Source: Escherichia phage ManiMatter_Bas94
Sequence record: PQ850617.1
DNA: 64,000 nucleotides
Direction: 5' to 3' (one strand)
The notes under the pieces are model-generated. The model was not told where the DNA came from. It worked only from the letters and a program-made list of their open reading frames with translations, and made no database searches. How positions within the stretch are numbered: the first letter of the stretch is position 1; each line of letters opens with the position of its first letter. Position numbers and translations under genes: made by a program. Below are positions 1 to 64,000 of the stretch, piece by piece.

Positions 1-456
1 GCTTCTAACCCGACCACTAACGTTGGTTTTGATGAAGCTGATATCTTTGATATGACTCTGCAACTGTACACCGCTGGTTCTGAAGCAGACATCATCATGA
101 TTAACCCGGCTCATGCTAAGATCTTCGCTGGTCTGCAAGAAAACACTCAGGGTTCACGTAAGCGTATCTTTGAGAACACCAAGCAGTTCATCTACGAAGT
201 TAACAGCATCACTGACCCGCTGGGCCAGAACTACAAAATCATCGTTAACCGTTGGATGCCTACCGATGCAGTTTACTTCTTCCGTAGCGCTGACTGGACT
301 CAGATGGTCCTGCGTGCTCCGAAACGTACTGAACTGGCAAAAGATGGTTCTTATGAGAAGTGGATGATTGAAATGGAAGTTGGTCTGCGTCACCGCAACC
401 CTTATGCTTCCGGAGTTCTGTTCACTGCTGCGGGAAAGTTGGATCCGCAACAGTAG
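1..456 (+). CDS. Major capsid protein, C-terminal part (5' end outside the window)
   Basis: Frame 1 is open from base 1 (ASNPTTNVGFDEADIFD precedes the listed Met at 52). Codons are strongly biased toward high expression (ctg, cgt, ggt, aac). It is the first gene of the virion module and is followed by an Ig-domain ORF and a strong terminator. The assignment rests on context, not on a diagnostic motif. Confidence 0.6.
   Translation, partial: ASNPTTNVGFDEADIFDMTLQLYTAGSEADIIMINPAHAKIFAGLQENTQGSRKRIFENTKQFIYEVNSITDPLGQNYKIIVNRWMPTDAVYFFRSADWTQMVLRAPKRTELAKDGSYEKWMIEMEVGLRHRNPYASGVLFTAAGKLDPQQ
432..438 (+). promoter_or_regulatory. Candidate -1 programmed frameshift site G_GGA_AAG
   Basis: This is a perfect X_XXY_YYZ heptamer in the capsid reading frame (gcG GGA AAG), 16 nt before the capsid stop codon at 454-456. 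The -1 frame is open from 372 and runs into the Ig-domain ORF. The same heptamer is the lambda G/GT frameshift site. Confidence 0.6.
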
Positions 457-461
457 ACAGT

Positions 462-974
462 GTGACTGTTAGCCCTGCGTCTGTAGAAAGTCTAGAGACA
501 GGGGCTACTCAGCAGTTTACTGCAAGCGCTGAGAAGAGTGACGGCTCTACCGAAACAACTGGCTTTACTTGGTCAGTAACAGGAGGCGGTTCTATCACTC
601 AGTCTGGTTTGTATACTGCTCCGAGTGCGGCTCAATCCACTGATGTATCCATTACTGCGACTTTAGAGGGTGTTTCTGGTACAGCAACCATTTCTGAAAT
701 TGTTGATCCTGCCCCTACTATTGTAGCTAAGGGTCCAATTACAGGTAAAACTGGTGGTTCTTCCACTAACTTCACTACCATGTTTACTGTAACTAATTCT
801 ACTGCTGCGGATTACACGTTTGTTGTAACCCCTACAGAAGCTGGTACAGTAAGCGCCGCTGGTGCGTTAACCTTAGATGATGCTGCAAGTGGCGAAGTTA
901 CTGTTCAAGCAAGTTTGACAGCTGACCCGTCCATCAATGCAACATGCACTTTTACTGGTGTAACACCTGCTTAA
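462..974 (+). CDS. Ig-like (Big_2-type) two-domain ORF, probably a frameshift extension of the capsid protein
   Basis: The motif VTVSPASVESLETGATQQFTASA...GFTWSVTGGGSITQSGLYTAPS is a typical Big_2 signature. The domain consensus begins upstream of the listed GTG (VDSVTVSP). I see no convincing SD, and the ORF lies in the -1 frame relative to the capsid gene. Confidence 0.65.
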   Translation: MTVSPASVESLETGATQQFTASAEKSDGSTETTGFTWSVTGGGSITQSGLYTAPSAAQSTDVSITATLEGVSGTATISEIVDPAPTIVAKGPITGKTGGSSTNFTTMFTVTNSTAADYTFVVTPTEAGTVSAAGALTLDDAASGEVTVQASLTADPSINATCTFTGVTPA

Positions 975-981
975 AATTAGA

Positions 982-1006
982 CCCTGCCTTCGGGCGGGGT
1001 TTTTTC
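982..1006 (+). terminator. Rho-independent terminator
   Basis: Stem ccctgcc/ggcgggg with a ttcg tetraloop, followed by tttttt. Confidence 0.85.
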
Positions 1007-1033
1007 GTTTTAAGACCTATACAAGCCAGCGTG

Positions 1034-1042
1034 TAATGTATA
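1034..1042 (+). promoter_or_regulatory. TAATGTATA motif (candidate phage-sigma late promoter)
   Basis: Exact TAATGTATA lies 34 nt upstream of the ATG at 1076 and directly after a terminator. TAAGACCTA lies 14 nt upstream, the same arrangement as at 17917. Confidence 0.6.
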
Positions 1043-1075
1043 TTCTTTGTCTACATATAACAAGGAGGACAACCT

Positions 1076-1828
1076 ATGGCAATGCCAGATGTTCAATACC
1101 CCATCAATACCTATGGGTGGCTAAAGAAGGCCGTGGCCCTCTGGGCAGATAGGGACGATGATGAATTTGTTAATCAAATTCCAAACTTTATTAACTTTGC
1201 AGAGAAAGAGATTTATCGTAACTTACGTATCCCTCCTCTGGAAAAAGAAGTGTATTTAGATATTAAAGATGGAGTAGCTTACATTCCTCCTGATTACTTA
1301 GAAGCTCAATGGATGATGAGAGCCAAAGATGGTACAATCTTCCAAGTAACATCTCCTGAAGAGATTAGCTATCGTAGACAGCACGGAACAATTAATCCAT
1401 CTCATTGGAATAACCAACCTGTTAACTTTGCTCGTTTCGGTAGTCGTTTCATTTTCTACCCTAGCATCGAAGCAGATACTCCGTACTACCCTGATGATGG
1501 AAGCCCTTTGATTCCAGCAGAAAACTCAGTGATTCTTAGTTATTATGCAGACCCACCGGAGTTCCATGAAGATACAGACACTAGTGCTATTCTTACTATC
1601 GCACCAGAGCTTCTTCTGTATTTCACCCTACGTCATGCTTGTCTGTTTGTTCAAGATGATAACGGTGTTCAGAAATGGTCAGCATTAGGAAAAGCTATCC
1701 TTGATGAAATGGTAGAACAGAATAAGAAACAAGAGTACTCAGGTTCACCTATCGCAATTCCGAATAACATGACCCGACTTCAGAGCAGCTTGCCTGATAT
1801 TTATGGTATTCGTACTTCTCGTGTATAA
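1076..1828 (+). CDS. Virion structural protein (head-tail adaptor / tail tubular A-like candidate)
   Basis: 250-aa ORF with SD aaggagg. Its position is directly after the capsid gene and before the fibre genes. No diagnostic motif. Confidence 0.35.
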   Translation: MAMPDVQYPINTYGWLKKAVALWADRDDDEFVNQIPNFINFAEKEIYRNLRIPPLEKEVYLDIKDGVAYIPPDYLEAQWMMRAKDGTIFQVTSPEEISYRRQHGTINPSHWNNQPVNFARFGSRFIFYPSIEADTPYYPDDGSPLIPAENSVILSYYADPPEFHEDTDTSAILTIAPELLLYFTLRHACLFVQDDNGVQKWSALGKAILDEMVEQNKKQEYSGSPIAIPNNMTRLQSSLPDIYGIRTSRV

Positions 1829-1837
1829 GGAGATAAT

Positions 1838-4486
1838 ATGATCGTTTATAATAACCAAGCACCTGATGCAGTGAATAACGTTGGGCAGTTTGGTGCTACT
1901 GAAGGCTCTATCGGAGCTTACAAGCAAGCGGCAGAATATGCAGCTGATTCTAAGTATTGGTCACTGTTGGCAGAGGCTAAGTTTGGTACAGTTGATGACT
2001 TGATTGCTCAGGTTGAGATTCTATACAAACAAGGTGTTCTATTAAGAGAAGATATTGAAGACTTAAAACAAGACTTCATTGCACAAGATGCTCGTTTGAT
2101 GAACCTCATTGCTCAAACTAACGCAGCTGTAGCTGATGCAAATAATGCAGTTGCTCTGATTAATCAGAAACTTGTAGAAGTTCAGAATCAACTCGACGTT
2201 CTGTTGGGAATGTCTGTTGACGTAACTACACTTCCTCCGGGAACTCCGGCTACTGGCTCTTTTAATCCGAACACTGGTGTAATCTCTCTGGGTATCCCAG
2301 AAGGTGATCCCGGAAAGGATGGTTCTGTTACTGACCTATCTGCTGCTCCTACCGGTACACCGGAGCTGGGGGACATCGGTTTCTATGTTGACAAAGATGA
2401 TAACATTGTTCACAAAACAACTCTCGAAGATATTGCAAACCTGATCCCATCTGTTCGTTCTGTTTCAGTTAACGATGGCCCTGCGCTTGACGGAGAAGTT
2501 GCTCTAACGCTTAACAAAGAGACGGTAGGTTTAGGGAATGTTCTGAACGTGGCTCAGTACAGCCGCCAAGAGATTAATGATAAGTTTGACAAAACAACTA
2601 AAACCTACCAATCGAAAGCCGAAGCTGATGCGGATGCTCAATACCGACAGGTAGGAGAAAAGGTTTTGGTGTGGGACTCAACGAAGTATGAATTCTATAC
2701 TGTTGCAGCGAATAAAACCCTTACTCCGGTTAAAACAGAAGGTCGTATCCTAACTGTTAACTCCCGTTCTCCTGATTCAACTGGTAACATCGATATCGTA
2801 ATCCCAACAGGAAACCCATCTTTGTATTTAGGGGAGATGGTAATGTTCCCTTATGACCCAGCTAAAGCTGTCTCCTATCCGGGCATTCTTCCTGCGGACG
2901 GTCGTTTGGTGTCAAAAGAATCTGCTTTGGATTTAGGCCCATCCCTTATCAGTGGACAACTCCCTGTTGTTTCTGAAACAGAGTGGCAAGCTGGTGCTAA
3001 GCAATATTTCTCTTGGGGTAAATTAGCCGATGGCATCACTGATGCAGATTCTACTAACTATATCAATATCCGTCTTCCTGATTGGACAGGCGGTGAGGCT
3101 ATTCGATCCCCTGATTCTGTAAAAGATAGTGCATATAAAGGTAATGTTCAAAGTCAGGTCCCTTATGTAGTCACTGTAAATAACCAAGCTCCTGATGAGA
3201 TTACAGGTAACGTCAATATCTCCAGATCTATCTTAGGTGCTGCTGCTGCTGGTGCAAACTCTGATATAACATCTCTCGCAGGGCTTACAACAGCGCTTTC
3301 TGTCACTCAGGGTGGAACAGGTGCAAAGAATTCCAATGATGCTAAGGTAAATTTAGATTTAGACAGAATAGAGCAAGGTTCTGGAGAGACTAAGATCCTA
3401 TCTCCAAATAAAGAAACCTACATGTTTGTTGATAATGACGGGTGGGGTTGTTACCGTACCACGGCTGGGTTGGTCGGTACTGTAGCTTTGTCAGTTGAGA
3501 GAGGGGGCACTGGAGCAACAGATGTTGCTAGTGCAAGAGATAATCTAGGACTTAAATCTCTTTCTACATTAGATACTGTTCCAGTAACAAAAGGTGGGAC
3601 AGGTGCTATCACTGCTGCGGAGGCTAGGTCTAATTTAGGTCTTGGTTCTGTTGCTACTCTTAGTAACGTACCAATCGCTAGTGGTGGTACAGGTGCTAGT
3701 GATGCTGCCGGTGCAAGGTTTAATTTGGGGTTGGGAAATGTTTCTACTCTGGACAACGTACCAGTTGCTAGTGGTGGTACAGGTGCTAGTGATGCTGCCG
3801 GTGCCCGAAGCAACCTCGGAGCGCTGAGTAACACTCCAGCAAACACAGGTGCAGGTAATACTGGTGCGCGAGTCCAACATGCCACCGGAAGAGGTCTGTT
3901 TACTTTAGACATGTTTAACTGCTACTGGTATATGCAGCCAGAGGATACTAACTTCTGGGTTGCCCACGGTGTGTCATATGCAGGGCCTAATGGCGAAGCC
4001 TCAGAGTATGGTCGTATATCTTACGCAATAAAGATTGCAGATGGAACAACAAAATATGTCCATTGTCTTACAAACAAAAACACCATCATTGATACAGGCG
4101 GATTTATCAAAGCGGCATCTCCGGTAGTTAACATTTATGCCAACGGTCGGTATGAAACGAACGATGAGTCTGAGGGGGTTAGTGTCATCCGGCAGGGTAT
4201 TGGTGAATATCTGATTACCGGTTGCCTCGGTCTTAACTCTGATGCAAGATGGGGTGGGGTGGATGGGGGGTTTGAAATCCCAACAGATCGCAACAAGCAA
4301 CCTAGGATTTGGCTGGACTATGAGGTTAAAGAAGATGGTTCTATTTTAGTTAAAACCTATCACAGAACTCACCCAACCTCTCCAGTTTTTGCTAGAAACG
4401 AGATAGAAGGTTTTTCTGATGGGGACCCTATTGATATTCCAAGTGATGCTTTTATCTCAGTTCGTGTAGAGATGCCAGCTGAGTAA
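1838..4486 (+). CDS. Tail fibre protein (coiled-coil N-terminus, GGTGA..A..AR.NLGL repeats, globular C-terminus)
   Basis: Five tandem units of the phage tail-fibre repeat type (V.ASGGTGASDAAGAR.NLGL). The N-terminus is a heptad-rich segment. Confidence 0.75.
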   Translation: MIVYNNQAPDAVNNVGQFGATEGSIGAYKQAAEYAADSKYWSLLAEAKFGTVDDLIAQVEILYKQGVLLREDIEDLKQDFIAQDARLMNLIAQTNAAVADANNAVALINQKLVEVQNQLDVLLGMSVDVTTLPPGTPATGSFNPNTGVISLGIPEGDPGKDGSVTDLSAAPTGTPELGDIGFYVDKDDNIVHKTTLEDIANLIPSVRSVSVNDGPALDGEVALTLNKETVGLGNVLNVAQYSRQEINDKFDKTTKTYQSKAEADADAQYRQVGEKVLVWDSTKYEFYTVAANKTLTPVKTEGRILTVNSRSPDSTGNIDIVIPTGNPSLYLGEMVMFPYDPAKAVSYPGILPADGRLVSKESALDLGPSLISGQLPVVSETEWQAGAKQYFSWGKLADGITDADSTNYINIRLPDWTGGEAIRSPDSVKDSAYKGNVQSQVPYVVTVNNQAPDEITGNVNISRSILGAAAAGANSDITSLAGLTTALSVTQGGTGAKNSNDAKVNLDLDRIEQGSGETKILSPNKETYMFVDNDGWGCYRTTAGLVGTVALSVERGGTGATDVASARDNLGLKSLSTLDTVPVTKGGTGAITAAEARSNLGLGSVATLSNVPIASGGTGASDAAGARFNLGLGNVSTLDNVPVASGGTGASDAAGARSNLGALSNTPANTGAGNTGARVQHATGRGLFTLDMFNCYWYMQPEDTNFWVAHGVSYAGPNGEASEYGRISYAIKIADGTTKYVHCLTNKNTIIDTGGFIKAASPVVNIYANGRYETNDESEGVSVIRQGIGEYLITGCLGLNSDARWGGVDGGFEIPTDRNKQPRIWLDYEVKEDGSILVKTYHRTHPTSPVFARNEIEGFSDGDPIDIPSDAFISVRVEMPAE
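3295..3830 (+). repeat. Tandem roughly 90-bp (30-aa) tail-fibre repeats, the last two nearly identical at DNA level
   Basis: ccaatcgctagtggtggtacaggtgctagtgatgctgccggtgca (3671-3715) compares with ccagttgctagtggtggtacaggtgctagtgatgctgccggtgcc (3761-3805). Confidence 0.85.
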
Positions 4487-4495
4487 ATAAAACAT

Positions 4496-4516
4496 GCTCC
4501 CTTCGGGGAGCTTTAT
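4496..4516 (+). terminator. UUCG-tetraloop hairpin, weak or leaky terminator
   Basis: gctccc-ttcg-gggagc followed only by tttat. Confidence 0.4.
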
Positions 4517-4528
4517 GGAGGATTATAA

Positions 4529-6673
4529 ATGTCTAGAGAATTAATGCCCAAATCTGGGATAATGATGCCTCATGTGGTAGTTACTAGAGATGCCGCAGTT
4601 GTGGGTGTGTCTACAGTTGATGGCGTGGCAGGTGCTGTTAATTTAACAGATAAATATCTACAAAAGTCTGATGCTGAAGCAACATATCAAACGAAAGCAG
4701 AAGGGGCTACTAAGCAATATGTAACCGATGCTATTAACCCTATTATGACAAATGCTCTGTTTAAAGATGACCCTTTTGTCAATAATGATACACCTATCCG
4801 CTCTGGTGGTGGTAATGGTGTTGAATCAGTGGATATGATTAAAGTTACCCCCGAGAACTCTATCAAACTAGGGAGTTATGCTTCTTCTGTTCAGGGGGTT
4901 GAGATTCACTCTGCTGGTCGTGTTCAGGTTGTTGATCAGAATGATGGTGGGGTAGAAACTAAATACCCTATCTATTCTAAGCGTTTCCGTCCTGAGATTG
5001 AAGATTTACCTTTTGCTGCAATCGGTTCTTATGTTAAGGATTCTCAAGGTCGTACTGTTGGTGTAACCCGTACTGGTATTAACTCTGATATCAAACAACT
5101 CACACAGAAGGTGACTTTCACTCAACCAGTTACTGTTCCTGATGCGGTTGGTGACTATGATGCAGTTACTTTGAGACAGCTTCGTAACAGTGGTGGCTCT
5201 GGCGGTCCTACCATGAGTGGTATCTCTAACTTTGGTATTGGTGATTTCCACTTACGTGATAGTCGAGCTTTCATCCCAGCTTTTGAAGTTCCCTCAGATG
5301 GTCAGCTTTTAAATCGTGCTGATTATCCTGACCTGTGGGCTTATGCTCAACTATTAACCCCTATTAGTGATTCTCTTTGGGTAGGAGATATTACCCAAAG
5401 AGGTAGATACTCCACAGGCGATGGCACCACCACTTTCCGTGTCCCTGACCGAAATGGTATTCAGCTTAACTCCCTTGCAGCTCTTTATGGACGAGGTGAT
5501 GGGGGTGCTTCCGCAGCTAATGGTATGGTTTTTGACTCTGCCGCTCCTAACATCTACGGTGACATTGGTGGTGTTGTAGCCTATGGTCAGACTGGTGCTA
5601 TTATGCGAGGTCAGGAAGAAACTGCACTAGCTCCACAACCAGTTACAGGAAACGGTGTATTAAGGGTAAGCTTGGATGCTTCCAAATCAAGTCCGATATA
5701 CGGTCGCAGTAACTCAGAAATCATGGGTCGTAACTTTGTAGGTGTTTGGACTATTCGTGCTCATGGTGGTTTTACTGCTGCTAACACATCTTGGTCAGTT
5801 ATTAATAGTGATGCAAACCGTCCTGCTGGTGGAACTCGAGCAACTAGTGGTTCTGTTGTTGCTGAATATAAAATAGGTTCAGAAGTAGAAGCCTCTACTA
5901 CGCTCCAAACTGATGCTTATATCGACGGAGCTTATTATGGGATTATCAATGTTTATAATAAAACCAAAGGAGTTACCAAGCAATTAGCTTTTGATGATTC
6001 TGGAACCCTGAACTCTGATAGGTATGCTGCTCGGTTTGGGACAATGATGGCTTGGAGCCAAACAGGAAGTCGCAGAGGGACGTTTTCTACAGACAACCAA
6101 GGGATCGGTGCTAACTACTCTTTTAACTCTATACTGAGTGCTTCCCAAGCATCCCAAGGTGGATACAAAACTACTACCCATGTAGGGATGATTCACAACG
6201 ATGCTGGAACTTTTGCTGATTCTTGTTGGCACGTAGCTGGGGATGAAGACAACAAATATGGTTGTCGTTTAACTCTTCGACCAAACAGAAATGAGCTTTT
6301 CTATTACACTTGGCAGCCTGGCGCATCAGGAGTTTACACTCTTGCTATGAATCCTGTGTCAGATGAAAGGTTGAAACACAACATTCAAGATCTCTCGCCT
6401 GATGAAGCAATTCGTGCGATTAAAGGTTTGGATTTCAAATCGTTTGTATATAACAACGACGAACAAGGAAGAACTCGTCGTGGTGTTATCGCACAGCAAG
6501 CAGAAAAGGTAGAACCTCTTTATGTTAAGACTCGTAGGTTCCATGACAACGACGGCGTAGAGCAAGAACAGAAAGAGCTGGACTCAGCTCCTATGCTCCT
6601 CGATACTATGCAAGTTGTTCAAGACCTGTTGAAACGTATTGAAGTTCTAGAAGCGAAGTTAGCAGAGAAGTGA
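4529..6673 (+). CDS. Tail fibre/spike with tail-collar domain and C-terminal S74 intramolecular-chaperone domain
   Basis: Collar-type motif LLNRADYPDLWAYAQ...GDGTTTFRVPDRNG. C-terminal SDERLKHNIQDL...RRGVIAQQAEKVEPLYV matches the self-cleaving chaperone of endosialidase / L-shaped fibre type. Confidence 0.8.
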   Translation: MSRELMPKSGIMMPHVVVTRDAAVVGVSTVDGVAGAVNLTDKYLQKSDAEATYQTKAEGATKQYVTDAINPIMTNALFKDDPFVNNDTPIRSGGGNGVESVDMIKVTPENSIKLGSYASSVQGVEIHSAGRVQVVDQNDGGVETKYPIYSKRFRPEIEDLPFAAIGSYVKDSQGRTVGVTRTGINSDIKQLTQKVTFTQPVTVPDAVGDYDAVTLRQLRNSGGSGGPTMSGISNFGIGDFHLRDSRAFIPAFEVPSDGQLLNRADYPDLWAYAQLLTPISDSLWVGDITQRGRYSTGDGTTTFRVPDRNGIQLNSLAALYGRGDGGASAANGMVFDSAAPNIYGDIGGVVAYGQTGAIMRGQEETALAPQPVTGNGVLRVSLDASKSSPIYGRSNSEIMGRNFVGVWTIRAHGGFTAANTSWSVINSDANRPAGGTRATSGSVVAEYKIGSEVEASTTLQTDAYIDGAYYGIINVYNKTKGVTKQLAFDDSGTLNSDRYAARFGTMMAWSQTGSRRGTFSTDNQGIGANYSFNSILSASQASQGGYKTTTHVGMIHNDAGTFADSCWHVAGDEDNKYGCRLTLRPNRNELFYYTWQPGASGVYTLAMNPVSDERLKHNIQDLSPDEAIRAIKGLDFKSFVYNNDEQGRTRRGVIAQQAEKVEPLYVKTRRFHDNDGVEQEQKELDSAPMLLDTMQVVQDLLKRIEVLEAKLAEK

Positions 6674-6677
6674 GATA

Positions 6678-6696
6678 AGCCCCTTCGGGGGCTTTA
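6678..6696 (+). terminator. UUCG-tetraloop hairpin terminator
   Basis: agcccc-ttcg-ggggct followed by ttt. Confidence 0.55.
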
Positions 6697-6765
6697 GTAG
6701 TAAGTACCCTTAGTAAGTAATGAAACTAATATATCCCAAGAGGTTAATATATAGGAGACACTCAA

Positions 6766-6984
6766 ATGAAAATGATGAAACAAGCTGCATATGGTTTAGT
6801 TTGTTTAGGTGCAGGTGTTGTGGTGTCAACCGCAGTTCCTGTAGGCGCAGTTCTTCCATTAGTAACTGTCCCTGCTCCAGTAGAGAAACTTAGTTCTCAA
6901 TGTAAGCAGCGAACCATTCAAAATAATCTAGTTGTTATTTGTCCTGATGCTGAATCTAACGCTCTGAGAAAGATACTACCTTAA
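6766..6984 (+). CDS. Small single-TMD membrane protein directly upstream of the endolysin (holin / lysis-accessory candidate)
   Basis: Hydrophobic N-terminal segment AAYGLVCLGAGVVVSTAVPVGAVLPLV. Good SD ataggag. The function is inferred from position only. Confidence 0.35.
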   Translation: MKMMKQAAYGLVCLGAGVVVSTAVPVGAVLPLVTVPAPVEKLSSQCKQRTIQNNLVVICPDAESNALRKILP

Positions 6985-7013
6985 TTTAAAGGGACCACAA
7001 AAGGAGGTTAGAA

Positions 7014-7505
7014 ATGGATAACGCCGCATTGCCACCTGTACAACTAAACTTAAGTCCAGCTGGAATGGAATTCATCATGAAGCATGAGGGTATGAGAACC
7101 AAGGCTTATAAAGATTCCGCAGGTATCTGGACGATATGTGTAGGGGCTACGCGCGATATGAATGGTTATCCGGTTAGACAAGGATTAACGTATTCTATAG
7201 AGGATTGTCTAGCTCTGCTAGATAGAGACACACAAGACTCTGTTCGTGCTACTCAGAAGAACATAAAGGTTCCTTTACTAGTTCATGAGTTTGATGCACT
7301 CACTTCTTTCAGCTTCAATGTTGGCAGTGGTGCTTTGAGCACATCTAAGTTAAGGAAGGTTATCAATGGAGAGGTCAAAGGTGATGTATACTCAGAGTTT
7401 CTTCGTTGGGATAAAATTACGGTGAATGGAGAGAAGCAGAGGAGTCAGGGTCTTCATAACAGAAGGGTTGCAGAAGCTGATCTTTACACCGAAGGTAAAT
7501 ATTAA
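7014..7505 (+). CDS. Endolysin, GH24 (T4/P22-type) lysozyme
   Basis: HEGMRTKAYKDSAGIWTICVGAT is the canonical E...D...T catalytic region of phage lysozymes. No signal or SAR segment. Confidence 0.9.
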   Translation: MDNAALPPVQLNLSPAGMEFIMKHEGMRTKAYKDSAGIWTICVGATRDMNGYPVRQGLTYSIEDCLALLDRDTQDSVRATQKNIKVPLLVHEFDALTSFSFNVGSGALSTSKLRKVINGEVKGDVYSEFLRWDKITVNGEKQRSQGLHNRRVAEADLYTEGKY

Positions 7506-7517
7506 TGGAGGTGCCTT

Positions 7518-8321
7518 TTGGCTATCGAAACTAATGCGGTAGTTGTTACCGATTTAAACCCGCTCTATCCTAGAGACAGGGATTACATCTACGAAGGGGC
7601 GGCTCAAATCCGCCTCATTAAACAAACATTACAGAACACATTCCCAAATGTTACAGAGCCAGTTCAGTTGGACTCAGATTCTCTCAATATTCTGGCTAGC
7701 AAAGTTACCTTTACTGGTGACTCTATGGATGTTGGTGGGTTGATGATCAAGAATGCCACTCCGGGTACAGGTGATAGCGATGTTGTCACTAAAGGCCAGA
7801 TGGAAGCTTTCATGCAGAACTGGATGGCTAATAAACTTTACAGGATTGGCTCTTACTATATCACTGAAGAAGATATTAACCCCGGTGATAGTTCTTCTCT
7901 TGGTTTTGGCTCTTGGGCTAAAGTGACTGGTGTTATCATGGGTACTGGTGTAGTAAACCCTGATGGCTCTGTTCCTAATGCTCAGAGGGTTGAATTCCAA
8001 GCAGGTGGTACTGGTGGTCGTGTATTCAATACCATTCGTACAGAGAACATACCTTTGATGACAGTTAATGGCTCCAGCTTCTCTTTATCCAGCAACACCC
8101 ACAGTCACAACATGGTATTTGGTCGTGGAGATGCTAGCGGTCATAACAGCTCACCTAATTGGTATAGTCCGGGTGGTGGTTACAGTCAGAGAACGGAGAA
8201 TGATACACACTCTCATACAATCTCTGGTAGTGTGAGTCTTGGTCGTGACGATATCTCTCGTCAACCTATCAACACTTTGCCACCATTCAGAGCGGCTCAC
8301 ATTTGGAGACGTATTAGCTAA
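7518..8321 (+). CDS. Tail fibre protein (collar-like C-terminus with HxH motifs)
   Basis: TTG start 6 nt after ggagg. N-terminus PLYPRDRDYIYEGAAQIRLIKQTLQNTFPNV is typical of fibre N-termini. Also carries HSHNMVF and HSHTISG motifs and a LPPFRAAHIWRR ending. Confidence 0.6.
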   Translation: MAIETNAVVVTDLNPLYPRDRDYIYEGAAQIRLIKQTLQNTFPNVTEPVQLDSDSLNILASKVTFTGDSMDVGGLMIKNATPGTGDSDVVTKGQMEAFMQNWMANKLYRIGSYYITEEDINPGDSSSLGFGSWAKVTGVIMGTGVVNPDGSVPNAQRVEFQAGGTGGRVFNTIRTENIPLMTVNGSSFSLSSNTHSHNMVFGRGDASGHNSSPNWYSPGGGYSQRTENDTHSHTISGSVSLGRDDISRQPINTLPPFRAAHIWRRIS

Positions 8322-8330
8322 GGAGGAATT

Positions 8331-11300
8331 ATGGCGCTGTATCCAATAAAGTCACTAGGTGCTGTAGGCGTTATCGCTGATCAGGCTCCGACAGACTTAG
8401 CTCCTAATGCTTTCACTAATGCTATAAATGCTCGATTTGTTGAGCAGAGAGTGTTTAAGACGGGGGGCAATGCCCCTCTTTCTTATGTAGATGAAGATAA
8501 GGATTTAACCCCTCTGTCTTTCGTGTCTATGCCTTTCGATTATTATAGCGCAGGTAATAGCTTTCTTGTTGTAGGTACGAATAAGAAGTTATATAAACTG
8601 ACAGATGAAAGCTTGACTGACATTAGCCGTAAGGTTGCTACAGTCACTAAGAAGGCTTCTGCCTCAATTAAGATCTATCCAGTTGTTTCTCAAATCGTTC
8701 CTAAAGAATCAACTATTTCAATGAACTTCAATCAGACTAAGAATCTAGAAGTTTCTCTTCTTCCTGCTGATGCTAACAATACCGACCTTGTTTGGGAGGT
8801 TAGTAATTCAACCTATGGAAGTATTGCAGTAGACCCTAATGATTCTAAACTTGCTACTCTAACATCTTTTGAGAGAGAGGGGAATCTTGTAGTAACCATC
8901 TCTACTGCTGATGATTCTGTAGTGGCTCAGATTGCTGTGAACATTATAGATGGTGATTCGGGAATCTTCTTGAGTCAGGACACTGTTACTATCCGTAAAG
9001 GAGGGACTACCACTCTTACGGCTGTTACTGGTAAAACCCCTGTTACTTGGTCTAGCAGTAATGCTTCTATTGTATCCGTAACCCCTAACGCTAATTCTCT
9101 AACTGCTGTTATTACTGCTAATGGTGAGGGCAACGTAACAATCACTGCCGATAATGGAACGAAGACTGCTTCTTGTGAGGTTGTTTCTATACCTCAGATT
9201 GATAGCATCTCTTTAAGCCAGTCGGATGTTATTGTAAGCAGAGGTTCTCAGTACATCTTAACTGCTACCCTTTCTCCTGCTGATGCCCCTAATCAAAACA
9301 TTACTTGGACCTCTTCTAATCCAAATATTGCAACAGTATCAGGGACTAGTACACAAGGGACGATCAATGCCTTACTTGCTGGATTTACTGAGATTACGGC
9401 TACCACTGAAGAAGGTAACAGAGTTGCTGTCTGTACTGTACGAGTAGATTTAGCTGGAAGGGCGATGAGAACAAGTGCTATGGCATTTGCTGCACCTGCA
9501 TCAGAACCAATTGAATCACAAGAGGAAGAAGTAGTAACTTCTCCTGAAAGTGAAGAGACGGTTTATTTTGCTGATCCTGTGTCTGGTATCGATACGTCAG
9601 GGATGTATGAAGGTAATAACTTCTACGACTACTCTAACGTGAACGACATTGAAGGTTTTGCAAGAGCTTCTTTACTAGAAACCCCTTTGTCATCCGTAAC
9701 CTTGGATGTTGTCAGTGCTTCTCTTGATGTTGGTGAGGAAATAGTTATTACAGCTACAGCTTCTCCAGAAGGTGAGTATTCCTATCAGTGGTCTGTCGAT
9801 AAGACTGGTTATGTTTCTACAACTTCAGTTACTGGTAAATCTATCAAACTGGTTGCTCTTCGTAAAGGAGAGATTAACGTAACATGTACTGTCAGTCAGA
9901 TGACTCAGAAAGATTACGATGCTTTTGATGATTACCCTTGGTATCACGCTGTTATCTCTAACTGTGCAGTTGCTACAACTCACTATGAAACTCCTCAGGT
10001 AAAAGAGTTCGAATCAGAATACTTTGTAGACCTTCCGGGGTGGGGTGAGCAAACAGTTGTTGATAGTGATGGAAACCCTTCAGTCAAAAAGTTTAACTGG
10101 AAATGTGAGAGAGTAAGATCTTTTAACAACCGTCTTTTTGCTCTGAATATGAGAGAGGCTAATGCTTCTGGTGTTACCACTAACTACCCTCTTCGTCTTC
10201 GTTGGTCTAATTTTGCCAACGAGAACAAAGCTCCTACTTTATGGGATGACTTTGCCTATGATCGAGTTGTGTCTTCGGACTTGGCTTCTAACATCGTAGG
10301 ACAGACTCAGGCTTTAGAAAATGGATATGCTGGTTACATCGACTTAGCTGACTCTAACGGCAGCTTGATTGATATCCTACCTCTTAAAGATTACTTGTTC
10401 GTTTATACAGAGTTTGAAACGTACATTGGTTCTCCAACTAATAACACGTACCAACCTCTGATGTTCAAGAAACTCTTTAACGATTCCGGTATCCTTGCTC
10501 CTGAGTGTGTAGTAGAAGTTGAAGGTAGTCATTTCGTAGTTACTCAGAACGATGTAATCTTACACAATGGTGCAACTAAGAAGTCAATCGCTTCTAACCG
10601 TGTTAAGAATATGCTAATTAATGAAATATGTCTGGTTAACCCTTTAGCTACTCGAGTACATTTGCATCAGGATAAGAAAGAAGTTTGGATTCTGTACGTA
10701 GGTCCGGGAGAACCAAAAGAAAGCTTCGCTTGTACTAAAGCTGCTGTATGGAACTACGAGTTTGATACTTGGTCCTTCCGTACTATTCCTTATGCTCAGT
10801 GTATCGGTCTAGTTGACCCTCCTGTTTTAGAGAGAGGTCCAATCTGGTCTGACTTCCAAGAGATCACTTGGGATGACCAATCTATCAAAGAACTCGTTTG
10901 GAGAAAGGATGCAACAAACTTTAGACAGAGGGTTACGATAGTAGGTTCGTTCTTGAGGGGGTTCTATCAAGTGGATGTAGGTGCTCTTGATTATTTCTAT
11001 GATAGGCTTAATGATAAGATTATAGAAAAACCACTGGAGATGAGGTTAGAGAGAACTGGCATTGATTTTGATAACATCACTAATGAGTGGAATCAAAAGC
11101 ATATCAATAGGTTCAGACCTCAGACGACAGGTTCTGGTACGTATACTTTTGAGGCGGGTGGTAGTCAATTCTCTAACGAGTATGGTCATCCACATACATC
11201 CAAGACGTATACGATTGGTGTTGATAGGCATGTCTCGGTGAGACTGAACCATCCATACCTTTTCTATAATGTTATAGATAATGATGTTAACAGCAATGCT

Positions 11301-11348
11301 GCTATCAATGGATTAACGATAGAGTTTGCTGTTGGCGGGCGGAGATAA
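8331..11348 (+). CDS. Large tail (nozzle / tubular-B-like) protein with about five inserted Big_2 Ig-like domains
   Basis: The N-terminus KSLGAVGVIADQAPTDLAPNAF..N..F resembles the T7 gp12 N-terminus. There are repeated Big_2 signatures (LLPADANNTDLVWEVSNS.., TWSSSNASIVSV.., ITWTSSNPNIATV..). Confidence 0.5.
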   Translation: MALYPIKSLGAVGVIADQAPTDLAPNAFTNAINARFVEQRVFKTGGNAPLSYVDEDKDLTPLSFVSMPFDYYSAGNSFLVVGTNKKLYKLTDESLTDISRKVATVTKKASASIKIYPVVSQIVPKESTISMNFNQTKNLEVSLLPADANNTDLVWEVSNSTYGSIAVDPNDSKLATLTSFEREGNLVVTISTADDSVVAQIAVNIIDGDSGIFLSQDTVTIRKGGTTTLTAVTGKTPVTWSSSNASIVSVTPNANSLTAVITANGEGNVTITADNGTKTASCEVVSIPQIDSISLSQSDVIVSRGSQYILTATLSPADAPNQNITWTSSNPNIATVSGTSTQGTINALLAGFTEITATTEEGNRVAVCTVRVDLAGRAMRTSAMAFAAPASEPIESQEEEVVTSPESEETVYFADPVSGIDTSGMYEGNNFYDYSNVNDIEGFARASLLETPLSSVTLDVVSASLDVGEEIVITATASPEGEYSYQWSVDKTGYVSTTSVTGKSIKLVALRKGEINVTCTVSQMTQKDYDAFDDYPWYHAVISNCAVATTHYETPQVKEFESEYFVDLPGWGEQTVVDSDGNPSVKKFNWKCERVRSFNNRLFALNMREANASGVTTNYPLRLRWSNFANENKAPTLWDDFAYDRVVSSDLASNIVGQTQALENGYAGYIDLADSNGSLIDILPLKDYLFVYTEFETYIGSPTNNTYQPLMFKKLFNDSGILAPECVVEVEGSHFVVTQNDVILHNGATKKSIASNRVKNMLINEICLVNPLATRVHLHQDKKEVWILYVGPGEPKESFACTKAAVWNYEFDTWSFRTIPYAQCIGLVDPPVLERGPIWSDFQEITWDDQSIKELVWRKDATNFRQRVTIVGSFLRGFYQVDVGALDYFYDRLNDKIIEKPLEMRLERTGIDFDNITNEWNQKHINRFRPQTTGSGTYTFEAGGSQFSNEYGHPHTSKTYTIGVDRHVSVRLNHPYLFYNVIDNDVNSNAAINGLTIEFAVGGRR

Positions 11349-11352
11349 CAAC

Positions 11353-11382
11353 AAGGGGCTTCGTGCCCCTTTTATTGTTTTT
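11353..11382 (+). terminator. Rho-independent terminator
   Basis: aaggggc-ttcgt-gcccctt followed by ttattgttttt. Confidence 0.8.
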
Positions 11383-11392
11383 GGAGGAACTT

Positions 11393-12361
11393 ATGGGTGC
11401 AGGTGGTTTTCGTAAGAACACTGGTCGCAATAACACCACACTCCCGTACAACGTTGGGTTTCTCAATAATGTACAGGACACAGAAACTTATAACGTAGCT
11501 GTTTATGATGAACTACAGAAAGTCAGCACAGCTACTAACCAAATGTTCCAAGCTATAGATGAAATTCACGAAGAGATTGACGTTCGTATCAAAGCTCTTC
11601 ATGCGATGAATCTACAATTTGATGAGCTTGAGAATAGAATTACTACAGAGATAGAGACAGCTATTGCCGATATCCAAACACAGATGGGGAATCTCTCCAC
11701 TGAAGATATTTGGGATAATTCTGTTCAACCTCCTGTAAAATTAGAAAGCACTGTATCTGGCTTTAAGACGAGTATTGAAGGTAACACGACTAAGATTCAA
11801 ACGGTAGAAGGTATTGTCAACGACCAAGGTCAAGAGATTGCTTTAGTTCAGACAGAGATTCAAAACATTAATGGAAGCCTATCTCAGTATATGAAGCTCT
11901 CTGAGTATGAAGCTACGTGGGGTGTTAACTCTTCTGTTAATGGTCAGTACGCTGGAGTTAAGCTAACTAACAATGGAACAAACAGTCAATTCCAAGTAAC
12001 CGCTAACAAGTTTGTTGTCGGTGATGGTACGACAGGGAATACACCATTTGTGTTTGAGAATGGAAGAGCTAGGATGGAGTTCGCTGATATAAAGAACGTC
12101 AACATCACAACAGCTCAGGTTGCCAACGCTAGGATTCAGTGGGCACAGATTGATAACGTATCCATCTCCAACGCCCAAATTCAGAACTTGTCAGCGGATA
12201 AAATCACTGCTGGTTCTATGTGGGGTTCTAACTGGAGACTTACTGTTGGGGGTGACTTTGTTATGGGCGGCACAGGTGGGGCACAATTGTGGATGAATGG
12301 GAACAGGATAGACTTCTATGATGGAAGTGGTGCTCTGAGAATTAGGATAGGGAGTTGGTGA
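11393..12361 (+). CDS. Tail-associated structural protein (coiled coil plus beta-repeat C-terminus)
   Basis: I prefer ATG 11393 (ggagga, 4 nt spacer) over the listed GTG 11363, which lies inside the terminator. Contains heptad-rich EIHEEIDVRIKALHAMNLQFDELENRI and repeated N.(S/T).AQ(I/V) units. Confidence 0.5.
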   Translation: MGAGGFRKNTGRNNTTLPYNVGFLNNVQDTETYNVAVYDELQKVSTATNQMFQAIDEIHEEIDVRIKALHAMNLQFDELENRITTEIETAIADIQTQMGNLSTEDIWDNSVQPPVKLESTVSGFKTSIEGNTTKIQTVEGIVNDQGQEIALVQTEIQNINGSLSQYMKLSEYEATWGVNSSVNGQYAGVKLTNNGTNSQFQVTANKFVVGDGTTGNTPFVFENGRARMEFADIKNVNITTAQVANARIQWAQIDNVSISNAQIQNLSADKITAGSMWGSNWRLTVGGDFVMGGTGGAQLWMNGNRIDFYDGSGALRIRIGSW

Positions 12362-12362
12362 T

Positions 12363-13382
12363 ATGGCATATGGAATATGGTGTCAACCGGTAGGTCCGGG
12401 GCCAGCCGCCCCTGCCTCTCTTTTTATAGATAGTAATTTAACATTTCCACAATATCTAGGAGCATACAATATATCTCCTTCGTGGAGTGCTAGAAATGCT
12501 TCTTTTAACGTAGGCTCTTTTGATGGTCAAGGTGAGTTATTAATTGTCCCGACTAGTAGACTTATTCAAGATTATTATGTAGGGACAGATTTAATGCCTA
12601 GTTTTAGTTATGTAACAGGTATAGGGACTTCTGGACAAACAGTAAATATTAACATAGAGCCTGCTGGAGCTAGTGGTAACAATAACAGAAACTTCCCAAT
12701 GTCTTTCCAAGCATATAAACTCTGGCCTAGAGGTAATAGAAGCTACGGAATAACTTTCTCAAACTCAGCAGATTTCTTTTCTATCTCTGATAGTGGGGTT
12801 GTTGGTCAGTGTGTTTGGGCGTACAGAGGGGCTGTAGGAGACGGTTTTACTGTCCCTAATGCTGGCCCCAACGCTCTAGTATTTGCCAACTGGAATCAGG
12901 GTGGGGTGTGTGCTTCTTACAACGCAAGCAACGGTCAAATGATCATAACCCACGATAGATCAAACCAGTCTGGCAGTAACAGAGGTGCAGTAATATATGA
13001 TATGAGAATTGCTGTTTTTGCTAGTGGTGTGGGTGTACCAGAACATAATGGAGGTCTGAATATATACTCTCCCGGAACTACAACTTGTGTATTCTCTACT
13101 TACAGGACTCCGTTTGCTATCAGCAGGTTCTTCCCATCTAGTGGGGGTTATACAGGTCTAGGCATTCCTATGATGTGTATGAATGTCACTAATGGAGCCA
13201 TAACAGCGCAAGGTGGTGGATGGATGTGGGTTCATGAAAGATCTCATACAATGAGTGGTACGTCAGTAGGAACAGGCTTTGGCCCACTCGTGGCTAACTG
13301 GACTGACCGATACCCAATCAACGTTAACATAAACCTAGGATTCAATTACCCAATGTTGGAAGGTTCTTTAATTTATGCATAA
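12363..13382 (+). CDS. Virion structural protein, unknown function
   Basis: 339-aa ORF translationally coupled to the upstream gene (tgatATG). No motif recognised. Confidence 0.45.
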   Translation: MAYGIWCQPVGPGPAAPASLFIDSNLTFPQYLGAYNISPSWSARNASFNVGSFDGQGELLIVPTSRLIQDYYVGTDLMPSFSYVTGIGTSGQTVNINIEPAGASGNNNRNFPMSFQAYKLWPRGNRSYGITFSNSADFFSISDSGVVGQCVWAYRGAVGDGFTVPNAGPNALVFANWNQGGVCASYNASNGQMIITHDRSNQSGSNRGAVIYDMRIAVFASGVGVPEHNGGLNIYSPGTTTCVFSTYRTPFAISRFFPSSGGYTGLGIPMMCMNVTNGAITAQGGGWMWVHERSHTMSGTSVGTGFGPLVANWTDRYPINVNINLGFNYPMLEGSLIYA

Positions 13383-13391
13383 GGAGATATT

Positions 13392-14174
13392 ATGGCAATT
13401 AGAATGGGTATCGAAGAACTAGACCCAATGGTGCAACAGGCTTCAAAGAAGTATGGAATACCAGCTGCTTTGATTCATGCTGTAATCCAAAGGGAGTCTA
13501 GCGGTCGTCCTACGGTGGCCTCCGGAACTGGTCCTGTAGGTTTAATGCAGATCAGTAAAGGAGTAGCCAAAGATTATGGTTACAAACTAGAAGATAGACT
13601 TGACCCGGCAAAGAACATTGATATGGGTGCTCGTTACATCAGAGACAATCTGAAAGCTTTTAATGGTGATGTTAAGAAAGCGATGGTTGGTTATTCAGAA
13701 GGTATTAGTGGTGCTAAGCAGATGTTCGCTGGTAAAAGAGGTTTTACTTCTCAGGCTCTTGACTCAATGAATAACAAACACTTTCTCCCTTTCTATGGTG
13801 ACGCATCTTCTCAGATTGCTAACCCTATTGGAGCTTTACAAGCTGTTCAGCCCGTCAACCAGTTCAGTTCGGACTATTTAGACAGAGAGAAGGCTGCACA
13901 AGCTCCAACTCAGGCAGAGATTGCTGTTTCTAAGACAGGTGCTTTAGGTGGTAATCCTGTAGAGTTTTACTCTGATGAAGTGCAGGAAGGTGAAGACCAG
14001 AAGCCCCAACAGAACTTTGGTAATGCAGTATTAGGGGTGGCTGCTATGCTTGCTGGTAAACCTCCTACCTCTCAAACAGTTCAGAGGGCAAGTGCACCTC
14101 ATGCAGCAGGTTCTCAGTACAGCCCACAAACACAAGCAGTGCTTAGACGTCTGGCTAGCATTGGTGTTAAGTAA
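13392..14174 (+). CDS. Virion-associated lytic transglycosylase (SLT domain)
   Basis: IQRESSGRP...GPVGLMQISKGVAKDYG shows the catalytic E-S and GLMQ motifs of the SLT family. Confidence 0.9.
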   Translation: MAIRMGIEELDPMVQQASKKYGIPAALIHAVIQRESSGRPTVASGTGPVGLMQISKGVAKDYGYKLEDRLDPAKNIDMGARYIRDNLKAFNGDVKKAMVGYSEGISGAKQMFAGKRGFTSQALDSMNNKHFLPFYGDASSQIANPIGALQAVQPVNQFSSDYLDREKAAQAPTQAEIAVSKTGALGGNPVEFYSDEVQEGEDQKPQQNFGNAVLGVAAMLAGKPPTSQTVQRASAPHAAGSQYSPQTQAVLRRLASIGVK

Positions 14175-14193
14175 TAATCGTTAAGGAGGACTT

Positions 14194-15246
14194 ATGTCTT
14201 TATTTGGAAAATCAGCTTCTAGCAAAACCACAGTGGCTCCTTCCTCTCAGGTTGATGCCCTGCTGAAGCAGATTGTTGCTAATGCTCAGAATATGCAGAA
14301 CAACGATCAGGGATTCATTTCCCAACAGCTGGCTGGGTTTAATGGCAACCAACAAGGTGCTCTGAACAACTTAGCAGCTTCTACTACTCAAAAGCAATTG
14401 GCTGATATGTACACACCTCGTACACAGCAAGGGCTAGACCAACTGAATTCTCTTGCCCAGCAGTATCAGAATATTGTTAATGGTGGTGGCCTGACTGCTG
14501 ACGGTGTTAATAACTTTAGTAGAGGTTTAAACAACTCAGCTCTTGCTCAAGCTACCAGTAAAGCAGCTTCCAATGTATCTCTTGGAAATGGTTCTGACTC
14601 AGGCTCTCTTCGTAGAGCTGCTGCTCAGGGTGCTGCTCTTAATGGTGCTAATACAAACCTCTCTCGTACCATCAATGGTAAGAACATGGGAATTAGTGCT
14701 CTTCAACAAGATCAAAACTTCCAGAGGGGTTTGCTTGGTGCTCAGTCTGGTTTAGCTGGACAGAACCTCAATCTCGGTGCACAAGGTGTTCAGGCAACTC
14801 AGCAAGCTATCCAGAATCAACTCATGGCTGGTAATTTACAACAGCAACAAGCTCAAGCTCAAGCAGATATCAATTGGCAGAATGCTATTGGTTCTCGGCA
14901 GTATGGGTGGAATCAGCTTAACAATCAGCTTAATGTACTAAACAGTGTAAGCCCGATGGCTGGATATACGATTAAGAATGCTGCTCCGGGTATTAGTACA
15001 GGACAACAGCTCCTAGGTGCTGGTATTACTGGTTTAGGTATTGCAGGTCGTTTGGGTGCTTTCTCTCCTGACCAACAGACTCAGAATGCTTGGAGTTCCT
15101 ATAACAATTCAGGCGGGCAATCTGGAATGGCTGGTCCTATGATTGGGGGTTCTAATCTTTCTCAACAGAAAGGTCAGTCTAACTGGTTATCCACAATGGG
15201 TAATAATATCTTAGGTGGTGTCTTAGGGGCATTCGGAGCAAACTAA
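14194..15246 (+). CDS. Q/N/G-rich internal virion (ejection) protein, paralog A
   Basis: Low-complexity Q/N-rich sequence. Shares MSLFGKS.., GFNGNQQGALNNLA, W..GWNQLNNQL and a Gly-rich hydrophobic tail with the next ORF. Confidence 0.5.
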   Translation: MSLFGKSASSKTTVAPSSQVDALLKQIVANAQNMQNNDQGFISQQLAGFNGNQQGALNNLAASTTQKQLADMYTPRTQQGLDQLNSLAQQYQNIVNGGGLTADGVNNFSRGLNNSALAQATSKAASNVSLGNGSDSGSLRRAAAQGAALNGANTNLSRTINGKNMGISALQQDQNFQRGLLGAQSGLAGQNLNLGAQGVQATQQAIQNQLMAGNLQQQQAQAQADINWQNAIGSRQYGWNQLNNQLNVLNSVSPMAGYTIKNAAPGISTGQQLLGAGITGLGIAGRLGAFSPDQQTQNAWSSYNNSGGQSGMAGPMIGGSNLSQQKGQSNWLSTMGNNILGGVLGAFGAN

Positions 15247-15258
15247 AGGAGATTTGAT

Positions 15259-16227
15259 ATGGCTTTATTTGGAGGAGGGAATAGTAAAACTACTTCCCAA
15301 ATGATTCGCCCTGAATACATTCAACAGTATATTGACCAGCTTAGCCAACAGATTGGTAATACTAGTTCAGGGGATTATGTTTATCGTGACAACGTAGGGT
15401 TTAATAATAACCAGATAGAAGCTCTTAACAACTTAGCACAATCTGGTGCTCTAGGGACTCTCTCGCAGCAATATATGGATGCAGCAGGTCAAGGGTTAGG
15501 TTATCTAGATAATGCCTATAAAGGTTATCAGAGCCTTTCTGGACAGGGTGGGATTACTGGGGAGCAGATTGGTGCTCTTGCTGGTCAACTATATGATAAC
15601 GATGCTGTGCAAGCAGCTATTACAGCTAATAATGAACAAGTTCAACAAAACCTAGCACGTAATGCTCTTCCTCAGCTAGCTCAACAGTATGCTGGTCAGC
15701 AGGGTTCAGGTGCTCGTATGGCTAAATCTTTTGCTCAAGGCGATGCTCTGAATCAGATGCAAGGACAAGCAACAGATATTACCAACAGTGCCTATAATTC
15801 GGCTATCAGTCAAGCTGAAAGCATTCTCTCTGGTAATAGACAGAATCAGGCAGCTGCTCTCTCAGGTCTTTCCAATATTGGTTCTAACCTTTCTAACTTA
15901 GGTCAGCAAGGTGCTAATTTGTCTCAACAGCAAATGTTGAATCAATGGAATGCAGGGTTGCAGCAACAACAGCAACAACAGAATGAATATGATAATGCCT
16001 ACCAGAATGCCCAGAATGCAGCTAACTGGGGATGGCAGGATATCAATAACCAACTCGGTGCAGCAGGTGTACTTAACGGTGCTCTTGGACAAACTACAAC
16101 TACCAAAACATCTGGTGGTGGCGGTGGCTTCTTAGGTGGAGCTATGAGTGGTGCAGCGGCAGGTTCTTCCTTTGGACCTTGGGGTGCATTGGCAGGGGGC
16201 GTAATCGGTGGGTTGGCTAGTAATTAA
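15259..16227 (+). CDS. Q/N/G-rich internal virion (ejection) protein, paralog B
   Basis: MALFGGG.., GFNNNQIEALNNLA, NWGWQDINNQL, and the tail GALAGGVIGGLASN. Paralogous to 14194..15246. Confidence 0.5.
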   Translation: MALFGGGNSKTTSQMIRPEYIQQYIDQLSQQIGNTSSGDYVYRDNVGFNNNQIEALNNLAQSGALGTLSQQYMDAAGQGLGYLDNAYKGYQSLSGQGGITGEQIGALAGQLYDNDAVQAAITANNEQVQQNLARNALPQLAQQYAGQQGSGARMAKSFAQGDALNQMQGQATDITNSAYNSAISQAESILSGNRQNQAAALSGLSNIGSNLSNLGQQGANLSQQQMLNQWNAGLQQQQQQQNEYDNAYQNAQNAANWGWQDINNQLGAAGVLNGALGQTTTTKTSGGGGGFLGGAMSGAAAGSSFGPWGALAGGVIGGLASN

Positions 16228-16240
16228 TTAGGAGACAAAT

Positions 16241-17896
16241 ATGCAACAGACAACTTACGCTCAGGTCAGAAGTCGTGACCCGAGAAATACTTTCTATGGT
16301 GTTAATCCGGGAGCGGCTTCGGCCTCTCCTTATATGGCTAGACCTATTCAGACAGCAGATGTTTCTATGTACCGACGTCCTTCTGTACCTCCATCTCTCG
16401 CAGGTCTTATCTCTCAGGCAGAAGAAGATCAGAATGCTATGGTGAATCCGGGATTTCAGCAACGTCTTATGGAACAACAGAATCGAGGAACCCCAACAAG
16501 TCTTCAGGGTATTGATATTGGAGCACCAGCCCCTGTAGCAGCTAATCCTGATTTATCCACTGATCAGGGTTTACAAGATGCTGGACTTATGCCTAGCGAC
16601 CCTCTTCCGGTAACGCCTCCTACTAAACCGCTAGAAGATGGCCCTATGGAGTTTACTCCTTCTCAAGTGGAACAGGCACAAGGTGTTGTTACTACTCTTG
16701 CTCAAGGTCAGGACACTGGAGACGGAATGGCTGGGGCTACTCGTATTAAAGATCAGGAACGTGTTAATAATGATATCATGCAAATTGCTAAAGCTAAAGA
16801 CCCTTCCGAAGCTTGGAATAAACTACAGAAAGAACCTTTCTATCAGAATTCCAGTTTCTATACAGGTTTGATGGGTGTAGGTCTTTCTATCATGTCAGGT
16901 AAATCTCCTATCGAAGCATTCCAAATTGGTCAGGGAATGGCTAATCAAGATGAGACTAAGAAGCAACTAGAAGCTAACCGTGATGCTCTGATTGAACAAG
17001 GTTTCTCTCAAGACTCAATTGCAGCTGCTATTGCTAACGGAGATCCATCTCTTCTGAAGATGAAAACTATAGACCCTGCTCAAAAAGAAGCATGGTATGA
17101 GGAGCGTGAAAGACGTCAGAATGCGGAGTGGGATAGACGTCAACAGATTCAAGAGAAATCTATGCGTGAGCGTGCTGAGGAAACTCGTCGTGCTGCTGAA
17201 GAGAGGACTAACATGAACCTTGAACGTCAGAAAAAGTTGATTGACTATCGTGATAAGGTTAAGGCTGAACGTGCCGAACAAGCTGCTCAGAGTTTTAACT
17301 TCTCCCCTAAAGAGACTCGTAACGCTCAGAATACAGCTGAAGGTAAAGTTGCCACTCAGTGGGCAGAGAAAGGTGGCCTGTTTAACCAATCCAATAAAGA
17401 CTTGGACTTGGCTGATAAAGCTATTAAGGACAAGGATTACCAGACGGCCCGTTCTGCTTACATGCAGGCTATCATGAACTCCGCAAGGGCTGAAATCGGT
17501 TCTACTCGTTCTCTTACTGAAGAAGACTTGGGACATTTTGCAGAAGATCCATCAATCTTCATCCGTGTAGGTAACAAGTTCGCTCTGAAGTCGGGATGGC
17601 GTCCTACTGATTCTGCTCTTGCTTATGCTCGTAAACAAGCGAACGTCGGTTACACCTCTGCTATGAAGGGTGTTGCTGATGCTAAGAAAGCTGTTATCGA
17701 AGCGTACATCGGCTCTAAGATGGATAAGAAGAGAGCTACTGCATTGGTTAACCGTGCAATCCCTTCTGGCGGTTTCTATGATCCTCTCGGTGTTTTCTCT
17801 GAGGAAGCAGAAGAGTCAGTTGGTGGTGCAGCAACCAATCCTAAACTGAATGGTGCTTTATCTGGTTCTTCAGATACTAGCTGGTTCACTGAGTAA
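16241..17896 (+). CDS. Internal virion protein, unknown function
   Basis: 551-aa ORF in the internal-protein block with a charged coiled-coil centre (ERERRQNAEWDRRQQIQEK..). Confidence 0.45.
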   Translation: MQQTTYAQVRSRDPRNTFYGVNPGAASASPYMARPIQTADVSMYRRPSVPPSLAGLISQAEEDQNAMVNPGFQQRLMEQQNRGTPTSLQGIDIGAPAPVAANPDLSTDQGLQDAGLMPSDPLPVTPPTKPLEDGPMEFTPSQVEQAQGVVTTLAQGQDTGDGMAGATRIKDQERVNNDIMQIAKAKDPSEAWNKLQKEPFYQNSSFYTGLMGVGLSIMSGKSPIEAFQIGQGMANQDETKKQLEANRDALIEQGFSQDSIAAAIANGDPSLLKMKTIDPAQKEAWYEERERRQNAEWDRRQQIQEKSMRERAEETRRAAEERTNMNLERQKKLIDYRDKVKAERAEQAAQSFNFSPKETRNAQNTAEGKVATQWAEKGGLFNQSNKDLDLADKAIKDKDYQTARSAYMQAIMNSARAEIGSTRSLTEEDLGHFAEDPSIFIRVGNKFALKSGWRPTDSALAYARKQANVGYTSAMKGVADAKKAVIEAYIGSKMDKKRATALVNRAIPSGGFYDPLGVFSEEAEESVGGAATNPKLNGALSGSSDTSWFTE

Positions 17897-17916
17897 GACC
17901 TAAGTCCTGCCTTCCA

Positions 17917-17925
17917 TAATGTATA
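17917..17925 (+). promoter_or_regulatory. TAATGTATA motif (candidate phage-sigma late promoter)
   Basis: Exact motif 38 nt upstream of ATG 17963. TAAGACCTA lies 14 nt upstream, as at 1034. Confidence 0.55.
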
Positions 17926-17962
17926 TAGGAGGTAGGACATTTTATTTATAAAAGGAGACGTT

Positions 17963-20900
17963 ATGGCTAACATTAAACCGTGGGAAGAAGCTTCCAAAGC
18001 TCCTGCGTATCTGAATGCCTCTCCGGAGCAACAGGCTCAAATGAGAGAACAATATAAGGCAGCAGGTGGCTTTATTCCTGAGGAACAACCAGTAGCACAA
18101 CCACAACAAGAAGAACGTGGTGTTATAGGTGAGGTTGCTCAAGGTGTGTCAAATGCTCTTCAATCTGGTGGTGCAAACATTGCAGCTAGTGCTGCTAAAG
18201 GTATTGGTGGTTTAGTTGAGATTGGTGAAGATCTAATTGGAGCACAAACTAGTTATGGTAAGCGTATCCAAGAGAACTCTCAGAACCTTCTGAAAGAACG
18301 TATGGATAAGATTGAGGATGGGATTGGTAAAACTGCTGGTCAGTATGCTGGCGTTGTTGGTGATATTGGTTTGACAGTTACTAACCCGTTAGCTGCCGCT
18401 GCTATCATCGCAGGTCGTGAGACAGGTCGTGCATATGCAGACCAAACCCCTAAAGAGGGAGAAGACAAGTCTGTTCTGGATGCAGCCTTAGTTGGTGGTG
18501 CTAACTATGCAGCTCAGAGAATTCTTCCGGGTGCTGTTGGTACAGCTGAATCTACACTTGGTCGTATCGGTCAGAACGTTGTTACTAACGCAGTGGCTGG
18601 TGCTAAAGGCGGTGCTCTTGTAGGTGCTGCTGAAGCTCAGAACAAATATGGTGATGACACAACCTTTGCTAATGTCTTAGAAGGCGCTATTGAAGAAGGT
18701 GCTATTGGTGCTGCATTCGGTGGTGCAGTTGGTGGTGTTCATGGCTTAATTAGCCGTCCAGATTCTGCTGTCTTCAAGAATACTCCAGAATATGCAAAGA
18801 CTGACATTGCTGCTGACGATGAGCTGATTCGTAGTGCTAAGACTGTTGATGAACTGAAAGAAGCCTACTCTAAAGCTGAAACTGCTAACGCCGCTTCCGC
18901 TCTTAATCTTCTGGATGAGAATGGATTCCGTATTACTGATGCTGTTGCTTTAGATTCTCCTGCTGCTCAGCGTATTCTTAATACAGACCAAGCCAGTGCT
19001 GAGAAAGCTGCTTCTGCTCAGAAAGAGCATTCTAACATTCCGGGCCTCAATCCTTTGGCTCCTCCTGCTAAGACTCGTGGTAAAGCATTCGCTGATAACG
19101 AGCACAACCAGAAGAAAGCTGTCGCTATGAAAGATGCAATGGCTGACTACACCAAGGATAACACGAAAGTTCTTACAGATGTTCTAGATAACCTAGACCG
19201 TGAATTAACTGCTTACCGAGCTGCTGATGATTTTACTGGCAATCCACTTGATGTCAAGAATCGCACACAAGCTGACCGTGACTTCGTTGATGCTTATAAG
19301 ACTTTCTATAATGAAGCAAATCGATTCAAAGCTCGTGATGGTGAAGACTTTAACAACTTTGTAGAGAAAGCTACTGAGCTACGGAAGATGGCTGATAACG
19401 TTTCTCCAGAGATGAAGAAAGCTATTAGTGGGTTGAAGAAACTGAAAGGTATGCCTGAAGGTTTTAACCCTATTCAAGATGCTTATACTCTGAACAATGC
19501 AGCTAAGTTCATGAGCAACCAAGACCGTGGTTGGACTTCCCTGACCGATGATGGATTCCGTGAGGCTTCTTCTCCTAGTCTGGTTATGAACACACTCGGT
19601 GCTGCTAAGTATGCTCTGAATCGCTTCTCTTCTCAGCGTGCTCGCTCTCAACGTGTTAAGCAACAAGAAGCTAACAGCGAAGCTATCCGCTCTCTGGCTC
19701 GTGGTGATTTGGAAGTTGCTCGTGCTAAATCTACTGCTGATGAAGCTCGTGCTAAAATGGAAGAAGAACCAGTTGTTGATGACATTAAATTTAAGACGCA
19801 AAATGACGTGGAAACCGAACCGGTTCGGGAGCCTTCTTCTAGTACTGTGACGGAAGAAAATCTTCCTTCTTCCACTCCTCAAGAAGCCCCTCTTACAGCT
19901 CGCGATTTAGTTGCTCAAAGACGTGCAGTTAAACAGGCAGAACAGCGTCGCGCTCAAGAAGAGGCCGCACAGGCTCCAGAACCCACTGTAGAGGAACCAA
20001 CGGTTAAAGCTGAGCCATTACCTGCCCGTGCTCCTAAAGCTCCTAAGGAGTCTATACAGGACGTTAAACCGGCAAGTGGTGTAGAACGTTTAGCTGCCAT
20101 GTCTAGTGCTGCTCGTCAGGCTACTATAGATCGTGCAGAACGTTTTGCTCGTTCTCTGTACTCTCAGACTGCTAAGGCTAAGGCCACTGCTGAAAACTTC
20201 TTGGCTTACAAGGGAAGTTATAGGGAGTTGATGCGTCGGATTCGTCAGGAAGATAATGCTATCAACACTGAGCGTCATGAAGAGATGGCTCGTAATCAGC
20301 TAGCTTCTCAGCAAGGTATTGCTACTGCTAAGAACAACACTGTACGAACTAACTTTGCTGAATGGGTTAAGGAACGTGGTCTGCCAGAAGACATTGCTAC
20401 TAAGGCATTACGTGCTGAAGAGAAGGGTTTAGGTGGGAACGTGACTAACTTAGATAGTCTGAAACGTCGTGCTGAAAGGTTGTATCAGAAGCAGCGTGAG
20501 GACGAGTTTGATAGACTGTATCAACAGGCTCTGGAAGAGAATAAAGCTTTTGATAAGAAGAATGCTCCTAAACTGGCTGACCAGAAGAAAGAACTTCAAT
20601 CTGAGATTGATACTTTGATTGATTCAGAACCTTTACGTCCTGCTCAGAAAGATGCTATGCGTAAACTGATGAATGACTTTGTAGATGAGAAGTTTAAATC
20701 TTCAGAGAAGGCTGGTAGGGAAGAAGCTTTGGAAGTAGGTCAGATGAAGGATATTTGGGATGGGTTTATTAACACCTATAACAGAGAAGTGAATGCCTTC
20801 AACAAAGCTAACAAGAACTCTCAGTACGAAGCTTTTGCTAAACACATACAGGCTCGTGAAGAACGTCTTGCTACTCTGAAAAATAAAGCTCAGGCTCGTG

Positions 20901-22270
20901 CTCAAGCGAAAGCTACAGCAGAAGCTGAACGTCAGTTACTCGAAGCTATTGCAGCTCAGAAGAGTGAGATTGAGAAGATGTTTGATGAGTTACCTAAACC
21001 TGTCCGCGAGGCTCAGGAAAGCCGTACTCTGAAACAGCTTGCAGCTCACCATGATAAGAACTCCCCTGTTCCTCCAGAACGTTTCCGTAGTATTATCGAA
21101 CGTATCCACAACGCCGAGTCAGATTACCTTGATCGTCAGCGTCGTTTAACTGATGCAGAAGAAGATGCTCGTCAGGCTAAGTGGAACAAAATGTATGAGC
21201 AAGCGGAAGAGATGGACCGTAAGTTTGAGATAGACAAAAGGGTTAAGCGCAGTGAAGAGCTTAAAGCGGCTCAGAAGCGTGAGAATGACCTTATGGCGGT
21301 ACAACGTCAACGTGACGACATCCATCGTCGCCTGATGCATACTTTGGAGGATAGGGGCATATCTAAAGAGGATGCTGAAGCATTTGCTGGTTCCTACATG
21401 GATAACCGTTATGCACTTCTTGATAAGCCTATGACTCCTACTGAACATCAGAATGCTCGTTCTCGTATTGAGGCTGATGTTGAGAAGTTTGCTAAGAAGT
21501 ACGAATCAATGACTCCTATTGAGAAAGAGATTGTTAAGGTTACTGGAGATACTGAAGGTAAGCTTGATAACTTGGATTCGGATACTAGGAAGGCTATTGA
21601 AGAGGCTCGGAAGGTAGACTCTGATATTAAGAAACTGCAAGAGGAAGAGATGGAGATGGAGAAGATTCGTTCTGCTCTGCCTGATGATGAAAGATCTCAA
21701 GCAAATTCTGATATCTTGGAAAGCATTAAACAGCAGGAAGAAGCCTTTGCTGATAAAGCAGAGAAAGCTTTCTTGAATGGGAAGAGCTTGGATGAGTTGG
21801 CTAGTGTGGCTGAAGTTTTAGACAGGGTTCATGGTGCAGACAAGGCTGGTAACAACCGTCGCTTTGTACGTGCATTGCAGACTGCTGCTGAAAACAAGAA
21901 GAAGTATGGTGATAATCCGGTAGCTTGGTTTAGTGCTGATGATTATTCTGCTATTGCTAAACTTGGTGCTTCTTCCGCAGGTGGTAACAAATCTAGAGCA
22001 CTGGAGAAAATCTTTGGTTCTACAGCTGAACAAGCTAAGAGTAAGTTGCTTGGCAGGGATGATGTAGCGAAGATGAGACGTGTAATTGAAGAGAACCCTG
22101 ATATTAAGATTCCTTCTTACAAGACAACGAATCGTACTGAGTACTTGCAGTTCTTGGAGAAGTTTAATGACGAAGGGAAGCCGAAGATTAAACGTGGCTC
22201 ATTGTCAGAGAAGCTTGAACGCAGTAAGCGTCAATCGAGACTCCGTGTAAGAGTTCGATCTAAGGAGTGA
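17963..22270 (+). CDS. Giant internal virion protein (1435 aa, T7 gp16-position; K/E/R/A-rich coiled coil)
   Basis: Longest ORF and last gene of the virion module. Gly/Ala-rich N-terminal third, then an extended charged helical region. Confidence 0.55.
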   Translation: MANIKPWEEASKAPAYLNASPEQQAQMREQYKAAGGFIPEEQPVAQPQQEERGVIGEVAQGVSNALQSGGANIAASAAKGIGGLVEIGEDLIGAQTSYGKRIQENSQNLLKERMDKIEDGIGKTAGQYAGVVGDIGLTVTNPLAAAAIIAGRETGRAYADQTPKEGEDKSVLDAALVGGANYAAQRILPGAVGTAESTLGRIGQNVVTNAVAGAKGGALVGAAEAQNKYGDDTTFANVLEGAIEEGAIGAAFGGAVGGVHGLISRPDSAVFKNTPEYAKTDIAADDELIRSAKTVDELKEAYSKAETANAASALNLLDENGFRITDAVALDSPAAQRILNTDQASAEKAASAQKEHSNIPGLNPLAPPAKTRGKAFADNEHNQKKAVAMKDAMADYTKDNTKVLTDVLDNLDRELTAYRAADDFTGNPLDVKNRTQADRDFVDAYKTFYNEANRFKARDGEDFNNFVEKATELRKMADNVSPEMKKAISGLKKLKGMPEGFNPIQDAYTLNNAAKFMSNQDRGWTSLTDDGFREASSPSLVMNTLGAAKYALNRFSSQRARSQRVKQQEANSEAIRSLARGDLEVARAKSTADEARAKMEEEPVVDDIKFKTQNDVETEPVREPSSSTVTEENLPSSTPQEAPLTARDLVAQRRAVKQAEQRRAQEEAAQAPEPTVEEPTVKAEPLPARAPKAPKESIQDVKPASGVERLAAMSSAARQATIDRAERFARSLYSQTAKAKATAENFLAYKGSYRELMRRIRQEDNAINTERHEEMARNQLASQQGIATAKNNTVRTNFAEWVKERGLPEDIATKALRAEEKGLGGNVTNLDSLKRRAERLYQKQREDEFDRLYQQALEENKAFDKKNAPKLADQKKELQSEIDTLIDSEPLRPAQKDAMRKLMNDFVDEKFKSSEKAGREEALEVGQMKDIWDGFINTYNREVNAFNKANKNSQYEAFAKHIQAREERLATLKNKAQARAQAKATAEAERQLLEAIAAQKSEIEKMFDELPKPVREAQESRTLKQLAAHHDKNSPVPPERFRSIIERIHNAESDYLDRQRRLTDAEEDARQAKWNKMYEQAEEMDRKFEIDKRVKRSEELKAAQKRENDLMAVQRQRDDIHRRLMHTLEDRGISKEDAEAFAGSYMDNRYALLDKPMTPTEHQNARSRIEADVEKFAKKYESMTPIEKEIVKVTGDTEGKLDNLDSDTRKAIEEARKVDSDIKKLQEEEMEMEKIRSALPDDERSQANSDILESIKQQEEAFADKAEKAFLNGKSLDELASVAEVLDRVHGADKAGNNRRFVRALQTAAENKKKYGDNPVAWFSADDYSAIAKLGASSAGGNKSRALEKIFGSTAEQAKSKLLGRDDVAKMRRVIEENPDIKIPSYKTTNRTEYLQFLEKFNDEGKPKIKRGSLSEKLERSKRQSRLRVRVRSKE

Positions 22271-22277
22271 TAAAAGA

Positions 22278-22322
22278 AAAGCCCTCAAGGAGAAAACCTC
22301 TTTGAGGGCTTTATTTGTTTTT
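22278..22322. terminator. Bidirectional terminator between convergent modules
   Basis: Long hairpin gccctcaa(gg ag..ct c)ttgagggc flanked by an A-run upstream and ttatttgttttt downstream. The plus-strand and minus-strand gene trains meet here. Confidence 0.8.
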
Positions 22323-22482
22323 AGAGGTTATTGATGAAATTAATCAGACGTTCTTCACTATCATCAAAAGCTTTTCCAGCTGCTTCCATGTCCCAAGTAT
22401 TGGCATTGTCAATAAAGCTCTGAGCTTCTAATAGATCGTGGATTAAGTCGAAGAGTTTATTTTTATCTGATTGTGTGATCAT
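22321..22482 (-). CDS. Small hypothetical protein (53 aa, below ORF-track cutoff)
   Basis: Hand translation gives MITQSDKNKLFDLIHDLLEAQSFIDNANTWDMEAAGKAFDDSEERLINFINNL. SD agga with 6 nt spacer. Confidence 0.45.
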   Translation of the reverse strand: MITQSDKNKLFDLIHDLLEAQSFIDNANTWDMEAAGKAFDDSEERLINFINNL

Positions 22483-22490
22483 GTAAGTTC

Positions 22491-22718
22491 CTAGATTAAA
22501 TCGTAATATTGAATAATGTCAGAGAGTTTGAACTCTCGAATCTCGTCTTTCTCTACATCTATCGCTGTCATAATCCAACAAGGTTTGCCACAGTTATGAA
22601 AACGGGAGCTAGCAACGGAGGTTCGGAGTGGAATAACGGACCGGTCAGCAACCTCGCCTCTCCAATTGCGATAGCGAAAGCGAAGCACTTGTTGCGTAGA
22701 TTTTTGATCATCACTCAT
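22491..22718 (-). CDS. Small WYL-like beta-barrel protein (75 aa)
   Basis: Start moved to ATG 22718 (ATGAGTGATGA overlap with the upstream stop). RGEVADRSVIPL...CWIMTAIDVEKDEIREFKLSDI follows the WYL-domain pattern R.v.P....WyL.a.D....R.F....I. Confidence 0.4.
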   Translation of the reverse strand: MSDDQKSTQQVLRFRYRNWRGEVADRSVIPLRTSVASSRFHNCGKPCWIMTAIDVEKDEIREFKLSDIIQYYDLI

Positions 22719-23112
22719 TTCCTTTTTTGAATTGTTTTCTTGCATCATTCTCTTCTTTTGTTTTAATCTTATGACAAGGATCTTTACACAGAACCTGAAA
22801 ACCTTCTTTCTCACACAGAGCACGAGAGATGATTTCATCCCAAGTAGCTTCATGGTCAAGAGGTACTATAGGCTCTATGTGGTCAATAGCCATATCTTTT
22901 ACAGGGTGGTCAGAACCACACATGGCACACTTAAAGTGCATTGCCAGTCTACCTGTCTTTGGATTAATCTTCTGTTCTGTCTTGGCTTCTGCTAGTGCAT
23001 CGAACATGGGCTTCCACTTTCTAGTCAGAGAACGAATCCCTGACTTGATGAAAGAGTTGTAACGAGCTTCAGTCCAAGTTCCACTACATCGTGTCTTCTC
23101 AGACTTCGCCAT
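22711..23112 (-). CDS. HNH endonuclease
   Basis: CAMCGS..., AIDHIEPIVP and ..CKDPCHKIK form a His-Me finger with Cys pairs. Confidence 0.7.
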   Translation of the reverse strand: MAKSEKTRCSGTWTEARYNSFIKSGIRSLTRKWKPMFDALAEAKTEQKINPKTGRLAMHFKCAMCGSDHPVKDMAIDHIEPIVPLDHEATWDEIISRALCEKEGFQVLCKDPCHKIKTKEENDARKQFKKGNE

Positions 23113-23278
23113 AATCAGCTTCTTCCCAAACTCGTTTGTTTACACGATGACTCACTTTGCCCTCACGAGGAATACGACCTGTCCGCTGATCAAACAGTTG
23201 ATGTTTAATCTTTTGATCTTTACGAGATTCACGATTGGAAGAGTTTTCATCATATGAACGATAATCAAATTTACCCAT
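23099..23278 (-). CDS. Small basic hypothetical protein (59 aa)
   Basis: Start moved to ATG 23278 (SD aagga, 7 nt), downstream of the FEN stop at 23292. The end overlaps the HNH start. Confidence 0.4.
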   Translation of the reverse strand: MGKFDYRSYDENSSNRESRKDQKIKHQLFDQRTGRIPREGKVSHRVNKRVWEEADYGEV

Positions 23279-23291
23279 TATAATATCCTTA

Positions 23292-24110
23292 TCACCAAAT
23301 TTTTTCGAGCCACGACCAATCAAATAGGTCTTCCGGAGCCTGACCAACAAAGAGCAGCCGAGCATTCTCAAGCATTTTCTCTTCATCTTCAGTATCGAAC
23401 TTCTTATAATATTCCATTCGTACTATATGATACATGGTCCACTTATCTGTAACCCCAGCCAACAACTTAGCTGCTGCTTTCTTCCCTATTCCTTGACGTC
23501 GAAGCTGGAGCTTACCGCCCCACATCACTTCTTTACGTTCACCACATCCGGGAATATTATCTGTTCCATCTCCAATCAGCATCTGATAGAAGAAATTTTG
23601 CCATGAAACTAAATCAGATACGTAGTGAGGAGGAACCTCTTTTTGTCTTTCTCCACAAGCCCAACGGTAATGCCATCCGGGAGTTATTAACAAATCTTTG
23701 TCTCTAGTACAGATGATAGTGTTCTTATCTCTACGTTGCCTTTCAGCTAGTGCATCATCAGCCTCTCTCCCAAATACATCTATGTATTCATACTTACCTT
23801 TAATATAATCACCGACATTTTGCCAGTGAAAAGGTCTTTCTCCGGGAGGTCTGTTTGCTTTGTAGTCTTGCTGCTTAGCAACATCGAAACGGAAGTTACC
23901 GCCTTCGCTGAAGTAGAACACAACCTTGCTGCAACCTGAGCGAGCAATGATAGTATCTATCTTGTACTGAAGTCGTTCAATCATGAAATTATAATCAACT
24001 GGAACACGTCCTGTGTCAAGAAAGGGATGCTCCTGAGTAAGAGCACCCACTTCATATCGAAGAACGTCAGCATCCACTATAGCTACTTCAGGGAGCTTAA
24101 CGTCTTCCAT
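23292..24110 (-). CDS. 5'-3' exonuclease / flap endonuclease (T7 gp6 / T5 D15 family)
   Basis: Motifs YKANR, GREADDALA, TRDKDLL, and GDGTDNIPGCG...GIGKKAAAKLL (helix-3-turn-helix). Confidence 0.9.
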   Translation of the reverse strand: MEDVKLPEVAIVDADVLRYEVGALTQEHPFLDTGRVPVDYNFMIERLQYKIDTIIARSGCSKVVFYFSEGGNFRFDVAKQQDYKANRPPGERPFHWQNVGDYIKGKYEYIDVFGREADDALAERQRRDKNTIICTRDKDLLITPGWHYRWACGERQKEVPPHYVSDLVSWQNFFYQMLIGDGTDNIPGCGERKEVMWGGKLQLRRQGIGKKAAAKLLAGVTDKWTMYHIVRMEYYKKFDTEDEEKMLENARLLFVGQAPEDLFDWSWLEKIW

Positions 24111-24111
24111 A

Positions 24112-25282
<1,171 letters not shown>

Positions 25283-25529
25283 AATGCATCTCTTTATAAA
25301 TAGTTTCCGTGTTCTTCTTCCAGTTAGATAAACCGGTAAGAACTCTCTGAGCAACTTCATCAGCTGCCTTGCTTCTTTCAATCTCTAACTCTTGTTGATG
25401 CTTTTCTTTATCCAGATTGTTACTATCTGTTCTGTACTCATTAAACTTCATTCCGCCAAAGAACACCAGAGCAGAGAAGATAACAAATCCTAGATTATCA
25501 CTTAAAGTGCTTTGCATATTGACCCCAAC

Positions 25530-25553
25530 GAAAAAAGCCACCCGAAGGTGGCT
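25530..25553 (-). terminator. Rho-independent terminator after the SSB gene
   Basis: Minus strand reads agccacc-ttcg-ggtggct followed by tttttt. Confidence 0.85.
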
Positions 25554-25574
25554 AAGCTATAACAAGGAGAGTTA

Positions 25575-26321
25575 TTAGAATGGGCTGTCGTTGTCGTCTT
25601 CGTAGGTAGAAGCAGGCTCTTTATCAATCGTAGGGATTGAAGGAGTAGCTTCTTTCTGTTCTGTTTCAGAAGCACGAGTAATTTCACGACCAGCCAGAGG
25701 TATGTTCTTAGCGTCATTAGCTTGAGTAAGCAGGTTGCGCTGGAACGGGAACATCAGTTGATAAGATGCTACGTTCTCATCGGTTTCAGCATACGGTTCG
25801 AAGAATACCAGAGGACTACGAGCTTCACCAACTGCTGCACGATATTTGGTTGGGATTGGAGAAATGGTTTTGATGGAGTTTTTAACTTCACCAGCTTTGT
25901 TAGTGTAGGAGTTAACCAGAATGTTAACAGGCTGACCTAACAGCACATCCTTAAACCAAGACAGATCACCTTTCAGTGCTTGAATGCTTGGGTCAATCAT
26001 CTTGCAAAGATCAAGGATACCAGAGTTCTTAGCTCGTGGGTTTACATCATAACTCTTGAACTGGCAAGCAGGACGTGGTTCTAATGCCTTACCATCGGAA
26101 TCTTTACCCGTAGCATCAACACCAATCAGCTCGAAAGCCAAATCCATACGGAAAGCTGGATTCTTAGGAGTTACTGCTTTGGTCTTCGGGTCAATCCAAG
26201 GGTCACGATTGTGAACACCCAAACCTACTACACGAACAATACGTGCTTCGTATTCACCATCAGGGATTACATCGTAGTTGGATTTACGAGAAGAAGTTGC
26301 GATAGTTGGAATCATAGACAT
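25575..26321 (-). CDS. ssDNA-binding protein (T7 gp2.5-like)
   Basis: Acidic C-terminal tail STYEDDNDSPF ends in an aromatic residue, as in SSB/gp2.5 tails. High-expression codon bias, own promoter and own terminator. Confidence 0.6.
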   Translation of the reverse strand: MSMIPTIATSSRKSNYDVIPDGEYEARIVRVVGLGVHNRDPWIDPKTKAVTPKNPAFRMDLAFELIGVDATGKDSDGKALEPRPACQFKSYDVNPRAKNSGILDLCKMIDPSIQALKGDLSWFKDVLLGQPVNILVNSYTNKAGEVKNSIKTISPIPTKYRAAVGEARSPLVFFEPYAETDENVASYQLMFPFQRNLLTQANDAKNIPLAGREITRASETEQKEATPSIPTIDKEPASTYEDDNDSPF

Positions 26322-26380
26322 ATTTTAATTTCCTTATTTAATTTGAAAGATTGTTGCTCTCTTTGAGCGGTTATGTATAA

Positions 26381-26389
26381 TATACATTA
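26381..26389 (-). promoter_or_regulatory. TAATGTATA motif (minus strand) upstream of the SSB gene
   Basis: Plus-strand tatacatta is an exact minus-strand motif about 60 nt upstream of ATG 26321. It forms a near-palindrome with ttatgtata (26371-26379). Confidence 0.55.
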
Positions 26390-26452
26390 CGCTTATACCG
26401 ATAAGAGTACTATATAATATAAGTGTCTTTGGTAGTAGATATAACACACTAG

Positions 26453-26461
26453 TAATGTATA
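26453..26461 (+). promoter_or_regulatory. Orphan plus-strand TAATGTATA motif with GGTAGTAGATAT upstream element
   Basis: Exact motif pointing rightward into ORF-free sequence inside the leftward gene train. GGTAGTAGATAT lies 10 nt upstream, the same arrangement as at 36386 on the minus strand. Confidence 0.45.
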
Positions 26462-26557
26462 TATTGTATAGCTGATAAAGTTATTGCAGGCTTGTATATT
26501 GGGCAATTCATAGAATCCCTTGCAAGTACCGAAGGGCAGGAGCCACCTGCGAGATAA

Positions 26558-26623
26558 AAATAGAGAATTAAGGAATCCTTGATTTAGGTTGTAGGGACTC
26601 CTAGGGACTTTGATTCTCTATTT
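26558..26623. terminator. Long inverted repeat (11-bp arms), probable minus-strand terminator
   Basis: Arms aaatagagaat...attctctattt. On the minus strand the hairpin is followed by TTTTTATCTC. Confidence 0.55.
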
Positions 26624-26742
26624 AAAAGAATAAATAATTACTATATCTAATACTAAACAGACTGAAACAAAGATAAGAAACTTCTTATAAATACTCATTA
26701 CTTATCATCTAAATAGTTAACTAATCTCTGATATAAAGAAGT

Positions 26743-26931
26743 TTAAATCAAGCATCCATCACAAACATAGTCTCCACTAAGAGACTCTTGTAACAAACGA
26801 TTTTGTTCCTCTGAATATAGAGAATTTACTAATTCTTTTAACTCTGAAAGAGTGATGAAATCAATAGTATTTCCATTATCTAAAATAGAAGAGTTAAGTA
26901 AATATTCATTGTCTTTAATTTTATTAATCAT
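26743..26931 (-). CDS. Hypothetical protein (62 aa, AT-rich)
   Basis: ORF-track ORF. ATGA coupling to the upstream small ORF. Confidence 0.45.
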   Translation of the reverse strand: MINKIKDNEYLLNSSILDNGNTIDFITLSELKELVNSLYSEEQNRLLQESLSGDYVCDGCLI

Positions 26932-27068
26932 TCTTCATTTCCTTTTACTTCAGCGTAGACTTTGATAATGCCCTTAAGAACTTCCTTAGAAGCAATAGCA
27001 CTTTCTTCAGAGGTGTGAATAGTAGAAAACTCTTTCTTTCCAATCTTGTAAGTGTGAACCCAAATCAT
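26928..27068 (-). CDS. Small hypothetical protein (46 aa)
   Basis: Hand translation gives MIWVHTYKIGKKEFSTIHTSEESAIASKEVLKGIIKVYAEVKGNEE. ATGA overlap downstream. Confidence 0.4.
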   Translation of the reverse strand: MIWVHTYKIGKKEFSTIHTSEESAIASKEVLKGIIKVYAEVKGNEE

Positions 27069-27070
27069 AC

Positions 27071-27232
27071 TTATTCCTCGTATTCCCAATTTCTTTCATA
27101 ATATCCAGAGTTATAATTTAGAGCGCATCTCTCAGCCTCTTCTATGTCATCAGTGTTTAGGATATTTACCCACCCACCAACTTCATCAAAACCTTCTTCC
27201 TCTTCGTTAAACCATACACTATACTTTTTCAT
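27071..27232 (-). CDS. Small acidic hypothetical protein (53 aa)
   Basis: Hand translation gives MKKYSVWFNEEEEGFDEVGGWVNILNTDDIEEAERCALNYNSGYYERNWEYEE. ATGA overlap with the upstream gene. Confidence 0.4.
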   Translation of the reverse strand: MKKYSVWFNEEEEGFDEVGGWVNILNTDDIEEAERCALNYNSGYYERNWEYEE

Positions 27233-27621
27233 CGAATCACCAAAGGCTCTTCAGAGTACACAGGAGCGGCTATTTCTACAGGAGGTGCTGCCCTAAGGTC
27301 ATTAAGTCTTACACCCTTCAGCATCCCATCTAGGTGGTCCTTTTTGGGTATTCCAACAGGGAAGTCGTCAATCCAGATATCTACAAAGAAACCTAACTGG
27401 CGACATACGTCATCTTTCTGAACACCATTGCAAAAGATGATAGGAATCTGCAAACGCTCTGCATCAATCTTAATGTCGTGATTATCATACCCATTAGGCT
27501 CTGCAAAGCGGTAAGTTACAAAACGTACATCATAACCTTTGGCTTGCATTAATGCCACCACAGATCGCCACAGCTCTTTATCTGAGGTGTAAGTATCATC
27601 GTAATCTAAACCAATATTCAT
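27229..27621 (-). CDS. HAD-superfamily phosphatase (nucleotidase candidate)
   Basis: N-terminal DxDxT motif (GLDYDDTYT) and C-terminal acidic motif DIWIDDFP. Confidence 0.5.
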   Translation of the reverse strand: MNIGLDYDDTYTSDKELWRSVVALMQAKGYDVRFVTYRFAEPNGYDNHDIKIDAERLQIPIIFCNGVQKDDVCRQLGFFVDIWIDDFPVGIPKKDHLDGMLKGVRLNDLRAAPPVEIAAPVYSEEPLVIR

Positions 27622-27637
27622 GTTGAATCCTTTTAGA

Positions 27638-27662
27638 CAAGAAAAGCCGCCCTAAGGCAGCT
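27638..27662 (-). terminator. Rho-independent terminator
   Basis: Minus strand reads gctgcc-ttag-ggcggc (fully paired only on this strand, through a G-U pair) followed by ttttc. Confidence 0.6.
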
Positions 27663-27668
27663 TCTTAT

Positions 27669-27845
27669 TTAACTATTCACTTTAGCTTCAAGTGTTTCAT
27701 TTTCAATACTCAAGTCAATCACTACGCCAGTAAGCTCAACGACTGCTTGGCGAAGGGCGTCTTTACCCATAGAATGTACTTGAGATAAGAAGAAAGCTTT
27801 ACCTTCTTCCGTGGATAGGGTTTCTTTTAATTCAGAAGCAGTCAT
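27669..27845 (-). CDS. Small hypothetical protein (58 aa)
   Basis: Hand translation gives MTASELKETLSTEEGKAFFLSQVHSMGKDALRQAVVELTGVVIDLSIENETLEAKVNS. Confidence 0.4.
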   Translation of the reverse strand: MTASELKETLSTEEGKAFFLSQVHSMGKDALRQAVVELTGVVIDLSIENETLEAKVNS

Positions 27846-27859
27846 TGATATTCCTTATT

Positions 27860-28027
27860 TTACATTGTATAAATTCGCATGATTGTACCACCATCAGCTT
27901 CAATAGCAGAAACAACTTCATCTCGTTCTTCATCCGTGTACACTAGTACGCTTTTAAACGAGCCAGTCACATCTGTGTACAAAATGTTGTACTTGGGAGG
28001 TGGTTTACGGTAAATACCTTCCATCAT
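27860..28027 (-). CDS. Small hypothetical protein
   Basis: Start moved to ATG 28027 (MMEGIYRK..), which makes an ATGA overlap with a 39-aa upstream ORF. Confidence 0.4.
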   Translation of the reverse strand: MMEGIYRKPPPKYNILYTDVTGSFKSVLVYTDEERDEVVSAIEADGGTIMRIYTM

Positions 28028-28221
28028 TCTTTCTCCTCTCGTTCTTTCCACAGTTCAGCAAGCTCTAGGTAGAACTCAGCTTCATCAGGACGTCCTTGTT
28101 CATTACAGATGGCGCTTTGACGATAACACCAATCTGATGGCATCTCTTCCACTTCAATCTCCTTATTATGAACTAATCAATAAGACTAGTTCATTTGTAT
28201 TTCAATCTTTCAGTTCTGAAT

Positions 28222-28715
28222 TTAGTGTGTATGCATCCAGTTTAACCCAATCTGACAATCAGAAGCCAGAGGACACTCCATGTTCAAGTACTCACCAGCC
28301 TTCTTAACACAAAGCTCGGTGTACTCTTTGAGTTTCTGTACATCATTACGGTTCACTGAGAACTGGCCCTCATCGTGCATATCAATTACCTTAGCACAAC
28401 GAACTCCATCTTTCTCAATCCACTTGTTAAGGAACATCATAGCATATTTCATAACAACAGCACCAGCACATTGCAGGAGTGTGTTAAGGGCTTTATGAAC
28501 CATAACCTTACCAGTGGCATCCCGTCTCATTGTAATCTTACGACCATCAACGCCAATCAAATACCCTTGAGCAGCTTTCTCTGTCATACGATCAATGAGG
28601 ATTGCAATACATGGGTTCTCTGCCAAGAAGCGTGCTCGCATCACTGAACCTTCGTCAGCTCCACCACCTACGATTGAACCAAGCTTAGCATCACCAGCAC
28701 CATAGTTAAACGCAT
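28222..28715 (-). CDS. DNA polymerase (family A, T7 gp5-like), exon 2
   Basis: Begins (Y)AFNYGAGDAKLGSIVG, the second half of motif B. Contains motif C VIDMHDEGQF. There is no start codon at the true 5' end. Confidence 0.85.
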
Positions 28716-29421
28716 CTCATATATTCGACAAGAGCCGCAACACTCTCGCCCGTTCTCTTATGAACTGCTACATGTCGCCATGTAGGATAGACTATATCAT
28801 CACCCTCTGTCGAGGGGTTGGGCGCTTCCACCGGCATTAGCTTCCGGTGTACTCCTTTCGGATAGTCGTTGCACCTTCAAGTATTCTATAGCTGTTTCTA
28901 ATCGGCTAACATCATCTTTCAATAGCCCTAAAGCTCTGTTGCAGTTGTGACACAACAGACCGCGTATTACTCCGGATTCATGGCAATGATCAACCACAAG
29001 TTTAATTCTGTGATGTGTTGCCATTGCAAACCCTTCGCCCTTACAGATAGCACACTTCCCATCCTGATCAGCGTACATCTTTTCGTAATCGCTGGCTGTG
29101 ATTCCATAAATTCGTTTGAAGTAGGAATTTCTCCAGCCCCTATCTTTGCATTCATCAGAGCAATAATGTTCAGATGGTGCATTTGGTTGAAAATCTTTTG
29201 AGCAATTACGACAAGGTTTTGGATTGAACCGACCTTGAGGGTATTTACTTGCCTCAGCAGTCTGTTCTTCTTTAGTTTTAGTTACAGTTGTATATTCCAT
29301 AAGCACCTCCATGTTGAGTTGCTATAGAATACTTGCTTGGCTCAGGATTGTCTACTAGAGAGTTTCCCTGAGTTCACCCAATTTAATCGACGAGATTACT
29401 CTCGAAGTATCCATTTACGTC
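28716..29421 (-). mobile_element. Group I intron (706 nt) with homing-endonuclease ORF, inserted in polymerase motif B
   Basis: Joining ...TTTATCT(29422) to AT GCG TTT AAC(28715) restores RDNAKTFI-YAFNYGAGD (T7 has RDNAKTFIYGFLYGAGD). The last exon nucleotide is U, and UAUCU pairs with intron GGAUA to form P1. The last intron nucleotide is G. GNRA hairpins cgaga-gtaa-tctcg and ctacatg-gcga-catgtag are present. Confidence 0.8.
28800..29300 (-). CDS. Intron-encoded His-Me finger endonuclease (endonuclease VII / HNH type)
   Basis: VVDHCHESGVIRGLLCHNCNRALG is the EndoVII-family signature. An N-terminal Cys cluster is present. ATG 29300 is preferred (GGAGGT SD within the listed start). Confidence 0.8.
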   Translation of the reverse strand: MEYTTVTKTKEEQTAEASKYPQGRFNPKPCRNCSKDFQPNAPSEHYCSDECKDRGWRNSYFKRIYGITASDYEKMYADQDGKCAICKGEGFAMATHHRIKLVVDHCHESGVIRGLLCHNCNRALGLLKDDVSRLETAIEYLKVQRLSERSTPEANAGGSAQPLDRG

Positions 29422-30772
29422 AGATAAACGTTTTAGCGTTGTCACGAGTAGGAAGACCAGCAAGTTTCTGGTTGTGGGAGTGGATATCACCTTCAAGAAG
29501 GATATCACGATACATAATAGCAGAAGCTAAACCACGTTCTGCCAGAGCTTTCTTAGCTGGATTATTCTCTTCGATTGCTTCAGCAAGCATATCCCTACAT
29601 TCTTTAATGAGGTAGTGAGCGAGCATACGAAGTTCAAGTCCAGAACCATCATACCCTAAGAATACTTCTTTACCAGCGGGTATGTAATATTTGTAAGCAC
29701 CTACAGGCTTATCTTTCTTCCCCGGCTTACCTTTCTCGTAAATTACGTTAGTACCTTTTCGTATATAACAACCATCAGGAACAACGTTAGTAATAACGAA
29801 AGGACGAGAGTGATCACTGTCTGAATTATAGTCAGACTCAAACAAACTGCGACACTCATGACCAAACAAACCACGGGAGGGAATATTAACCACGATACGA
29901 TGTTTGAATCGAAAAGTTGGCGTAGCGCAGCTGTTAGCTTCTGCCGAAAGTTTACCATCTTCGCGTTCCTTTGCTATGAGTCCACTGATAAGACCTAGCC
30001 TGTGAGCCGCTACAACGCGCCTCTTAAGCAAACTTCCAACACTCCCTAGCTCGCCCCCTAACCCTTCTTCAAGAGTCTCCTCGAGGTTTGTAGGAGCTGT
30101 AGGCCACTTGTTTGAGGTAGCTAGTGCTATCTTAATCTCATCAAACGTGATAGGTCTACGTCGGTTAGGGTTTAAACCTAAACCAAACACATAAGCCTTC
30201 ATATAGTTCTTAGTCTTAAACCTAAAATGCTTCTCTAAGAACCTCCTAATATCTGCGTCAACCATCTCGGCTGTCTGCTTCTGTTTAGCATTACCTCGAA
30301 TCCAAGCTGAATACCACGCTTGGTATGTTCCATACTTTCGTATATCTTTCTTGATTTCAAAAGTATTCCAAGGTTTCTTTGATACGTTAAACTCTGGAGG
30401 AAGAAAACCCTCATCCATAAGGGCTTCTTTAACTCGTGCATCTTTCGATGGGTCAAAGTCCACGTATTCAACACAGGTGAATGCTCCACCAATGTCTTCT
30501 CTCTTAAGGCCAACTCTATCACAATAGGCTTGAGGCCACTTCTGTAAAGCTCCAGACTTCTTAAATGGCTTCATATAAGTAGAGCCATCTAATCTCATCT
30601 TAGGTAAGAGAGGGATCAGTTCTTTGTCGATATTAACAATAATCTCTTTAAGGAGGTGAACATACCACCGAGCATTTCTTCGGTTGAAACTCACTCCGTG
30701 CTTCGCTTGCTTAGAGATTATATCAGCGACAGTCATCTCTGTCAAAAATGGGAGAGCGTCCGGGTTGCTCAC
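29422..30772 (-). CDS. DNA polymerase (family A, T7 gp5-like), exon 1; polymerase domain only
   Basis: Motif A LGYDGSGLELRMLAHY. Ends ...GLPTRDNAKTFI, the first half of motif B, followed by an intron-borne stop. No exonuclease motifs at the N-terminus. Confidence 0.85.
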
Positions 30773-30788
30773 TTTATACTCCTTTAAA

Positions 30789-31211
30789 TTATTGGTAAAG
30801 TAAATCTGTAAATGCTTGGTTGTCTTCTACTACATCTAGCAAGGTTGCTTCGTTACTATAAGACCTAACCGTCCCGTTGACAACTGTCCGAGTAGGAGAG
30901 GGAGGTGGTGTATGGTTAGCTCTAGCTTCGCGAGGTTGCTCTCGTACTAAATGAGCCATAGCCATTTGGTTAGCGACTTCTTCTCTTTCTCGAATAGCTC
31001 TCTGAATATAAGCTAGCTTCATGCCCCAAGCTTCTTCAAATTCTTGAGGATGTTTGTCACTGATAACCACATATTGACGTTCAGGGATACCAGAGCGAAT
31101 CTCTGATAAGAGTTCACAGAACAAATCCAGTTCGTGTTCAGTGAGATTCATTTCGATATCATCCCACTTGAGAACTAGGAAACGGTTTTGATATCTAGTC
31201 GGTAATGGCAT
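30789..31211 (-). CDS. Hypothetical protein (140 aa)
   Basis: ORF-track ORF in the leftward train. No motif recognised. Confidence 0.45.
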   Translation of the reverse strand: MPLPTRYQNRFLVLKWDDIEMNLTEHELDLFCELLSEIRSGIPERQYVVISDKHPQEFEEAWGMKLAYIQRAIREREEVANQMAMAHLVREQPREARANHTPPPSPTRTVVNGTVRSYSNEATLLDVVEDNQAFTDLLYQ

Positions 31212-31214
31212 AGC

Positions 31215-31469
31215 TTAACCTTTAGGGAATGGGATGAGGTTTTCTACTGCAACACGGAATTCTTTCTCTACATCTTTATTCTTATAAGAAATGAATTTCC
31301 CATCAGCACCACGGAGGATTACGTTAGTGCGAGCTGTTTTTGGGTTATGACTGATTTGGTTTGCAATGAGACTAATGTTGAGTTTAGTGTTGTGGTTATT
31401 GGTGAATTTCCACTTAGCCAGACGATTAGTCATTACATCAATGATAGTTACAGTTTTTACAATAGACAT
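31215..31469 (-). CDS. Hypothetical protein (84 aa)
   Basis: ORF-track ORF, 3 nt upstream of the next gene. Confidence 0.45.
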   Translation of the reverse strand: MSIVKTVTIIDVMTNRLAKWKFTNNHNTKLNISLIANQISHNPKTARTNVILRGADGKFISYKNKDVEKEFRVAVENLIPFPKG

Positions 31470-31502
31470 AGTTATTACCTAAGAAGTTTAGTTTGGTTTA
31501 TA

Positions 31503-31534
31503 TAAAAGAAAAGGCCACCCATTTGGGTAGCCTC
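31503..31534 (-). terminator. Rho-independent terminator
   Basis: Minus strand reads aggctaccc-aaat-gggtggcct followed by tttctttt. Homologous to the terminator at 53984-54017. Confidence 0.8.
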
Positions 31535-31537
31535 ATA

Positions 31538-31855
31538 TTACGATGAGCTTAAAGCTCCTTTGCGTGCTCCAGCTGCCTTCCCAGTTCGATCTCCACTTTT
31601 GCCGCCAGCTGAACGATTTCCGCTGACTGTTTCAACACGTAAGTTGCTTGACGCATTAGAGCCTCCTGACTTGATAGCTCGTTTGTGTCCAACGTCTTTA
31701 CCTCTGACAGCAGCTTTTCCATCGCGCTTTTCAACGATGCGACGTGCACGGTGGCGCTGAGCATCTCCGCTCTTGCTACCAATTCCCGTTTCACCCCTTG
31801 CGATGGCGGTACGTCTTTCTTGTGCATAATCTCTCTTTCCTACATGGTCTGCCAT
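31538..31855 (-). CDS. Small basic Gly/Arg/Lys-rich protein with an HNH-like signature
   Basis: Strong SD (aaggag, 6 nt), located after a TAATGTATA motif. GHKRAIKSGGSNASSNLRVETVSGNRSAGGK parallels DHiiPlskGGsn..sNLqllC..CN..K. A second 92-aa ORF (31549..31827) is open in another frame of the same strand. Confidence 0.45.
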   Translation of the reverse strand: MADHVGKRDYAQERRTAIARGETGIGSKSGDAQRHRARRIVEKRDGKAAVRGKDVGHKRAIKSGGSNASSNLRVETVSGNRSAGGKSGDRTGKAAGARKGALSSS

Positions 31856-31891
31856 TTAGAACTCCTTAATATATCAGTGTACACTAAGGAG

Positions 31892-31900
31892 TATACATTA
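31892..31900 (-). promoter_or_regulatory. TAATGTATA motif (minus strand)
   Basis: Plus-strand tatacatta lies 37 nt upstream of ATG 31855. Confidence 0.55.
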
Positions 31901-31909
31901 TGAATGATG

Positions 31910-32077
31910 TTAAAACTCTGCTAAGTATTTAATATCAGAGGCATATACCTCATCAAAGGAAATAATTTCTCCATTGTAAAGAAGTTCTATCTTCAATATA
32001 CCAGAGCATTTGGTGTCTTTAGAATCAACCCTGATAGAGAGCTTATCAACTATCTAAGCTTTAATCTCTTCTATCAT
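31910..32077 (-). pseudogene. 56-codon ORF interrupted by an in-frame TAG at codon 8
   Basis: MIEEIKA-TAG(32056-32054)-IVDKLSIRVDSKDTKCSGILKIELLYNGEIISFDEVYASDIKYLAEF. I see no alternative canonical start with an SD after the stop. Confidence 0.4.
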
Positions 32078-32090
32078 TAACTCTTGAGTG

Positions 32091-32276
32091 TTATTCACTC
32101 CACCCTCCCGGTGGTACAAAATCATCAGGAACGTCAATGATAGTAGGTTCTCCATTATTCATGCAGGTGTCTTCATTGAACTCTTCACACTCAAAGCATG
32201 CTCGTTCGATATTTTTGTAGAAGTCGATGGTTGCTGAACCATCACCACAATCTCGGATAACTAGAGCTACTTTCAT
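32091..32276 (-). CDS. Hypothetical acidic protein (61 aa)
   Basis: ORF-track ORF. ATGA-type overlap with phoH. Confidence 0.45.
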   Translation of the reverse strand: MKVALVIRDCGDGSATIDFYKNIERACFECEEFNEDTCMNNGEPTIIDVPDDFVPPGGWSE

Positions 32277-33016
32277 TTCTCTTGTCCTTTTTCCATTGCT
32301 TTAACAATAGCTTTACAGAAACCAGAACGAACAATGTCATCTGATTCACCATCTACAATCTCAGCGAACTCATACAGATCATGTTCATCAATAAAGTTAG
32401 TAGCCCAAGTAAGACCACTCTCACGACCACGCATGTCATGCTGGTTAGTATCACCCATGCAGAACAGTTGAGAGGTTTCTCCCAATCGAGTCATGATTGA
32501 GAAGGCTTCATCTTTAGTGGTGTTCTGGAATTCATCAACAATAACAACAGCATCATTGAAAGAACGACCACGGAGATATTCCAGAGGTACAAATTCAATG
32601 TTCCCATTACCAAGCTGGCATTCATAAAAACCCTTACCGTATCGCTGAGTGATTACGTCAACAATAGGCATCAGATATGGTTCGAACTTATCACGAAGCC
32701 CACCCGGAAGTAATCCGAGAGAATTACCCATGCCAACAGAAGGTCGGCTAATGATAATCTTTTGAATCTTACCACTCTTCAGTGCATCAATGACAGTAGA
32801 GGTGATGACGAACGTCTTACCACAGCCCGCAGGAGCGTCTGTGAACACCACTTGTTTAGTCTTGATAGCATTGAGTAGCTCAGATTGAAACTGATTCTGA
32901 GGGACCACTGGCTTCGCTAAAACAACCTCTTCATACTCACGCTTACCTTTCTTAGTGACCAAGGCTTCACGACGTAAATCTTTACGAGATTCTCTACGGG
33001 ACTGTCTACGGCTCAT
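32273..33016 (-). CDS. phoH: PhoH-like ATPase
   Basis: Walker A DAPAGCGKTF, Walker B VVIVDEFQN, and the GDTNQHD motif. Confidence 0.9.
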   Translation of the reverse strand: MSRRQSRRESRKDLRREALVTKKGKREYEEVVLAKPVVPQNQFQSELLNAIKTKQVVFTDAPAGCGKTFVITSTVIDALKSGKIQKIIISRPSVGMGNSLGLLPGGLRDKFEPYLMPIVDVITQRYGKGFYECQLGNGNIEFVPLEYLRGRSFNDAVVIVDEFQNTTKDEAFSIMTRLGETSQLFCMGDTNQHDMRGRESGLTWATNFIDEHDLYEFAEIVDGESDDIVRSGFCKAIVKAMEKGQEK

Positions 33017-33198
33017 TTGCGCTCTCCTAGCTCTTCGTAATTAAATACAGAGGTTCGACAATCTTTACATGTTGTTGTATAGACTCGAACATTAATGTAC
33101 TTCTTGTTCTTCCCTTTGGTGGGTGAGCCTTTAGCAAGCTCACTGATAACTTTAGAACTTAAGTTTAGGTTTGTGCCTTCGCATTTAGAGCACTTCAC
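33013..33198 (-). CDS. Zinc-ribbon protein (61 aa)
   Basis: The CSKCEG...CKDCRT pair of CxxC motifs. GTG start in a GTGA overlap. Confidence 0.5.
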   Translation of the reverse strand: MKCSKCEGTNLNLSSKVISELAKGSPTKGKNKKYINVRVYTTTCKDCRTSVFNYEELGERK

Positions 33199-33365
33199 TC
33201 AGGCTCACCAACAGTAACTTCCCATACAACTTGAGAGATGATATTGTTGATCTGTTTGATTTGCTCGTAAGTCAGTTGCATACCTTTCATCTTCCGAGAG
33301 GCATTGCTTCGTGCTCTTCGCTGACGATAGAAGTTATTCTTTTTAGTAGAGTGTAATCTACTCAT
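33195..33365 (-). CDS. Small basic protein (56 aa) with Arg-rich N-terminus
   Basis: Hand translation gives MSRLHSTKKNNFYRQRRARSNASRKMKGMQLTYEQIKQINNIISQVVWEVTVGEPE. Coupled at both ends. Confidence 0.4.
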   Translation of the reverse strand: MSRLHSTKKNNFYRQRRARSNASRKMKGMQLTYEQIKQINNIISQVVWEVTVGEPE

Positions 33366-33460
33366 TTCACAAGCTCCACTTCTTCAATACTGTACCCTTC
33401 AAAATACTCACCATCTTGATCATACTGGTTGATTGCTCTTGTTAGTACCCACACTTTCAT
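33362..33460 (-). CDS. Very small ORF (32 aa)
   Basis: MKVWVLTRAINQYDQDGEYFEGYSIEEVELVK. ATGA coupling downstream, but it overlaps the end of 33420..33776 by 41 nt. Confidence 0.3.
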   Translation of the reverse strand: MKVWVLTRAINQYDQDGEYFEGYSIEEVELVK

Positions 33461-33776
33461 TATTCTTCTCTTTATGAAGTCTATAAACAGCTGTCGCCAT
33501 GCAAGCAACAGCTTCATTGTGTGGGAGATGCATCCCTGTAGAACCATCCCAATCTTTGAACTCATTGTCAAAGACTCCGGTAGGCTCTGGATACAGAGCT
33601 TGCAGCTCAACCAAATCATTAGCAACTTGTTGCCATTTATCATCAGACCAGATAGGGTCATCCAACCAGTAATACAAATAGGAATGGATGATTAATTGCC
33701 TTCTGTGCCGATTAATTACTTCAGCGGGACTTATCTCACTTCCATTTGAAGTCCTAAATGTATTACTGTCAATCAT
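33420..33776 (-). CDS. Protein resembling NAD-dependent DNA ligase domain Ia
   Basis: IIHSYLYYWLDDPIWSDDKWQQVANDLVELQALYPE parallels the LigA N-terminal consensus h..YY....P.isD.eYD.L...L..lE...Pe. Confidence 0.35.
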   Translation of the reverse strand: MIDSNTFRTSNGSEISPAEVINRHRRQLIIHSYLYYWLDDPIWSDDKWQQVANDLVELQALYPEPTGVFDNEFKDWDGSTGMHLPHNEAVACMATAVYRLHKEKNNESVGTNKSNQPV

Positions 33777-33778
33777 GA

Positions 33779-34435
33779 TTAATTATTCCAAGTAGTTGAT
33801 AAGGCTTTCCAAGAGATAGGATAAAGTTTCTTCATTTCTTCATCAATAGTTTGTGCAAACAGTCGGACCTCATACTGAGCGTGCTCTGACAGACGTTGAC
33901 GGCACACATCTGACCAGCCATATAGAGAGCCAGTCCACACCCACTCAGTGATCATCCCCTGAGGAAGAACAAATCGAGCTTGCTCTGGTGCAACAAATTC
34001 AATCAACTTATCATATGCTGCTAGAGAGGATTCATATGCATCGTTAATCAGCATTAATGCTTCAGCTCGTTCTCCATCGATGAGTTGAACCCCTGAACCT
34101 GCATGGAGGTCCGAAGGTCTCGCAAAAATCTCTTTAGGGATGAAGACTTCAACTGCTCCATCTTTATACCGACGGGACATTTCGTTCCACGAGAATCCAA
34201 CCTGATGCTTGCCCAGCTGTCTCGCAATTGCGATAGGTGCTTTGCATCGGAAACTGACTTGTGGGTGTCGGAATGGAGTAACATGCTTTTCTCTTGCGAG
34301 GAAGTTGATGAGACGTTCATCACGTTCATTTAAATCACCTTCACGGGTTACGCCAAAGGAAACTCGAGCTGCGTTTACTACGCTACGATCGCTTCCCATA
34401 GCTTCGATTAATGTTGCTTGTAGTTGTTCATTCAT
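33779..34435 (-). CDS. thyX: FAD-dependent thymidylate synthase ThyX
   Basis: ThyX motif region RHPQVSFRCK...GKHQVGFSWNEMSRRY (RHR..S.NE.S.RY type). Confidence 0.9.
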   Translation of the reverse strand: MNEQLQATLIEAMGSDRSVVNAARVSFGVTREGDLNERDERLINFLAREKHVTPFRHPQVSFRCKAPIAIARQLGKHQVGFSWNEMSRRYKDGAVEVFIPKEIFARPSDLHAGSGVQLIDGERAEALMLINDAYESSLAAYDKLIEFVAPEQARFVLPQGMITEWVWTGSLYGWSDVCRQRLSEHAQYEVRLFAQTIDEEMKKLYPISWKALSTTWNN

Positions 34436-34450
34436 CCGTGAATATCCTTA

Positions 34451-34726
34451 TTATTTATTGCTCAGTGCTGTGTCCAAAAATGCTTTCAGGTTTGCTTCAG
34501 TCTGCATACCAGAGAGGCTGTAATGTGCGCCACTATTCCGGTCAGGCACAACGAAAGCAGGAATGCTTCGTACACCATACTTAACAGCTTGTTCACGACC
34601 GTCACCCTCAAGGATATTAATCTCTTCCACTTCTACATCGAACTCCTTAACAACCTTCTCAAAGATAGGAGCCATTGCTTTACATGGAGCACACTGATCA
34701 CTATAAAACTTAATTACTTTAGACAT
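34451..34726 (-). CDS. Thioredoxin-fold protein
   Basis: Active-site CAPC in FYSDQCAPCKAMAPIF, with a length of 91 aa. Confidence 0.85.
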   Translation of the reverse strand: MSKVIKFYSDQCAPCKAMAPIFEKVVKEFDVEVEEINILEGDGREQAVKYGVRSIPAFVVPDRNSGAHYSLSGMQTEANLKAFLDTALSNK

Positions 34727-34734
34727 GTAAATCC

Positions 34735-34914
34735 TTATGCAGTCAGGAGGTGAAGCAGGAATGGGATAACAACAGCTACGACAACCATGATAGTTGATGC
34801 TGTTTGAATCTCACCTTTCTTGTCAGGGGTTTCTTCGATAAGCTTACCAGAAGCCCAATAGATACCACCACCAATAAAGATAGCCCAAATACCCCATACG
34901 ATAGCTGATAACAT
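34735..34914 (-). CDS. Small two-TMD membrane protein (59 aa; class-II-holin-like topology)
   Basis: Hand translation gives MLSAIVWGIWAIFIGGGIYWASGKLIEETPDKKGEIQTASTIMVVVAVVIPFLLHLLTA. Below the ORF-track cutoff. Confidence 0.45.
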   Translation of the reverse strand: MLSAIVWGIWAIFIGGGIYWASGKLIEETPDKKGEIQTASTIMVVVAVVIPFLLHLLTA

Positions 34915-34931
34915 ATATCTATATCCTTATA

Positions 34932-34964
34932 AAGAGAAAACCCCGTCTATTCCTAGACAGGGCT
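34932..34964 (-). terminator. Rho-independent terminator
   Basis: Minus strand reads ccctgtcta-ggaa-tagacgggg followed by ttttctcttt. Confidence 0.8.
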
Positions 34965-34972
34965 TGAGTTTT

Positions 34973-35536
34973 TTAGTAAGACACATCACCACTTGAGTGG
35001 GACATGTTGCTCTTGACAAAGTAGCAATACTTGCCAAGACCTTCATTAATTTCTTGAAGCATACTTTGATCGACTGGATAAGTGGCTAAATCGCCATCAA
35101 ACTCATCCATCTTCTCAATAATACACAACAAGGTCATGCACATATCAGAGAGCATACCGTCCATGTCTAGATCAGCGTTACCCTCTGAGAACCAAGCATG
35201 AGAGAGGTAGTTAGCTGCTGTAGCATCCACTTTAACACAGTGGTAACGCATACGTTCAGCAATACGATCTCCTACTTGTCGTGCGTAATCTTCCAGCTCG
35301 TCAAACATACCATGAACACCCTGAAATCCTGCACCAGAGACGTTCCAGTGGTAGTTTTTAGCTTTGATGTGCAAGAGTTCCATATTAGCTTGTAAGCAGC
35401 TCAGGATGTGTTCTAGGCTGTTTCCACTAATCATACCCTGCATCGTTTCAAGGCGAGAGATTGATAGGTCGGACCGGTCTAACATGCTATAACTGTCACG
35501 ACCAATATCAGGTAAATCAAAGACATTCTTATGCAT
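34973..35536 (-). CDS. Dps / ferritin-like protein
   Basis: IKAKNYHWNVSGAGFQGVHGMFDELEDYARQVGDRIAERM matches the Dps signature k.HW.v.G..F..lH..f.e.......D.iAER. Confidence 0.7.
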   Translation of the reverse strand: MHKNVFDLPDIGRDSYSMLDRSDLSISRLETMQGMISGNSLEHILSCLQANMELLHIKAKNYHWNVSGAGFQGVHGMFDELEDYARQVGDRIAERMRYHCVKVDATAANYLSHAWFSEGNADLDMDGMLSDMCMTLLCIIEKMDEFDGDLATYPVDQSMLQEINEGLGKYCYFVKSNMSHSSGDVSY

Positions 35537-36023
35537 TATATTCCCTCCAAGTTTGATTAAGTAGAACTTTTGATATCACTTGCTGAGAGACACCAAAACG
35601 TCTTGCAAGGGCAGAGCCTCCAAACTCTTTATCTCGAGGAATATAAACTCTCCTACAGTACTCTACATCTTTTAGAGTAAGTTTAGACTGCGGATTGTCT
35701 TCTCCAAACCTCTGTACCATCAAACCTAGTGATGATGCATGTTGAGAGTTTTCTCGGTGGGTACACCATTCAAGATTATCTTTATGATTATTAAGTTTAT
35801 TGCCATCCTTATGGTTGACACACGGAAGATTATCAGGGTTCGGTATGTATTTACTAGCAACCAACCTGTGGACATAGAAATTTTTTAATCCGTCAGGAAA
35901 GTAAATAGTAACTCTATAATAGGCACCATTAGTGCGGAGGGTTAAAAACCTCCCACTCTTTACAGTAAATACTCTACCATCTTCTGTTACATCAATCTTC
36001 CCTTCCAATTCCTTTGGAATCAC
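35529..36023 (-). CDS. Free-standing HNH homing endonuclease (HNH_3 / I-HmuI-like with C-terminal HTH)
   Basis: YVHRLVASKYIPNPDNLPCVNHKDGNKLNNHKDNLEWCTHRENSQH plus a C-terminal DNA-binding tail. Confidence 0.9.
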   Translation of the reverse strand: MIPKELEGKIDVTEDGRVFTVKSGRFLTLRTNGAYYRVTIYFPDGLKNFYVHRLVASKYIPNPDNLPCVNHKDGNKLNNHKDNLEWCTHRENSQHASSLGLMVQRFGEDNPQSKLTLKDVEYCRRVYIPRDKEFGGSALARRFGVSQQVISKVLLNQTWREYNA

Positions 36024-36346
36024 TTAGGGTCTTCTCCTTCTAACTCAGTAGAGTTTGCTACATTTCTTTCTAGATTACTTAGGATCTGCTGGGTAATTAC
36101 GATGCAGTTCTGTGGGTCTACTGACTTAGAACGCCCCATTTCTGGGTCATACACCTTAACACGCTTAGCAGTTGAACCTGTAACCTGAAGAACCTTCAAC
36201 AGATATCCCTGATTACCGATAGACCAAGCAACAACATCACGATTCTTGATAAAGCGACCAAGCATATCACGATGATAAAACTGTTGCATCACCTTGGATT
36301 TTGTAATCTCTTCAGTGGGCGGGGCCACTTTACTCAAATCTAACAT
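36020..36346 (-). CDS. Hypothetical protein (108 aa)
   Basis: ORF-track ORF and first gene after a promoter-like motif. Confidence 0.45.
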   Translation of the reverse strand: MLDLSKVAPPTEEITKSKVMQQFYHRDMLGRFIKNRDVVAWSIGNQGYLLKVLQVTGSTAKRVKVYDPEMGRSKSVDPQNCIVITQQILSNLERNVANSTELEGEDPK

Positions 36347-36385
36347 AACTCTCTCCTGTAAAATACAAACTCTTATTGTACTCTA

Positions 36386-36394
36386 TATACATTT
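36386..36394 (-). promoter_or_regulatory. AAATGTATA variant motif (minus strand) with GGTAGTAGATAT upstream element
   Basis: Minus strand reads ggtagtagatat-N10-AAATGTATA, 40 nt upstream of ATG 36346. Confidence 0.5.
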
Positions 36395-36418
36395 GAGAGT
36401 TACCATATCTACTACCAA

Positions 36419-36628
36419 TCAGTAGTGAACTTTTCCGCTAATATAAACACGACCAGAGGAATACTCTTTGGCCTTATGGATACTGATACTCTTAGTTAAA
36501 TCTGTATTGAACATAGACTTTTTAAAATCTCGAGCCTGTTGACGAGTAGGAAGTGCAGTCATGGTCATACCACCTGATGCCCACTTAATCTTTGCTAACC
36601 AAAACTGTCTCATAGCGATTGGTCTCAT
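36419..36628 (-). CDS. Hypothetical protein (69 aa), paralog of 36628..36825
   Basis: Shares TR..AR..K and the ..KVHY/KVYY C-terminus with its neighbour. Confidence 0.45.
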   Translation of the reverse strand: MRPIAMRQFWLAKIKWASGGMTMTALPTRQQARDFKKSMFNTDLTKSISIHKAKEYSSGRVYISGKVHY

Positions 36629-36825
36629 TAATAGTAAACCTTGCTGTTGGCAAAAAGAGCACCTTCGTTATTCACAATAGCTTTCCCTATTGTAACCTTA
36701 TTGAGTCTAAAAGTAGACTTGTATTGGTTTTTGACCCTACGAGCGTGCTCTCGAGTGTCAATAAAATCTACAGCTACCAAGTCTCCAGTCGTGTTATCGT
36801 GTACACGAACAATCCATTTTTTCAT
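36628..36825 (-). CDS. Hypothetical protein (65 aa), paralog of 36419..36628
   Basis: ORF-track ORF forming a tandem paralog pair. Confidence 0.45.
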   Translation of the reverse strand: MKKWIVRVHDNTTGDLVAVDFIDTREHARRVKNQYKSTFRLNKVTIGKAIVNNEGALFANSKVYY

Positions 36826-36839
36826 TGTTCCAAACTCCG

Positions 36840-46307: not shown

Positions 46308-47411
46308 TTACAGCGCTTGCTCTAACTGATTTTCCAGATGATCTGGAATATATTCTGTGATGTTGTTATCACTGTGTCCTGACTCACGTAGCAAGTCAAA
46401 AATAGCACGGATACGCTGTTCTGATGCAGATCGTACAGTAGATAGGTCAGTTGTACGAAGCATAACCAGAATTTCTTGGTACAAGTTGTTAGCGTTCCCT
46501 CGAATATACCCAAGGAATCCATAGAAGTCTGGAATAAGACGTAAGTCAACAAGAACTTCTCCGTTGGAGTTGGTTCGACGTAAACGAATACGACCAGACT
46601 GCTCTACTTCATGAGAACGACAATACAAAACATCACGGGCCATACAATACCCTGAATGCAAATCCGATTCGTCCAGATTGTAATCCAGAGGAAGATAAGG
46701 AAGCATTGGGGCAAATCGTACAGTATTTAAATGCTCAATAAACTGGTCATTGCTCATCTCTGCGTTATCTAAAGCCAGCTTCTTCAACATTAAGAAGCGG
46801 TTAACCAGATTGAGAAGTTGACCACGTTTCCACTTAGGCTCGCTGATACGAAACTCAATTGAGCCGTATTGGGCAAGTGGCAGAAGGTTCAGAGATGTAT
46901 ACTTATCCCATGAACGAACCAGACGGTTGAAGAACTCTTCACCGTCGTAGTTAAATGCGTCAGAGGCGTTCATTACCTGTGCTTGTACCACTGCGAAAGC
47001 AGGGCAGAAGTTGCTACGGTAACGATGATAGCCTGAACACTTGAACAACATTTTTTCATAGAAGGTCCAAGCGAGGATGGTTTTCTTGAGGATATTACTA
47101 TCAGCATCCCTCATATCCATATGAACGTGAGTAGAGCAACGCCAAGTCCCCTCGGCGTGCGATTCAGCTACTGCTTCACTCAGGTTGTTGATAGCGTCTA
47201 ACAACTCCTGTCCATTGTAAGGTCGTGAACATACCATTTCACAACCATTACGCAGGGAACCATCCTCTGTACAATCCCACATATCTGCTTCAATATGGTC
47301 GGAACCTTCGAGTTCTAGTTCGATACCGATACCGCACTGAAGTGCAATTGAACTATGCGCCTCAGTTAAACGACCTTCTCGGTATCCAAAAGTTTGCGCT
47401 ACAGTTGTCAT
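46308..47411 (-). CDS. Amidoligase (glutamine-synthetase-like, Amidoligase_2 type)
   Basis: The N-terminal CGIGIELELEG strand motif is typical of the family. Located in the cluster with the GATase and ATP-grasp genes. Confidence 0.6.
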   Translation of the reverse strand: MTTVAQTFGYREGRLTEAHSSIALQCGIGIELELEGSDHIEADMWDCTEDGSLRNGCEMVCSRPYNGQELLDAINNLSEAVAESHAEGTWRCSTHVHMDMRDADSNILKKTILAWTFYEKMLFKCSGYHRYRSNFCPAFAVVQAQVMNASDAFNYDGEEFFNRLVRSWDKYTSLNLLPLAQYGSIEFRISEPKWKRGQLLNLVNRFLMLKKLALDNAEMSNDQFIEHLNTVRFAPMLPYLPLDYNLDESDLHSGYCMARDVLYCRSHEVEQSGRIRLRRTNSNGEVLVDLRLIPDFYGFLGYIRGNANNLYQEILVMLRTTDLSTVRSASEQRIRAIFDLLRESGHSDNNITEYIPDHLENQLEQAL

Positions 47412-48025
47412 AACGAATCCACCAACGTAATATTATAATTGCTAAGATTTTCAGAGATGTGATGAAAATGTTCCAGAAGTCGCATCGGTTGCTGACCATA
47501 AGAGTCACGAGATGCTTCCAGATCTACTTGCCCTACCAGTGCACCTTTATAATGCACTTTACCATCTGTAGGGTTGATGTAAATGTAACGAGTGACCAAT
47601 CCATCAAACTCTGGATTGAACAAACTGTAAACCATCTCCCCAGAGATAGAACGACCAATCCCAGGAGCATTTCGAATCTTATTACCCATTAAACCCTTTG
47701 CTCTCTGACGAACAGGGTTAATGTGAGTCCAGCTCACAGTGTTACCGTTATGGAACAGATAACCAACATCAGGTGATTCAAGAATCAAGGTTGGGTCGAA
47801 CACTGGAATATTCATCACAGTGTTTCGAAGATTCCCATGCTCGTTCTTGTACCACTGCTCTACAACAAAATACAGAGCCTGCTCTGCTTCGTGAGAGAAG
47901 TCATCGCTGCGGAAGTTACCGCTCTGCTCAACACCAATCACAAAACATGGAAGGTTGATATTACCTGCTCGTTTAGCAATCCATGTACCGTTATAGTAAT
48001 GAGAAAAATCAGATACTAAGCTCAC
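47408..48025 (-). CDS. Cluster protein of unknown function (205 aa)
   Basis: ORF-track ORF with ATGA overlap to the amidoligase gene. Confidence 0.45.
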   Translation of the reverse strand: MSLVSDFSHYYNGTWIAKRAGNINLPCFVIGVEQSGNFRSDDFSHEAEQALYFVVEQWYKNEHGNLRNTVMNIPVFDPTLILESPDVGYLFHNGNTVSWTHINPVRQRAKGLMGNKIRNAPGIGRSISGEMVYSLFNPEFDGLVTRYIYINPTDGKVHYKGALVGQVDLEASRDSYGQQPMRLLEHFHHISENLSNYNITLVDSL

Positions 48026-48034
48026 GATAACCTC

Positions 48035-48841
48035 TTATGCTACCTGAAGGCGTTTAATCTGCTGGTCCGCTTCTTTAACGTTATTACCGTTAATGATTTC
48101 ATGAAGCTTCTCAATCGGAAGGCGAGAGTGCAATGCCATCAGAGTGGACATGTCACACTGCTGAACAACCTTGTCAACCTGATCATAAACAAACTTACGG
48201 TTTTCACGATCGCTAATCCAGAAGTTAGACAGGGAACGATATTCAATACCATAGTCCTTGTAGCGGATTGCAGATGCTTTACCGTAGAGTTCTTTACGGC
48301 GAGTGTCTTTATCCATAATAACTGCTGGGAGGGATAGGAAGTAGTCACACAGCACACCCAGCATCATCTGAGTTTGCAGGGTGATATCCAAAGCACCAAC
48401 TACGCCAAGATGTACGTGACCACCGGCAGTACGAAGCCCCTTATTTTGAGAAGTCGGGGATGGGTTCTTCTGACCAGTGAAAGCGTTGAAATCAGGAGTA
48501 CATCCAAAGATGAACGCTGATTCATTGAAAGTCTTCATCTCTTCTTCAGTGAAGATGTGAGAGCTAACACCCGGAGCTGTTTCCATGTCCAGTTTGTTCA
48601 GGACATTATTGGTGAGATCGATACCACGTTGCATGTTGTCATTAAACGCTTCAAAACCACTCTGTGGGTCAATATCAAACTCAGCCAGTACGTTGTCCTC
48701 TTGAAGACGAACATCCTTAGCCAGAGCGATCTTATCGTCCTTAGAACAACCTAACAGACCAGCTACAGAGGTGATGATTCCTTTGCTGGTACGAACGAAC
48801 ATTTCCGGATCCGATCCTATTAAGAATTTGCGCTTAGTCAT
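48035..48841 (-). CDS. COOH-NH2 ligase (phiEco32-like type 2, GCS2-like)
   Basis: The FLIGSDPEMFV start, HVHLGV and YRSL-type motifs are consistent with my recollection of the phage COOH-NH2 ligase family. Not verified by HMM. Confidence 0.5.
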   Translation of the reverse strand: MTKRKFLIGSDPEMFVRTSKGIITSVAGLLGCSKDDKIALAKDVRLQEDNVLAEFDIDPQSGFEAFNDNMQRGIDLTNNVLNKLDMETAPGVSSHIFTEEEMKTFNESAFIFGCTPDFNAFTGQKNPSPTSQNKGLRTAGGHVHLGVVGALDITLQTQMMLGVLCDYFLSLPAVIMDKDTRRKELYGKASAIRYKDYGIEYRSLSNFWISDRENRKFVYDQVDKVVQQCDMSTLMALHSRLPIEKLHEIINGNNVKEADQQIKRLQVA

Positions 48842-49805
48842 TGTAATACTCCACTAGTTCAGAAAAGAGAGATGAGATTGTGTTACCGATTTCTTCAGGA
48901 TTAAGACCAGAATCTATTCCAGTACGCTGAATTATTCGTGCTGTAAAGTTTTGTACTGTAATGTTTTCCAACTTATTGTCTATTGCTTCACGTTTGTGAC
49001 CATAACAGTTGGACCAGAGTTTTAACCACTCTGACATTGTTTCATACTCATCCGGATCTTGATCTTTAGCACGAGCAAATCTTCGTAAGACATCTGTGTT
49101 GTGGTTACGAACATAACCATTCTCGTTGTCACCAACACCGAAGGGGTTTTGAACCCATACTTGCTTCGTGTATTCATCAGAGTCAACAACCAAAGGAAGG
49201 AATGCTGCTGCTGACATATTGTTGTCAATAACAACAGACGTGCTTTCACTACTCCCATTGGAAGCTCCTCGTTGAGACCACCTACCAAAGAAGTCACGAC
49301 CCAACCCAGCTAACAATAGAGCGATGCCAATGCGTTTACGCTTCAGCCACTCTTCCCTGTCTTCAATTCCTTCTGCTAGGAAATCCATTCCACGATACTG
49401 CCCTTCCAAAATGCTACGGAAGAGCATAAGTCCTGTGAAGATTTGATCTGCTGGATGCTCACGGAGGTTGACAGCTACGCTATTCGCTGAAGTGATTGTG
49501 AATACATCGCGATAGCAAGACATGGAGTTCATAATATCTGCTGTTTCAACCAAGTTCTTTTCAATATAAGATGCATCATGACCGTGAAAAGAGTGAGTCC
49601 AGTAATTCAGCATCTCCAGTTGCAAGTTGATATCACGGTTGAAGCGTCTATAACGCCCCTCTTCCATGATAACTTCGCCATTAATATCGCTTACGCATTG
49701 GCCTTGCATGTAGTTGTGAATACCGAAGCACCCACGACCTAAGAACTTCTGTTCCCCTAAATCTTGTTGAAGATTCAGAGGTACGATCGTTGTGGAGATT
49801 GACAT
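48834..49805 (-). CDS. Cluster protein of unknown function (323 aa)
   Basis: ORF-track ORF that overlaps the next gene by 8 nt. Confidence 0.45.
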   Translation of the reverse strand: MSISTTIVPLNLQQDLGEQKFLGRGCFGIHNYMQGQCVSDINGEVIMEEGRYRRFNRDINLQLEMLNYWTHSFHGHDASYIEKNLVETADIMNSMSCYRDVFTITSANSVAVNLREHPADQIFTGLMLFRSILEGQYRGMDFLAEGIEDREEWLKRKRIGIALLLAGLGRDFFGRWSQRGASNGSSESTSVVIDNNMSAAAFLPLVVDSDEYTKQVWVQNPFGVGDNENGYVRNHNTDVLRRFARAKDQDPDEYETMSEWLKLWSNCYGHKREAIDNKLENITVQNFTARIIQRTGIDSGLNPEEIGNTISSLFSELVEYYND

Positions 49806-49815
49806 AACTAACCTT

Positions 49816-51012
49816 TTATTTTCCTAAAAATAATCCGCTCATAATACCATCCCACTCAGAGGATGGGATCACTGAATACTCCGAACTTTGGTCCAGAGTT
49901 CCACTACTAAATCGCTGAACAATGTTATAGATGTTGAACAGGTCTTTAGCCTCAGTACGGATACCGTAGACTAATTTATCAGATGTTCTTTCATCTTTAG
50001 ATACCCGACGAGCAAAATTAACCAGAAGGTTGTCACATTTAAGCGTTTCTGACCCACTCTCTACCAAATCAGGGTGCATCACAGGCAAGAACATCGAGTT
50101 ATTGACTCGCAACTCTGCTGTTTCGTCATTCTCATAATGAATCCACTTAAAGTCTTCATCACGGAAGTGACCACAACCATCTCTGTACGACTGCTGACGC
50201 CAAGGCACTTGAAATGCTTCAGCGTATTTATCAGCCATGCCGACTGTAAACAGCGACGCTGGGAAGATACAAGCATCCCAATCATTACCAACCAGAGTTG
50301 CTTTAGTTTCCCCCAAGAGGTTAGTGTAAGTGCTAACCATTCGGGAGTAAATGTAAGCCTGAAGAATTGTCCAGCCTTCAATCAACCATTTATGAAGGAA
50401 GGTTTCAACTTGACTCTCTTCGTCTTCGCAATAGAAGGTTCGGTCTAGCATTAAATAGAACAGACAACGATCAGCAGGGATGTTCTCAGTTGCTACACCC
50501 ATAAAACCTTTCTCGTGCCAGCGTAAACAGGAGGGACGATCTTTGTCCACAAATGCTTCCATAGCTTCCAGTACAGCACGAGGTGAGGTTTGGTATTCAG
50601 GGTTTTTACTATTCCAACGATCAATGTTGTTCTTAGGAGGTGTGTCTTCATCTTCATACGAACACCAACTTAAAGCTTCGGATACATGCTCTGCGTCATG
50701 CCAACGTCTAAAACCTAACATCTTCATGTGAGTTCCGGAGTTCCAGATATGCTTGATTTTACACATATCCATCTCTCGGCTTAACAGGAACTCTTCCCCA
50801 TCAGCACTACGAACGTTAGCTTCTTCATGCCACACTCGAACGTGCATATTCCACCCATGAGTTGCCTCATACATATTAGGGTCGAAGTATTCATATTCGT
50901 CGTCATCTTCATCAACGCCACCATTATAGTTGCGAAGCTGAAGGAATCCATAACAAGGAGGGTTAACCGTTAAAACATTACCTTCAGTATCTTCTAATGT
51001 TACTGGAAACAT
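49816..51012 (-). CDS. Cluster protein of unknown function (398 aa)
   Basis: ORF-track ORF and first large gene of the cluster. Confidence 0.45.
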   Translation of the reverse strand: MFPVTLEDTEGNVLTVNPPCYGFLQLRNYNGGVDEDDDEYEYFDPNMYEATHGWNMHVRVWHEEANVRSADGEEFLLSREMDMCKIKHIWNSGTHMKMLGFRRWHDAEHVSEALSWCSYEDEDTPPKNNIDRWNSKNPEYQTSPRAVLEAMEAFVDKDRPSCLRWHEKGFMGVATENIPADRCLFYLMLDRTFYCEDEESQVETFLHKWLIEGWTILQAYIYSRMVSTYTNLLGETKATLVGNDWDACIFPASLFTVGMADKYAEAFQVPWRQQSYRDGCGHFRDEDFKWIHYENDETAELRVNNSMFLPVMHPDLVESGSETLKCDNLLVNFARRVSKDERTSDKLVYGIRTEAKDLFNIYNIVQRFSSGTLDQSSEYSVIPSSEWDGIMSGLFLGK

Positions 51013-51023
51013 TATACCAACCT

Positions 51024-51386
51024 CTATTGGTTTTTAATCAACTCAATAGACTTACGGATATAAAGAATATCTCGGAAGTTTCTGTAGTTGTTCATAAATT
51101 GATGCTTCTGGAACTCAGCTTCTTCCAGAGCTTTCTTTGCGTCTGCGTAGTTTTTACGGGCAAGACATACAACCCGCTCTGGTAACATGTTTGCACGATG
51201 GATTAGATACTTGTGAGCTTTCATATTGCTTTGCTCACGAGCAATCTTACCTTTAGCAACTTTGATACCATTTGCAATCCAAGCAAGTTCTTGCTCAAGC
51301 TCATCGTTGGACATTCCACCGAGGTTTGATGCAACCTTGTTCAGAGTTTCAATATTAACGTTGCCCTTAATGGGACGTGTATTCAT
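51024..51386 (-). CDS. Coiled-coil protein (120 aa)
   Basis: ORF-track ORF, heptad-rich. Confidence 0.45.
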   Translation of the reverse strand: MNTRPIKGNVNIETLNKVASNLGGMSNDELEQELAWIANGIKVAKGKIAREQSNMKAHKYLIHRANMLPERVVCLARKNYADAKKALEEAEFQKHQFMNNYRNFRDILYIRKSIELIKNQ

Positions 51387-51388
51387 AC

Positions 51389-51541
51389 TTACTCCTGTTG
51401 TTTACACTCGTCAATAACCCACTGATAAGTGGATTGCCCAGAAAAGAAACACTGAATAAATCCAGATGTTCTCTGCGTTACCAGTGCTAGTGCACATATC
51501 ACTACCGCTGCTGCTAGCAGTTTCATATCTAATTTAGACAT
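51389..51541 (-). CDS. Small secreted/membrane protein (50 aa)
   Basis: Hand translation gives MSKLDMKLLAAAVVICALALVTQRTSGFIQCFFSGQSTYQWVIDECKQQE. Confidence 0.4.
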   Translation of the reverse strand: MSKLDMKLLAAAVVICALALVTQRTSGFIQCFFSGQSTYQWVIDECKQQE

Positions 51542-51558
51542 ATTTCCTCTCTTTGAAT

Positions 51559-51586
51559 TTAAAAAAGGACTCTCCGAAAAGAGCCA
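51559..51586 (-). terminator. Rho-independent terminator (one bulge)
   Basis: Minus strand reads ggctct-tttcgg-agag(t)cc followed by tttttt. Confidence 0.6.
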
Positions 51587-51772
51587 AACTTTAAATCCAA
51601 AAAAAGATATTACCCAATATCTGTGGATAACCTGCTCTTAAAATATCTATCCGACGGATGTTTGAGGAACACTCCTCGCCCTAGCATCGGCCCCATACGG
51701 GAAATAAATTAAGATTAGGTTAGTTGAGTCAGAATAACTCACATAGCCTTCTCCGGAAGAAGGCTATAGATG

Positions 51773-52006
51773 TTACTCGCCTTTCTTAGCACGATCTTTG
51801 GCAGTTTTGCCAGTGCGGATGCGGTGTGAAACGTTAACCAGAGTGCCACCATCAACTACGGTAACGCTCTTGTTTTTAGCCAGATCAAACACAGCCTTCT
51901 CTGTGCCACCCAAGCGAATTTGCTTAGGTTCACTGAAGGTTTGGGTTGATTTAGATTGGAACTGGAACGGTTGACGGATTGCATCAATTGCACTTACTTT
52001 AGACAT
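51773..52006 (-). CDS. Hypothetical basic protein (77 aa)
   Basis: ORF-track ORF flanked by long structured spacers. Confidence 0.45.
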   Translation of the reverse strand: MSKVSAIDAIRQPFQFQSKSTQTFSEPKQIRLGGTEKAVFDLAKNKSVTVVDGGTLVNVSHRIRTGKTAKDRAKKGE

Positions 52007-52112
52007 AGGGGAAATTCCTTAAAAAATCATGGCTGCGTAGAGGGAATTCCCTACGCAAATTAGGCCGCCTAAAAAGAGGCGTCATAGTACTAAAAGGAGG
52101 AGAGAAGAGGGC

Positions 52113-52229
52113 TTATTTAGCTACCTTTTTCTGTCCGTTTACGAACCAGATAATTGTTCCATCAGGTTGTCGTTGACCAAAGCCTTTCTGGTTAATCATA
52201 TCGTCATAAGAATATGCTTTACGTCTCAT
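52113..52229 (-). CDS. Small hypothetical protein (38 aa)
   Basis: Hand translation gives MRRKAYSYDDMINQKGFGQRQPDGTIIWFVNGQKKVAK. Confidence 0.3.
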   Translation of the reverse strand: MRRKAYSYDDMINQKGFGQRQPDGTIIWFVNGQKKVAK

Positions 52230-52232
52230 CTG

Positions 52233-52478
52233 TCACTCCTGAACAACTGACATACGAATCATTTCTACCGGAGTGTCACCTTTCATAACACCCAGCACAC
52301 CAGTCAGAAGATTAACTGTAGTAATCCAGTCTTTTTCTACAGAGATTTTGCTGGATACATTGGCAACACGCATATGATACTGAGGTGATGCTGTTCCTCT
52401 CTGAACTACGAAAGGGTTTCCGGGAATAATTGTAGCCAGCGAAACTGTGTTATCTTTAATCTTTGGGATGATTTTCAT
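52233..52478 (-). CDS. Hypothetical protein (81 aa)
   Basis: ORF-track ORF. Confidence 0.45.
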   Translation of the reverse strand: MKIIPKIKDNTVSLATIIPGNPFVVQRGTASPQYHMRVANVSSKISVEKDWITTVNLLTGVLGVMKGDTPVEMIRMSVVQE

Positions 52479-52486
52479 CTTGATTC

Positions 52487-52798
52487 CTATTTAAGTTTAA
52501 GGCTAACATTAAGGTGCATACACGCCCTGTTCTGTACAGCGGCATAACTTCTACCGAGCATGTCTGCCATTCTCTGAATAGGCATGAACCCAGCATTACG
52601 AATAACAAACTGATCTTCTTCTTCCGTCCACTTGACACGTAGAGAAGCCCTTGATATACCAAACTTGGTACAGGCTGTGTTAACAGCATTCTCTGTAACA
52701 TTCATAATCTGAGCAACTTCTTGAACCGAATACTCTTTGATTAGTCTCCGAAGATTTTCAATCTGCATCGGAGTCCATATAGTTCTTCGTGCTTTCAT
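52487..52798 (-). CDS. Tandem Myb/SANT-like HTH DNA-binding protein
   Basis: Two repeats: WTPMQIENLRRLIKE..VQEVAQIMN.TENAV and WTEEEDQFVIRNAG..IQRMADMLGRSYAAVQNR. Confidence 0.5.
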   Translation of the reverse strand: MKARRTIWTPMQIENLRRLIKEYSVQEVAQIMNVTENAVNTACTKFGISRASLRVKWTEEEDQFVIRNAGFMPIQRMADMLGRSYAAVQNRACMHLNVSLKLK

Positions 52799-53093
52799 AT
52801 ACCCTCCAATTAAACATTTATATAAGACTTGCTTAGATAAAGATTCAATAAAATAGGGGGAGGGGACGAATCCTCCCTTATCCTATTAATTAGTATTGCA
52901 TGTAAGATCTAACAATCGGTTTCCTTTGTAGGAATAAGCGTTATGCTCATCCAGCACTAAACTCCCGCCCCCTTAGTGGGCTGGGTTATTAAAGGGTAAC
53001 GCCCTTATGGGCTAGTTACGTGAATGTTAGTTTGATAGGAGATCTGAAGTCCTATCTCAAAGGACTCTCGTAAGAATCCTTCACGATAAGCTC

Positions 53094-53291
53094 TTAATAT
53101 ACTAATCCGTGTAAGAGAAACACTCTATTAGTTAACTCTGCTTTAGCTCTGTAATAAGCCTTAGAACCTAACAGGCGGCTCTTAACAAAGAACTTGATGT
53201 CATTGCTTACGTCTTGTATTAAACGCTCCTGTACAGCTTCTGAGGAGCTATTAATTGAATCAATTAACACCTTTGTAGATGTGTAATTCAC
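53094..53291 (-). CDS. Hypothetical protein (65 aa)
   Basis: GTG 53291 is preferred (AAGGAG, 7 nt). The listed longer ORF overlaps the lipoprotein gene by 89 nt. Confidence 0.35.
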   Translation of the reverse strand: MNYTSTKVLIDSINSSSEAVQERLIQDVSNDIKFFVKSRLLGSKAYYRAKAELTNRVFLLHGLVY

Positions 53292-53292
53292 A

Positions 53293-53574
53293 TCACCACT
53301 CCTTACCGGTTGTAGTTGTAGAGCCACCACACCACTGTGCATCAGATAAGGTTTTAGTCTCCTCATCCATTGCTGCACCATTCATGCATGAGATACCATT
53401 GTAACGCATATCAATTTCGCCAGAAGGAACCTTCTCACCTTTATGCCAGCGAGATACACAAATACCTTCCACTGCTACTGCACACCATCCATCAGGACGG
53501 CTCTGTACGCAGCCTGTAAGGGCCACACAGACAATGAAGATACAGATTAAGGATATTACACCACTCCAACTCAT
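53293..53574 (-). CDS. Small Cys-rich lipoprotein (93 aa)
   Basis: Internal ATG 53574 gives MSWSGVISLICIFIVCVALTGC-VQSR, with a textbook lipobox LTGC. The listed N-terminal extension runs through the tRNA-like element. Confidence 0.6.
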   Translation of the reverse strand: MSWSGVISLICIFIVCVALTGCVQSRPDGWCAVAVEGICVSRWHKGEKVPSGEIDMRYNGISCMNGAAMDEETKTLSDAQWCGGSTTTTGKEW

Positions 53575-53597
53575 AACACACCTCCAAGAGCTTCTAG

Positions 53598-53677
53598 TGA
53601 GGATGACAGGATTTGAACCTGCATACTCCAATTACTTCTTTAACGACCGCTTAGAAGGCGGGGAAGATACATCCTCA
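53598..53677 (-). tRNA. tRNA-like element (possible degenerate tRNA-Arg UCU); non-canonical by eye
   Basis: The minus strand has a 7-8 bp acceptor stem GAGGATG/CATCCTC, a perfect T arm GCAGG-TTCAAAT-CCTGT, and a hairpin CCGC-CTTCTAA-GCGG with an anticodon-like loop (UCU). I could not fold a D arm: only 7 nt lie between the acceptor stem and that hairpin, and 23 nt follow it. Confidence 0.4.
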
Positions 53678-53717
53678 TTAAGAATTCTCGTTAAAGCTGG
53701 TTTAAATCACATCAACC

Positions 53718-53969
53718 TCAAGCACAAGCAGGGAGAGTGATGATTTTATACTTGCCATCAAATTCTCCAAACAAACCTAAGAATGTAGGACTATAAGTAC
53801 CAGTACAAACAAACTCATCAAACAGTTCGTTATAGCTAGGCTTAATCTTCCAAGCCCATACATAACCCATCTTGTCAATTGCAATGTAACGAGTGTTTAG
53901 AGGAACAGTCATCATCACACCATCAACTTCGACCACTTTAGTGATTGGTGCAGCTTGGAAGTTTTTCAT
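53718..53969 (-). CDS. Hypothetical protein (83 aa)
   Basis: ORF-track ORF. Confidence 0.45.
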   Translation of the reverse strand: MKNFQAAPITKVVEVDGVMMTVPLNTRYIAIDKMGYVWAWKIKPSYNELFDEFVCTGTYSPTFLGLFGEFDGKYKIITLPACA

Positions 53970-53983
53970 ACTTTACCTTTAAT

Positions 53984-54017
53984 TAAAACAACAAAGGCCA
54001 CCCAATCGGGCAGCCTT
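53984..54017 (-). terminator. Rho-independent terminator
   Basis: Minus strand reads aggctgccc-gatt-gggtggcct (two G-U pairs, paired only on this strand) followed by ttgttgtttt. Confidence 0.7.
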
Positions 54018-54021
54018 TCTT

Positions 54022-54231
54022 TTATTGACTCACACCACGAATCAAATGATTCTGTAGCATTTCATCTTCTGCATTATAAAGGAATGCGAACATCAATTCC
54101 TTAGCCACATCTCTTGAGCAGTTAAGACACTTAGAGATTTGAGCTAGTTGCATATTACGTTCGGTGTGCTCCACTAAGGCAATGCGAATGATCTCTCGCA
54201 TACCTATTACATGGGCTGTTTTAACCGGCAT
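54022..54231 (-). CDS. Hypothetical HTH-like protein (69 aa)
   Basis: ATG 54231 is preferred because it overlaps the upstream 46-aa ORF's stop. The listed start at 54273 is an alternative. Confidence 0.4.
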   Translation of the reverse strand: MPVKTAHVIGMREIIRIALVEHTERNMQLAQISKCLNCSRDVAKELMFAFLYNAEDEMLQNHLIRGVSQ

Positions 54232-54361
54232 AGGTCCAATTACCTTGCTTGTCACGGATAGTGGACATTGCATGAACCCAGAAGCCTTCCAGTTTCAGAG
54301 CACCATTAGTTACTGCATCCATACGTTCAGGGCGGTTCATACGTTTGGTTGATACTTTCAT
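54221..54361 (-). CDS. Small hypothetical protein (46 aa)
   Basis: Hand translation gives MKVSTKRMNRPERMDAVTNGALKLEGFWVHAMSTIRDKQGNWTYAG. Confidence 0.35.
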   Translation of the reverse strand: MKVSTKRMNRPERMDAVTNGALKLEGFWVHAMSTIRDKQGNWTYAG

Positions 54362-54661
54362 ACCTATCTCTCTTTGTTAGTGAAGGCATTATTGCCAGTT
54401 GATATAGCAGATAGCCCTATTAAAAAGGACTACCGACTATCTAAACTGGTGAAGACTCCCTACCCCTAGGAAGTCTCCTGAATCCCAAACCAATATGTAC
54501 CCCTACATATCGGAAAGTCTACCGAAAATTAACAGGTTTTAGTCTAACACCGGATGTTCGAGCAAGCTCTCCCTAGCGGTGTGGCATATGCCTGATTTAA
54601 TAAGTTAATGAGGAACACCCTCACATAGCCCTCTGATAAGCACAAGGGCTATAAGTCGGTG

Positions 54662-54958
54662 TTACTTGTCGGCTTCAATCTCTTGATGCTTAGCTATAGC
54701 TACTCGCAAGTCCTCATTAGCACGAGTAAGGCGTAATACTTCATGGTTGAGATTCTGAAGACGCTTGTTTCTATCTTCAACTTGCGTAATAAGATCATTA
54801 AGAGTTGCTTTAACTTTCTCATTATACATCTCATCCACTCGGACTAGAGATTTGTACATTCTCTCCCAGCTTGCTGCTTTGTTCCTAAGGATAATAAATC
54901 CTATAACGCTGATAGTTAAACAGCTTACAAAAAGGAATTTATATATCTCTAAAGTCAT
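54662..54958 (-). CDS. Membrane-anchored coiled-coil protein (98 aa)
   Basis: TMD FLFVSCLTISVIGFIIL followed by heptad repeats. Confidence 0.45.
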   Translation of the reverse strand: MTLEIYKFLFVSCLTISVIGFIILRNKAASWERMYKSLVRVDEMYNEKVKATLNDLITQVEDRNKRLQNLNHEVLRLTRANEDLRVAIAKHQEIEADK

Positions 54959-55157
54959 ATTATTTACCCTTTATCAGAGATTAAAAGTAATATTATTTAA
55001 GTAAGTTATATTTAGTAAACTTATTTTCTAAGAAATTTTCAAAGGGTCTATATACAGAGCATTACCCATAGTCCCAGAACACTACCATCTTTTTCAATAA
55101 ATTTACTAAGTGGTTGGTTTATAAAGGAATTTAGTTTGTCAAATCTGGCACTAGTGA

Positions 55158-55547
55158 TTATTCCCTAGAGCTATTATCGAACACTAAATCACCACAATAC
55201 ATAGGATTGGCATACCATTTTGGCACCCCTTCGCTCTTACTCTGAAAGTAAGTCCCACTGTACAGCGGAACATAATTCTTCTTAAGGGCACGTTTAGCAA
55301 GTCTCTCGCTTTCTCCAATGGCTTGCTTAGTCATCGGATTTTTATCACGAATCAGCTTTACATAACGTTTATAAGGTTTCTCCTGTTTTAATAGTACCGG
55401 AATCCACTCAAACTGGTTCTTTTGTCTTATCACCTGTTCAGCGGTCAGTTTTCGTTGGGCCATTCTATTTATCACGGTATCCGCAACCATAGCCTTACAT
55501 GCGGTTGGCTGATTCCCTGCCTCATAATAAATAGTCAATGTCAACAT
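55158..55547 (-). CDS. SleB-type cell-wall hydrolase (Hydrolase_2)
   Basis: LTIYYEAGNQPTACKAMVADTVINRMAQRK..AEQVIRQKNQFEW follows the SleB family pattern. Confidence 0.65.
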   Translation of the reverse strand: MLTLTIYYEAGNQPTACKAMVADTVINRMAQRKLTAEQVIRQKNQFEWIPVLLKQEKPYKRYVKLIRDKNPMTKQAIGESERLAKRALKKNYVPLYSGTYFQSKSEGVPKWYANPMYCGDLVFDNSSRE

Positions 55548-55584
55548 TAGCTGGGCCGTTGTTATCAGAACTTGCTACCTCCTC

Positions 55585-55782
55585 TCAGGATAAAACACCT
55601 TTCATGTATGCCTTACTCGAAGCCCTCCTTGTGGCTTTTAGTATGGATTGCTTAGCCTTATTCTTAGCTTCTTCTGTCATTCCATCAAAAACACCGAGCT
55701 TAGTTAGCTCCTTACTAGGAGGCTTATAGGAAGGGTTTAAAGCATTAGATAAATTATGACCATAGGCATGACCACGGCACAA
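55585..55782 (-). CDS. Hypothetical basic protein (65 aa)
   Basis: ORF-track ORF. Confidence 0.35.
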   Translation of the reverse strand: MCRGHAYGHNLSNALNPSYKPPSKELTKLGVFDGMTEEAKNKAKQSILKATRRASSKAYMKGVLS

Positions 55783-55801
55783 TAAAGAAGAAAGATTAAG
55801 C

Positions 55802-56167
55802 CTATGGATTTACACATTGACCGTTACCGGATGCGATTTCATTCATTGACTCATCAAACAAGGTTAGGGATGAGCGCATCAAGTGATCGACCGTGATTTG
55901 TTTACCGGTAGTTTCATTTACCAGTTGAATAGTTTTATCATATGATTGCACATGATCGAAATCATTTACATGCAAAATAATAACTTTAGGTGACTTTTTA
56001 CCAGTCGAATAGTTTTCTATCAAATAGGTGCACTGTAAACCTTCCACCGTATCAGGGGAAAATGTTGCAGCCTTTACACTACCCATAGCCGATAGGAGAA
56101 CGCCCAGCAGTAGAACGACCAGAAAAAAACCTACAACCATTTTAATGATGAATTTAATAAACCACAT
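55802..56167 (-). CDS. Membrane/secreted protein (121 aa)
   Basis: N-terminal hydrophobic segment MVVGFFLVVLLLGVLLSAMGSVKA. Confidence 0.45.
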   Translation of the reverse strand: MWFIKFIIKMVVGFFLVVLLLGVLLSAMGSVKAATFSPDTVEGLQCTYLIENYSTGKKSPKVIILHVNDFDHVQSYDKTIQLVNETTGKQITVDHLMRSSLTLFDESMNEIASGNGQCVNP

Positions 56168-56269
56168 AACTATAAACCTTTTAATCAGAGGATGTAAGAA
56201 TAAAGCATATCAGCGACGAATAACGCCACTGTAACGACGAATAAGCAACGCCAGAAAAATCATTAAGCA

Positions 56270-56515
56270 TCATTTTAATCCGTGATTCAGTAGGTTCGCC
56301 AGTGATAGCCCACCGTCAAAATAAATTGAACGGAAGTCATCGCGGGTAATTTCAATCCCTACAGCAGATAACCAATCTTTGGCCTTTTTAAAATCCATGA
56401 CGCAGAAAGTAACGGTCGGGATTATTACATCACCAGCTTGCAAGCTAAACGCAATAAAAGTATCACACACAAAACAAGAAAAGCCGCTAGACAATTTAAC
56501 TTCTTTGATAGCCAT
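56270..56515 (-). CDS. Hypothetical protein (81 aa), paralog of 61304..61555
   Basis: MAIKEVKLSSGFSCFVCDTFIAF.. aligns with MSIKEIKLSNGLSCCVCDTFIAF.. along the full length. Confidence 0.5.
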   Translation of the reverse strand: MAIKEVKLSSGFSCFVCDTFIAFSLQAGDVIIPTVTFCVMDFKKAKDWLSAVGIEITRDDFRSIYFDGGLSLANLLNHGLK

Positions 56516-56529
56516 AATTCTAACCCTTA

Positions 56530-57018
56530 TTATTTAGCACTGATGCAATTAGCTAGGTTGATGTGTACGGTATAAACCGCATTATTCTCACTATTGTAAA
56601 CCGTGGTGGCAAGCATTGATTCGTTTATCGGGCCATAACTGACTAGATTTGTAACAGCTTTCGCATGTTTGTAACGTTGTACAGTGCCAAATGTAACTAG
56701 TTCGGGATCGTTATCAGTGCGCTTTAATAGCAAATCATCATTGCCCTGATTATCTAGTGTTTTGGTACTAACGACCAGACCATCACGGGAAACGTTACTA
56801 AATTTAACCTTTAAGACGATTTGATTGGTGTCACTATCCGCACCGTTACAGATTAACCATTTGTTAGGTGCATCCTTCACGAACAAACTAGCGGCATTAT
56901 TAGCAGAAGCAGAACTAGCGATAGCGTTGTCAGAAAAAGAAGTTACCAGTGCACTGACACCGATGGCTGTAACCAGTGCATAACTTGCCAGATTAATAGT
57001 CTGCATTACTTTCGCCAT
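56530..57018 (-). CDS. Secreted protein (162 aa) with signal peptide
   Basis: Signal-like LASYALVTAIGVSALVTSFSDNAIA. Confidence 0.45.
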   Translation of the reverse strand: MAKVMQTINLASYALVTAIGVSALVTSFSDNAIASSASANNAASLFVKDAPNKWLICNGADSDTNQIVLKVKFSNVSRDGLVVSTKTLDNQGNDDLLLKRTDNDPELVTFGTVQRYKHAKAVTNLVSYGPINESMLATTVYNSENNAVYTVHINLANCISAK

Positions 57019-57040
57019 TTTTGCTACCCCTTAGATAGAA

Positions 57041-57097
57041 TCAATTAACTATTGCCACTTCTATAATACAAAGACGGTATTCAAGGTTACTACTCAT
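57041..57097 (-). CDS. 18-codon mini-ORF with a strong SD
   Basis: AGGAGG-7 nt-ATG gives MSSNLEYRLCIIEVAIVN. It lies directly after two terminators. The listed 61-aa ORF spans those hairpins and is rejected. Confidence 0.3.
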   Translation of the reverse strand: MSSNLEYRLCIIEVAIVN

Positions 57098-57121
57098 ACT
57101 TATACCTCCTGTTTTACGGGC

Positions 57122-57149
57122 ATAAAAAAGCCCCAGCCGTAGCCGGGGC
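57122..57149 (-). terminator. Rho-independent terminator (second of a tandem pair)
   Basis: Minus strand reads gccccggc-tacg-gctggggc followed by tttttt. Confidence 0.8.
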
Positions 57150-57201
57150 AAACCTGAAAGCAACGCATGACCGTTGCTATAAATACACTCGCAAATGCAC
57201 T

Positions 57202-57225
57202 TACAGCAACGCAAAAAGCCGCTCA
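57202..57225 (-). terminator. Rho-independent terminator (first of a tandem pair)
   Basis: Minus strand reads agccgcc-tttga-gcggct followed by ttttt. Confidence 0.75.
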
Positions 57226-57314
57226 AAGGCGGCTATGTGGAAGCTTCAAATGGGGAGAGGGCACGACGCGGCAGAAAGAGCGTCATAGTACTAAAAGAGG
57301 GGGCTGCATTCCTA

Positions 57315-57758
57315 CTACTTAACCCTTGCTTCTTTGATGGGGTCAATATATTTTTCAACTCCCCACTTATGTTTGCTGTCTGCGTAGAATACATCAGGTG
57401 CGCATTGGCTTGTTTTAGGGAAGGCTTGCGGATCTTTGGTGCTCCCTTTAAACTTCTGTTTACCACGGGTGCGACCATTACAGAAGATTTCTAGTTTCTT
57501 CTCCTCTTCTGTTTTAGCTCCCCCGCTCTTTAATAGTGAACGTTTATGATCAGCTAACAGCAACGCATCAGCACGATGGGTACGATGGCCTACACGCTTG
57601 GGCACACTAGAAGGAATATGAGATTCAGCCTCAGCCCTTGCAGCACGACGCTTTAAACTACGCTTGCTAACATGATTAGTTGCCTTTGGTTTCTCTTTCT
57701 CCAATTCAGAAATAGAAAAACAACGCCCGCCCTTCATGCTGATTTTAGATTTAGCCAC
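57315..57758 (-). CDS. Basic early protein (147 aa) with an Arg-rich segment and an HNH-like signature
   Basis: The Arg-rich segment is KRSLKRRAARAEAE. ADHKRSLLKSGGAKTEEEKKLEIFCNGRTRGK parallels the motif in 31538..31855. Confidence 0.45.
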   Translation of the reverse strand: MAKSKISMKGGRCFSISELEKEKPKATNHVSKRSLKRRAARAEAESHIPSSVPKRVGHRTHRADALLLADHKRSLLKSGGAKTEEEKKLEIFCNGRTRGKQKFKGSTKDPQAFPKTSQCAPDVFYADSKHKWGVEKYIDPIKEARVK

Positions 57759-57827
57759 TATCTTATTCCTTTCAGTGATAAGTTATATCGGGCAAGCCCA
57801 TCAAGGCGATAGGCTTGAACAAATAAC

Positions 57828-58037
57828 TCAACCAAGTAAACCAAATGATTTCCAACTACGCAGTAAGATCGTACCATCATCCATAGTTACGCATAATTTT
57901 AGTAGTCGCTTACTGGTACTGCTCACCGTTGTGATTCGTCCGGTTGTACATTTACCTTTATTGCTATAAAGATATATAACACGATGGCCTAACAAACGAG
58001 ATGGCGCTTTCTTAAATTCTGAAATGTTAGTGATCAT
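57828..58037 (-). CDS. Hypothetical protein (69 aa)
   Basis: ORF-track ORF with a 1-nt overlap to the upstream gene. Confidence 0.4.
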   Translation of the reverse strand: MITNISEFKKAPSRLLGHRVIYLYSNKGKCTTGRITTVSSTSKRLLKLCVTMDDGTILLRSWKSFGLLG

Positions 58038-58255
58038 TATCCATATACCTTAACATGATTGATTCGACGTGAATGATGATAAGAAGACTCAACAGCCATT
58101 GCCTTTAATTCTTCTTTTCGTTGGTTAGTGTGTACAATATCCCAATGATTATGATCGTGTTGGCGCTGTAATATCTTACTACATTTGCGATGGTTTCCCG
58201 TGCTGCGACGTTTCTCACAAATAGGACACTTACCAAAATCATTACTGAATATCAT
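58037..58255 (-). CDS. Cys/His-rich small protein (72 aa)
   Basis: CPICEKRRSTGNHRKC...HDHNH. Confidence 0.4.
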   Translation of the reverse strand: MIFSNDFGKCPICEKRRSTGNHRKCSKILQRQHDHNHWDIVHTNQRKEELKAMAVESSYHHSRRINHVKVYG

Positions 58256-58479
58256 TTTCTCAATCCTAACTTTCTTAAGACACGGCCTAACGTTGTTTCT
58301 TGGGTGATAATATACCTGACCGCTTCACGTTCCAACGTTTCAATCTTCATTGGCGACGGATACCATTCACCGGTAAGCATACACCTATACTCAACGCCAT
58401 ACTTTTTAGATAGGCGGTAATGTTGACCGTTGACAAGGTTCCTATAAATCGTGGTATGCGTCGTTAACATAATCGTCAC
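58252..58479 (-). CDS. Hypothetical protein (75 aa)
   Basis: ORF-track ORF with ATGA-type overlap downstream. Confidence 0.4.
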   Translation of the reverse strand: MTIMLTTHTTIYRNLVNGQHYRLSKKYGVEYRCMLTGEWYPSPMKIETLEREAVRYIITQETTLGRVLRKLGLRK

Positions 58480-58530
58480 CTTTGATTAGATTCTTTGATT
58501 AGTACACTGAATCAATGCACTGATAAAAGA

Positions 58531-58562
58531 AAAGGCGCTACCCGTTAAAGATAGCGCCTCAT
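58531..58562 (-). terminator. Rho-independent terminator after the first early gene
   Basis: Minus strand reads aggcgcta-tctttaacgg-tagcgcct followed by tttcttttatc. Confidence 0.7.
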
Positions 58563-58582
58563 GTTTATTTAGATTGTCTTAC

Positions 58583-59482
58583 TTATGCCGCCTGACGTGC
58601 CGCCATAATTTCAGCCGCTTTGCGCAATACTTCTTCCTCTTCTGCTTTCGCCGCTTGTTCGGTACGGGTAGCAACCGTTGAAGAGATACGACCGCGCAGA
58701 CTTTCTAACTTCTCTTGCATAGCTGCGATGGTCTTTTCCATTTCATCAGCGTATGAGTCCAGTGATTCTAGTTCCTTGCTCGATGCGTTCATCAGATAAT
58801 CATCAGAGATCGCTACCGTTGAGGCCGTCACTTTCTTGATGAGTGAGTCGAATGACTTCTTAACCTTGCCGACTTCTTCACTTAAGGCAATAGTGTTATC
58901 ACTGGTAGCGCCGTTGCGCTCATCGGCCAACAATTTTGCTTCAATACGGATTGCATTCAAGCGTTCAACTAAAGCGTAAATATCCTGATTAAAATCTTCC
59001 TTGTTTTTCGCCGGTATTTGAAGGTGTGCCGCCACGTTGTCATTGCAACCTTTGTAGAAGTTAGGATTATCCACTTCAATTGCACGACCTAAAGCAAAAT
59101 TCTCGAAAGCATTCGACCAGCGAGCGCGGTTTTGTTCCATTTTGGCCTTAATTTGCGCTTCTTTCGCATCTTCTTTCGCTTTCGCTTCACCTTCCAGATT
59201 AATCCATTTTTTACGACCGTTCGCCGCCTCGGTATTAAACTTGATTGGAGTAAGGAAAGTAATTGCAGTGGCAATAACATCCATATCGCGGAAACGTTCA
59301 GTTAACAGAAAATCGACCGCCGACTGCAATACATCTAATTTCTTGCCGTTGCTGCGGAAGTGCTGCAAATGACCTAACAGAAAGTTAGAAACATCTTGCT
59401 TAATCGCCGCGTTATTGCTACGGATGTTGTTTGCCAGTGCATTGAAACCGGATTCTTTTACCAGATTAAAAACTTTAGCCAT
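58583..59482 (-). CDS. First early protein (299 aa), helical, unknown function
   Basis: ATG 59482 is preferred (aaggtg, 7 nt). It is the first ORF downstream of the promoter array. GC- and CpG-richer than the rest of the window, judged by eye. Confidence 0.5.
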   Translation of the reverse strand: MAKVFNLVKESGFNALANNIRSNNAAIKQDVSNFLLGHLQHFRSNGKKLDVLQSAVDFLLTERFRDMDVIATAITFLTPIKFNTEAANGRKKWINLEGEAKAKEDAKEAQIKAKMEQNRARWSNAFENFALGRAIEVDNPNFYKGCNDNVAAHLQIPAKNKEDFNQDIYALVERLNAIRIEAKLLADERNGATSDNTIALSEEVGKVKKSFDSLIKKVTASTVAISDDYLMNASSKELESLDSYADEMEKTIAAMQEKLESLRGRISSTVATRTEQAAKAEEEEVLRKAAEIMAARQAA

Positions 59483-60301
59483 GATATTCACCTTTCAATT
59501 ATAAGGGCACTATTGCCCCGCTCGCTATGAGCTTTCAAGCCATTATTGACTTAACTATAAACGCTCACTATAAACGCTTATAGGTAAGCGGAGCGGTCTT
59601 ATCAGGAGTTAACCTTGCCGCTCCCTTATCCGTGATGTTTCATCTGGTATCTTTAATTAGTCGCTATAAATAAAGCCGACTTGATAGCGATGATCAATCA
59701 TCACAATAAGGCCAGTGTGTCCGACTCAATTTAATTACATTACTGTAACCGTCGGCAATATCGTTTACTCTGCTTTCGCTCCCGCCTATCCTTTTGTATC
59801 AGCTCTTTATCGCTAGTCATCGCCCACTACGGGATACTATTGCGAAAAAGTCACTAACCGCCTAATATTCCGGCGTTTTATATCTTTCGGCAAGTTTACT
59901 ACACAACACGACTATGTACTTTCATCCTAAGACGAATATCAAGCCGCTCACGTCGTAAACGTTCACACTAAAACCTTATTGTTAAATAGCAATTTGCCAC
60001 TTTTTAACCGTTCGCCGCCGCCCTCAATTGGGCGTTAATTCGTCGGGATTGTCTACCCTGATCAGTTTCTTTCATTGTAGCGCCTTTTTAGCTAGGCCGC
60101 CGCTACCCATTAACCGTGGGCGATTAGTTTTAGCCTTGCGTGCACTCAATGATTCCGCTTACCAGTGGTGACGTTTCCAGTTAAGGGATTGTAAAGCTGT
60201 TTACCCTGATAATTTAGGGAGCTTTACGCCGTTTTATCTGGTATGTTTTCCGATGGTCATTATCATCCAACATATGCAACCGATATAGGGGAACGTTTAA
60301 A

Positions 60302-60314
60302 TTATTAAAGAGCG
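60302..60314 (-). promoter_or_regulatory. boxA-like element 1 (CGCTCTTTAATAA)
   Basis: Minus-strand sequence about 90 nt downstream of the predicted P1 start. Compare rrn boxA TGCTCTTTAACAA. Confidence 0.55.
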
Positions 60315-60408
60315 GTAAATCTGTCAGTGTGCTTTCTCACACTACGCAACTGTTAGCCGTTGTGTCGCTTTTTCACTGAAGCGGTGATTTGCTTAGTGAC
60401 TTGTGCTT

Positions 60409-60437
60409 ATTATGAATCATTTTGCTTCCGCCGTCAA
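60409..60437 (-). promoter_or_regulatory. Sigma70 promoter P1 (TTGACG-17-CATAAT)
   Basis: Read on the minus strand, with A-tracts upstream (gatgaaaaaagattaaaaaagtga). Confidence 0.7.
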
Positions 60438-60541
60438 TCACTTTTTTAATCTTTTTTCATCGTTCCCGCTGTTGGGAAGATATATCAATCAGCTATATTT
60501 GATTGAAGATTAAGCGATCAGGCTTGAACTTATGATTCATA

Positions 60542-60554
60542 TTTTTAAAGAGCG
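60542..60554 (-). promoter_or_regulatory. boxA-like element 2 (CGCTCTTTAAAAA)
   Basis: Lies 13-25 nt downstream of the predicted P2 start. Confidence 0.55.
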
Positions 60555-60573
60555 GTTTTTCTGACTTGTGATC

Positions 60574-60602
60574 AGTATAAACTTACTTTCTCACGTTGTC
60601 AA
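60574..60602 (-). promoter_or_regulatory. Sigma70 promoter P2 (TTGACA-17-TATACT)
   Basis: Read on the minus strand, with an A-tract upstream (gataaaaaagagat). Confidence 0.75.
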
Positions 60603-60676
60603 TCTCTTTTTTATCGTCTTCTTTGATTCTCTTCCCTTATCTCGCGTGAATCTATGCGAAAGGGCAAGACGATAAA

Positions 60677-60689
60677 TTTTTAAAGAGCG
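60677..60689 (-). promoter_or_regulatory. boxA-like element 3 (CGCTCTTTAAAAATTTATCG)
   Basis: Lies 28-40 nt downstream of P3. The similarity extends to the rrn leader TGCTCTTTAACAATTTATCA (from memory). Confidence 0.6.
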
Positions 60690-60723
60690 GGATTTTTTAA
60701 GTCATCGCTGACCTTGTACACTC

Positions 60724-60752
60724 ATTATAGGTTAGGCTTTTTCCGGTGTCAA
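60724..60752 (-). promoter_or_regulatory. Sigma70 promoter P3 (TTGACA-17-TATAAT, full consensus)
   Basis: Minus strand reads ttgaca ccggaaaaagcctaacc tataat. Confidence 0.85.
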
Positions 60753-60771
60753 TATTCTTTTTCAGAATATT
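60751..60771 (-). promoter_or_regulatory. boxB-like hairpin A (AAUAUUCU-GAAAA-AGAAUAUU)
   Basis: 8-bp stem with a GAAAA pentaloop closed by U-A, 17 nt downstream of boxA 4. It overlaps the UP/-35 edge of P3. Confidence 0.45.
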
Positions 60772-60788
60772 TTCACTTTCTAGCCTGA

Positions 60789-60801
60789 TTTTTAAAGAGC
60801 G
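60789..60801 (-). promoter_or_regulatory. boxA-like element 4 (CGCTCTTTAAAAA)
   Basis: Downstream of P4 and followed by hairpin A. Confidence 0.55.
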
Positions 60802-60944
60802 TTTAAAGCTGTATGGCTCCCATAACACCACTTGATGATCAGTTAACCTACGATCATTCAGGACTATAGTACCCGCTTAGTTGCGTCTGACTTGCTTCAC
60901 TCACTAGGGAGTTACTTGAGCGGTCATCTTGTCTTTCTAAGCTC

Positions 60945-60972
60945 ATTATAGGTTAGGCTTTTCAGTTGTCAA
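60945..60972 (-). promoter_or_regulatory. Sigma70 promoter P4 (TTGACA-16-TATAAT)
   Basis: Part of a roughly 80-bp direct repeat with the P3 unit (60721-60802 versus 60942-61022). Confidence 0.8.
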
Positions 60973-60990
60973 ATACTTTTTCAAGTATTT
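60971..60990 (-). promoter_or_regulatory. boxB-like hairpin B (AAAUACUU-GAAA-AAGUAUUU)
   Basis: 8-bp stem with a GNRA loop, 18 nt downstream of boxA 5. The stem differs from hairpin A at several positions but stays complementary. Confidence 0.45.
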
Positions 60991-61008
60991 TTTCACTTTC
61001 TAGCCTAC

Positions 61009-61021
61009 TTTTTAAAGAGCG
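61009..61021 (-). promoter_or_regulatory. boxA-like element 5 (CGCTCTTTAAAAA)
   Basis: Lies 41-53 nt downstream of the predicted P5 start. Confidence 0.55.
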
Positions 61022-61068
61022 GGGCAATTTCTTGCCTTGTATGTTTTACATCGTACCCGATGGAAATG

Positions 61069-61096
61069 AGTATACGCGAGCCTTTAGAAAGTGCAA
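61069..61096 (-). promoter_or_regulatory. Sigma70 promoter P5 (TTGCAC-16-TATACT)
   Basis: Read on the minus strand, with AT-rich sequence upstream. Confidence 0.55.
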
Positions 61097-61254
61097 TAGG
61101 GGAAAGCAAATTATTTTAAACTTTTTCACTGTAGGGAAGATAGAAGAGCGGGCTGACGTGGTACACCATAGGAAACGGCTTGTAAAGCGATAATAGGCGG
61201 CCTAAAACGCACCACAATGAGCTAAAAGGGGATAAGGTATATAATCACCTTAGA

Positions 61255-61286
61255 AAAGAAAAAAGCGCCTTTATTGGCGCTTATAG
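61255..61286 (-). terminator. Rho-independent terminator
   Basis: Minus strand reads agcgcc-aataaa-ggcgct followed by tttttctttt. Confidence 0.75.
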
Positions 61287-61303
61287 GGATGATTTAAAGT
61301 TTT

Positions 61304-61555
61304 TCACCATTTAGGCAAATCTGCATCAAGTAGGCCAGCAAGTGACAATTCACCGTCAACATATATCGATCTGAAATCGTCCCGATTGATATCAATGCGT
61401 ACCATTTGCAGCCATTTTTTGGCCTCGTTAAAGCTCATTGAGCAAAAAGAAACCGTGGGCAATATTACGTCACCATTTTGCAAGCCGAACGCGATAAAAG
61501 TATCGCACACGCAGCAAGAAAGACCGTTCGACAATTTAATCTCTTTGATACTCAT
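61304..61555 (-). CDS. Hypothetical protein (83 aa), paralog of 56270..56515
   Basis: Full-length similarity to 56270..56515, roughly 60 percent aa identity by eye. Confidence 0.5.
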   Translation of the reverse strand: MSIKEIKLSNGLSCCVCDTFIAFGLQNGDVILPTVSFCSMSFNEAKKWLQMVRIDINRDDFRSIYVDGELSLAGLLDADLPKW

Positions 61556-61582
61556 GTTTTTACACTCCCAAAGATAGGTTAT

Positions 61583-61729
61583 TTATTTGCTGAATTTAGC
61601 GCCATAAAACTTACTAATCTTGTTTTTCGGGCTTAACTTGCTATCAGTGAGCGCTTCAATCACTTCACAAACGATCAGGGCAAGTAAAGGAAAAACTACA
61701 GCCATAAACATCATTACCAGAATAATCAT
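61583..61729 (-). CDS. Small membrane protein (48 aa)
   Basis: Hand translation gives MIILVMMFMAVVFPLLALIVCEVIEALTDSKLSPKNKISKFYGAKFSK. Confidence 0.4.
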   Translation of the reverse strand: MIILVMMFMAVVFPLLALIVCEVIEALTDSKLSPKNKISKFYGAKFSK

Positions 61730-61861
61730 TTCTATCACTCCAATCACTCAATCCGTAGGCTTCAATTTACTACTACTTAATAAGGAAAGCAATCACCACG
61801 GGCAAAATACTACCCGCAGAACAGACCACGGGGGAACGTGCCAGATAATGCGGTAATAATA

Positions 61862-61997
61862 TTCCACTTAAATAATTAGTTAACTATTAATAACATTACT
61901 CAAACATCAAACGTTAAAAGAAAAGAATAACAGAACGCTGAAAAAGAAAAGAATAAAAAGAAATATAATAAACATCAAACATAATCTTTCCACTTAA
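61862..61997. repeat. AT-rich region with nested short direct repeats
   Basis: ttccacttaa (61862, 61988), aacatcaaac (61903, 61971), aaaagaaaagaataa (61916, 61942). Confidence 0.7.
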
Positions 61998-62171
61998 TTA
62001 ATGCATATATCATTATTGCACTCATAATTATCACCATTGAAACTATTTACATTCAAACTATGGGGGATGGCGATAGTTGCTATCCGGTATTAATAGCCTC
62101 AATATAATCAAGCATTAACAATGGCTAGCCTTTCCCATACTCTTTTAAGGGGCACTAAATAAACGGGTATT

Positions 62172-62180
62172 AAATGTATA
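62172..62180 (+). promoter_or_regulatory. AAATGTATA variant motif (candidate promoter of the rightward operon)
   Basis: Same variant as at 36386. Followed by four ACGGG repeats (62163, 62192, 62208, 62220). Confidence 0.4.
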
Positions 62181-62411
62181 GGATGTTATACACGGGGCAA
62201 TAACTGCACGGGATAGGGCACGGGAAAAGTGGAACGTTGAAAAAGAAGGTAAAGGCATTGCCAATACCCATTTTTTAAATGAGGACTCCCCCTTTTTAAC
62301 AATTCGTCGCGGAGCGCCTAGCCCCACTCGGTCAAATCAGAATTTTAAACCCTTATATATAAGCATATGCCCCAACTTTATGTTGTGGATTTAAGCTTGA
62401 GGAACTATTTA

Positions 62412-62576
62412 ATGAATCTAATTAAAGTGTTTAGACGAATGAAATGTAAGCACAATTACTATCCTCTTCGTAAAGCTTACGGGGATGAAAGAATACACGG
62501 GCTATACTTATCAACATGGAGGTGTAGGGAATGTGGTAAGTTAAAGTTTAGTGAATGGGTAGACAGACCGGGATGA
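62412..62576 (+). CDS. Small zinc-ribbon protein (54 aa)
   Basis: ATG 62412 is preferred (gagga SD). The motifs are CKHN...CRECGK. Confidence 0.4.
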   Translation: MNLIKVFRRMKCKHNYYPLRKAYGDERIHGLYLSTWRCRECGKLKFSEWVDRPG

Positions 62577-62589
62577 TAGTGCCTTAACG

Positions 62590-62698
62590 TGACATAGCCT
62601 TTATGAAGTCCCCTTTATGACATGCCCTTTACTTCAGCGTACACGGGTTGTCAATGATGACATGGCCTTTACGGGTAGGTCTTATGATGTGCCCTTTA
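62590..62698. repeat. Iteron array, four copies of TGACATRSCCTTTA
   Basis: tgacatagccttta (62590), tgacatgcccttta (62618), tgacatggccttta (62658), tgatgtgcccttta (62685). Spacings are 28, 40 and 27 bp. Confidence 0.75.
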
Positions 62699-62747
62699 TA
62701 CTTCAGAGACAGCTACTACGTAGCGTCGTATTCAGAGGAGAAGAATT

Positions 62748-62969
62748 ATGAATTTAGTATTAGACTTTTTATCAGAGGTTGTGCCTCGCTTTCGTACGGA
62801 GACTTGTGCCTTCGTTAAAATATCCCCTGAAGAATTAGAATGCATTGGTCGTCTGGTTGACTTGGATGACGATGAAGAATTTGATGCAACGATGGAAGTT
62901 AGTAGCCTAGGATGGTTATTCTTCCGAGCGTTCACCACTATCAAACCACACACTTATAAGGAATACTAA
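62748..62969 (+). CDS. Acidic hypothetical protein (73 aa)
   Basis: ORF-track ORF with SD gaggag. Confidence 0.45.
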   Translation: MNLVLDFLSEVVPRFRTETCAFVKISPEELECIGRLVDLDDDEEFDATMEVSSLGWLFFRAFTTIKPHTYKEY

Positions 62970-63002
62970 TTTATGTTAGATTGTAAATATCAAGGAGATG
63001 AT

Positions 63003-63404
63003 ATGTTAGATTTAATCCACACTACTCGCCCTAATTCTAAAACTAAAACACAACCATCTACTCTGGAAGTAATTGAATACGAATCTACTAAACATGATCA
63101 CCTCCCTGACTATGCTCGTGCAATGATTGAGATGATTGAAGAAGCTGAATATGAAATGCTCCATGATTACATCACCTCCAAAGATGAATGGCATCGTGAT
63201 GTTCGAATCGAAGAAGATGGTACAGAAACAATTACGTGGATTCACAAGAGTGAGTTAGTAGACGACGCACTGCGAGACTACGAAAAATTTTTGGTCGACG
63301 GCTCTATTCTTTTAGAGGAAGAGAAGGGTGTAGAACTTCCGTGGGAGGGTGAGACAGTTGCTTTAGGTAAGATGTTTAACCTGTCCGTTGGTGATTGTAA
63401 GTAA
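63003..63404 (+). CDS. Acidic hypothetical protein (133 aa)
   Basis: ATG 63003 is preferred (aaggag, 5 nt). The listed start at 62973 is an alternative. Confidence 0.45.
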   Translation: MLDLIHTTRPNSKTKTQPSTLEVIEYESTKHDHLPDYARAMIEMIEEAEYEMLHDYITSKDEWHRDVRIEEDGTETITWIHKSELVDDALRDYEKFLVDGSILLEEEKGVELPWEGETVALGKMFNLSVGDCK

Positions 63405-63409
63405 TGTTT

Positions 63410-63432
63410 GCCTCCTTTGGGAGGCTTTTTGT
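63410..63432 (+). terminator. Rho-independent terminator
   Basis: gcctcc-tttg-ggaggc followed by tttttgtg. Confidence 0.8.
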
Positions 63433-63460
63433 GTTGTTGATAATGTAGAAGGAGTATAAA

Positions 63461-63931
63461 ATGTTTGGAGAAAACGGAGGACTCACACCTGCACAGGTAG
63501 CTGAGATTACAGGAAGATTACCCGGAGTAACGGAAGAACTTGAATCCAAGGGTATGAACCCAAGCAATGGGAAGTTTCAAAAGGGAAATAAATTCGGACG
63601 ACCCAAAGGTAGTAGAGGTAAACTGACACAATTAATGTTGGACCGTGTTGCTGCAAGTCATTTGTCTCCTGATGAAGTGTTAATTCAAATTTACGAAGAT
63701 CCTAATATTCCACCTGATCTTAGATTCAAGGCTGCATCAAAAGTTGCAGATCTGGTATATCCTAAGGCGGCCTCTGTTGAAGTTAAGATTGAGGAAGAGA
63801 ATGTAGTCAACGAAGAATCACTGAATGCACAAATCAAGGACTTCTTGACTGGAGCACTTGGTATCGACGTTATGCCTCCAGAAGACAACTCCGAGGACGC
63901 TGAAAAGGGGGAGGAAGCGGACGAGAGTTAA
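63461..63931 (+). CDS. Terminase small subunit candidate (GRPKG-motif DNA-binding protein)
   Basis: FQKGNKFGRPKGSRGK is a motif I associate with phage proteins encoded next to large terminase genes. Acidic C-terminus. Located at the start of the rightward morphogenesis operon. Confidence 0.4.
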   Translation: MFGENGGLTPAQVAEITGRLPGVTEELESKGMNPSNGKFQKGNKFGRPKGSRGKLTQLMLDRVAASHLSPDEVLIQIYEDPNIPPDLRFKAASKVADLVYPKAASVEVKIEEENVVNEESLNAQIKDFLTGALGIDVMPPEDNSEDAEKGEEADES

Positions 63932-63961
63932 TTAAAGGAAAGAAGGGGAGGTTCTTTGACG

Positions 63962-63986
63962 AAGGGACTTTCCCTTTTCTATTTTT
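63962..63986 (+). terminator. Hairpin plus T-run
   Basis: aaggga-ctt-tccctt followed by ttctattttt. Confidence 0.5.
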
Positions 63987-64000
63987 AAACTGGAGGAAGT

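What the first reader, a model, noticed from the sequence alone, without database searches (positions are those of the whole stretch)
372..974. Probable -1 programmed frameshift at GGGAAAG fusing an Ig-like (Big_2) decoration domain to the major capsid protein
The capsid ORF ends ...gcG GGA AAG ttg gat ccg caa cag TAG. The heptamer G_GGA_AAG (432-438) is a perfect slippery site and is identical to the lambda G/GT site.

The -1 frame is open from 372 and continues into the 170-aa Ig-like ORF. A slip would give ...FTAAG-K-VGSATVDSVTVSPASVESLETGATQQFTA.

The Big_2 consensus (V.SVTVSP..) starts upstream of the annotated GTG 462, and that GTG has no good SD. Both facts argue against independent initiation.

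Phage Ig-like domains are known to be appended to structural proteins by frameshifting. A possible stimulatory stem ACAGT-gtg-ACTGT (457-469) lies farther downstream than is usual.
Basis: partly seen in the sequence, partly recalled or inferred. Interest (0 to 1): 0.75.

Follow-up and report, generated by a model that had tools for sequence, protein, structure and literature searches.

The report
Known capsid frameshift adding Ig domains
The end of this phage's major capsid gene carries a slippery GGGAAAG site where a few ribosomes probably slip back one base and add two Ig-like domains to the capsid protein; the feature looks real, but it has already been described for this phage group (phiEco32, SU10, YF01, Privateer).

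Summary
The window comes from a Kuravirus-like (phiEco32/SU10/LAMP) E. coli podophage, 99% identical to Bas93, Bas92 and LAMP.

**What is in the sequence**
- G_GGA_AAG lies at 432-438, in the correct X_XXY_YYZ register, 15 nt before the capsid stop (TAG 454-456).
- The -1 frame is open from 372 to 971.
- A slip gives ...FTAAGK-VGSATVDSVTVSP... plus 178 residues.
- These residues model with high confidence as two tandem Big_2-like Ig domains.

**Comparative evidence for the frameshift**
- Every Kuravirus relative examined except SU10, whose frame is broken, keeps the heptamer and an open -1 frame.
- The annotated GTG462 start has no Shine-Dalgarno sequence. It is GTA or ATA in several relatives.
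- The -1-frame peptide upstream of 462 is conserved through synonymous changes, while the 0-frame tail varies.
- The first beta-strand of the Ig domain begins before 462.
- Some distant relatives (7-11, BUCT695, A24) encode in-frame capsid-Big_2 fusions instead.

Neighbouring hairpins are, and one of them shows compensatory changes.

**Novelty**
The frameshift is published: SU10 in 2014 "as in phiEco32", Privateer in 2021, and YF01 with the whole group in 2023. GenBank records of this lineage still list two separate genes.

The parts
1..456 (+). 3' part of the major capsid protein gene. The gene runs off the window start. The 0-frame product ends ...FTAAGKLDPQQ with stop TAG at 454-456.
   Evidence: Pfam SU10_MCP, E 2.1e-33. 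98% identical over residues 204-350 to the solved SU10 major head protein 7Z45. Annotated as major head protein in Bas93 and LAMP.
432..438 (+). Slippery heptamer G_GGA_AAG in X_XXY_YYZ register. tRNA-Gly and tRNA-Lys would re-pair on GGG AAA.
   Evidence: Read directly. Invariant in all Kuravirus-like relatives. The same heptamer is published as the slippage site in SU10, YF01 and Privateer (PMC4281155, PMC9965538, PMC7881722).
438..974 (+). The -1-frame extension read after the slip: 178 codons (438-971) plus stop TAA at 972-974. The expected fusion is about 526 aa, made of capsid residues 1-348 plus 178.
   Evidence: The capsid protein length of 353 aa comes from the Bas93 annotation. 93% identical to 'Ig domain containing protein' of phage MN05. 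Matches phrog_13745.
438..452 (+). Short Gly/Ser-type linker (VGSAT) in the -1 frame. In the 0 frame it overlaps the last capsid codons.
   Evidence: Relatives have GGGV, GGSV or GSGGV at this place.
453..692 (+). Ig-like domain 1 (Big_2-like), extension residues 6-85. Its first beta-strand, VDSVTVS, starts 9 nt upstream of GTG462.
   Evidence: AlphaFold model with pLDDT 96.4. Pfam Big_2 is sub-threshold here but above threshold in orthologues. The best solved match is the LigA tandem Big_2 structure 8GYR, E 1e-10.
717..971 (+). Ig-like domain 2, about extension residues 94-178.
   Evidence: AlphaFold secondary structure. The Foldseek alignment to two-domain LigA covers both domains. phrog_33551 matches residues 115-178.
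462..464 (+). GTG used as the start codon of a separate 'Ig domain protein' gene in public annotations. It is probably just an internal Val codon.
   Evidence: No SD, -0.5 kcal/mol. The codon is GTA or ATA in KBNP1711, Bas87, NJ01, L025, L026 and L039. Annotated as the CDS start in Bas93, LAMP and phiEco32.
449..470 (+). Hairpin core AACAGU (449-454) with ACUGUU (465-470), 10 nt after the heptamer. It is a candidate stimulatory element. In phiEco32-type phages it is extended by a G+C-rich outer stem that starts right after the heptamer. That outer stem is largely lost in this lineage.
Evidence: Fold energies are -10.2 kcal/mol here and -23.8 to -27.3 in phiEco32, KBNP1711 and Bas87. There is no covariation, so the role is inferred.
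472..505 (+). Second conserved hairpin. The inner stem pairs 479-486 with 492-499. The outer stem pairs 472-476 with 501-505.
   Evidence: Two pairs have compensatory changes: UA/GC/AU at 482-496 and GC/UG at 483-495. 93% of cells are paired. The 425-520 fold has z = -3.07. Its function is unknown, and it starts 33 nt or more past the heptamer.
979..1012 (+). Rho-independent terminator (10-bp stem, then a T-run). It follows the Ig extension, not the capsid stop codon.
   Evidence: A terminator is annotated at the same place in SU10 and Privateer.

Best explanation
**What it is.** This is the capsid-gene -1 programmed ribosomal frameshift of Kuravirus-like (phiEco32-like) podophages.

**How it works.**
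- Most ribosomes read GCG GGA AAG and continue to TAG at 454, making the 353-aa major capsid protein.
- A minority slip back one base on G_GGA_AAG (432-438).
- Those ribosomes continue in the -1 frame for 178 more codons, through a short linker and two tandem Big_2-like Ig domains.
- They stop at 972-974, just before the terminator.
- The result is a minor capsid subunit of about 526 aa that co-assembles into the prolate head and displays the Ig domains outward.

**Shown here.** The signal, the frames, their conservation, the lack of an independent start, and the fold of the extension.

**Taken from the literature on relatives.** That the fusion protein is made and is present in virions.

**Inferred.**
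- The slip frequency. I expect a few percent, by analogy with lambda G/GT, which uses the same heptamer, and with T7 10A/10B.
- The surface location of the Ig domains.
- Any role of the downstream hairpins.
For: 1. The heptamer is in register and the -1 frame is open from 372 to 971.
2. All Kuravirus-like genomes and metagenome contigs fetched keep GGGAAAG 9-15 nt before the capsid stop, with the -1 frame open for 175-545 further codons. These are phiEco32, NJ01, KBNP1711, ECBP2, Bas87, Bas93 and L025-L033, L039. SU10 alone has a broken frame.
3. More distant capsid relatives (50-77% identity) also have an Ig-type ORF in the -1 frame that begins at a lysine-codon slip motif 0-3 nt before the stop. 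The motifs are GGGAAAG in Privateer and CsaP_009, GGTAAAG in LAh_9, TacPo2 and L006-8, and CCCAAAA in PJNS034. Their Ig domains start at extension residues 1-8.
4. GTG462 has no SD and is not a start codon in several relatives. No alternative start there has an SD.
5. The -1-frame peptide TVD(S/T)(V/I)TVSP upstream of 462 is conserved through synonymous changes, while the 0-frame tail varies: KLDPQQ, KVAA, KAVAA, KAGA, KVEA.
6. The modelled first beta-strand starts before 462.
7. 7-11, BUCT695 and A24 carry a second capsid paralogue that is an in-frame SU10_MCP + Big_2 fusion. The covalent fusion is therefore a functional architecture in this capsid family.
8. The terminator follows the extension, not the capsid stop.
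9. Published evidence:
   - SU10 paper: GGGAAAG slippage fusing gp9 and gp10 'as in phiEco32', with 38.5 and 55.4 kDa forms listed by mass spectrometry (PMC4281155).
   - Privateer: two capsid bands, and the minor form detected by mass spectrometry (PMC7881722).
   - YF01 and the whole group, including LAMP (PMC9965538).
Against: - There are no protein data for this phage or its closest relatives (LAMP, Bas92, Bas93).
- In this lineage the sequence just 3' of the heptamer has diverged (TTGGATCCGC in place of GGYGGCGGCG). The immediate hairpin is no more stable than shuffled sequence (-10.2 kcal/mol, z = -0.87). Efficiency may therefore be low.
- SU10 cryo-EM showed no extra capsid density (PMC9509320), and by the YF01 paper's account (PMC9965538) its SDS-PAGE showed no larger band. 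The SU10 genome does have a stop in the -1 frame shortly after the site, and this also makes the earlier SU10 mass-spectrometry claim ambiguous.
- The primary phiEco32 paper (Savalia 2008) could not be read here.
- Pfam Big_2 is below its cut-off for this sequence alone.
Confidence: 0.88

Rival explanations
1. Independent gene. The Ig ORF is translated on its own from GTG462, as annotated in GenBank for LAMP, Bas92, Bas93 and phiEco32. It would give a free 170-aa decoration protein that binds the capsid non-covalently.
For: - ORF-listing and public annotations start it at GTG462.
- The SU10 structural paper treated gp10 as a possible separate minor capsid protein that is lost on purification (PMC9509320).
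Against: - There is no SD (-0.5 kcal/mol).
- GTG is replaced by GTA or ATA in relatives that keep the ORF intact. Their first in-frame starts are codons 16-47, inside the domain, also without an SD.
- Protein-level conservation and the first beta-strand extend upstream of 462.
- Gene callers pick inconsistent starts, giving lengths from 110 to 254 aa.
Confidence: 0.05
2. Termination-reinitiation. Ribosomes finish the capsid protein at TAG 454-456 and restart without an SD at GTG462, 5 nt downstream. This would give a free Ig protein in a fixed ratio to the capsid protein.
For: The stop and the GTG are only 5 nt apart in this window. Coupled restarts can do without an SD (general knowledge).
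Against: - The start codon is not conserved.
- The heptamer and the open -1 frame upstream of the stop are conserved, which reinitiation does not require.
- In Privateer-type and LAh_9-type phages the Ig domain begins at extension residues 1-4, with no start codon available.
Confidence: 0.03
3. Decaying or silent extension. The heptamer is a relic and the extension is not produced in useful amounts in this lineage, as appears to be the case in SU10.
For: - SU10 has a stop in the -1 frame 11 codons after the site, and cryo-EM shows no extra density.
- The immediate 3' hairpin is weakened in this lineage.
Against: - The 178-codon frame is intact.
- It is 86-93% identical to its orthologues.
- It folds with pLDDT 96.4.
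- The junction shows synonymous-only change.
- All of this indicates continuing selection on the translated product.
Confidence: 0.03
4. Transcriptional slippage. RNA polymerase, not the ribosome, changes the frame at the A-run.
For: None specific. The outcome (one base fewer) would be the same.
Against: The run is only three A's. Known productive transcriptional slippage needs much longer homopolymer runs (general knowledge). The conserved feature is the full X_XXY_YYZ heptamer in codon register.
Confidence: 0.01

Closest known systems
Major-capsid -1 frameshift of Kuravirus-like / phiEco32-like phages (phiEco32 gp11-gp12, SU10 gp9+gp10, YF01 gp8, Privateer)
   Same: - The capsid family is the same (SU10_MCP; 98% identical to the solved SU10 protein).
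- The heptamer GGGAAAG is the same and sits a few codons before the capsid stop.
- The direction is the same (-1).
- The extension is orthologous and Ig-like (PMC4281155, PMC9965538, PMC7881722).
   Different: - In the 68-kb LAMP/Bas92/Bas93 lineage, the 10 nt after the heptamer differ (TTGGATCCGC).
- This gives a longer 0-frame tail (KLDPQQ), a VGSA linker instead of GGGV, and a weaker immediate hairpin.
- Public records of this lineage annotate two separate genes.
T7 / T3 gene 10A-10B capsid frameshift
   Same: A -1 frameshift near the end of the major capsid gene of a podophage gives a minor, C-terminally extended capsid subunit, at about 10% (as cited in PMC9965538; own knowledge).
   Different: The slippery sequence and the extension are different. 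The T7 site was not examined here.
Lambda G/GT tail-assembly-chaperone frameshift
   Same: The heptamer G_GGA_AAG is identical and the slip is -1 near the end of the upstream ORF (own knowledge). The rate is about 3.5%, as cited in PMC9965538.
   Different: It affects a tail chaperone, not a capsid protein. The product is not a virion decoration.
Ig-like domains appended to phage structural proteins by frameshifting (Fraser et al. 2006, cited in PMC9965538)
   Same: Big_2 or I-set domains are added to the C-terminus of a structural protein through a programmed frameshift and displayed on the virion.
   Different: None in principle. This case is one instance of that class.
In-frame capsid-Big_2 paralogues of Salmonella phage 7-11, Aeromonas phage BUCT695 and Cronobacter phage A24
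   Same: The capsid family is the same and the end product is the same: a minority capsid subunit carrying Big_2.
   Different: It is achieved by gene duplication with an in-frame fusion. The first copy is followed directly by a terminator-like hairpin, and there is no recoding.

Membership tests
Canonical -1 programmed ribosomal frameshift site | X_XXY_YYZ heptamer in the 0-frame codon register | tested here: met
   G_GGA_AAG at 432-438, with codons GCG GGA AAG.
Canonical -1 programmed ribosomal frameshift site | The -1 frame is open across the site and continues into a substantial coding region | tested here: met
   Open from 372 to 971, which is 178 codons after the slip. It is the only ORF of 106 in the window with this combination.
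Canonical -1 programmed ribosomal frameshift site | Site and frame relation conserved among relatives despite flanking divergence | tested here: met
   The heptamer is invariant in all Kuravirus-like loci fetched, while the following 10-13 nt vary.
Canonical -1 programmed ribosomal frameshift site | Stimulatory element: a downstream hairpin or pseudoknot about 5-9 nt away, or an upstream SD-like sequence | tested here: inconclusive
   - An invariant hairpin lies 10 nt downstream, but it shows no covariation and in this window is not more stable than shuffles.
- A second hairpin with compensatory pairs starts 33 nt or more downstream.
- The upstream GGAG (411-414) is 17 nt away and is not conserved: relatives have GGCG or GGTG.
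Canonical -1 programmed ribosomal frameshift site | A trans-frame protein is actually produced | not testable with these tools
   Reported for relatives only: SU10 and phiEco32 (PMC4281155) and Privateer (PMC7881722). The SU10 data are contradictory (PMC9965538, PMC9509320).
Kuravirus-like extended capsid isoform | The upstream gene is an SU10-type major capsid protein | tested here: met
   Pfam SU10_MCP, E 2.1e-33. 98% identity to 7Z45.
Kuravirus-like extended capsid isoform | The extension is orthologous to phiEco32 gp12 / SU10 gp10 | tested here: met
   86-93% identity to Kuravirus 'Ig domain containing protein' clusters. phrog_13745, E 1.4e-81. DNA is 96% identical to phiEco32 across 1-1100.
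Big_2 (PF02368) bacterial Ig-like domain | Score above the Pfam gathering threshold | tested here: not met
   19.0 bits against 22.8 for this sequence. Orthologues and relatives do pass: P0004 and P0007, and Bas87, L006 and Privateer.
Big_2 (PF02368) bacterial Ig-like domain | Ig-like beta-sandwich fold resembling solved Big_2 domains | tested here: met
   AlphaFold pLDDT 96.4 with two beta-sandwiches. The top PDB hit is the LigA tandem Big_2 structure 8GYR (E 1e-10, 24% identity). Big_2-CBM56 (7R3T) is also hit.

The most novel reading that the evidence does not exclude
The frameshift itself is not new. The most novel reading still open has two parts.

1. The conserved RNA structures 3' of the heptamer may set the ratio of decorated to plain capsid subunits. 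These are the invariant 449-470 hairpin and the 472-505 hairpin with compensatory pairs. The LAMP/Bas92/Bas93 lineage has lost the G+C-rich outer stem found in phiEco32, so it may run at a different ratio.

2. Across the wider capsid family, three interchangeable solutions produce a minority Ig-bearing subunit: the canonical GGGAAAG slip, a non-canonical G_GTA_AAG slip, and duplicated in-frame paralogues. That would make the family a natural experiment on how that ratio is tuned in prolate heads.
Probability: 0.3. Interest if true: 0.35.

Novelty: already known. Interest (0 to 1): 0.15.

Why it matters
- **Annotation.** The GenBank records closest to this window (LAMP, Bas92, Bas93, and also phiEco32 itself) list a separate 'Ig domain protein' gene starting at a GTG that is almost certainly an internal valine codon. 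The extended capsid isoform is missing from those records.
- **Biology.** Ig-like domains displayed on capsids are thought to mediate weak adhesion to carbohydrate surfaces (general knowledge). The C-terminus of this capsid protein is therefore a natural display site, which could matter for phage engineering with the BASEL strains.
- **Novelty.** Nothing here changes what is known about recoding.

Tried and rejected
It is paired in only 80% of cells, is broken in 3 to 5 of 10 relatives and shows no covariation. I rejected it as the conserved element.
- **Upstream SD-like stimulator, dnaX style.** GGAG at 411-414 is 17 nt from the site and is not conserved. Rejected.
- **Heptamer frequency.** It is at chance level in the window, so frequency alone is no argument.
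- **Hairpin enclosing the heptamer, as proposed for SU10 (PMC4281155).** A different pairing forms here (429-433 with 445-449), so the register is not conserved. I did not pursue it.
- **Primary phiEco32 paper (Savalia 2008).** Two look-ups failed. It is cited only through later papers.
- **First structure job.** I re-ran it with permitted rows.
- **Other searches.** The IMG/VR and metagenome scans gave only 11 and 16 loci. That was enough for frame conservation but too few lineages for strong covariation statistics. Rfam has no family covering this site.

Full report
**Identity of the window.** Bases 1-1100 are 99.1-99.4% identical to Escherichia phages AidaStucki_Bas93, JacquesWildberger_Bas92 and LAMP, and about 96% identical to phiEco32, SU10 and many other Kuravirus phages. 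The window opens inside the major capsid protein gene. Pfam gives SU10_MCP at E 2.1e-33, and the protein is 98% identical to the solved SU10 head protein 7Z45. The next gene (1076-1828) is the SU10-type adaptor.

**The observation.** The capsid frame ends GCG GGA AAG TTG GAT CCG CAA CAG TAG, so G_GGA_AAG (432-438) is in X_XXY_YYZ register, 15 nt before the stop at 454-456.
- The -1 frame is closed at 369-371 and then open from 372 to 971.
- After a slip it reads V-G-S-A-T-V-D-S-V-T-V-S-P..., 178 codons in all, ending at TAA 972-974.
- The heptamer by itself occurs at chance frequency in the window: 5 copies against 7.2 expected.
- Of 106 ORFs of 80 aa or more, this is the only one with an in-register canonical heptamer in its last 30 codons and an open -1 frame behind it.

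**No independent start.** GTG462 has an anti-SD duplex energy of -0.5 kcal/mol. The median for ORFs of 150 aa or more in this window is -7.3, neighbouring late genes score -7 to -12, and random positions have a median of -1.5.
- In KBNP1711, Bas87 and metagenome contigs L025, L026 and L039 the homologous codon is GTA. In NJ01 it is ATA.
- In those genomes the first in-frame ATG, GTG or TTG is codon 16, 34 or 47 of the extension, inside the first Ig domain, and none has an SD.
- Gene callers accordingly give this ORF many different lengths, from 110 to 254 aa.

**Selection acts on the -1 frame upstream of 462.** Between the heptamer and codon 462 the -1-frame peptide is a Gly/Ser linker followed by TVD(S/T)(V/I)TVSP.
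- It is kept through synonymous changes: GAC/GAT, AGT/AGC/TCC for Ser, GTG/GTA, AGC/AGT and CCT/CCC.
- The 0-frame tail of the capsid protein varies in length and sequence: KLDPQQ, KVAA, KAVAA, KAGA, KVEA.

**Conservation of the signal.**
- Every Kuravirus-like genome or contig fetched keeps GGGAAAG 9-15 nt before the capsid stop. All of them except SU10 have the -1 frame open for 175-545 further codons. They are phiEco32, NJ01, KBNP1711, ECBP2, Bas87, Bas93 and L025-L033, L039.
- SU10 keeps the heptamer, but a one-base difference closes the -1 frame 11 codons after the slip. The YF01 paper noted this too (PMC9965538).
- Capsid relatives at 50-77% identity show the same layout with other Ig types. 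Privateer and CsaP_009 have GGGAAAG abutting TAA, followed by I-set + Big_2. LAh_9, TacPo2 and three environmental contigs have G_GTA_AAG. PJNS034 has C_CCA_AAA. In each, the Ig domain begins at extension residues 1-8.
- Salmonella phage 7-11, Aeromonas phage BUCT695 and Cronobacter phage A24 have no frameshift. Instead they carry a second capsid paralogue that is an in-frame SU10_MCP + Big_2 fusion. This shows independently that a covalent capsid-Ig subunit is what selection maintains.

**The extension.** An AlphaFold model built from 27 homologues has mean pLDDT 96.4 and shows two beta-sandwich domains, at residues 6-85 and 94-176.
- The first strand is residues 6-12, which is nt 453-473, so it starts before GTG462.
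- The best solved match is the tandem Big_2 segment of Leptospira LigA (8GYR, E 1e-10, 24% identity).
- Pfam Big_2 is below its cut-off for this sequence (19.0 against 22.8 bits). Orthologues pass it.
- A rho-independent terminator (979-1002 plus a T-run) follows the extension rather than the capsid stop.

**RNA structure.**
- In phiEco32, KBNP1711 and Bas87 this hairpin is extended by a G+C-rich outer stem that starts right after the heptamer. Fold energies there are -23.8 to -27.3 kcal/mol, with z from -2.8 to -3.6.
- In this window that arm is replaced by TTGGATCCGC. The fold is -10.2 kcal/mol with z = -0.87.
- A second hairpin (479-486 with 492-499, closed by 472-476 with 501-505) has two pairs with compensatory changes. 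The 482-496 pair is U-A, G-C or A-U, linking a synonymous Ser third position to the second position of a variable codon.
- With ten sequences from about four lineages this is suggestive only, and the hairpin lies farther from the site than known stimulators. No conserved upstream SD-like element exists.

**Literature.**
- The SU10 genome paper states that GGGAAAG in CDS9 would fuse the major head protein to the Ig-like domain of CDS10 'as in phage phiEco32'. It lists 38.5 and 55.4 kDa forms from mass spectrometry (PMC4281155).
- The Privateer paper reports the same heptamer, two capsid bands and the minor form by mass spectrometry. It says the frameshifted product was seen in phiEco32 and SU10 (PMC7881722).
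- The YF01 paper describes the slip for YF01 'and other group phages'. Its group table includes LAMP. It states that loss of the extended form is unique to SU10 (PMC9965538).
- SU10 cryo-EM saw no extra density (PMC9509320), which fits its broken frame.
- The BASEL paper that introduced Bas92 and Bas93 does not mention the frameshift.
- GenBank records for LAMP, Bas93 and phiEco32 annotate two separate genes.

**Verdict.** The mechanism is an ordinary -1 programmed frameshift, already published for this phage group, so novelty is 'already known' and interest is low. Three things remain open:
- the slip frequency;
- any role of the conserved hairpins;
- direct protein evidence in the LAMP/Bas92/Bas93 lineage.

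Noticed in passing
L014 (SU10, KM044272) 3432-3475: SU10 keeps GGGAAAG, but it reads GACACTGTCTACTGTTAG where phiEco32 has GACAGTGTGACTGTTAG. That is one extra base, and it closes the -1 frame 11 codons after the slip. This conflicts with the 55.4-kDa 'gp9+10' form in the 2014 SU10 proteomics table and fits the 2022 cryo-EM result. It is either a real loss or a sequencing error.
   Followed up: partly
L017 2473-4230 (Salmonella phage 7-11); L021 2482-3714 (BUCT695); L019 3522-4607 (A24): These phages have two tandem capsid paralogues. The first is plain and is followed by a terminator-like hairpin. The second is an in-frame SU10_MCP + Big_2 fusion. This is a duplication-based alternative to the frameshift.
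   Followed up: partly
L006-L008 2905-2911; L020 3405-3411 (LAh_9); L023 3420-3426 (TacPo2); L022 3417-3423 (PJNS034): More distant relatives have an Ig ORF in the -1 frame but a non-canonical G_GTA_AAG motif (C_CCA_AAA in PJNS034) 0-3 nt before the capsid stop. None of them is annotated as a frameshift. L006-8 also have a G+C-rich hairpin (GCGCCC-CUAC-GGGCGU) 6 nt after the motif.
   Followed up: partly
window 472-505: A hairpin inside the Ig coding region has compensatory base-pair changes among Kuravirus relatives (U-A, G-C or A-U at 482-496). Its function is unknown.
   Followed up: partly
L015 3938-5302 (Bas87); L025 2938-4570; L026; L039: The length of the frameshift extension varies about threefold within Kuravirus-like phages, from 178 to 437-545 aa. 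This suggests modular gain and loss of Ig repeats on the capsid.
   Followed up: no
window 1034-1042, 17917-17925, 26381-26389 (-), 26453-26461, 31892-31900 (-): There are five exact copies of TAATGTATA. The first lies between the terminator and the adaptor gene. From memory it resembles the phiEco32 phage-sigma-dependent promoter element. I did not test this. With one mismatch allowed, the count is at chance level.
   Followed up: no
window 53598-53676 (-): Rfam reports a tRNA hit (33.4 bits, gathering score 29) that ARAGORN does not report. The YF01 paper's table lists one tRNA for LAMP.
   Followed up: no
search hit H64, MZ417522.1: A 24.9-kb record named 'Mycolicibacterium phage J1' encodes a capsid protein 98% identical to the E. 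coli Kuravirus one. It is probably a contaminated or mislabelled record.
   Followed up: no

Follow-up and report, generated by a model that had tools for sequence, protein, structure and literature searches.

The closest described system is that of phage phiEco32, whose middle and late promoters depend on the phage sigma factor gp36 (Pavlova et al. 2012, via PMC8948821 Table S2 and PMC4331800). Six gp36 promoters have been published, P6, P13, P26, P40, P58 and P68 (PMC4331800), and from 2012 to 2022 promoters of this type were described as single-element promoters, built on tAATGTAtA and lacking a -35 box (PMC8948821). A cryo-EM structure of the gp36-gp79 open complex on P68 (PDB 9m7y; PMC12276001, 2025) then placed the C-terminal domain of gp36 in the -35 major groove, where it contacts -37G and -34A via R187 and Y186; mutating both bases abolishes transcription. 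The main text of that paper gives the contacts for this one promoter only and retains AATGTA as the consensus; it holds no -35 consensus, promoter comparison or treatment of the element TAAGACCTA, whereas here all promoters are compared.

Two other types of system offer partial parallels. The promoters of two-domain (group 4/ECF-like) sigma factors, and those of phage 7-11 gp47 (GTAAtg-16-aCTA), have the same layout of a sigma4-read -35 box and a sigma2-read -10 box some 16-17 bp apart, but their box sequences are unrelated to those of gp36, and gp47 and gp36 share only about 15% identity. Unlike group 4/ECF-like sigmas, gp36 has as its C-terminal domain a shortened sigma4 whose stability depends on gp79. 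The middle promoters of T4 (MotA box at -30, sigma70 -10 box, AsiA) resemble those of gp36 in two ways: sigma region 4 is remodelled or replaced by a phage co-factor, and a phage-specific upstream box stands in for the host -35 box. There, however, a separate DNA-binding activator reads the box, while here the reader would apparently be the phage sigma itself.

The window, the 64,000-nt stretch of Escherichia phage ManiMatter_Bas94 that was analysed (PQ850617.1), is 92-99% identical to phiEco32-like phages and on this sequence comparison is that of a phiEco32-like Kuravirus. The same genome encodes both the cognate sigma and gp79, which is an inhibitor of sigma70 as well as a co-activator of gp36:

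24378..25022, minus strand: gp36 sigma factor gene, 98% identity to phiEco32 gp36, matching PDB 9m7y chain F
42304..42552, minus strand: gp79 gene, product 100% identical to phiEco32 gp79, matching 9m7y_G

Our results bear out the statement in the first-pass annotation that the sigma homolog at 24378..25022 is the phiEco32 factor and that the repeated 9-mer is its promoter element (PMC8948821, PMC4331800). Residues Y186 and R187 of gp36 are unchanged across 14 homologues, down to 47% identity. The credible promoters are listed here with the hexamer at the -35 position and the -10 box of each:

1011..1042, plus strand: P13 orthologue; -35 TAAGAC 1011-1016 (in TAAGACCTA 1011-1019), -10 TAATGTATA 1034-1042
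17894..17950, plus strand: P26 orthologue; -35 TAAGAC 17894-17899, -10 17917-17925
26381..26412, minus strand: P40 orthologue; -10 TAATGTATA 26381-26389, -35 TAGTAC 26407-26412
26430..26461, plus strand: Px, putative seventh promoter; -35 TGGTAG 26430-26435 (GGTAGTAGATAT 26431-26442), -10 TAATGTATA 26453-26461
31892..31923, minus strand: P58 orthologue; -10 31892-31900, -35 TAGCAG 31918-31923
36386..36417, minus strand: P68 orthologue; -10 AAATGTATA 36386-36394, -35 TGGTAG 36412-36417, 12-mer GGTAGTAGATAT 36405-36416
63410..63449, plus strand: P6 orthologue; -35 TGGGAG 63418-63423, -10 TAATGTAGA 63441-63449

The sites at 1034, 17917, 26389(-), 31900(-), 36394(-) and 63441 are orthologous to experimentally mapped promoters. 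Five of the seven sites first noticed correspond to P13, P26, P40, P58 and P68 at the expected genomic places; the P6 orthologue at 63441(+) was absent from that list. The -10-like element tAATGTAtA is present as exact TAATGTATA in five sites (1034(+), 17917(+), 26381-26389(-), 26453(+) and 31892-31900(-)), as AAATGTATA in P68 and as TAATGTAGA in P6, as published. All motif coordinates and spacings given in the first-pass annotation are correct, and the family lies far above chance. TAATGTATA occurs five times in the window where 0.74 copies are expected, a count reached in none of 100 shuffles. AAATGTATA, at 36386-36394(-) and 62172(+), is not significant alone (2 against 0.86 expected). A distance of 34-60 nt from the end of the 9-mer to a start codon had been claimed for almost all sites; by the ORF list it holds at five of the seven, the exceptions being Px at 26453(+), with no gene downstream on its own strand, and 62172, where the next plus strand ORF is 195 nt away. 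Positions, spacing, conservation, orthology and the invariance of the contact residues are direct results of this analysis; gp36 dependence and start sites 6-8 nt downstream of the box come from the literature on phiEco32-type promoters.

Several promoters lie close to terminators. P13 lies 8 nt past a terminator hairpin (979-1002) and 34 nt ahead of the adaptor gene at 1076, and the P6 -35 box sits within the 3' arm of the terminator hairpin 63410-63425. At P26 a hairpin with a 15-bp stem (17904-17938) carries the -10 box at its top and is followed by a U-rich tract; its folding energy is -19 kcal/mol (z = -3.7), and the stem has three compensatory pairs and G-U pairs on the plus strand only. 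With its G+C-containing stem and U tract on the transcribed strand it has the form of an intrinsic terminator, and judged by this predicted fold it is a terminator overlapping the promoter; a single internal mismatch kept a simple scan from flagging it. The P26 element is also in part a stop codon, the TAA of TAAGAC ending the ORF 16241-17896. P40 drives the operon that holds the sigma gene.

Two upstream elements had been singled out as distinct partners of the 9-mer, and the spacings reported for them are exact. TAAGACCTA lies 14 nt before the 9-mer in both virion-module copies (1011 and 17894), and GGTAGTAGATAT lies 10 nt before it at 26431(+) and 36405-36416(-). GGTAGTAGATAT occurs only at these two places (0.02 expected), while TAAGACCTA totals five copies in the window against 0.63 expected; its three further copies, at 29989(+), 30859(+) and 62676-62684(-), have no -10 box downstream and are not consistently conserved in relatives. 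The elements are not, however, distinct in position. TAAGACCTA starts at -38 and GGTAGTAGATAT at -37, and both cover one shared pattern at -38 to -33, which P40, P58 and P6 fit as well. This pattern, T-38 R-37 R-36 N-35 A-34 S-33, is found in all seven credible promoters as TAAGAC (P13, P26), TGGTAG (P68, Px), TAGTAC (P40), TAGCAG (P58) and TGGGAG (P6), a 7/7 that is not independent since these seven sequences also supplied the pattern and only -37 and -34 were preset by the structure. Of 34 control NAATGTANN sites one has the full pattern, as do 0.9% of window positions. A purine at -37 together with A at -34 is present in 7/7 promoters against 5/34 control sites. With AATGTA set at -14 to -9 (cryo-EM numbering), the first G and the A of GGTAGTAGATAT at P68 fall at -37 (36416) and -34 (36413), the two bases contacted in the structure.

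The comparison with relatives points the same way: the upstream elements persist as islands across three genera, with decay at P26. Three genera have an unchanged GGTAGTAGATA at P68 and Px next to a variable spacer, and where the sigma of a contig is down to 64-72% identity only (T)GGTAGT is kept. In ES17-type genomes P40 and Px are separated by an inserted gene, and both promoters there carry GGTAGT at exactly -37. At P58 in E20-1 and KBNP1711 the upstream DNA is unalignable, yet TGG-A is kept at -38 to -34; at P13 in E20-1 TAAGACC is a conserved island between diverged flanks. The P26 element decays in distant relatives to TAAAACCTA, TAAACCCAA, TAACAGTAA and ATAACACTA despite an invariant recognition helix.

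On these sequence data TAAGACCTA is a conserved variant of the -35 region in P13 and P26, and the most plausible view of TAAGACCTA and GGTAGTAGATAT is that they are two versions of a single -35 box touched by the second domain of gp36. We propose, with a probability of roughly 0.7, that the sites are bipartite promoters read by host core RNA polymerase with gp36, the -35 box lying at -38 to -33. The N-terminal, sigma2-like domain reads tAATGTAtA at -15 to -7, as already published, and the C-terminal, sigma4-like domain would read the -35 box 17 bp from the 9-mer; gp79 then stabilises this domain on the polymerase, again a published step. The best form of the box would be TGGTAG(TA), at P68 and Px, with weaker forms in TAGTAC (P40), TAGCAG (P58), TGGGAG (P6) and TAAGAC (P13, P26). 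The 12-mer GGTAGTAGATAT would then be the consensus box with a conserved 3' flank, and the 9-mer TAAGACCTA the most divergent variant with its 3' flank. We infer that the -37/-34 contacts made on P68 operate at the other gp36 promoters; with a match as poor as TAAGAC, P13 and P26 would be less strong or would rely more on gp79. A consequence of these weak boxes for the timing of P13 and P26 is speculation on our part.

The chief alternative is that there are two promoter classes with separate trans-acting partners, TAAGACCTA being a late activator or repressor site like the T4 MotA box and GGTAGTAGATAT the site of another factor, the two setting middle versus late timing. The identities are indeed long (9/9 between P13 and P26, 12/12 between P68 and Px, both maintained over three genera and exceeding the typical length of a -35 hexamer), TAAGACCTA is limited among promoters to the two virion-module ones, and TAAGAC fits the gp36 -35 consensus poorly, matching GGTAGT at 1 of 6 positions. 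The middle/late division proposed in the first-pass annotation is nevertheless not supported, as the elements do not partition by timing: late P6 has TGGGAG and lacks TAAGACCTA, middle P40 and P58 lack the 12-mer, and the 12-mer copy belonging to 26453(+) drives a non-coding region and no middle gene. Both elements share their start position and the T, R, R, A and S of the common pattern, their extended parts are lost in distant relatives, and no DNA-binding activator candidate was identified; in vitro transcription of P26 and P68 requires only core polymerase, gp36 and gp79 (PMC12276001). We regard two such classes as unlikely. What survives of the earlier proposal of "a second recognition element or activator site" is the second element, which is upheld by the structural contacts at -37/-34, the shared pattern and the conservation; it is not entirely new, as the -37G and -34A contacts on P68 had been published (PMC12276001). 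Identity over 9 bases (P13/P26) and 11-12 bases (P68/Px) is longer than a sigma4-type helix should read, so more than sigma4-type recognition may be under selection at these pairs.

A second alternative takes the region of GGTAGTAGATAT (TTGGTA or TAGATA) as a sigma70 -35 hexamer, which would make P68 and Px dual promoters, used first by host sigma70 and later by gp36. The SU10 genome paper labelled ttggta of the P68 orthologue a sigma70 -35 box, and a simple scan gives TAGATA-18-TATATT at Px (9/12), but such matches are within shuffle expectation (4 found, 3.3 expected) and a scan for TTGACA-like and TATAAT-like hexamers 16-18 bp apart gives no sigma70-type promoter at P68. As these are the very bases on which cryo-EM places the C-terminal domain of gp36, and as distant relatives retain GGTAGT, not TTGGTA or TAGATA, we consider this reading very improbable. 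Least probable is that the similarities have no function and go back to duplicated promoters or low divergence: most of the available relatives are 80-99% identical, so that short stretches would be conserved in any case, but these are islands between diverged spacers, P68 and Px are alike solely in a 14-mer and the -10 box, in ES17, where the upstream DNA has been replaced, GGTAGT recurs at -37, and mutation of -37 and -34 is published to abolish transcription.

The bipartite reading of the gp36 promoters also bears on sites outside the published phiEco32 list, to which Px and P16 are candidate additions:

6695..6726, plus strand: P16, candidate eighth promoter; TAGTAG 6695-6700, 17-nt spacer, TAATGAAAC 6718-6726
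26468..26630, plus strand: conserved non-coding region downstream of Px, candidate RNA of ~160 nt
62172..62180, plus strand: doubtful site; AAATGTATA, the -35 position reading GGGGCA

P16 was found by a scan with the bipartite pattern; it follows a terminator, with the holin start codon (6766) 39 nt further on, and in five other genomes has both boxes conserved and the spacer variable. Px is divergent from P40 and conserved in relatives. Its -35 and -10 boxes are the best in the genome, and published searches may have missed it because it points away from all neighbouring genes. The region downstream opens with a 5' hairpin at the predicted start site, varies in its middle domain and has a long 3' hairpin that is invariant and carries a U5 tail on the minus strand. 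Rfam covariance models gave no match at E <= 5 in 26300-26800 and none at the gathering score. We put at about even the chances that Px makes a structured non-coding RNA of ~160 nt, whose 3' domain is almost invariant even where the sigma is only 71% identical; it may act in regulation or protein binding, or may prime or activate a replication origin beside the AT-rich stretch 26620-26740. The site at 62172 is doubtful as a gp36 promoter: it has C at -34, no -35 match (GGGGCA) and a place outside the six mapped promoters. Its counterpart in phiEco32 is altered (TAATGAATA), it lies 45 nt from the position matching the left end of the phiEco32 genome, and it is probably not a promoter.

The promoters described here share with those of phiEco32 the element tAATGTAtA, the sigma, the co-activator and the orthologous positions P6, P13, P26, P40, P58 and P68, and differ from their published description in the -35 pattern common to all. 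Our reading of the upstream elements refines the account of the known gp36 promoters in an incremental way and does not overturn it; the system itself is not new. The comparison points to a -35 box at every gp36 promoter, 17 bp upstream of tAATGTAtA and with the consensus TGGTAG. The graded series of matches to this box may underlie promoter strength and timing. Annotation of the sequenced relatives, which number roughly 100 and include several therapy candidates, can be improved with the bipartite pattern. This pattern has already flagged two unlisted candidate promoters, P16 ahead of the lysis genes and Px driving a non-coding region that is conserved.

The gp36-dependent promoters of phiEco32 have been described on the basis of six mapped examples, upstream of genes 6, 13, 26, 40, 58 and 68 (PMC4331800; PMC8948821, text and Table S2; PMC4281155), with the motif tAATGTAtA 6-8 nt upstream of the start (same three papers). 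In 2022 they were regarded as single-element promoters without a -35 box, because the phage sigma factor, gp36, seemed to have no region 4 (PMC8948821). [quoted passage not shown] The structure also shows the DNA sharply bent at -23. In its main text the paper offers no consensus for the -35 region, and the consensus it quotes remains AATGTA. The P68 sequence is also printed in the SU10 supplement, with its start marked as a sigma70 -35 box. A full-text search of the searchable literature found no paper containing GGTAGTAGATA or TAAGACCTA.

The window DNA shares 99% identity with Escherichia phages Bas93, Bas92 and LAMP and ~92% with phiEco32, and by sequence the phage is a Kuravirus of the Gordonclarkvirinae. 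Its gp36 is ORF 24378-25022 on the minus strand, with 98% identity to phiEco32 gp36 and a match to PDB 9m7y chain F. ORF 42304-42552, also on the minus strand, is identical to gp79, the sigma70 inhibitor and gp36 co-activator (9m7y chain G). Rfam places a tRNA at 53598-53676 (minus strand), barely over the gathering score (33.4 bits vs 29), and ARAGORN finds no tRNA in the whole window.

The first-pass annotation had assigned a promoter-like motif family to the phage sigma factor. That assignment is correct, as are all of its coordinates, and those promoters were already known. The -10 box TAATGTATA occurs five times in the window against 0.74 expected, a count reached in none of 100 shuffles; the variant AAATGTATA occurs twice, which alone is not significant. 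We compared the window with phiEco32, SU7, E20-1, KBNP1711 and ECBP2 to assign orthologues, and used the -10 box to align the seven credible promoters, numbered as in the structure paper (AATGTA = -14 to -9). The P6 orthologue, with the box TAATGTAGA, had been overlooked.

Credible promoters in the window, with the bases at -38 to -33
1034, plus strand: P13 orthologue, TAAGAC
17917, plus strand: P26 orthologue, TAAGAC
26389, minus strand: P40 orthologue, TAGTAC
26453, plus strand: Px, an unpublished candidate promoter divergent from P40, TGGTAG
31900, minus strand: P58 orthologue, TAGCAG
36394, minus strand: P68 orthologue, TGGTAG
63441, plus strand: P6 orthologue, TGGGAG

Two of the sites first listed, 62172 and 26453 (+), fall outside the published six. 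The former is not the P6 orthologue, which sits at 63441; it corresponds to positions 44-52 of phiEco32, adjoining the left genome end, which read TAATGAATA there, and phiEco32 position 1 aligns to window 62127. This left-end region (window 62127-62700) holds several GGGCAC-like repeats on both strands. Besides this copy near the phiEco32 left end, TAATGAATA, with A in place of T at -10, stands in the -10 box position of orthologous promoters in distant relatives, at Px in two (L011, L013) and at P13 in a third (L019), and may be a tolerated -10 variant.

Two distinct upstream elements had been proposed, perhaps marking two temporal classes of promoter. The 9-mer TAAGACCTA does lie exactly 14 nt before the boxes at 1034 and 17917, and the 12-mer GGTAGTAGATAT exactly 10 nt before those at 26453 (+) and 36394 (-), where two copies compare with 0.02 expected. 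On the common numbering the 12-mer spans -37 to -26 and the 9-mer -38 to -30. This puts the first G of the P68 12-mer at -37 and its A at -34, exactly the bases contacted in PMC12276001. At P68 the evidence does not support reading the 12-mer as a sigma70 element. All seven promoters have T at -38, a purine at -37 and at -36, A at -34 and G or C at -33. Since this pattern, T-R-R-N-A-S, is common to all seven, the two partners are best read as one element, and their distinctness is not supported; a second recognition element, also suggested at first, is right and agrees with the 2025 structure. The temporal classes are not supported either: P6 has no TAAGACCTA, so this sequence does not define late promoters.

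T-R-R-N-A-S matches 0.9% of window positions and one of 34 other NAATGTANN sites, frequencies for a pattern derived from the same seven sites that it describes. We therefore give more weight to three independent lines of evidence. The A at -34, predicted by the structure, is present in 7/7 promoters and in 11/34 controls. Among 14 homologues, down to 47% identity, neither Y186 and R187 nor the helix around them (SHGTFYRRY) shows any change. The third line is comparative. At P68 and Px GGTAGTAGATA is invariant across three ICTV genera, while the next 10-11 nt at Px differ in nearly every lineage. Metagenomic contigs with 64-72% sigma identity keep only (T)GGTAGT(A/G), sometimes one base nearer the -10 box. 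In ES17-type genomes (L024 100-310; also L039-L043) P40 and Px are separated by an inserted small gene, which has given both promoters new upstream DNA, and GGTAGT, a hexamer with a chance frequency of 2.3e-4, stands at exactly -37 in each. The DNA upstream of P58 in E20-1 and KBNP1711 cannot be aligned with that of the window, and from -38 it reads TGGAAT and TGGCAA. The comparative evidence thus points to a consensus -35 box of TGGTAG(TA), 17 bp upstream of the 9-mer -10 box. Matches to GGTAGT at -37 to -32 number six at P68 and Px, four at P6 and P40, three at P58 and one at P13 and P26. Scans of IMG/VR and metagenomes for further relatives added almost no lineages.

Some relatives differ at the -10 box. 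At Px of the metagenomic contig L039 the box is TAATATATA, without the G at -11. The most distant sigma homologues (L006, L007; 55-56% identity) have two substitutions among the residues in contact with the -10 box, H80N and R84Q, and TAATGTATA is absent from their contigs where the promoters would be expected. This makes the two uninformative for the -35 question and suggests that their -10 specificity is altered.

The comparisons also mark TAAGACCTA as a genuine conserved island. At P13 of E20-1, TAAGACC is intact between a diverged upstream terminator and a diverged downstream spacer. At P26, three genera and one contig with 71% sigma identity all keep TAAGACCTA unchanged, next to upstream coding sequence that varies; the motif supplies the stop codon (TAA) of the preceding ORF, and in farther relatives it decays to TAAAACCTA, TAAACCCAA, TAACAGTAA and ATAACACTA. 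More distant lineages have TAATAC or TAGCAC at -38 of P13, which again fit T-R-R-N-A-C. TAAGAC can therefore be read as this same -35 box in its most divergent form, which keeps a purine at -37 and A at -34. The nine identical bases common to P13 and P26 could, less probably, reflect a separate factor. Three further copies of TAAGACCTA, unlisted at first (29989, 30859 and 62684 on the minus strand), were rejected as promoter parts, having no -10 box downstream. They lie antisense within coding sequence or in the left-end repeat region and are inconsistently conserved, KBNP1711 having the two promoter-linked copies only.

A terminator hairpin (979-1002) precedes P13. In P6 the -35 box (TGGGAG) is part of an intrinsic terminator hairpin (63410-63425, plus strand), within its 3' arm, so that one sequence carries two signals. 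At P26 a predicted terminator and the promoter overlap (17904-17950, plus strand): a 15-bp terminator-like hairpin (17904-17938, plus strand; -19 kcal/mol, z = -3.7) has the -10 box as its top and is followed by a U-rich tract. Its stem shows three compensatory pairs among relatives and several G-U pairs valid on the plus strand only. Transcription from P26 would begin within the hairpin's 3' arm, and its transcripts would thereby escape this terminator.

Px is conserved in every relative examined and faces away from both flanking genes. No ORF of at least 40 codons lies downstream of it, and this candidate promoter would drive a conserved non-coding region:

26468-26630, plus strand: conserved non-coding region downstream of Px

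In 98 phage records the ~160 nt after the predicted start (~26468) recur with 89-100% identity. The region opens with a hairpin at the start site, built from three unrelated stem sequences in different lineages. Its middle part has at least two forms, and the 3' part, from GAAGGGCAGGAG to GAUUCUCUAUU (3' domain, 26555-26625), hardly varies, even in the contigs whose sigma is 71% identical, in which Px carries TAATGAATA and GGTGGTAGT. Folding energy is -45.8 kcal/mol for the plus strand, which uses G-U pairs, vs -35.3 for the minus strand. Covariation of the candidate RNA is restricted to the 5' hairpin; the other helices are invariant and so uninformative. The region has no Rfam match at relaxed thresholds and no tRNA. 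Read on the minus strand, the long 3' hairpin ends in a U5 tail and may therefore also terminate the P58 operon. A replication origin near 26.5 kb was dismissed, as GC skew tracks transcription direction only. In two distant lineages Px is kept and is followed only by AT-rich DNA, which suggests that transcription into the spacer may matter in itself.

A scan of the window with T-R-R-N-A-S, 16-18 nt and NAATGNA recovered all seven promoters and one new site:

6695-6726, plus strand: P16, candidate gp36 promoter (TAGTAG, 17 nt, TAATGAAAC)

P16, outside the published six, lies directly after a terminator, 39 nt before the holin start, and precedes the holin and endolysin genes. In phiEco32, SU7, E20-1, KBNP1711 and ECBP2 its boxes are kept (TAGTAG or TAGGAG, and GTAATGAAACTA) and its spacer is variable. 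It retains the four -10 bases read in the structure (AATG) and not the published 9-mer, which would explain why it was overlooked earlier. A further stretch at 14909-14939 (plus strand), with TGGAAT at -38 and TAATGTACT, is possibly an internal promoter; it lies inside a DNA-ejection protein gene, where its conservation in relatives, being that of coding sequence, proves nothing. What is new here for these phages is a family-wide -35 consensus, a late-promoter variant of it and two unlisted candidate promoters.

What the first reader, a model, noticed from the sequence alone, without database searches (positions are those of the whole stretch)
26322..26742. Orphan rightward promoter motif firing into a 420-bp ORF-free structured spacer inside the leftward gene train
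The spacer holds a near-palindromic motif pair, TTATGTATA-A-TATACATTA (26371-26389). One half serves the SSB gene. A further exact TAATGTATA at 26453 points rightward, where no ORF exists for about 290 nt.

The predicted transcript would contain these stems:
- ccctt...aaggg (26516-26535)
- gcagg-agcca-cctgc (26536-26550)
- an 11-bp-arm inverted repeat (26558-26623) enclosing a tandem TAGGGACT repeat

Beyond those, it would run antisense to the small genes at 26640-26931. This makes it a candidate small RNA or antisense regulator. Alternatively, the divergent motif pair is a regulatory switch for SSB expression.
Basis: seen in the sequence. Interest (0 to 1): 0.55.

Follow-up and report, generated by a model that had tools for sequence, protein, structure and literature searches.

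The report
Overlooked phage promoter making conserved small RNA
In a phiEco32-type coliphage, a seventh copy of the phage sigma-factor promoter points backwards into a gene-free spacer, where comparative evidence says it makes a conserved, folded, roughly 157-nt non-coding RNA that no published promoter list or genome annotation includes.

Summary
The window is a phiEco32-like coliphage (Kuravirus; 99.6% identical to Bas92). TAATGTATA is the published consensus of promoters read by the phage sigma factor gp36. The copy at 26381-26389(-) is the known middle promoter P40.

The "orphan" copy at 26453(+) is very unlikely to be chance. It carries the same -35 block (GGTAGTAGATAT) in the same register as promoter P68, including the -37G and -34A contacts seen in the 2025 cryo-EM structure. 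This composite signal occurs exactly twice per genome. It is kept in every relative sampled, and the 98-nt 3' domain downstream is present in all 98 GenBank relatives.

- **5' hairpin:** it starts exactly at the predicted +1 (A26468) and covaries. Seven stem versions are 100% paired, with G-U pairs only on the + strand.
- **Middle module:** it is exchangeable, with three alleles.
- **3' domain (26531-26625):** it is nearly invariant, 91-100% identical where gene 40 DNA is about 82%. It ends in a 66-nt hairpin flanked by an A5 run and a short U run.

No rightward ORF exists downstream in any relative, and there is no Rfam match. Best reading: a real middle-phase promoter driving a ~157-nt structured non-coding RNA. 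Its role (riboregulator, antisense to the leftward terminator, or origin primer) is unresolved.

The parts
25575..26321 (-).
   Evidence: OB-fold/SSB-like model and DDDxPF C-terminus. Labelled ssDNA-binding protein in one record.
26322..26374 (-). 5' UTR of the P40 transcript (predicted +1 at 26374), with a conserved 5'-proximal hairpin GCUC-aaaga-GAGC (26356-26368)
   Evidence: Numbering follows the P68 cryo-EM register. The hairpin covaries in relatives: GUUC/GAAC, GUUCA/UGAAC, GUCCA/UGGAC.
26381..26389 (-). P40, the published gp36-dependent middle promoter: TAATGTATA -10-like element
   Evidence: PMC8948821 Suppl. Table S3 lists P40. Invariant in 13 aligned relatives.
26371..26379 (+). Not a conserved element and probably not a promoter.
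   Evidence: One mismatch at the -14 A position. Not conserved in Suseptimavirus or in L053/L055.
26431..26441 (+). -35 block GGTAGTAGATA of the divergent promoter (-37 to -27). The core GGTAGT contains -37G (26431) and -34A (26434).
   Evidence: Identical block and register to the P68 homologue at 36406-36416(-). gp36 CTD contacts -37G and -34A in the cryo-EM open complex on P68, and mutating them abolishes transcription. GGTAGT is kept in all 22 unique variants.
26453..26463 (+). -10-like element TAATGTATA(TA) of the divergent ('orphan') gp36 promoter (-15 to -7, plus TA)
   Evidence: Exact match to the consensus tAATGTAtA / tAATGTATAtA. Invariant in Kuravirus, Suseptimavirus and Nieuwekanaalvirus. 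Reads TAATGAATA or GAATGTATT in the more distant L053-L059.
26468..26484 (+). Predicted +1 (A26468) and 5'-terminal hairpin HP1 (AUAGCU-gauaa-AGUUAU)
   Evidence: +1 is inferred from the P68 numbering. HP1 starts at this base in every variant. Seven stem versions are 100% paired, 4 of 5 pairs show changes on both sides, and 0/500 shuffles reach this. The G-U/U-G pairs exist only on the + strand.
26484..26488 (+). Invariant UUGCA immediately after HP1
   Evidence: Present in all 22 unique variants, whatever the middle module.
26489..26530 (+). Exchangeable middle module (A-type in this window). B-type occurs in MN05/ECBP2/L033/L009; C-type in L053/L055/L057.
   Evidence: Each type has its own internal hairpin. 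The C-type hairpin shows compensatory changes between L053 and L055, read directly from the sequences.
26531..26625 (+). Nearly invariant 3' domain: GAAGGG, hairpin HP3 (26536-26550), A-rich linker (26551-26557) and large hairpin HP4 (26558-26623)
   Evidence: 91-100% identical where gene 40 DNA is 82-83%. Present once in all 98 GenBank relatives at 90% identity or more, and never annotated. Kept in contigs whose gp40 is only 71-82% identical.
26536..26550 (+). HP3: GCAGG-agcca-CCUGC
   Evidence: One compensatory A-U to U-A change in L053 (GCUGG/CCAGC). The variable base is in the loop.
26558..26623 (+). HP4: 66-nt hairpin (16 + 4 + 4 bp on the + strand) enclosing the TAGGGACT x2 repeat (26592-26599, 26602-26609). 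It is flanked by A5 (26555-26559) and a U-run, which is the layout of a bidirectional terminator.
   Evidence: + strand -23.5 kcal/mol (z -3.2) versus - strand -18.2. The + strand is more stable in all 16 variants. On the - strand the stem is followed by the invariant UUUUUAUCU; on the + strand by only 2-4 U. The generic terminator scan did not call it.
26626..26742 (.). Non-conserved AT-rich remainder of the spacer, including an unannotated 26-aa hydrophobic ORF at 26618-26698(-)
   Evidence: Conservation collapses here. No PHROG hit for the small ORF.
36386..36416 (-). P68 homologue, the experimentally characterised twin of the orphan promoter (outside the finding's coordinates)
   Evidence: P68 was used for in vitro transcription and for the cryo-EM structure.

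Best explanation
The TAATGTATA at 26453 is the -10-like element of a genuine seventh promoter for the phage sigma factor gp36.

**Promoter (sequence shown; activity inferred).**
- It is of the same sub-class as the middle promoter P68: GGTAGT... at -37 and tAATGTAtA at -15 to -7. P68 transcription is activated by gp79.
- It lies back-to-back with P40. The two start sites are about 94 bp apart and the footprints do not overlap.
- It should start transcription at A26468, rightward, against the leftward gene train.

**Product.** It is not an mRNA. It is a non-coding RNA of about 157 nt with four parts:
- a 5'-terminal clamp hairpin (26468-26484) that probably protects the 5' end;
- an invariant UUGCA;
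- a structured but exchangeable middle module;
- a nearly invariant 3' domain (26531-26625) ending in a 66-nt hairpin.

**3' end (inferred).** The hairpin sits between an A5 run and a short U run. It can therefore serve as a shared bidirectional terminator. It would end the small RNA near 26624, and it would end or pause leftward transcripts from genes 58-41 near 26553.

**Role (inferred).** The RNA accumulates in the middle phase, and its invariant 3' domain is the effector. Loops as well as stems are frozen, so this domain is probably recognised sequence-specifically by a protein or nucleic-acid partner. It is also perfectly complementary to the terminator region of the leftward transcripts. 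That gives it a built-in cis target at the boundary between the gene 41 and gene 40 operons, upstream of the operon that encodes the SSB-like protein and the sigma factor itself.
For: **Identity of the motif.** The window is 99.6% identical to phage Bas92 and about 94% to phiEco32. tAATGTAtA is the published gp36 promoter element, with the start site 6-8 bp downstream.

**Promoter architecture.**
- The orphan has GGTAGTAGATAT, then 10 nt, then TAATGTATATA. This is identical in -35 block and register to P68.
- In the cryo-EM open complex on P68, gp36 reads -14A, -13A, -12T, -11G, -37G and -34A. Mutating these abolishes transcription. All six bases are present in the orphan.
- The 31-nt composite pattern occurs exactly twice per genome, at P68 and at the orphan, in phiEco32, NJ01, ECBP2, KBNP1711 and this window.

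**Conservation.**
- The promoter is invariant in 13 phages of three genera.
- It is present in every locus examined that has the element.
- It is retained, with GGTAGT and AATG intact, in metagenomic relatives whose gp40 is 71-82% identical.
- It survives where a gene is inserted next to it.

**RNA-level evidence.**
- HP1 begins exactly at the predicted +1 in all variants. Its seven different stem sequences are all paired. Four of five pairs have double changes, and 0/500 shuffles reach this.
- G-U pairs in HP1, and one A-to-G change in HP4 (XT32), are tolerated only on the + strand.
- The + strand fold is more stable than the - strand fold in 16 of 16 variants.
- HP3 has one compensatory change.

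**Constraint.** The 3' domain is 91-100% identical where gene 40 DNA is 82-83%. It is present in all 98 GenBank relatives.

**Non-coding.** No + strand ORF follows. 1-3 nt indels occur inside the conserved block. No rightward gene lies downstream in any relative.

**Why it was missed.** The published computational scan searched only the strand co-oriented with genes. Published lists give six promoters.
Against: - No transcript data exist for this strand, so promoter activity and both RNA ends are predictions.
- The two primary phiEco32 papers (Savalia 2008, Pavlova 2012) could not be read. A tested-and-inactive result or a brief mention there cannot be excluded.
- In the more distant clade the -10 element is TAATGAATA and the -35/-10 spacing is 1 nt shorter. 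This is untested for gp36-like sigmas.
- The + strand U-run after HP4 is only 2-4 U and the lower stem is AU-rich. The terminator scan did not call it, so the 3' end may lie elsewhere.
- HP4 and most of the 3' domain never vary, so they give no covariation support for any fold. Equal conservation of loops and stems would also fit a double-stranded DNA site.
- There is no Rfam family, and no trans target stands out in the phage genome.
Confidence: 0.58

Rival explanations
1. Replication origin. The orphan middle promoter provides a primer or activating transcript, as at T4 oriF/oriG or the T7 primary origin and the phiOL/phiOR promoters. The invariant 3' block, with TAGGGACT repeated at 10-bp spacing, palindromes and A-rich tracts, is the DNA site where the RNA-DNA hybrid forms or where replisome proteins load.
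For: - It is a phage-specific middle-class promoter with no coding target, inside the replication-gene region. An SSB-like gene lies next to it. DNA polymerase and primase/helicase lie upstream.
- T4 oriF/oriG consist of a middle-mode promoter plus a downstream AT-rich unwinding element, and the transcript primes the leading strand (PMC3016281).
- Stems and loops of the 3' block are equally frozen, as expected for protein-DNA recognition.
- Direct repeats are spaced one helical turn apart.
- AT-rich stretches lie just after the start site and in the linker.
Against: - In T4 the unwinding element is sequence-independent, unlike the invariance seen here.
- A covarying 5'-terminal RNA hairpin and + strand-only G-U pairs point to a folded, persistent RNA rather than a short primer. 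ColE1 RNA II, however, shows that primers can be structured (own knowledge).
- The two repeats change spacing from 10 to 9 bp in several phages.
- GC skew follows transcription direction only and gives no origin signal.
- No initiator gene has been identified.
Confidence: 0.2
2. The act of transcription matters, not the RNA. Convergent transcription from the orphan promoter collides with leftward polymerases and insulates the P40 operon (SSB through sigma) from upstream read-through. Alternatively, back-to-back promoters stimulate each other through local negative supercoiling.
For: - The promoter sits exactly at an operon boundary, back-to-back with P40, whose operon encodes the sigma factor. 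P40-type promoters are proposed to form a positive feedback loop for sigma.
- Terminator-like features are strongest on the leftward strand.
Against: - It explains neither the covarying 5' hairpin nor the 95-nt invariant domain.
- The distance between P40 and the orphan is not fixed. A 47-aa gene is inserted between them in some phages. That gene needs leftward read-through across the element to be expressed.
Confidence: 0.1
3. The conserved block works only for the leftward gene train, as an intrinsic terminator, an RNase III-type processing site or a dsDNA site between genes 41 and 40. The rightward TAATGTATA is then silent or incidental.
For: - On the - strand the 66-nt hairpin is followed by an invariant UUUUUAUCU.
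- The - strand hairpin is itself significant (z -4.3).
- The block begins right after the stop codon of gene 41 in phiEco32.
Against: - The -35 and -10 elements are conserved in the P68 register across three genera and metagenomic relatives, while the bases between them vary.
- HP1 lies outside any leftward terminator. It covaries with G-U pairs that would be A-C on the - strand.
- The + strand folds better in 16 of 16 variants.
Confidence: 0.07
4. One reading: a long antisense regulator of the small genes at 26640-26931, or a palindromic P40/TTATGTATA switch controlling SSB expression.
For: - The + strand U-run after HP4 is short, so some transcripts may read through into antisense territory.
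- The near-palindrome exists in this phage.
Against: - The genes to the right are different in different lineages, while the element is constant.
- Conservation ends at about 26625-26642.
- The left half of the palindrome is not conserved and mismatches at a contacted base.
Confidence: 0.04

Closest known systems
phiEco32 promoter P68 (gp36-holoenzyme middle promoter, activated by gp79)
   Same: It has the identical -35 block GGTAGTAGATAT at -37 to -26. It has the same core AATGTATATA at -14 to -5, the same spacing, and an A at the predicted +1.
   Different: P68 is co-oriented with the gene train and is followed after about 40 nt by a ribosome-binding site and gene 68. The orphan points against the train and has no ORF downstream. 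It is not among the six published promoters.
Phage lambda OOP RNA and P22 sar RNA (short phage RNAs transcribed against the surrounding operon; own knowledge, not checked here)
   Same: Both are short RNAs made from a promoter opposing the main transcription direction, next to replication or regulatory genes. Both end at a hairpin and are complementary to the end of the converging transcript.
   Different: OOP overlaps the 3' end of a coding gene (cII) and uses a sigma-70 promoter. Here the conserved part overlaps no conserved coding sequence. It uses a phage sigma promoter, is about twice as long, and has a sequence-invariant domain.
T4 oriF/oriG, and the T7 primary origin with the phiOL/phiOR 'replication promoters'
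   Same: In both cases a phage-specific, middle-phase promoter lacks an mRNA function and lies in or near the replication module. T4 oriF/oriG consist of a middle-mode promoter plus a downstream AT-rich element. The T7 facts come from own knowledge.
   Different: T4 needs no specific downstream sequence. Here about 95 nt are invariant and the RNA has a covarying 5' hairpin. Nothing is known about the phiEco32 origin.
Bidirectional intrinsic terminators between convergent transcription units (own knowledge)
   Same: The layout is an A-tract, a hairpin and a U-tract, shared by two converging transcripts.
   Different: The hairpin is unusually long (66 nt) and branched or bulged, with an AU-rich lower stem. 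The + strand has only 2-4 U. The generic scan did not call it, and its sequence is far more conserved than terminators need to be.

Membership tests
gp36-dependent (phiEco32 middle/late) promoters | Single consensus element tAATGTAtA at about -15 to -7 | tested here: met
   Exact TAATGTATA at 26453-26461 on the + strand. The consensus is from PMC8948821 and PMC4281155.
gp36-dependent (phiEco32 middle/late) promoters | -35 region contacts by the gp36 CTD (-37G, -34A), as in the P68 open complex | tested here: met
   G at 26431 and A at 26434. The whole GGTAGTAGATAT block is identical to P68 in register.
gp36-dependent (phiEco32 middle/late) promoters | Transcription start 6-8 bp downstream, detected in vivo and in vitro with gp36 holoenzyme | not testable with these tools
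   There is only indirect support: a covarying hairpin begins at the 7th base after the motif in all variants.
gp36-dependent (phiEco32 middle/late) promoters | Located upstream of, and co-oriented with, middle or late genes | tested here: not met
   It points against the gene train, and no rightward ORF exists in the window or in any relative.
Cis-antisense RNA to a specific gene (OOP-like) | The conserved RNA overlaps a conserved gene on the opposite strand | tested here: not met
   The conserved part ends at about 26625. The neighbouring leftward genes differ between lineages.
Rho-independent terminator (for the small RNA's 3' end) | Stable hairpin immediately followed by a U-tract | tested here: inconclusive
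   The hairpin is stable (-23.5 kcal/mol), but only 2-4 U follow it on the + strand. The - strand has U5. The scan did not call it.
T4 oriF-type origin (promoter plus downstream unwinding element) | Middle promoter followed by an AT-rich element, with autonomous replication or R-loop formation | not testable with these tools
   The promoter and AT-rich stretches are present. GC skew is uninformative.
Any curated RNA family (Rfam 15) | Covariance-model match | tested here: not met
   There are no relevant hits even at E up to 10, in the window or in B-type relatives. No tRNA or tmRNA was found.

The most novel reading that the evidence does not exclude
The RNA made from this orphan gp36 promoter is either the primer or activator of the phage's still-unknown replication origin, or a sequence-specific decoy or sponge for a host or phage protein. 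In both cases its invariant 95-nt 3' domain would be the recognised part. Either reading would make it the first functional non-coding RNA described for phiEco32-like phages and the first non-mRNA output of a phage-encoded sigma factor in this group.
Probability: 0.3. Interest if true: 0.75.

Novelty: new member of a known kind. Interest (0 to 1): 0.58.

Why it matters
phiEco32 is a model system for phage-encoded sigma factors. Its transcription programme has been described as six gp36 promoters driving middle and late mRNAs, and gp36/gp79 were recently solved on P68.

A seventh promoter with the complete P68 signature, conserved in all 98 GenBank relatives and in metagenomic relatives, would add a non-coding output to that programme. 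The element it drives is more conserved than the neighbouring protein-coding gene.

It lies at the boundary of the operon that encodes the sigma factor and the SSB-like protein. It could therefore bear on sigma autoregulation, on insulation of mRNA operons, or on where replication starts. The origin of these phages is unknown.

The prediction is sharp: a + strand 5' end at one base, an RNA of about 157 nt, and dependence on gp36. It can be tested with reagents that already exist.

Tried and rejected
**Searches that found nothing**
- Rfam scans of the window region and of B-type relatives gave nothing relevant.
- ARAGORN found no tRNA or tmRNA.
- Similarity of the RNA to complete E. coli genomes: none. 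Short seed matches would not be detectable in that database.
- 10-mer repeat search of the spacer against the window: only the promoter elements recur.
- RNA duplex scan of the RNA against the whole window for trans targets. The first run timed out. In the second, the best energies were no better than for a shuffled RNA.

**Uninformative tests**
- GC-skew profile as an origin test: the skew simply follows transcription direction, switching at about 22.5 kb and about 61 kb.
- Generic sigma-70 and terminator scan: only weak sigma-70-like sites at chance frequency. It did not call the big hairpin.

**Structure alternative rejected**
- The long-range pairing UUGCAGG/CCUGCGA from the single-sequence minimum-energy fold is broken in L053, MN05 and ECBP2. 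The local hairpin GCNGG/CCNGC is kept and shows a compensatory change.

**More distant relatives**
- 7-11 and ECO319P1 (Grimontviridae) have only about 75-100 bp upstream of the gene 40 homologue and lack the element.
- The L020-L022 and L062 clade has a different conserved block.

**Gene 40**
- The single-sequence AlphaFold model was useless (pLDDT 36). It was redone with an alignment.
- Sequence search against PDB gave no hit.

**Literature**
- The primary phiEco32 papers (PMC3275717, PMC2587145) are not held.
- Searches for Kuravirus transcriptomes or a phiEco32 origin found nothing useful.
Full report
**What the window is.** A megablast of 25000-28000 shows a phiEco32-like podophage (Gordonclarkvirinae, Kuravirus). 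It is 99.6% identical to Escherichia phage JacquesWildberger_Bas92, 99.1% to LAMP and about 94% to phiEco32. All genes around the finding run leftward. The phage sigma factor gp36 lies further down the same leftward unit at 24378-25022. The 421-bp spacer carries no annotation in Bas92 or LAMP.

The motif itself is known. tAATGTAtA is the single consensus element of the promoters recognised by E. coli RNA polymerase carrying gp36, with transcription starting 6-8 bp downstream (PMC8948821; PMC4281155; PMC12276001). Six such promoters are published: P6, P13 and P26 (late) and P40, P58 and P68 (middle) (Suppl. Table S3).

In the window, the exact or near copies at 1034(+), 17917(+), 63441(+), 26381(-), 31892(-) and 36386(-) correspond to those six. 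The copy at 26453(+) is a seventh site that is not on the published list. By composition, 0.009-0.03 exact copies are expected in a 421-bp spacer.

**Why the seventh site looks like a working promoter.** I aligned the upstream contexts of all sites.
- The orphan reads cttTGGTAGTAGATATaacacactagTAATGTATATA.
- The P68 homologue reads attTGGTAGTAGATATggtaactctcAAATGTATATA.
- They share a 13-nt upstream block in exactly the same register.

The 2025 cryo-EM structure of the gp79/gp36 open complex was solved on P68. It shows the gp36 N-terminal domain reading -14A, -13A, -12T and -11G. The C-terminal domain reads -37G (R187) and -34A (Y186). Mutating these bases abolishes transcription.

With that numbering the orphan has every contacted base: G26431 = -37, A26434 = -34, A26454-G26457 = -14 to -11. 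Its +1 falls on A26468.

The 31-nt composite pattern GGTAGTAGATA-N12-AATGTATA occurs exactly twice per genome, at P68 and the orphan. This holds in phiEco32, NJ01, ECBP2, KBNP1711 and this window, and in metagenomic contigs. The late promoters P13 and P26 share a different upstream block, TAAGACCTA.

**Conservation.**
- The first 321 nt of the spacer are 98-99% identical to phiEco32, while the surrounding 3 kb is about 94%.
- In an alignment of 13 phages from Kuravirus, Nieuwekanaalvirus and Suseptimavirus, TTGGTAGTAGATA and GTAATGTATATA are invariant, while the 10 bases between them vary freely. This is the pattern expected of a two-element promoter.
- Every phiEco32-type locus fetched has exactly two AATGTATA motifs in this region, P40(-) and the orphan(+).
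- I used gp40 homologues to pull more distant contigs. L053, L055, L057 and L059, whose gp40 is 71-82% identical, still keep GGTAGT, then 16 nt, then AATG, although with TAATGAATA or GAATGTATT and a spacing 1 nt shorter.
- In EcM-vB1 and L015, a 47-aa gene is inserted between P40 and the orphan promoter. The promoter persists with GGTAGTATATC. P40 and the orphan are therefore separable modules.

**Evidence that a + strand RNA is the functional product.** Directly at the predicted +1 there is a small hairpin, HP1 (26468-26484, AUAGCU-gauaa-AGUUAU).

Among 22 unique variants it exists in seven stem versions:
- AUAGCU/AGUUAU
- AUAGCU/AGCUAU
- AUAGA/UCUAU
- AGAGUU/AACUCU
- AUAGUU/AACUAU
- AUCUCU/AGAGGU
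- ACAUC/GAUGU

It always starts at the seventh base after the -10 element and is always followed by UUGCA.

I counted pairs on an alignment built from three pieces joined in register. These were the five outer bases of each HP1 arm, TGCA, and the 3' domain. All 85 HP1 cells pair. Four of the five pairs show changes on both sides. No shuffle out of 500 reaches the observed covariation, and sliding the partners destroys pairing.

Three observations favour the + strand specifically:
- The G-U and U-G pairs in two HP1 versions would be A-C mismatches on the - strand.
- In XT32 an A-to-G change in the large hairpin gives G-U on the + strand.
- The + strand folds more stably than the - strand in all 16 variants tested.

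This fixes both the strand and, indirectly, the start site.

**Anatomy of the predicted RNA.** After HP1 and UUGCA comes a middle module that exists in three unrelated versions:
- A-type: this window and most Kuravirus.
- B-type: MN05, ECBP2, L033 and L009.
- C-type: L053, L055 and L057.

Each version has its own internal hairpin. The mosaic distribution, for example a Kuravirus promoter with a B-type module in L033, shows that modules are exchanged.

The 3' domain follows (26531-26625). It consists of GAAGGG, hairpin HP3 (GCAGG-agcca-CCUGC), an A-rich linker and the 66-nt hairpin HP4. HP3 has one compensatory A-U to U-A change in L053.

This domain is 91-100% identical in phages whose gene 40 DNA is only 82-83% identical. 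It occurs once, at 90% identity or more, in all 98 GenBank relatives, and is never annotated. It is still nearly unchanged in the 71-82% relatives.

It is non-coding. All frames have stops, and 1-3-nt indels occur inside it. In several phages both TAGGGACT copies lose a G together. Because it hardly varies, it gives no covariation information. Its loops are as frozen as its stems, which argues for sequence-specific recognition rather than mere hairpin formation.

**The 3' end and the opposite strand.** HP4 is significantly stable on both strands: -23.5 kcal/mol (z -3.2) on the + strand and -18.2 (z -4.3) on the - strand. It is flanked by an invariant A5 run on the left and a short T run on the right.
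- For leftward transcripts it reads as a hairpin plus UUUUUAUCU, which is terminator-like.
- For the rightward RNA it reads as a hairpin plus only 2-4 U.

This is the layout of a bidirectional terminator shared by convergent units, although it is atypical: long, with an AU-rich lower stem, and not called by the generic scan. I therefore infer a discrete RNA of about 157 nt (26468 to about 26624). Read-through on the + strand cannot be excluded. Leftward read-through must happen at least in the phages that have a promoter-less gene inserted downstream of the element.

**What it is not.**
- It matches no Rfam family, tRNA or tmRNA.
- It has no similarity to E. coli genomes.
- It has no second copy in the phage.
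- No phage trans target stands out above shuffled controls.
- GC skew only mirrors transcription direction.
- It is not a general feature of the wider group. 7-11 and ECO319P1 have a spacer of only about 75-100 bp. The L020-L022/L062 clade has a different invariant block in the same place.
- No relative has a rightward gene downstream.

**Mechanism.**

Shown by sequence and comparison:
- a complete P68-type promoter;
- a covarying hairpin at its predicted +1, on the + strand;
- an exchangeable middle module;
- a sequence-invariant 3' domain that ends in a hairpin with terminator-like flanks on both strands.

Inferred:
- gp36 holoenzyme, helped by gp79 as at P68, fires here in the middle phase and makes a stable, roughly 157-nt non-coding RNA.
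- The 3' domain is the effector.
- The RNA is automatically antisense to the terminator region of the leftward gene 58-41 transcripts. That region lies at the boundary with the P40 operon, which encodes the SSB-like protein and the sigma factor. P40-type promoters have been proposed to close a positive feedback loop on sigma.

The main rival is an origin-type function, by analogy with T4 oriF/oriG: a middle promoter plus a downstream element, with the RNA serving as primer. That would explain a frozen DNA sequence, but it explains the 5' RNA hairpin less well. Two other readings fit the data worse: pure transcriptional interference, and a leftward-only element with a silent motif.

**Known or new.** The motif and the promoter class are known. 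The site is not in the published six. One published computational scan explicitly searched only the gene-co-oriented strand, which explains the omission. I could not read the two primary phiEco32 papers, so a passing mention there cannot be ruled out. I rate it a new member of known kinds: a gp36 promoter and a phage-encoded small RNA. It is also a candidate new RNA family.

**Gene 40.**
- There is no Pfam hit or named PHROG.
- The family ends in DDDxPF, like the E. coli SSB tip (own knowledge).
- One GenBank record names it an ssDNA-binding protein.

Noticed in passing
window 26356-26368 (- strand RNA), within the P40 5' UTR (26374 to 26322): The P40 transcript also carries a 5'-proximal hairpin, GCUC-aaaga-GAGC. 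It covaries in relatives (GUUC/GAAC in L053, GUUCA/UGAAC in L057, GUCCA/UGGAC in L020). 5'-proximal hairpins may be a general design of gp36-driven transcripts.
   Followed up: partly
L020:1330-1470, L021, L022 and L062 (read on the - strand of the loci): A more distant clade (gp40 64-70% identical) lacks the element. In the same spacer it has a different invariant ~65-nt block rich in AAGCTA repeats: TGGAAGCATCTAGCAAAGCTAGCATATCAAAGCTAAGCTAAGCTATATGCTTTATCC. Its function is unknown.
   Followed up: no
L009:486-629 (- strand; Escherichia phage EcM-vB1) and L015: An extra 47-aa basic ORF (MKFNHKYAATEKARAYV...) is inserted between P40 and the divergent promoter. Its start codon abuts the -35 block, and no promoter of its own is evident. 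Leftward read-through across the conserved element must therefore occur.
   Followed up: partly
window 26618-26698 (-): There is an unannotated 26-aa hydrophobic ORF (MSIYKKFLIFVSVCLVLDIVIIYSFK) whose stop codon lies inside the right arm of the big hairpin. It sits where phiEco32 has gene 41. It has no PHROG hit and only a weak Shine-Dalgarno sequence, so it may not be real.
   Followed up: partly
window 1034(+), 17917(+) versus 36386(-), 26453(+): gp36 promoters fall into sub-classes by their -35 regions. The late promoters P13 and P26 share TAAGACCTA at -38 to -30. P68 and the orphan share GGTAGTAGATAT. All seven sites have A at -34.
   Followed up: partly
window 28222-29312 (-): The DNA polymerase gene appears split. 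An HNH-type endonuclease ORF (28800-29312) sits next to a C-terminal polymerase fragment (28222-28644). LAMP annotates its polymerase as a two-piece joined gene.
   Followed up: no
window 26487-26530 and the homologous positions in MN05, ECBP2, L033, L053 and L055: The middle module of the predicted RNA exists in three unrelated alleles. Their distribution does not follow the phylogeny of the flanks, which indicates recombinational exchange inside a non-coding RNA gene.
   Followed up: partly

What the first reader, a model, noticed from the sequence alone, without database searches (positions are those of the whole stretch)
28716..29421. Group I intron with an EndoVII/HNH ORF splitting motif B of the T7-like DNA polymerase
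The two polymerase ORFs (29420..30772 and 28222..28644) are fragments. Exon 1 ends ...PTRDNAKTFI plus a stop codon, and the sequence at 28715 continues (Y)AFNYGAGDAKLGSIVG without a start.

Splicing U29422 to A28715 restores RDNAKTFIYAFNYGAGD, close to T7 RDNAKTFIYGFLYGAGD, and a 614-aa in-frame protein.

Several group I hallmarks are visible:
- The 5' splice site follows a U.
- Exon UAUCU can pair with intron GGAUA, 9 nt downstream, to form P1.
- The intron ends in G.
- GNRA-capped hairpins are present: cgaga-GUAA-ucucg near the 5' end and cuacaug-GCGA-cauguag near the 3' end.

The intron carries a 166-aa His-Me finger nuclease (VVDHCHESGVIRGLLCHNCN). Introns in phage polymerase genes are known in other lineages, but whether this one is described is unknown to me.
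Basis: partly seen in the sequence, partly recalled or inferred. Interest (0 to 1): 0.75.

Follow-up and report, generated by a model that had tools for sequence, protein, structure and literature searches.

The report
Self-splicing intron in phage DNA polymerase
A mobile self-splicing RNA intron that carries its own DNA-cutting enzyme interrupts the DNA polymerase gene of this E. coli phage; it is real, but it is an ordinary member of a well-known kind, and the public record of this phage already annotates the gene as joined.

Summary

**What it is.** Window 28716..29421 (- strand) is a 706-nt group I intron of subgroup IA2. It sits after the first base of the Tyr codon that corresponds to T7 Tyr526 (E. 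coli Pol I F762), in motif B of a 614-aa, polymerase-domain-only family A DNA polymerase. Its P6a loop carries a 166-aa Endonuclease_7 (His-Me) homing-endonuclease gene.

**Why it is not new.**
- The window is about 99.6% identical to Escherichia phage AidaStucki_Bas93 (PQ850593).
- That GenBank record already annotates the polymerase as a two-piece join with 'endonuclease VII' inside.
- Pseudomonas phage LUZ24 has a 669-nt intron at exactly the same codon position, with a 56%-identical endonuclease. Its splicing has been shown in vivo.
- The same 706-nt intron, about 96% identical, occurs in at least 8 metagenome contigs.
- 26 IMG/VR loci have related introns at the same site, with guide sequences that covary with the exon.

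**Main evidence.**
- Rfam RF00028 scores 43.3 bits (E = 1.7e-9). This is below the gathering score, but the validated LUZ24 intron scores 40.8.
- In my P1-P9.2 model, 88.8% of cells are paired, against 35-42% when the partners are slid.
- The intronless sister phage Bas92 defines the junction.

No RNA data exist for this phage. Interest is low.

The parts
29422..30772 (-). Exon 1 of the family A DNA polymerase (pol domain only). It ends ...RDNAKTFI plus the first base (U29422) of the split Tyr codon.
   Evidence: ORF list and sequence. 99.3% identical to the uninterrupted Bas92 gene up to this base. PF00476 DNA_pol_A on the intact homologue.
28716..29421 (-). 706-nt group I (IA2) intron, from G29421 to the terminal G28716.
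   Evidence: RF00028 43.3 bits, E = 1.7e-9. Exactly the extra DNA relative to intronless Bas92. Same 706-nt element, 96.3-96.6% identical and ungapped, in 8 metagenome contigs.
29408..29426 (-). P1: exon UAUCU (29426..29422) pairs with the internal guide GGAUA (29412..29408), with a U.G wobble at the 5' splice site.
   Evidence: In 28 same-site introns the guide covaries with the exon: UAUCU/GGAUA, UCAUCU/GGAUGA, UUGUCU/GGAUAG, GGUUCU/GGAACC.
29391..29404 (-). P2 hairpin CGAGA-GUAA-UCUCG.
   Evidence: Sequence. MQM1 has GGGGA-GUAA-UCCCC at the same place.
29321..29381 (-). 5' half of the ribozyme core: P3 5' strand, P4, P5, P4', P6 and the P6a 5' strand.
   Evidence: Structure mapped. Pair counts: P3 96%, P4 99%, P5 97% of cells paired, with compensatory changes.
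29304..29310 (-). Shine-Dalgarno GGAGGUG of the endonuclease gene, in the P6a loop.
   Evidence: Sequence. The same cassette, AGCAACTCAA.A.GGAGGTGCTTATG, is present in Klebsiella phage RCIP0053.
28800..29300 (-). 166-aa homing-endonuclease gene of the Endonuclease_7 / His-Me finger ('DHHRN') type. Its last ~50 codons overlap P6a', P6', P7, P7.1, P7.2, P3' and P8.
   Evidence: PF02945 83.4 bits. Aligns to T4 endonuclease VII and R.Hpy99I. About 60% identical to intron ORFs of Yersinia phage Berlin and relatives and 56% to LUZ24 gp35. Annotated 'endonuclease VII' Bas93_0043.
28716..28892 (-). 3' half of the ribozyme:
- P6a' 28878..28892
- P7 28863..28867 pairing with 28790..28794 (pseudoknot with P3)
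- P7.1-GUA-P7.2
- P3'
- P8
- P9 28768..28785
- P9.1 28752..28765
- P9.2 28727..28750
- terminal G28716
   Evidence: P7 is invariant. P7.1, P7.2 and P9 are 100% paired with compensatory changes.
28222..28715 (-). Exon 2: the last two bases of the Tyr codon, then AFNYGAGD..., motif C (MHDE) and the stop codon.
   Evidence: 99.8% identical to Bas92. Aligns to the T7 DNA polymerase C-terminus.

Best explanation
This is a mobile, self-splicing group I intron of subgroup IA2 in the polymerase-domain gene of a Kuravirus-like coliphage. The window is essentially Escherichia phage AidaStucki_Bas93.

**Splicing (inferred).**
- The gene is transcribed as one pre-mRNA.
- The intron folds into the P1-P9.2 core.
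- An exogenous guanosine attacks after U29422, which is held in P1 by the guide GGAUA.
- The freed exon-1 3'-OH then attacks after the terminal G28716.
- This ligates ...UUUAUCU to AUGCGUUU... and restores the Tyr codon equivalent to T7 Tyr526 (E. coli F762) in the O-helix.
- The result is a 614-aa polymerase.
- Unspliced RNA gives only a 450-aa fragment, because UGA spans the 5' splice site.

**Mobility (inferred).**
- The P6a loop carries an independently translated endonuclease VII-type His-Me nuclease.
- It most likely cuts or nicks intronless polymerase alleles near this site during mixed infection.
- Repair from the intron-containing genome then copies the intron in (homing).

**Shown here.**
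- the exact boundaries;
- the conserved and covarying RNA structure;
- the protein family and its intact catalytic and zinc residues;
- the existence of an intronless sister allele;
- near-identical copies in different exon backgrounds.

**Inferred, not shown.** Splicing and cleavage in this particular phage.
For: 1. **Boundaries.** Intronless Bas92 is 99.3% and 99.8% identical in the flanks and reads TTTATCTACGCG across the junction. The insert is exactly 706 nt and the spliced ORF is 614 aa.
2. **Rfam RF00028.**
   - The window scores 43.3 bits, E = 1.7e-9, as a full-length model match with a 434-nt insertion in P6.
   - The in-vivo-validated LUZ24 intron scores 40.8, so a score below the gathering threshold is normal for ORF-containing members.
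   - The ORF-less same-site intron of MQM1 scores 75.1, and the LAMP intron 12 nt downstream scores 100.8.
3. **Structure.** I tested my P1-P9.2 model, with P7 written as a pseudoknot, on 11 related introns.
   - 88.8% of cells are paired, against 35-42% for slid partners.
   - 60 of 82 pairs have changes on both sides.
   - 0 of 500 shuffles reach the observed values.
   - P7.1-GUA-P7.2 is present, which is the IA2 signature.
4. **P1 covariation.** 28 same-site introns show covariation between the guide and the exon.
5. **LUZ24.**
   - I inferred the LUZ24 boundaries by the same rules.
   - They equal the published spliced 669-bp fragment 19143-19811 (PMC10914365).
   - They lie at the same codon position...TTCATCT|...G|ATGCG.
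6. **T7 alignment.** The split codon falls on T7 Tyr526 in motif B.
7. **Endonuclease gene.**
   - It matches PF02945 at E = 1.1e-23.
   - D104, H105, H107, R113, N121 and C83/C86/C117/C120 align with T4 endonuclease VII D40, H41, H43, R54, N62 and its four Cys (my count).
   - Homologues in Berlin, YpP-G and LUZ24 are described as intron-encoded homing endonucleases (PMC6083498).
8. **Spread.**
   - The same 706-nt intron is about 96% identical in 8 metagenome contigs, with differing exon-2 sequences and with or without a second intron.
   - Only Bas93, of 111 matching phage records, has it.
9. **Annotation.** GenBank already joins the CDS.
Against: - There are no RNA or cleavage data for this phage.
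- The RF00028 score is below the curated gathering score (43.3 against 50).
- P10 is weak. I find only A-U and U-A next to the guide, plus a possible GCGU/ACGU pairing with a 2-nt bulge. This is my own reading and is not supported by covariation.
- The endonuclease ORF has lost the TAA stop found in its relatives (CAA here). It reads 23 extra codons through the ribozyme core, which could be a first sign of decay.
- Apart from the one synonymous change next to the site, the nearest exon differences between the window and Bas92 are 179 nt upstream and 439 nt downstream. There is no visible co-conversion tract.
Confidence: 0.93

Rival explanations
1. The ribozyme splices, but the endonuclease is inactive or decaying. 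The intron would then be inherited vertically as a stranded element rather than actively homing.
For: - The stop codon TAA found in Berlin, RCIP0053 and LUZ24 (GTG TAA) is CAA here, which adds a 23-aa tail encoded by the ribozyme core.
- Only one of about 75 cultured Kuravirus-type records carries the intron.
- There is no co-conversion tract relative to Bas92.
- ORF-less derivatives exist at the same site (MQM1) and at the neighbouring site (LAMP).
Against: - All catalytic and zinc-binding residues are intact.
- The ORF is full length and has a strong Shine-Dalgarno sequence.
- Copies about 96% identical sit in contigs whose exons differ and which do or do not carry the motif C intron. This fits horizontal spread.
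Confidence: 0.25
2. There is no splicing. The two ORFs are translated separately and assemble into a split polymerase, and the intervening DNA is just a free-standing endonuclease gene.
For: Gene callers report the fragments as separate ORFs. This phage group already encodes the exonuclease and polymerase domains as separate proteins (PMC3517423).
Against: - The exon-2 frame is closed by TGA one codon before the junction.
- Its first possible start is the GTG at 28644, so YAFNYGAGDAKLGSIVGGGADEGS, half of the O-helix, could not be made.
- The intervening DNA has a conserved, covarying group I core.
- The same-site LUZ24 element is spliced in vivo (PMC10914365).
Confidence: 0.02
3. The intron is a dead insertion and the polymerase gene is a pseudogene. 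Replication would depend on another polymerase.
For: The RF00028 score is below the gathering threshold.
Against: - Bas93 is a plaque-forming isolate (PMC11990801).
- Every core helix is intact in this sequence.
- The two ribozyme differences from the GenBank copy are structure-neutral: A-U against G.U in P7.2, and one base in the P8 loop.
- Both exons remain open and are more than 99% identical to the intact Bas92 gene.
Confidence: 0.02

Closest known systems
[quoted passage not shown] 2008, Virology 377:233; splicing re-confirmed in PMC10914365)
   Same: - The insertion position is identical: after the first base of the Tyr codon...TTYATCT|intron|ATGCG.
- The host gene is the same type, a polymerase-domain-only family A polymerase about 55% identical over the C-terminal 174 aa.
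- The endonuclease VII-type ORF is 56% identical and sits in the same loop.
- The 5' ribozyme half is similar: 65 of 76 aligned nt match.
- The RF00028 scores are similar: 40.8 against 43.3.
   Different: - The host phage lineage differs: Bruynoghevirus on Pseudomonas against Kuravirus-like on E. coli.
- The intron is 669 nt against 706 nt.
- The guide is GGAUGA against GGAUA, matching exon UUC against UUU.
- The 3' ribozyme half is divergent.
- The LUZ24 ORF stops at TAA before J6/7. Here it reads through.
Introns of T7-like Yersinia phages Berlin, Yepe2, Yep-phi and YpP-G, Salmonella Vi06 and Klebsiella RCIP0053 (intron-encoded EndoVII-motif 'DHHRN' endonucleases, PMC6083498)
   Same: - They lie in family A polymerase motif B.
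- The endonuclease family is the same, about 60% aa identity.
- They are IA2 ribozymes with the ORF in P6a.
- The RBS-plus-ORF cassette is shared with RCIP0053.
   Different: - They are inserted 5 nt upstream, ACGUU|U in the codon equal to T7 F524.
- Berlin and RCIP0053 have a different 5' ribozyme half without P2.
- Vi06 has a similar ribozyme but an unrelated ORF.
PhiI / W31 intron of T7-like coliphages (Bonocora & Shub 2004, J Bacteriol 186:8153; I-TslI)
   Same: It is a self-splicing IA2 intron in a T7-type DNA polymerase gene of an enterobacterial podophage, with an HNH-superfamily ORF in P6a. This rests on my knowledge of the abstract and on PMC3428280.
   Different: It is reported at E. 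coli Pol I position 881, in motif C (PMC3428280), not in motif B. It has a different HNH subfamily. I could not read the paper or the sequences.
SPO1, SP82, Bastille and Pf-WMP3 polymerase introns (I-HmuI, I-HmuII, I-BasI, I-PfoP3I)
   Same: They are IA2 introns with nicking HNH endonucleases in conserved motifs of phage family A polymerases (PMC3428280).
   Different: They are inserted at position 674 (E. coli numbering), upstream of motif A. Their endonucleases are of the I-HmuI type, not the Endonuclease_7 type.
Escherichia phage LAMP (Kuravirus) polymerase intron
   Same: The host gene is the same (99% identical exons). It is an IA2 ribozyme, and the record is also annotated as a join.
   Different: - It is ORF-less and 304 nt long.
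- It is inserted 12 nt downstream, in the codon equal to T7 Y530.
- Its guide is GGUU, for exon AACU.
- Its ribozyme sequence is largely different.

Membership tests
Group I intron (Rfam RF00028) | Match to the covariance model at or above the curated gathering score | tested here: inconclusive
   43.3 bits against a gathering score of 50, E = 1.7e-9, a full-length match with a 434-nt insertion. The experimentally spliced LUZ24 intron scores 40.8. ORF-less relatives score 75.1 and 100.8.
Group I intron (Rfam RF00028) | U at the last exon position, paired with G of an internal guide sequence (P1) | tested here: met
   U29422.G29412 within UAUCU/GGAUA. Guide and exon covary across 28 same-site introns.
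Group I intron (Rfam RF00028) | Terminal guanosine at the 3' splice site | tested here: met
   G28716. This is the only placement consistent with the intronless allele and the conserved Tyr. All 28 same-site introns end in G.
Group I intron (Rfam RF00028) | Conserved core P3-P9 with the P3/P7 pseudoknot, supported by covariation | tested here: met
   88.8% of cells paired against 35-42% for slid partners. 60 of 82 pairs have changes on both sides. 0 of 500 shuffles reach the observed values. P7 is invariant.
Group I intron (Rfam RF00028) | Guanosine-dependent self-splicing | not testable with these tools
   This needs in vitro transcription with GTP, or cDNA from infected cells.
Subgroup IA2 | P7.1 and P7.2 between P7 and P3', joined by G-U-A (criterion as quoted in PMC3428280) | tested here: met
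   UCC-GAAA-GGA, then GUA, then CACCGG...CCGGUG at 28829..28862. Both helices are 100% paired with compensatory changes.
Endonuclease VII-type ('DHHRN') homing endonucleases | Endonuclease_7 domain above the Pfam cut-off | tested here: met
   PF02945, 83.4 bits against a cut-off of 23.6.
Endonuclease VII-type ('DHHRN') homing endonucleases | Catalytic D-H-H-R-N residues and four zinc-binding Cys | tested here: met
   The alignment to T4 endonuclease VII (1e7d/1en7) conserves D104, H105, H107, R113 and N121, and C83, C86, C117 and C120. The residue numbering is my own count.
Endonuclease VII-type ('DHHRN') homing endonucleases | Site-specific cleavage of the intronless allele, and homing | not testable with these tools
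   The evidence is only indirect: near-identical intron copies in different exon backgrounds.
LUZ24-type polymerase intron (same-site lineage) | The same insertion position in the homologous gene, with a homologous ORF | tested here: met
   Both lie after base 1 of the Tyr codon of KTFI-Y-AF. The ORFs are 56% identical.
Family A DNA polymerase (host gene) | DNA_pol_A domain, with motif B restored by splicing | tested here: met
   PF00476, 82.2 bits. The alignment to T7 DNA polymerase puts RDNAKTFIYAFNYGAGD on R518-D534.

The most novel reading that the evidence does not exclude
The intron is one of at least four related IA2 intron insertion points packed into 17 nt of polymerase motif B.

- The four points lie in the codons equal to T7 F524, Y526, F528 and Y530.
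- One endonuclease family serves introns at two of these points, 5 nt apart.
- The closest relatives of the 5' ribozyme, the ORF and the 3' ribozyme are in different contigs.

This would make the Kuravirus, T7-like and LUZ24-like polymerases a natural system for studying endonuclease genes swapping between neighbouring introns. It would equally serve for studying introns shifting site while keeping one cleavage target. The Bas93/Bas92/LAMP trio would be a ready-made experimental set.
Probability: 0.35. Interest if true: 0.4.

Novelty: new member of a known kind. Interest (0 to 1): 0.2.

Why it matters
There is little conceptual novelty. Group I introns with HNH or EndoVII endonucleases in conserved motifs of phage polymerase genes have been known since SPO1 (1990) and LUZ24 (2008).

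The practical value is fourfold:
- **Annotation.** Gene callers split this polymerase into fragments, as seen in all the metagenome contigs. Many related records, such as PE006, RCIP0053 and PSD2002, still carry split or 'hypothetical' CDSs.
- **A test pair.** Bas93 (intron-plus) and Bas92 (intron-minus) come from the same river and have more than 99% identical flanks. They form a clean pair for measuring homing in a BASEL-collection phage on E. coli K-12.
- **The split residue.** The split codon encodes the O-helix tyrosine that governs dideoxynucleotide discrimination in T7 polymerase. This illustrates again that these elements target the most constrained DNA.
- **Site clustering.** Several insertion sites cluster within motif B, which is useful material for studies of intron and endonuclease co-evolution.

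Tried and rejected
- **Intein.** Rejected: stop codons occur in all frames across the insert, and UGA sits at the 5' junction.
- **Alternative splice registers.**
  - The Rfam alignment places the model's splice-site U four nt upstream, at GUU|UAU.
  - I rejected this because the Bas92 comparison allows only one register that keeps the Tyr, a U at -1 and a terminal G, and P1 covariation supports it.
  - Shifts of -1 and +1 give FIDA and FICA.
- **Mosaic origin.**
  - I first thought the intron was a clear chimera of an MQM1-type ribozyme and a Berlin-type endonuclease gene.
  - IMG/VR contigs such as L015, L071 and L026 combine a similar 5' ribozyme, the same endonuclease family and the same site.
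  - Acquisition as a single unit is therefore equally possible, and I demoted the idea to the 'novel case'.
- **Papers not held.** Bonocora & Shub 2004 and 2009 are not in the library, and the phiI sequence AY769989 is not in the collections. The phiI/W31 site rests on the statement in PMC3428280.
- **GenBank protein look-up.** The exact spliced Bas93 polymerase protein was not in the protein collection. The GenBank join coordinates are therefore inferred from the lengths: 2551 - 706 = 1845 nt.
- **Other introns in the window.** A whole-window Rfam scan at a permissive threshold found none.
- **Co-conversion tract.** I found none relative to Bas92, only the TAC-to-TAT change next to the site.
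Full report
**1. The observation.**
- On the - strand, the ORF 29420..30772 ends ...LPTRDNAKTFI. Its stop codon UGA is made of U29422 plus G29421 and A29420.
- From A28715 the sequence reads (Y)AFNYGAGDAKLGSIVG.... That frame is closed by a TGA one codon upstream (28719..28717), and its first possible start is the GTG at 28644.
- Joining U29422 to A28715 gives a 614-aa ORF with ...RDNAKTFIYAFNYGAGDAKLG....
- The inner ORF (28800..29300, 166 aa) has a GGAGGUG Shine-Dalgarno sequence three nt before its ATG. It matches Pfam Endonuclease_7 (PF02945) at 83.4 bits, E = 1.1e-23.

**2. Identity of the window, and the intronless allele.**
- The 2.8-kb region is 99.6% identical to Escherichia phage AidaStucki_Bas93 (PQ850593). 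This is a Kuravirus-like (Gordonclarkvirinae) podophage of the BASEL collection.
- That record already annotates the polymerase as a CDS joined from two pieces (Bas93_0042), with 'endonuclease VII' (Bas93_0043) inside. The lengths fit a 706-nt intron: 2551 - 706 = 1845 nt.
- The BASEL paper never uses the word intron. It mentions only 'homing endonuclease insertions' in a figure legend (PMC11990801).
- The sister phage JacquesWildberger_Bas92, from the same river, has an uninterrupted 1845-nt gene. Its flanks are 99.3% and 99.8% identical and it reads TTTATCTACGCGTTTAAC across the junction.
- The extra DNA is therefore exactly 706 nt. The only register that keeps the conserved Tyr, a U before the 5' splice site and a G at the intron end is U29422|G29421...G28716|A28715.
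- The only exon difference near the site is TAC (Bas92) against T|AT (window), which is synonymous. The next differences are 179 nt upstream and 439 nt downstream.
- The window differs from the GenBank copy at 12 of 2801 positions. The two in the ribozyme are neutral: A-U against G.U in P7.2, and one base in the P8 loop.

**3. It is a group I intron.**
- Rfam RF00028 matches 28768..29436 (-) over the whole model at 43.3 bits, E = 1.7e-9, with a 434-nt insertion in P6. It is the only group I hit in the window.
- The score is below the gathering score of 50. The LUZ24 intron, whose splicing is shown in vivo, scores 40.8.
- ORF-less relatives score 75.1 (Aeromonas phage MQM1, same site) and 100.8 (Escherichia phage LAMP).
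- I wrote out a full model: P1, P2, P3, P4, P5, P6, P6a, P7 (pseudoknotted with P3), P7.1, P7.2, P8, P9, P9.1 and P9.2.
- I counted its pairs on an alignment of 11 related introns with the ORFs trimmed.
  - 88.8% of cells form standard pairs, against 35-42% when partners are slid by 1-3 columns.
  - 60 of 82 pairs show changes on both sides.
  - None of 500 shuffles reaches the observed values.
- P7.1 and P7.2 joined by G-U-A assign the intron to subgroup IA2, using the criterion quoted in PMC3428280.
- The 3' strand of P6a lies inside the endonuclease coding sequence (...AIEYLKV). It covaries with the 5' strand between Bas93, RCIP0053 and Berlin.

**4. The site.**
- Alignment to T7 DNA polymerase (PDB 1skr and others) puts LPTRDNAKTFIYAFNYGAGD on T7 R518...Y526...Y530.
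- The intron follows the first base of the codon for the Tyr526 equivalent (E. coli Pol I F762). This is the O-helix residue known to govern dideoxynucleotide discrimination (established knowledge).
- The host protein has only the polymerase domain (PF00476). In this phage group and in the LUZ24 group the proofreading exonuclease is a separate gene (PMC3517423).

**5. Relatives, and what is already known.**
- Pseudomonas phage LUZ24 has an intron at exactly the same position: ...GACCTTCATCT|GUGAGAUAUGGAUGA...UUUUG|ATGCGTTCATCTACGG.
- I inferred its boundaries blind, by the same rules. They come out as 19143-19811 (669 nt), identical to the fragment seen removed in full-length cDNA (PMC10914365, citing Ceyssens et al. 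2008).
- LUZ24 gp35, 'endonuclease VII', is 56% identical to the window's ORF.
- The endonuclease has about 60%-identical homologues inside polymerase introns of several other phages: Yersinia phages Berlin, Yepe2, Yep-phi and YpP-G, Pectobacterium Jarilo, and Klebsiella RCIP0053, IME184 and Kpp-61.
- PMC6083498 already lists the Berlin, YpP-G and LUZ24 proteins as intron-encoded members of the EndoVII-motif 'DHHRN' homing-endonuclease family. The Berlin-type introns lie 5 nt upstream, at ACGUU|U.
- In IMG/VR the endonuclease has 290 relatives, the best at 67% aa identity.
  - Of the best 80 loci, 26 have a 663-732-nt intron at exactly the window's position.
  - Each has a U at -1 and a terminal G.
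  - Each guide tracks its exon: UAUCU/GGAUA, UCAUCU/GGAUGA, UUGUCU/GGAUAG, GGUUCU/GGAACC.
- The exact Bas93 endonuclease belongs to a 90%-identity cluster of 31 sequences from Logan, ENA and NCBI assemblies.
- Eight contigs fetched for one member all contain the same 706-nt intron at the same junction, 96.3-96.6% identical and ungapped. Their exon-2 sequences differ, and they do or do not carry a second intron in motif C.
- Among 111 matching cultured-phage records, only Bas93 carries it.

**6. Mechanism.**
- Shown: boundaries, fold, protein family with intact catalytic (D104, H105, H107, R113, N121) and zinc (C83, C86, C117, C120) residues, an intronless sister allele, and a patchy distribution with near-identical copies.
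- Inferred: guanosine-initiated self-splicing that restores the Tyr codon and a functional 614-aa polymerase, and homing driven by the endonuclease during mixed infection.
- The UGA across the 5' splice site should stop ribosomes at the intron border on unspliced RNA.
- The endonuclease ORF has CAA where its relatives have the TAA stop (GUG UAA CGACUA). It therefore runs 23 codons further through P7-P8, to the UGA at 28802..28800. This may be harmless, or it may be early decay.
- P10 is weak by my reading.

**7. Rivals.**
- A split, unspliced polymerase is very unlikely. Exon 2 cannot be translated from the junction, the O-helix would be cut, and the insert has a covarying ribozyme core.
- A dead intron is unlikely in a plaque-forming phage with an intact core.
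- The live alternative is that the ribozyme works but the endonuclease no longer does.

**8. Verdict.**
- The finding is real and correctly interpreted, but ordinary.
- It is a further member of the LUZ24-type, EndoVII-carrying IA2 intron lineage of phage family A polymerases. The public record of this very phage already annotates the gene as a joined CDS.
- The mildly interesting extras are three. Insertion sites cluster in motif B (the codons equal to T7 F524, Y526, F528 and Y530, within 17 nt). Three-exon alleles exist in metagenomes. Bas93 and Bas92 form a natural pair for homing experiments.

Noticed in passing
L003 (Escherichia phage LAMP MG673519) 1992..2295: An ORF-less 304-nt IA2 intron lies 12 nt downstream of the window's site (TTTAACT|...G|ATGGGG, in the codon equal to T7 Y530). 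RF00028 scores it at 100.8 bits. Synonymous changes cluster around it (ATA TAT GCC ... GGG GCA). The record annotates it as a joined CDS.
   Followed up: partly
L004 (phage PE006) about 2343..2916; equivalent to window ~28375 (motif C, ..VIDMHDEG..): Most Kuravirus records (PE006, NJ01, 172-1, SGF2, Bas90, Bas91 and others) carry a different ~600-nt insert in motif C with a 131-aa HNH_3 ORF. RF00028 gives only 28.7 bits for its 3' part. It is often annotated as separate 'DNA polymerase' CDSs. The window lacks it.
   Followed up: partly
L098, L099, L102, L104 (ENA/Logan metagenome contigs): These contigs carry both the motif B intron (Endonuclease_7) and the motif C insert (HNH_3) in one polymerase gene, giving a three-exon gene. 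L097, L100, L101 and L103 have only the motif B intron.
   Followed up: partly
L010 (Klebsiella phage RCIP0099) 229..458; L005 Berlin; L008 Vi06; L007 RCIP0053: There are more motif B insertion points. RCIP0099's intron sits in the codon equal to T7 F528. Those of Berlin, Vi06 and RCIP0053 sit in the codon equal to T7 F524. Together with the Y526 and Y530 sites, that makes four sites within 17 nt. Several of these genes are annotated as unrelated 'hypothetical protein' fragments.
   Followed up: partly
window 28714 (third base of the split Tyr codon): Every intron-containing allele examined has T|AT: the window, MQM1, LUZ24, 26 IMG/VR loci and 8 metagenome contigs. The intronless Kuravirus alleles Bas92 and PE006 have TAC. 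This could reflect a splice-site or P10 requirement, protection of the target site, or co-conversion.
   Followed up: no
window 28800..28871: The endonuclease ORF reads through the position where relatives have a TAA stop (CAA here). It takes 23 codons (QRLSERSTPEANAGGSAQPLDRG) from the ribozyme core, P7 to P8.
   Followed up: partly
window 53598..53676 (-): A tRNA-like element scores 33.4 bits on Rfam tRNA, just above the gathering score of 29. It has an almost absent D-arm and a 20-nt extra arm. ARAGORN finds no tRNA in the window. The corresponding stretch of PQ850593 (about 60537..60615) has no annotated feature.
   Followed up: partly
window 28222..30772: The polymerase has no 3'-5' exonuclease domain. 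It is a 614-aa polymerase domain only, as in the LUZ24 group ('DNA polymerase part II'), whose C-terminal 174 aa are about 55% identical.
   Followed up: partly
L012 (T4-like Escherichia phage PSD2002) 230..459: An IA2 intron of the same sequence lineage splits the family B polymerase at ...SLYGAL|GNVWF, that enzyme's own motif B. It is annotated as two 'DNA polymerase' CDSs.
   Followed up: no
L005 (Yersinia phage Berlin) endonuclease VII ORF, 1780..2214: The Berlin homologue reads VVDHCRTKG where the window and T4 endonuclease VII have D-H-x-H. One of the catalytic-motif histidines is replaced by Arg.
   Followed up: no
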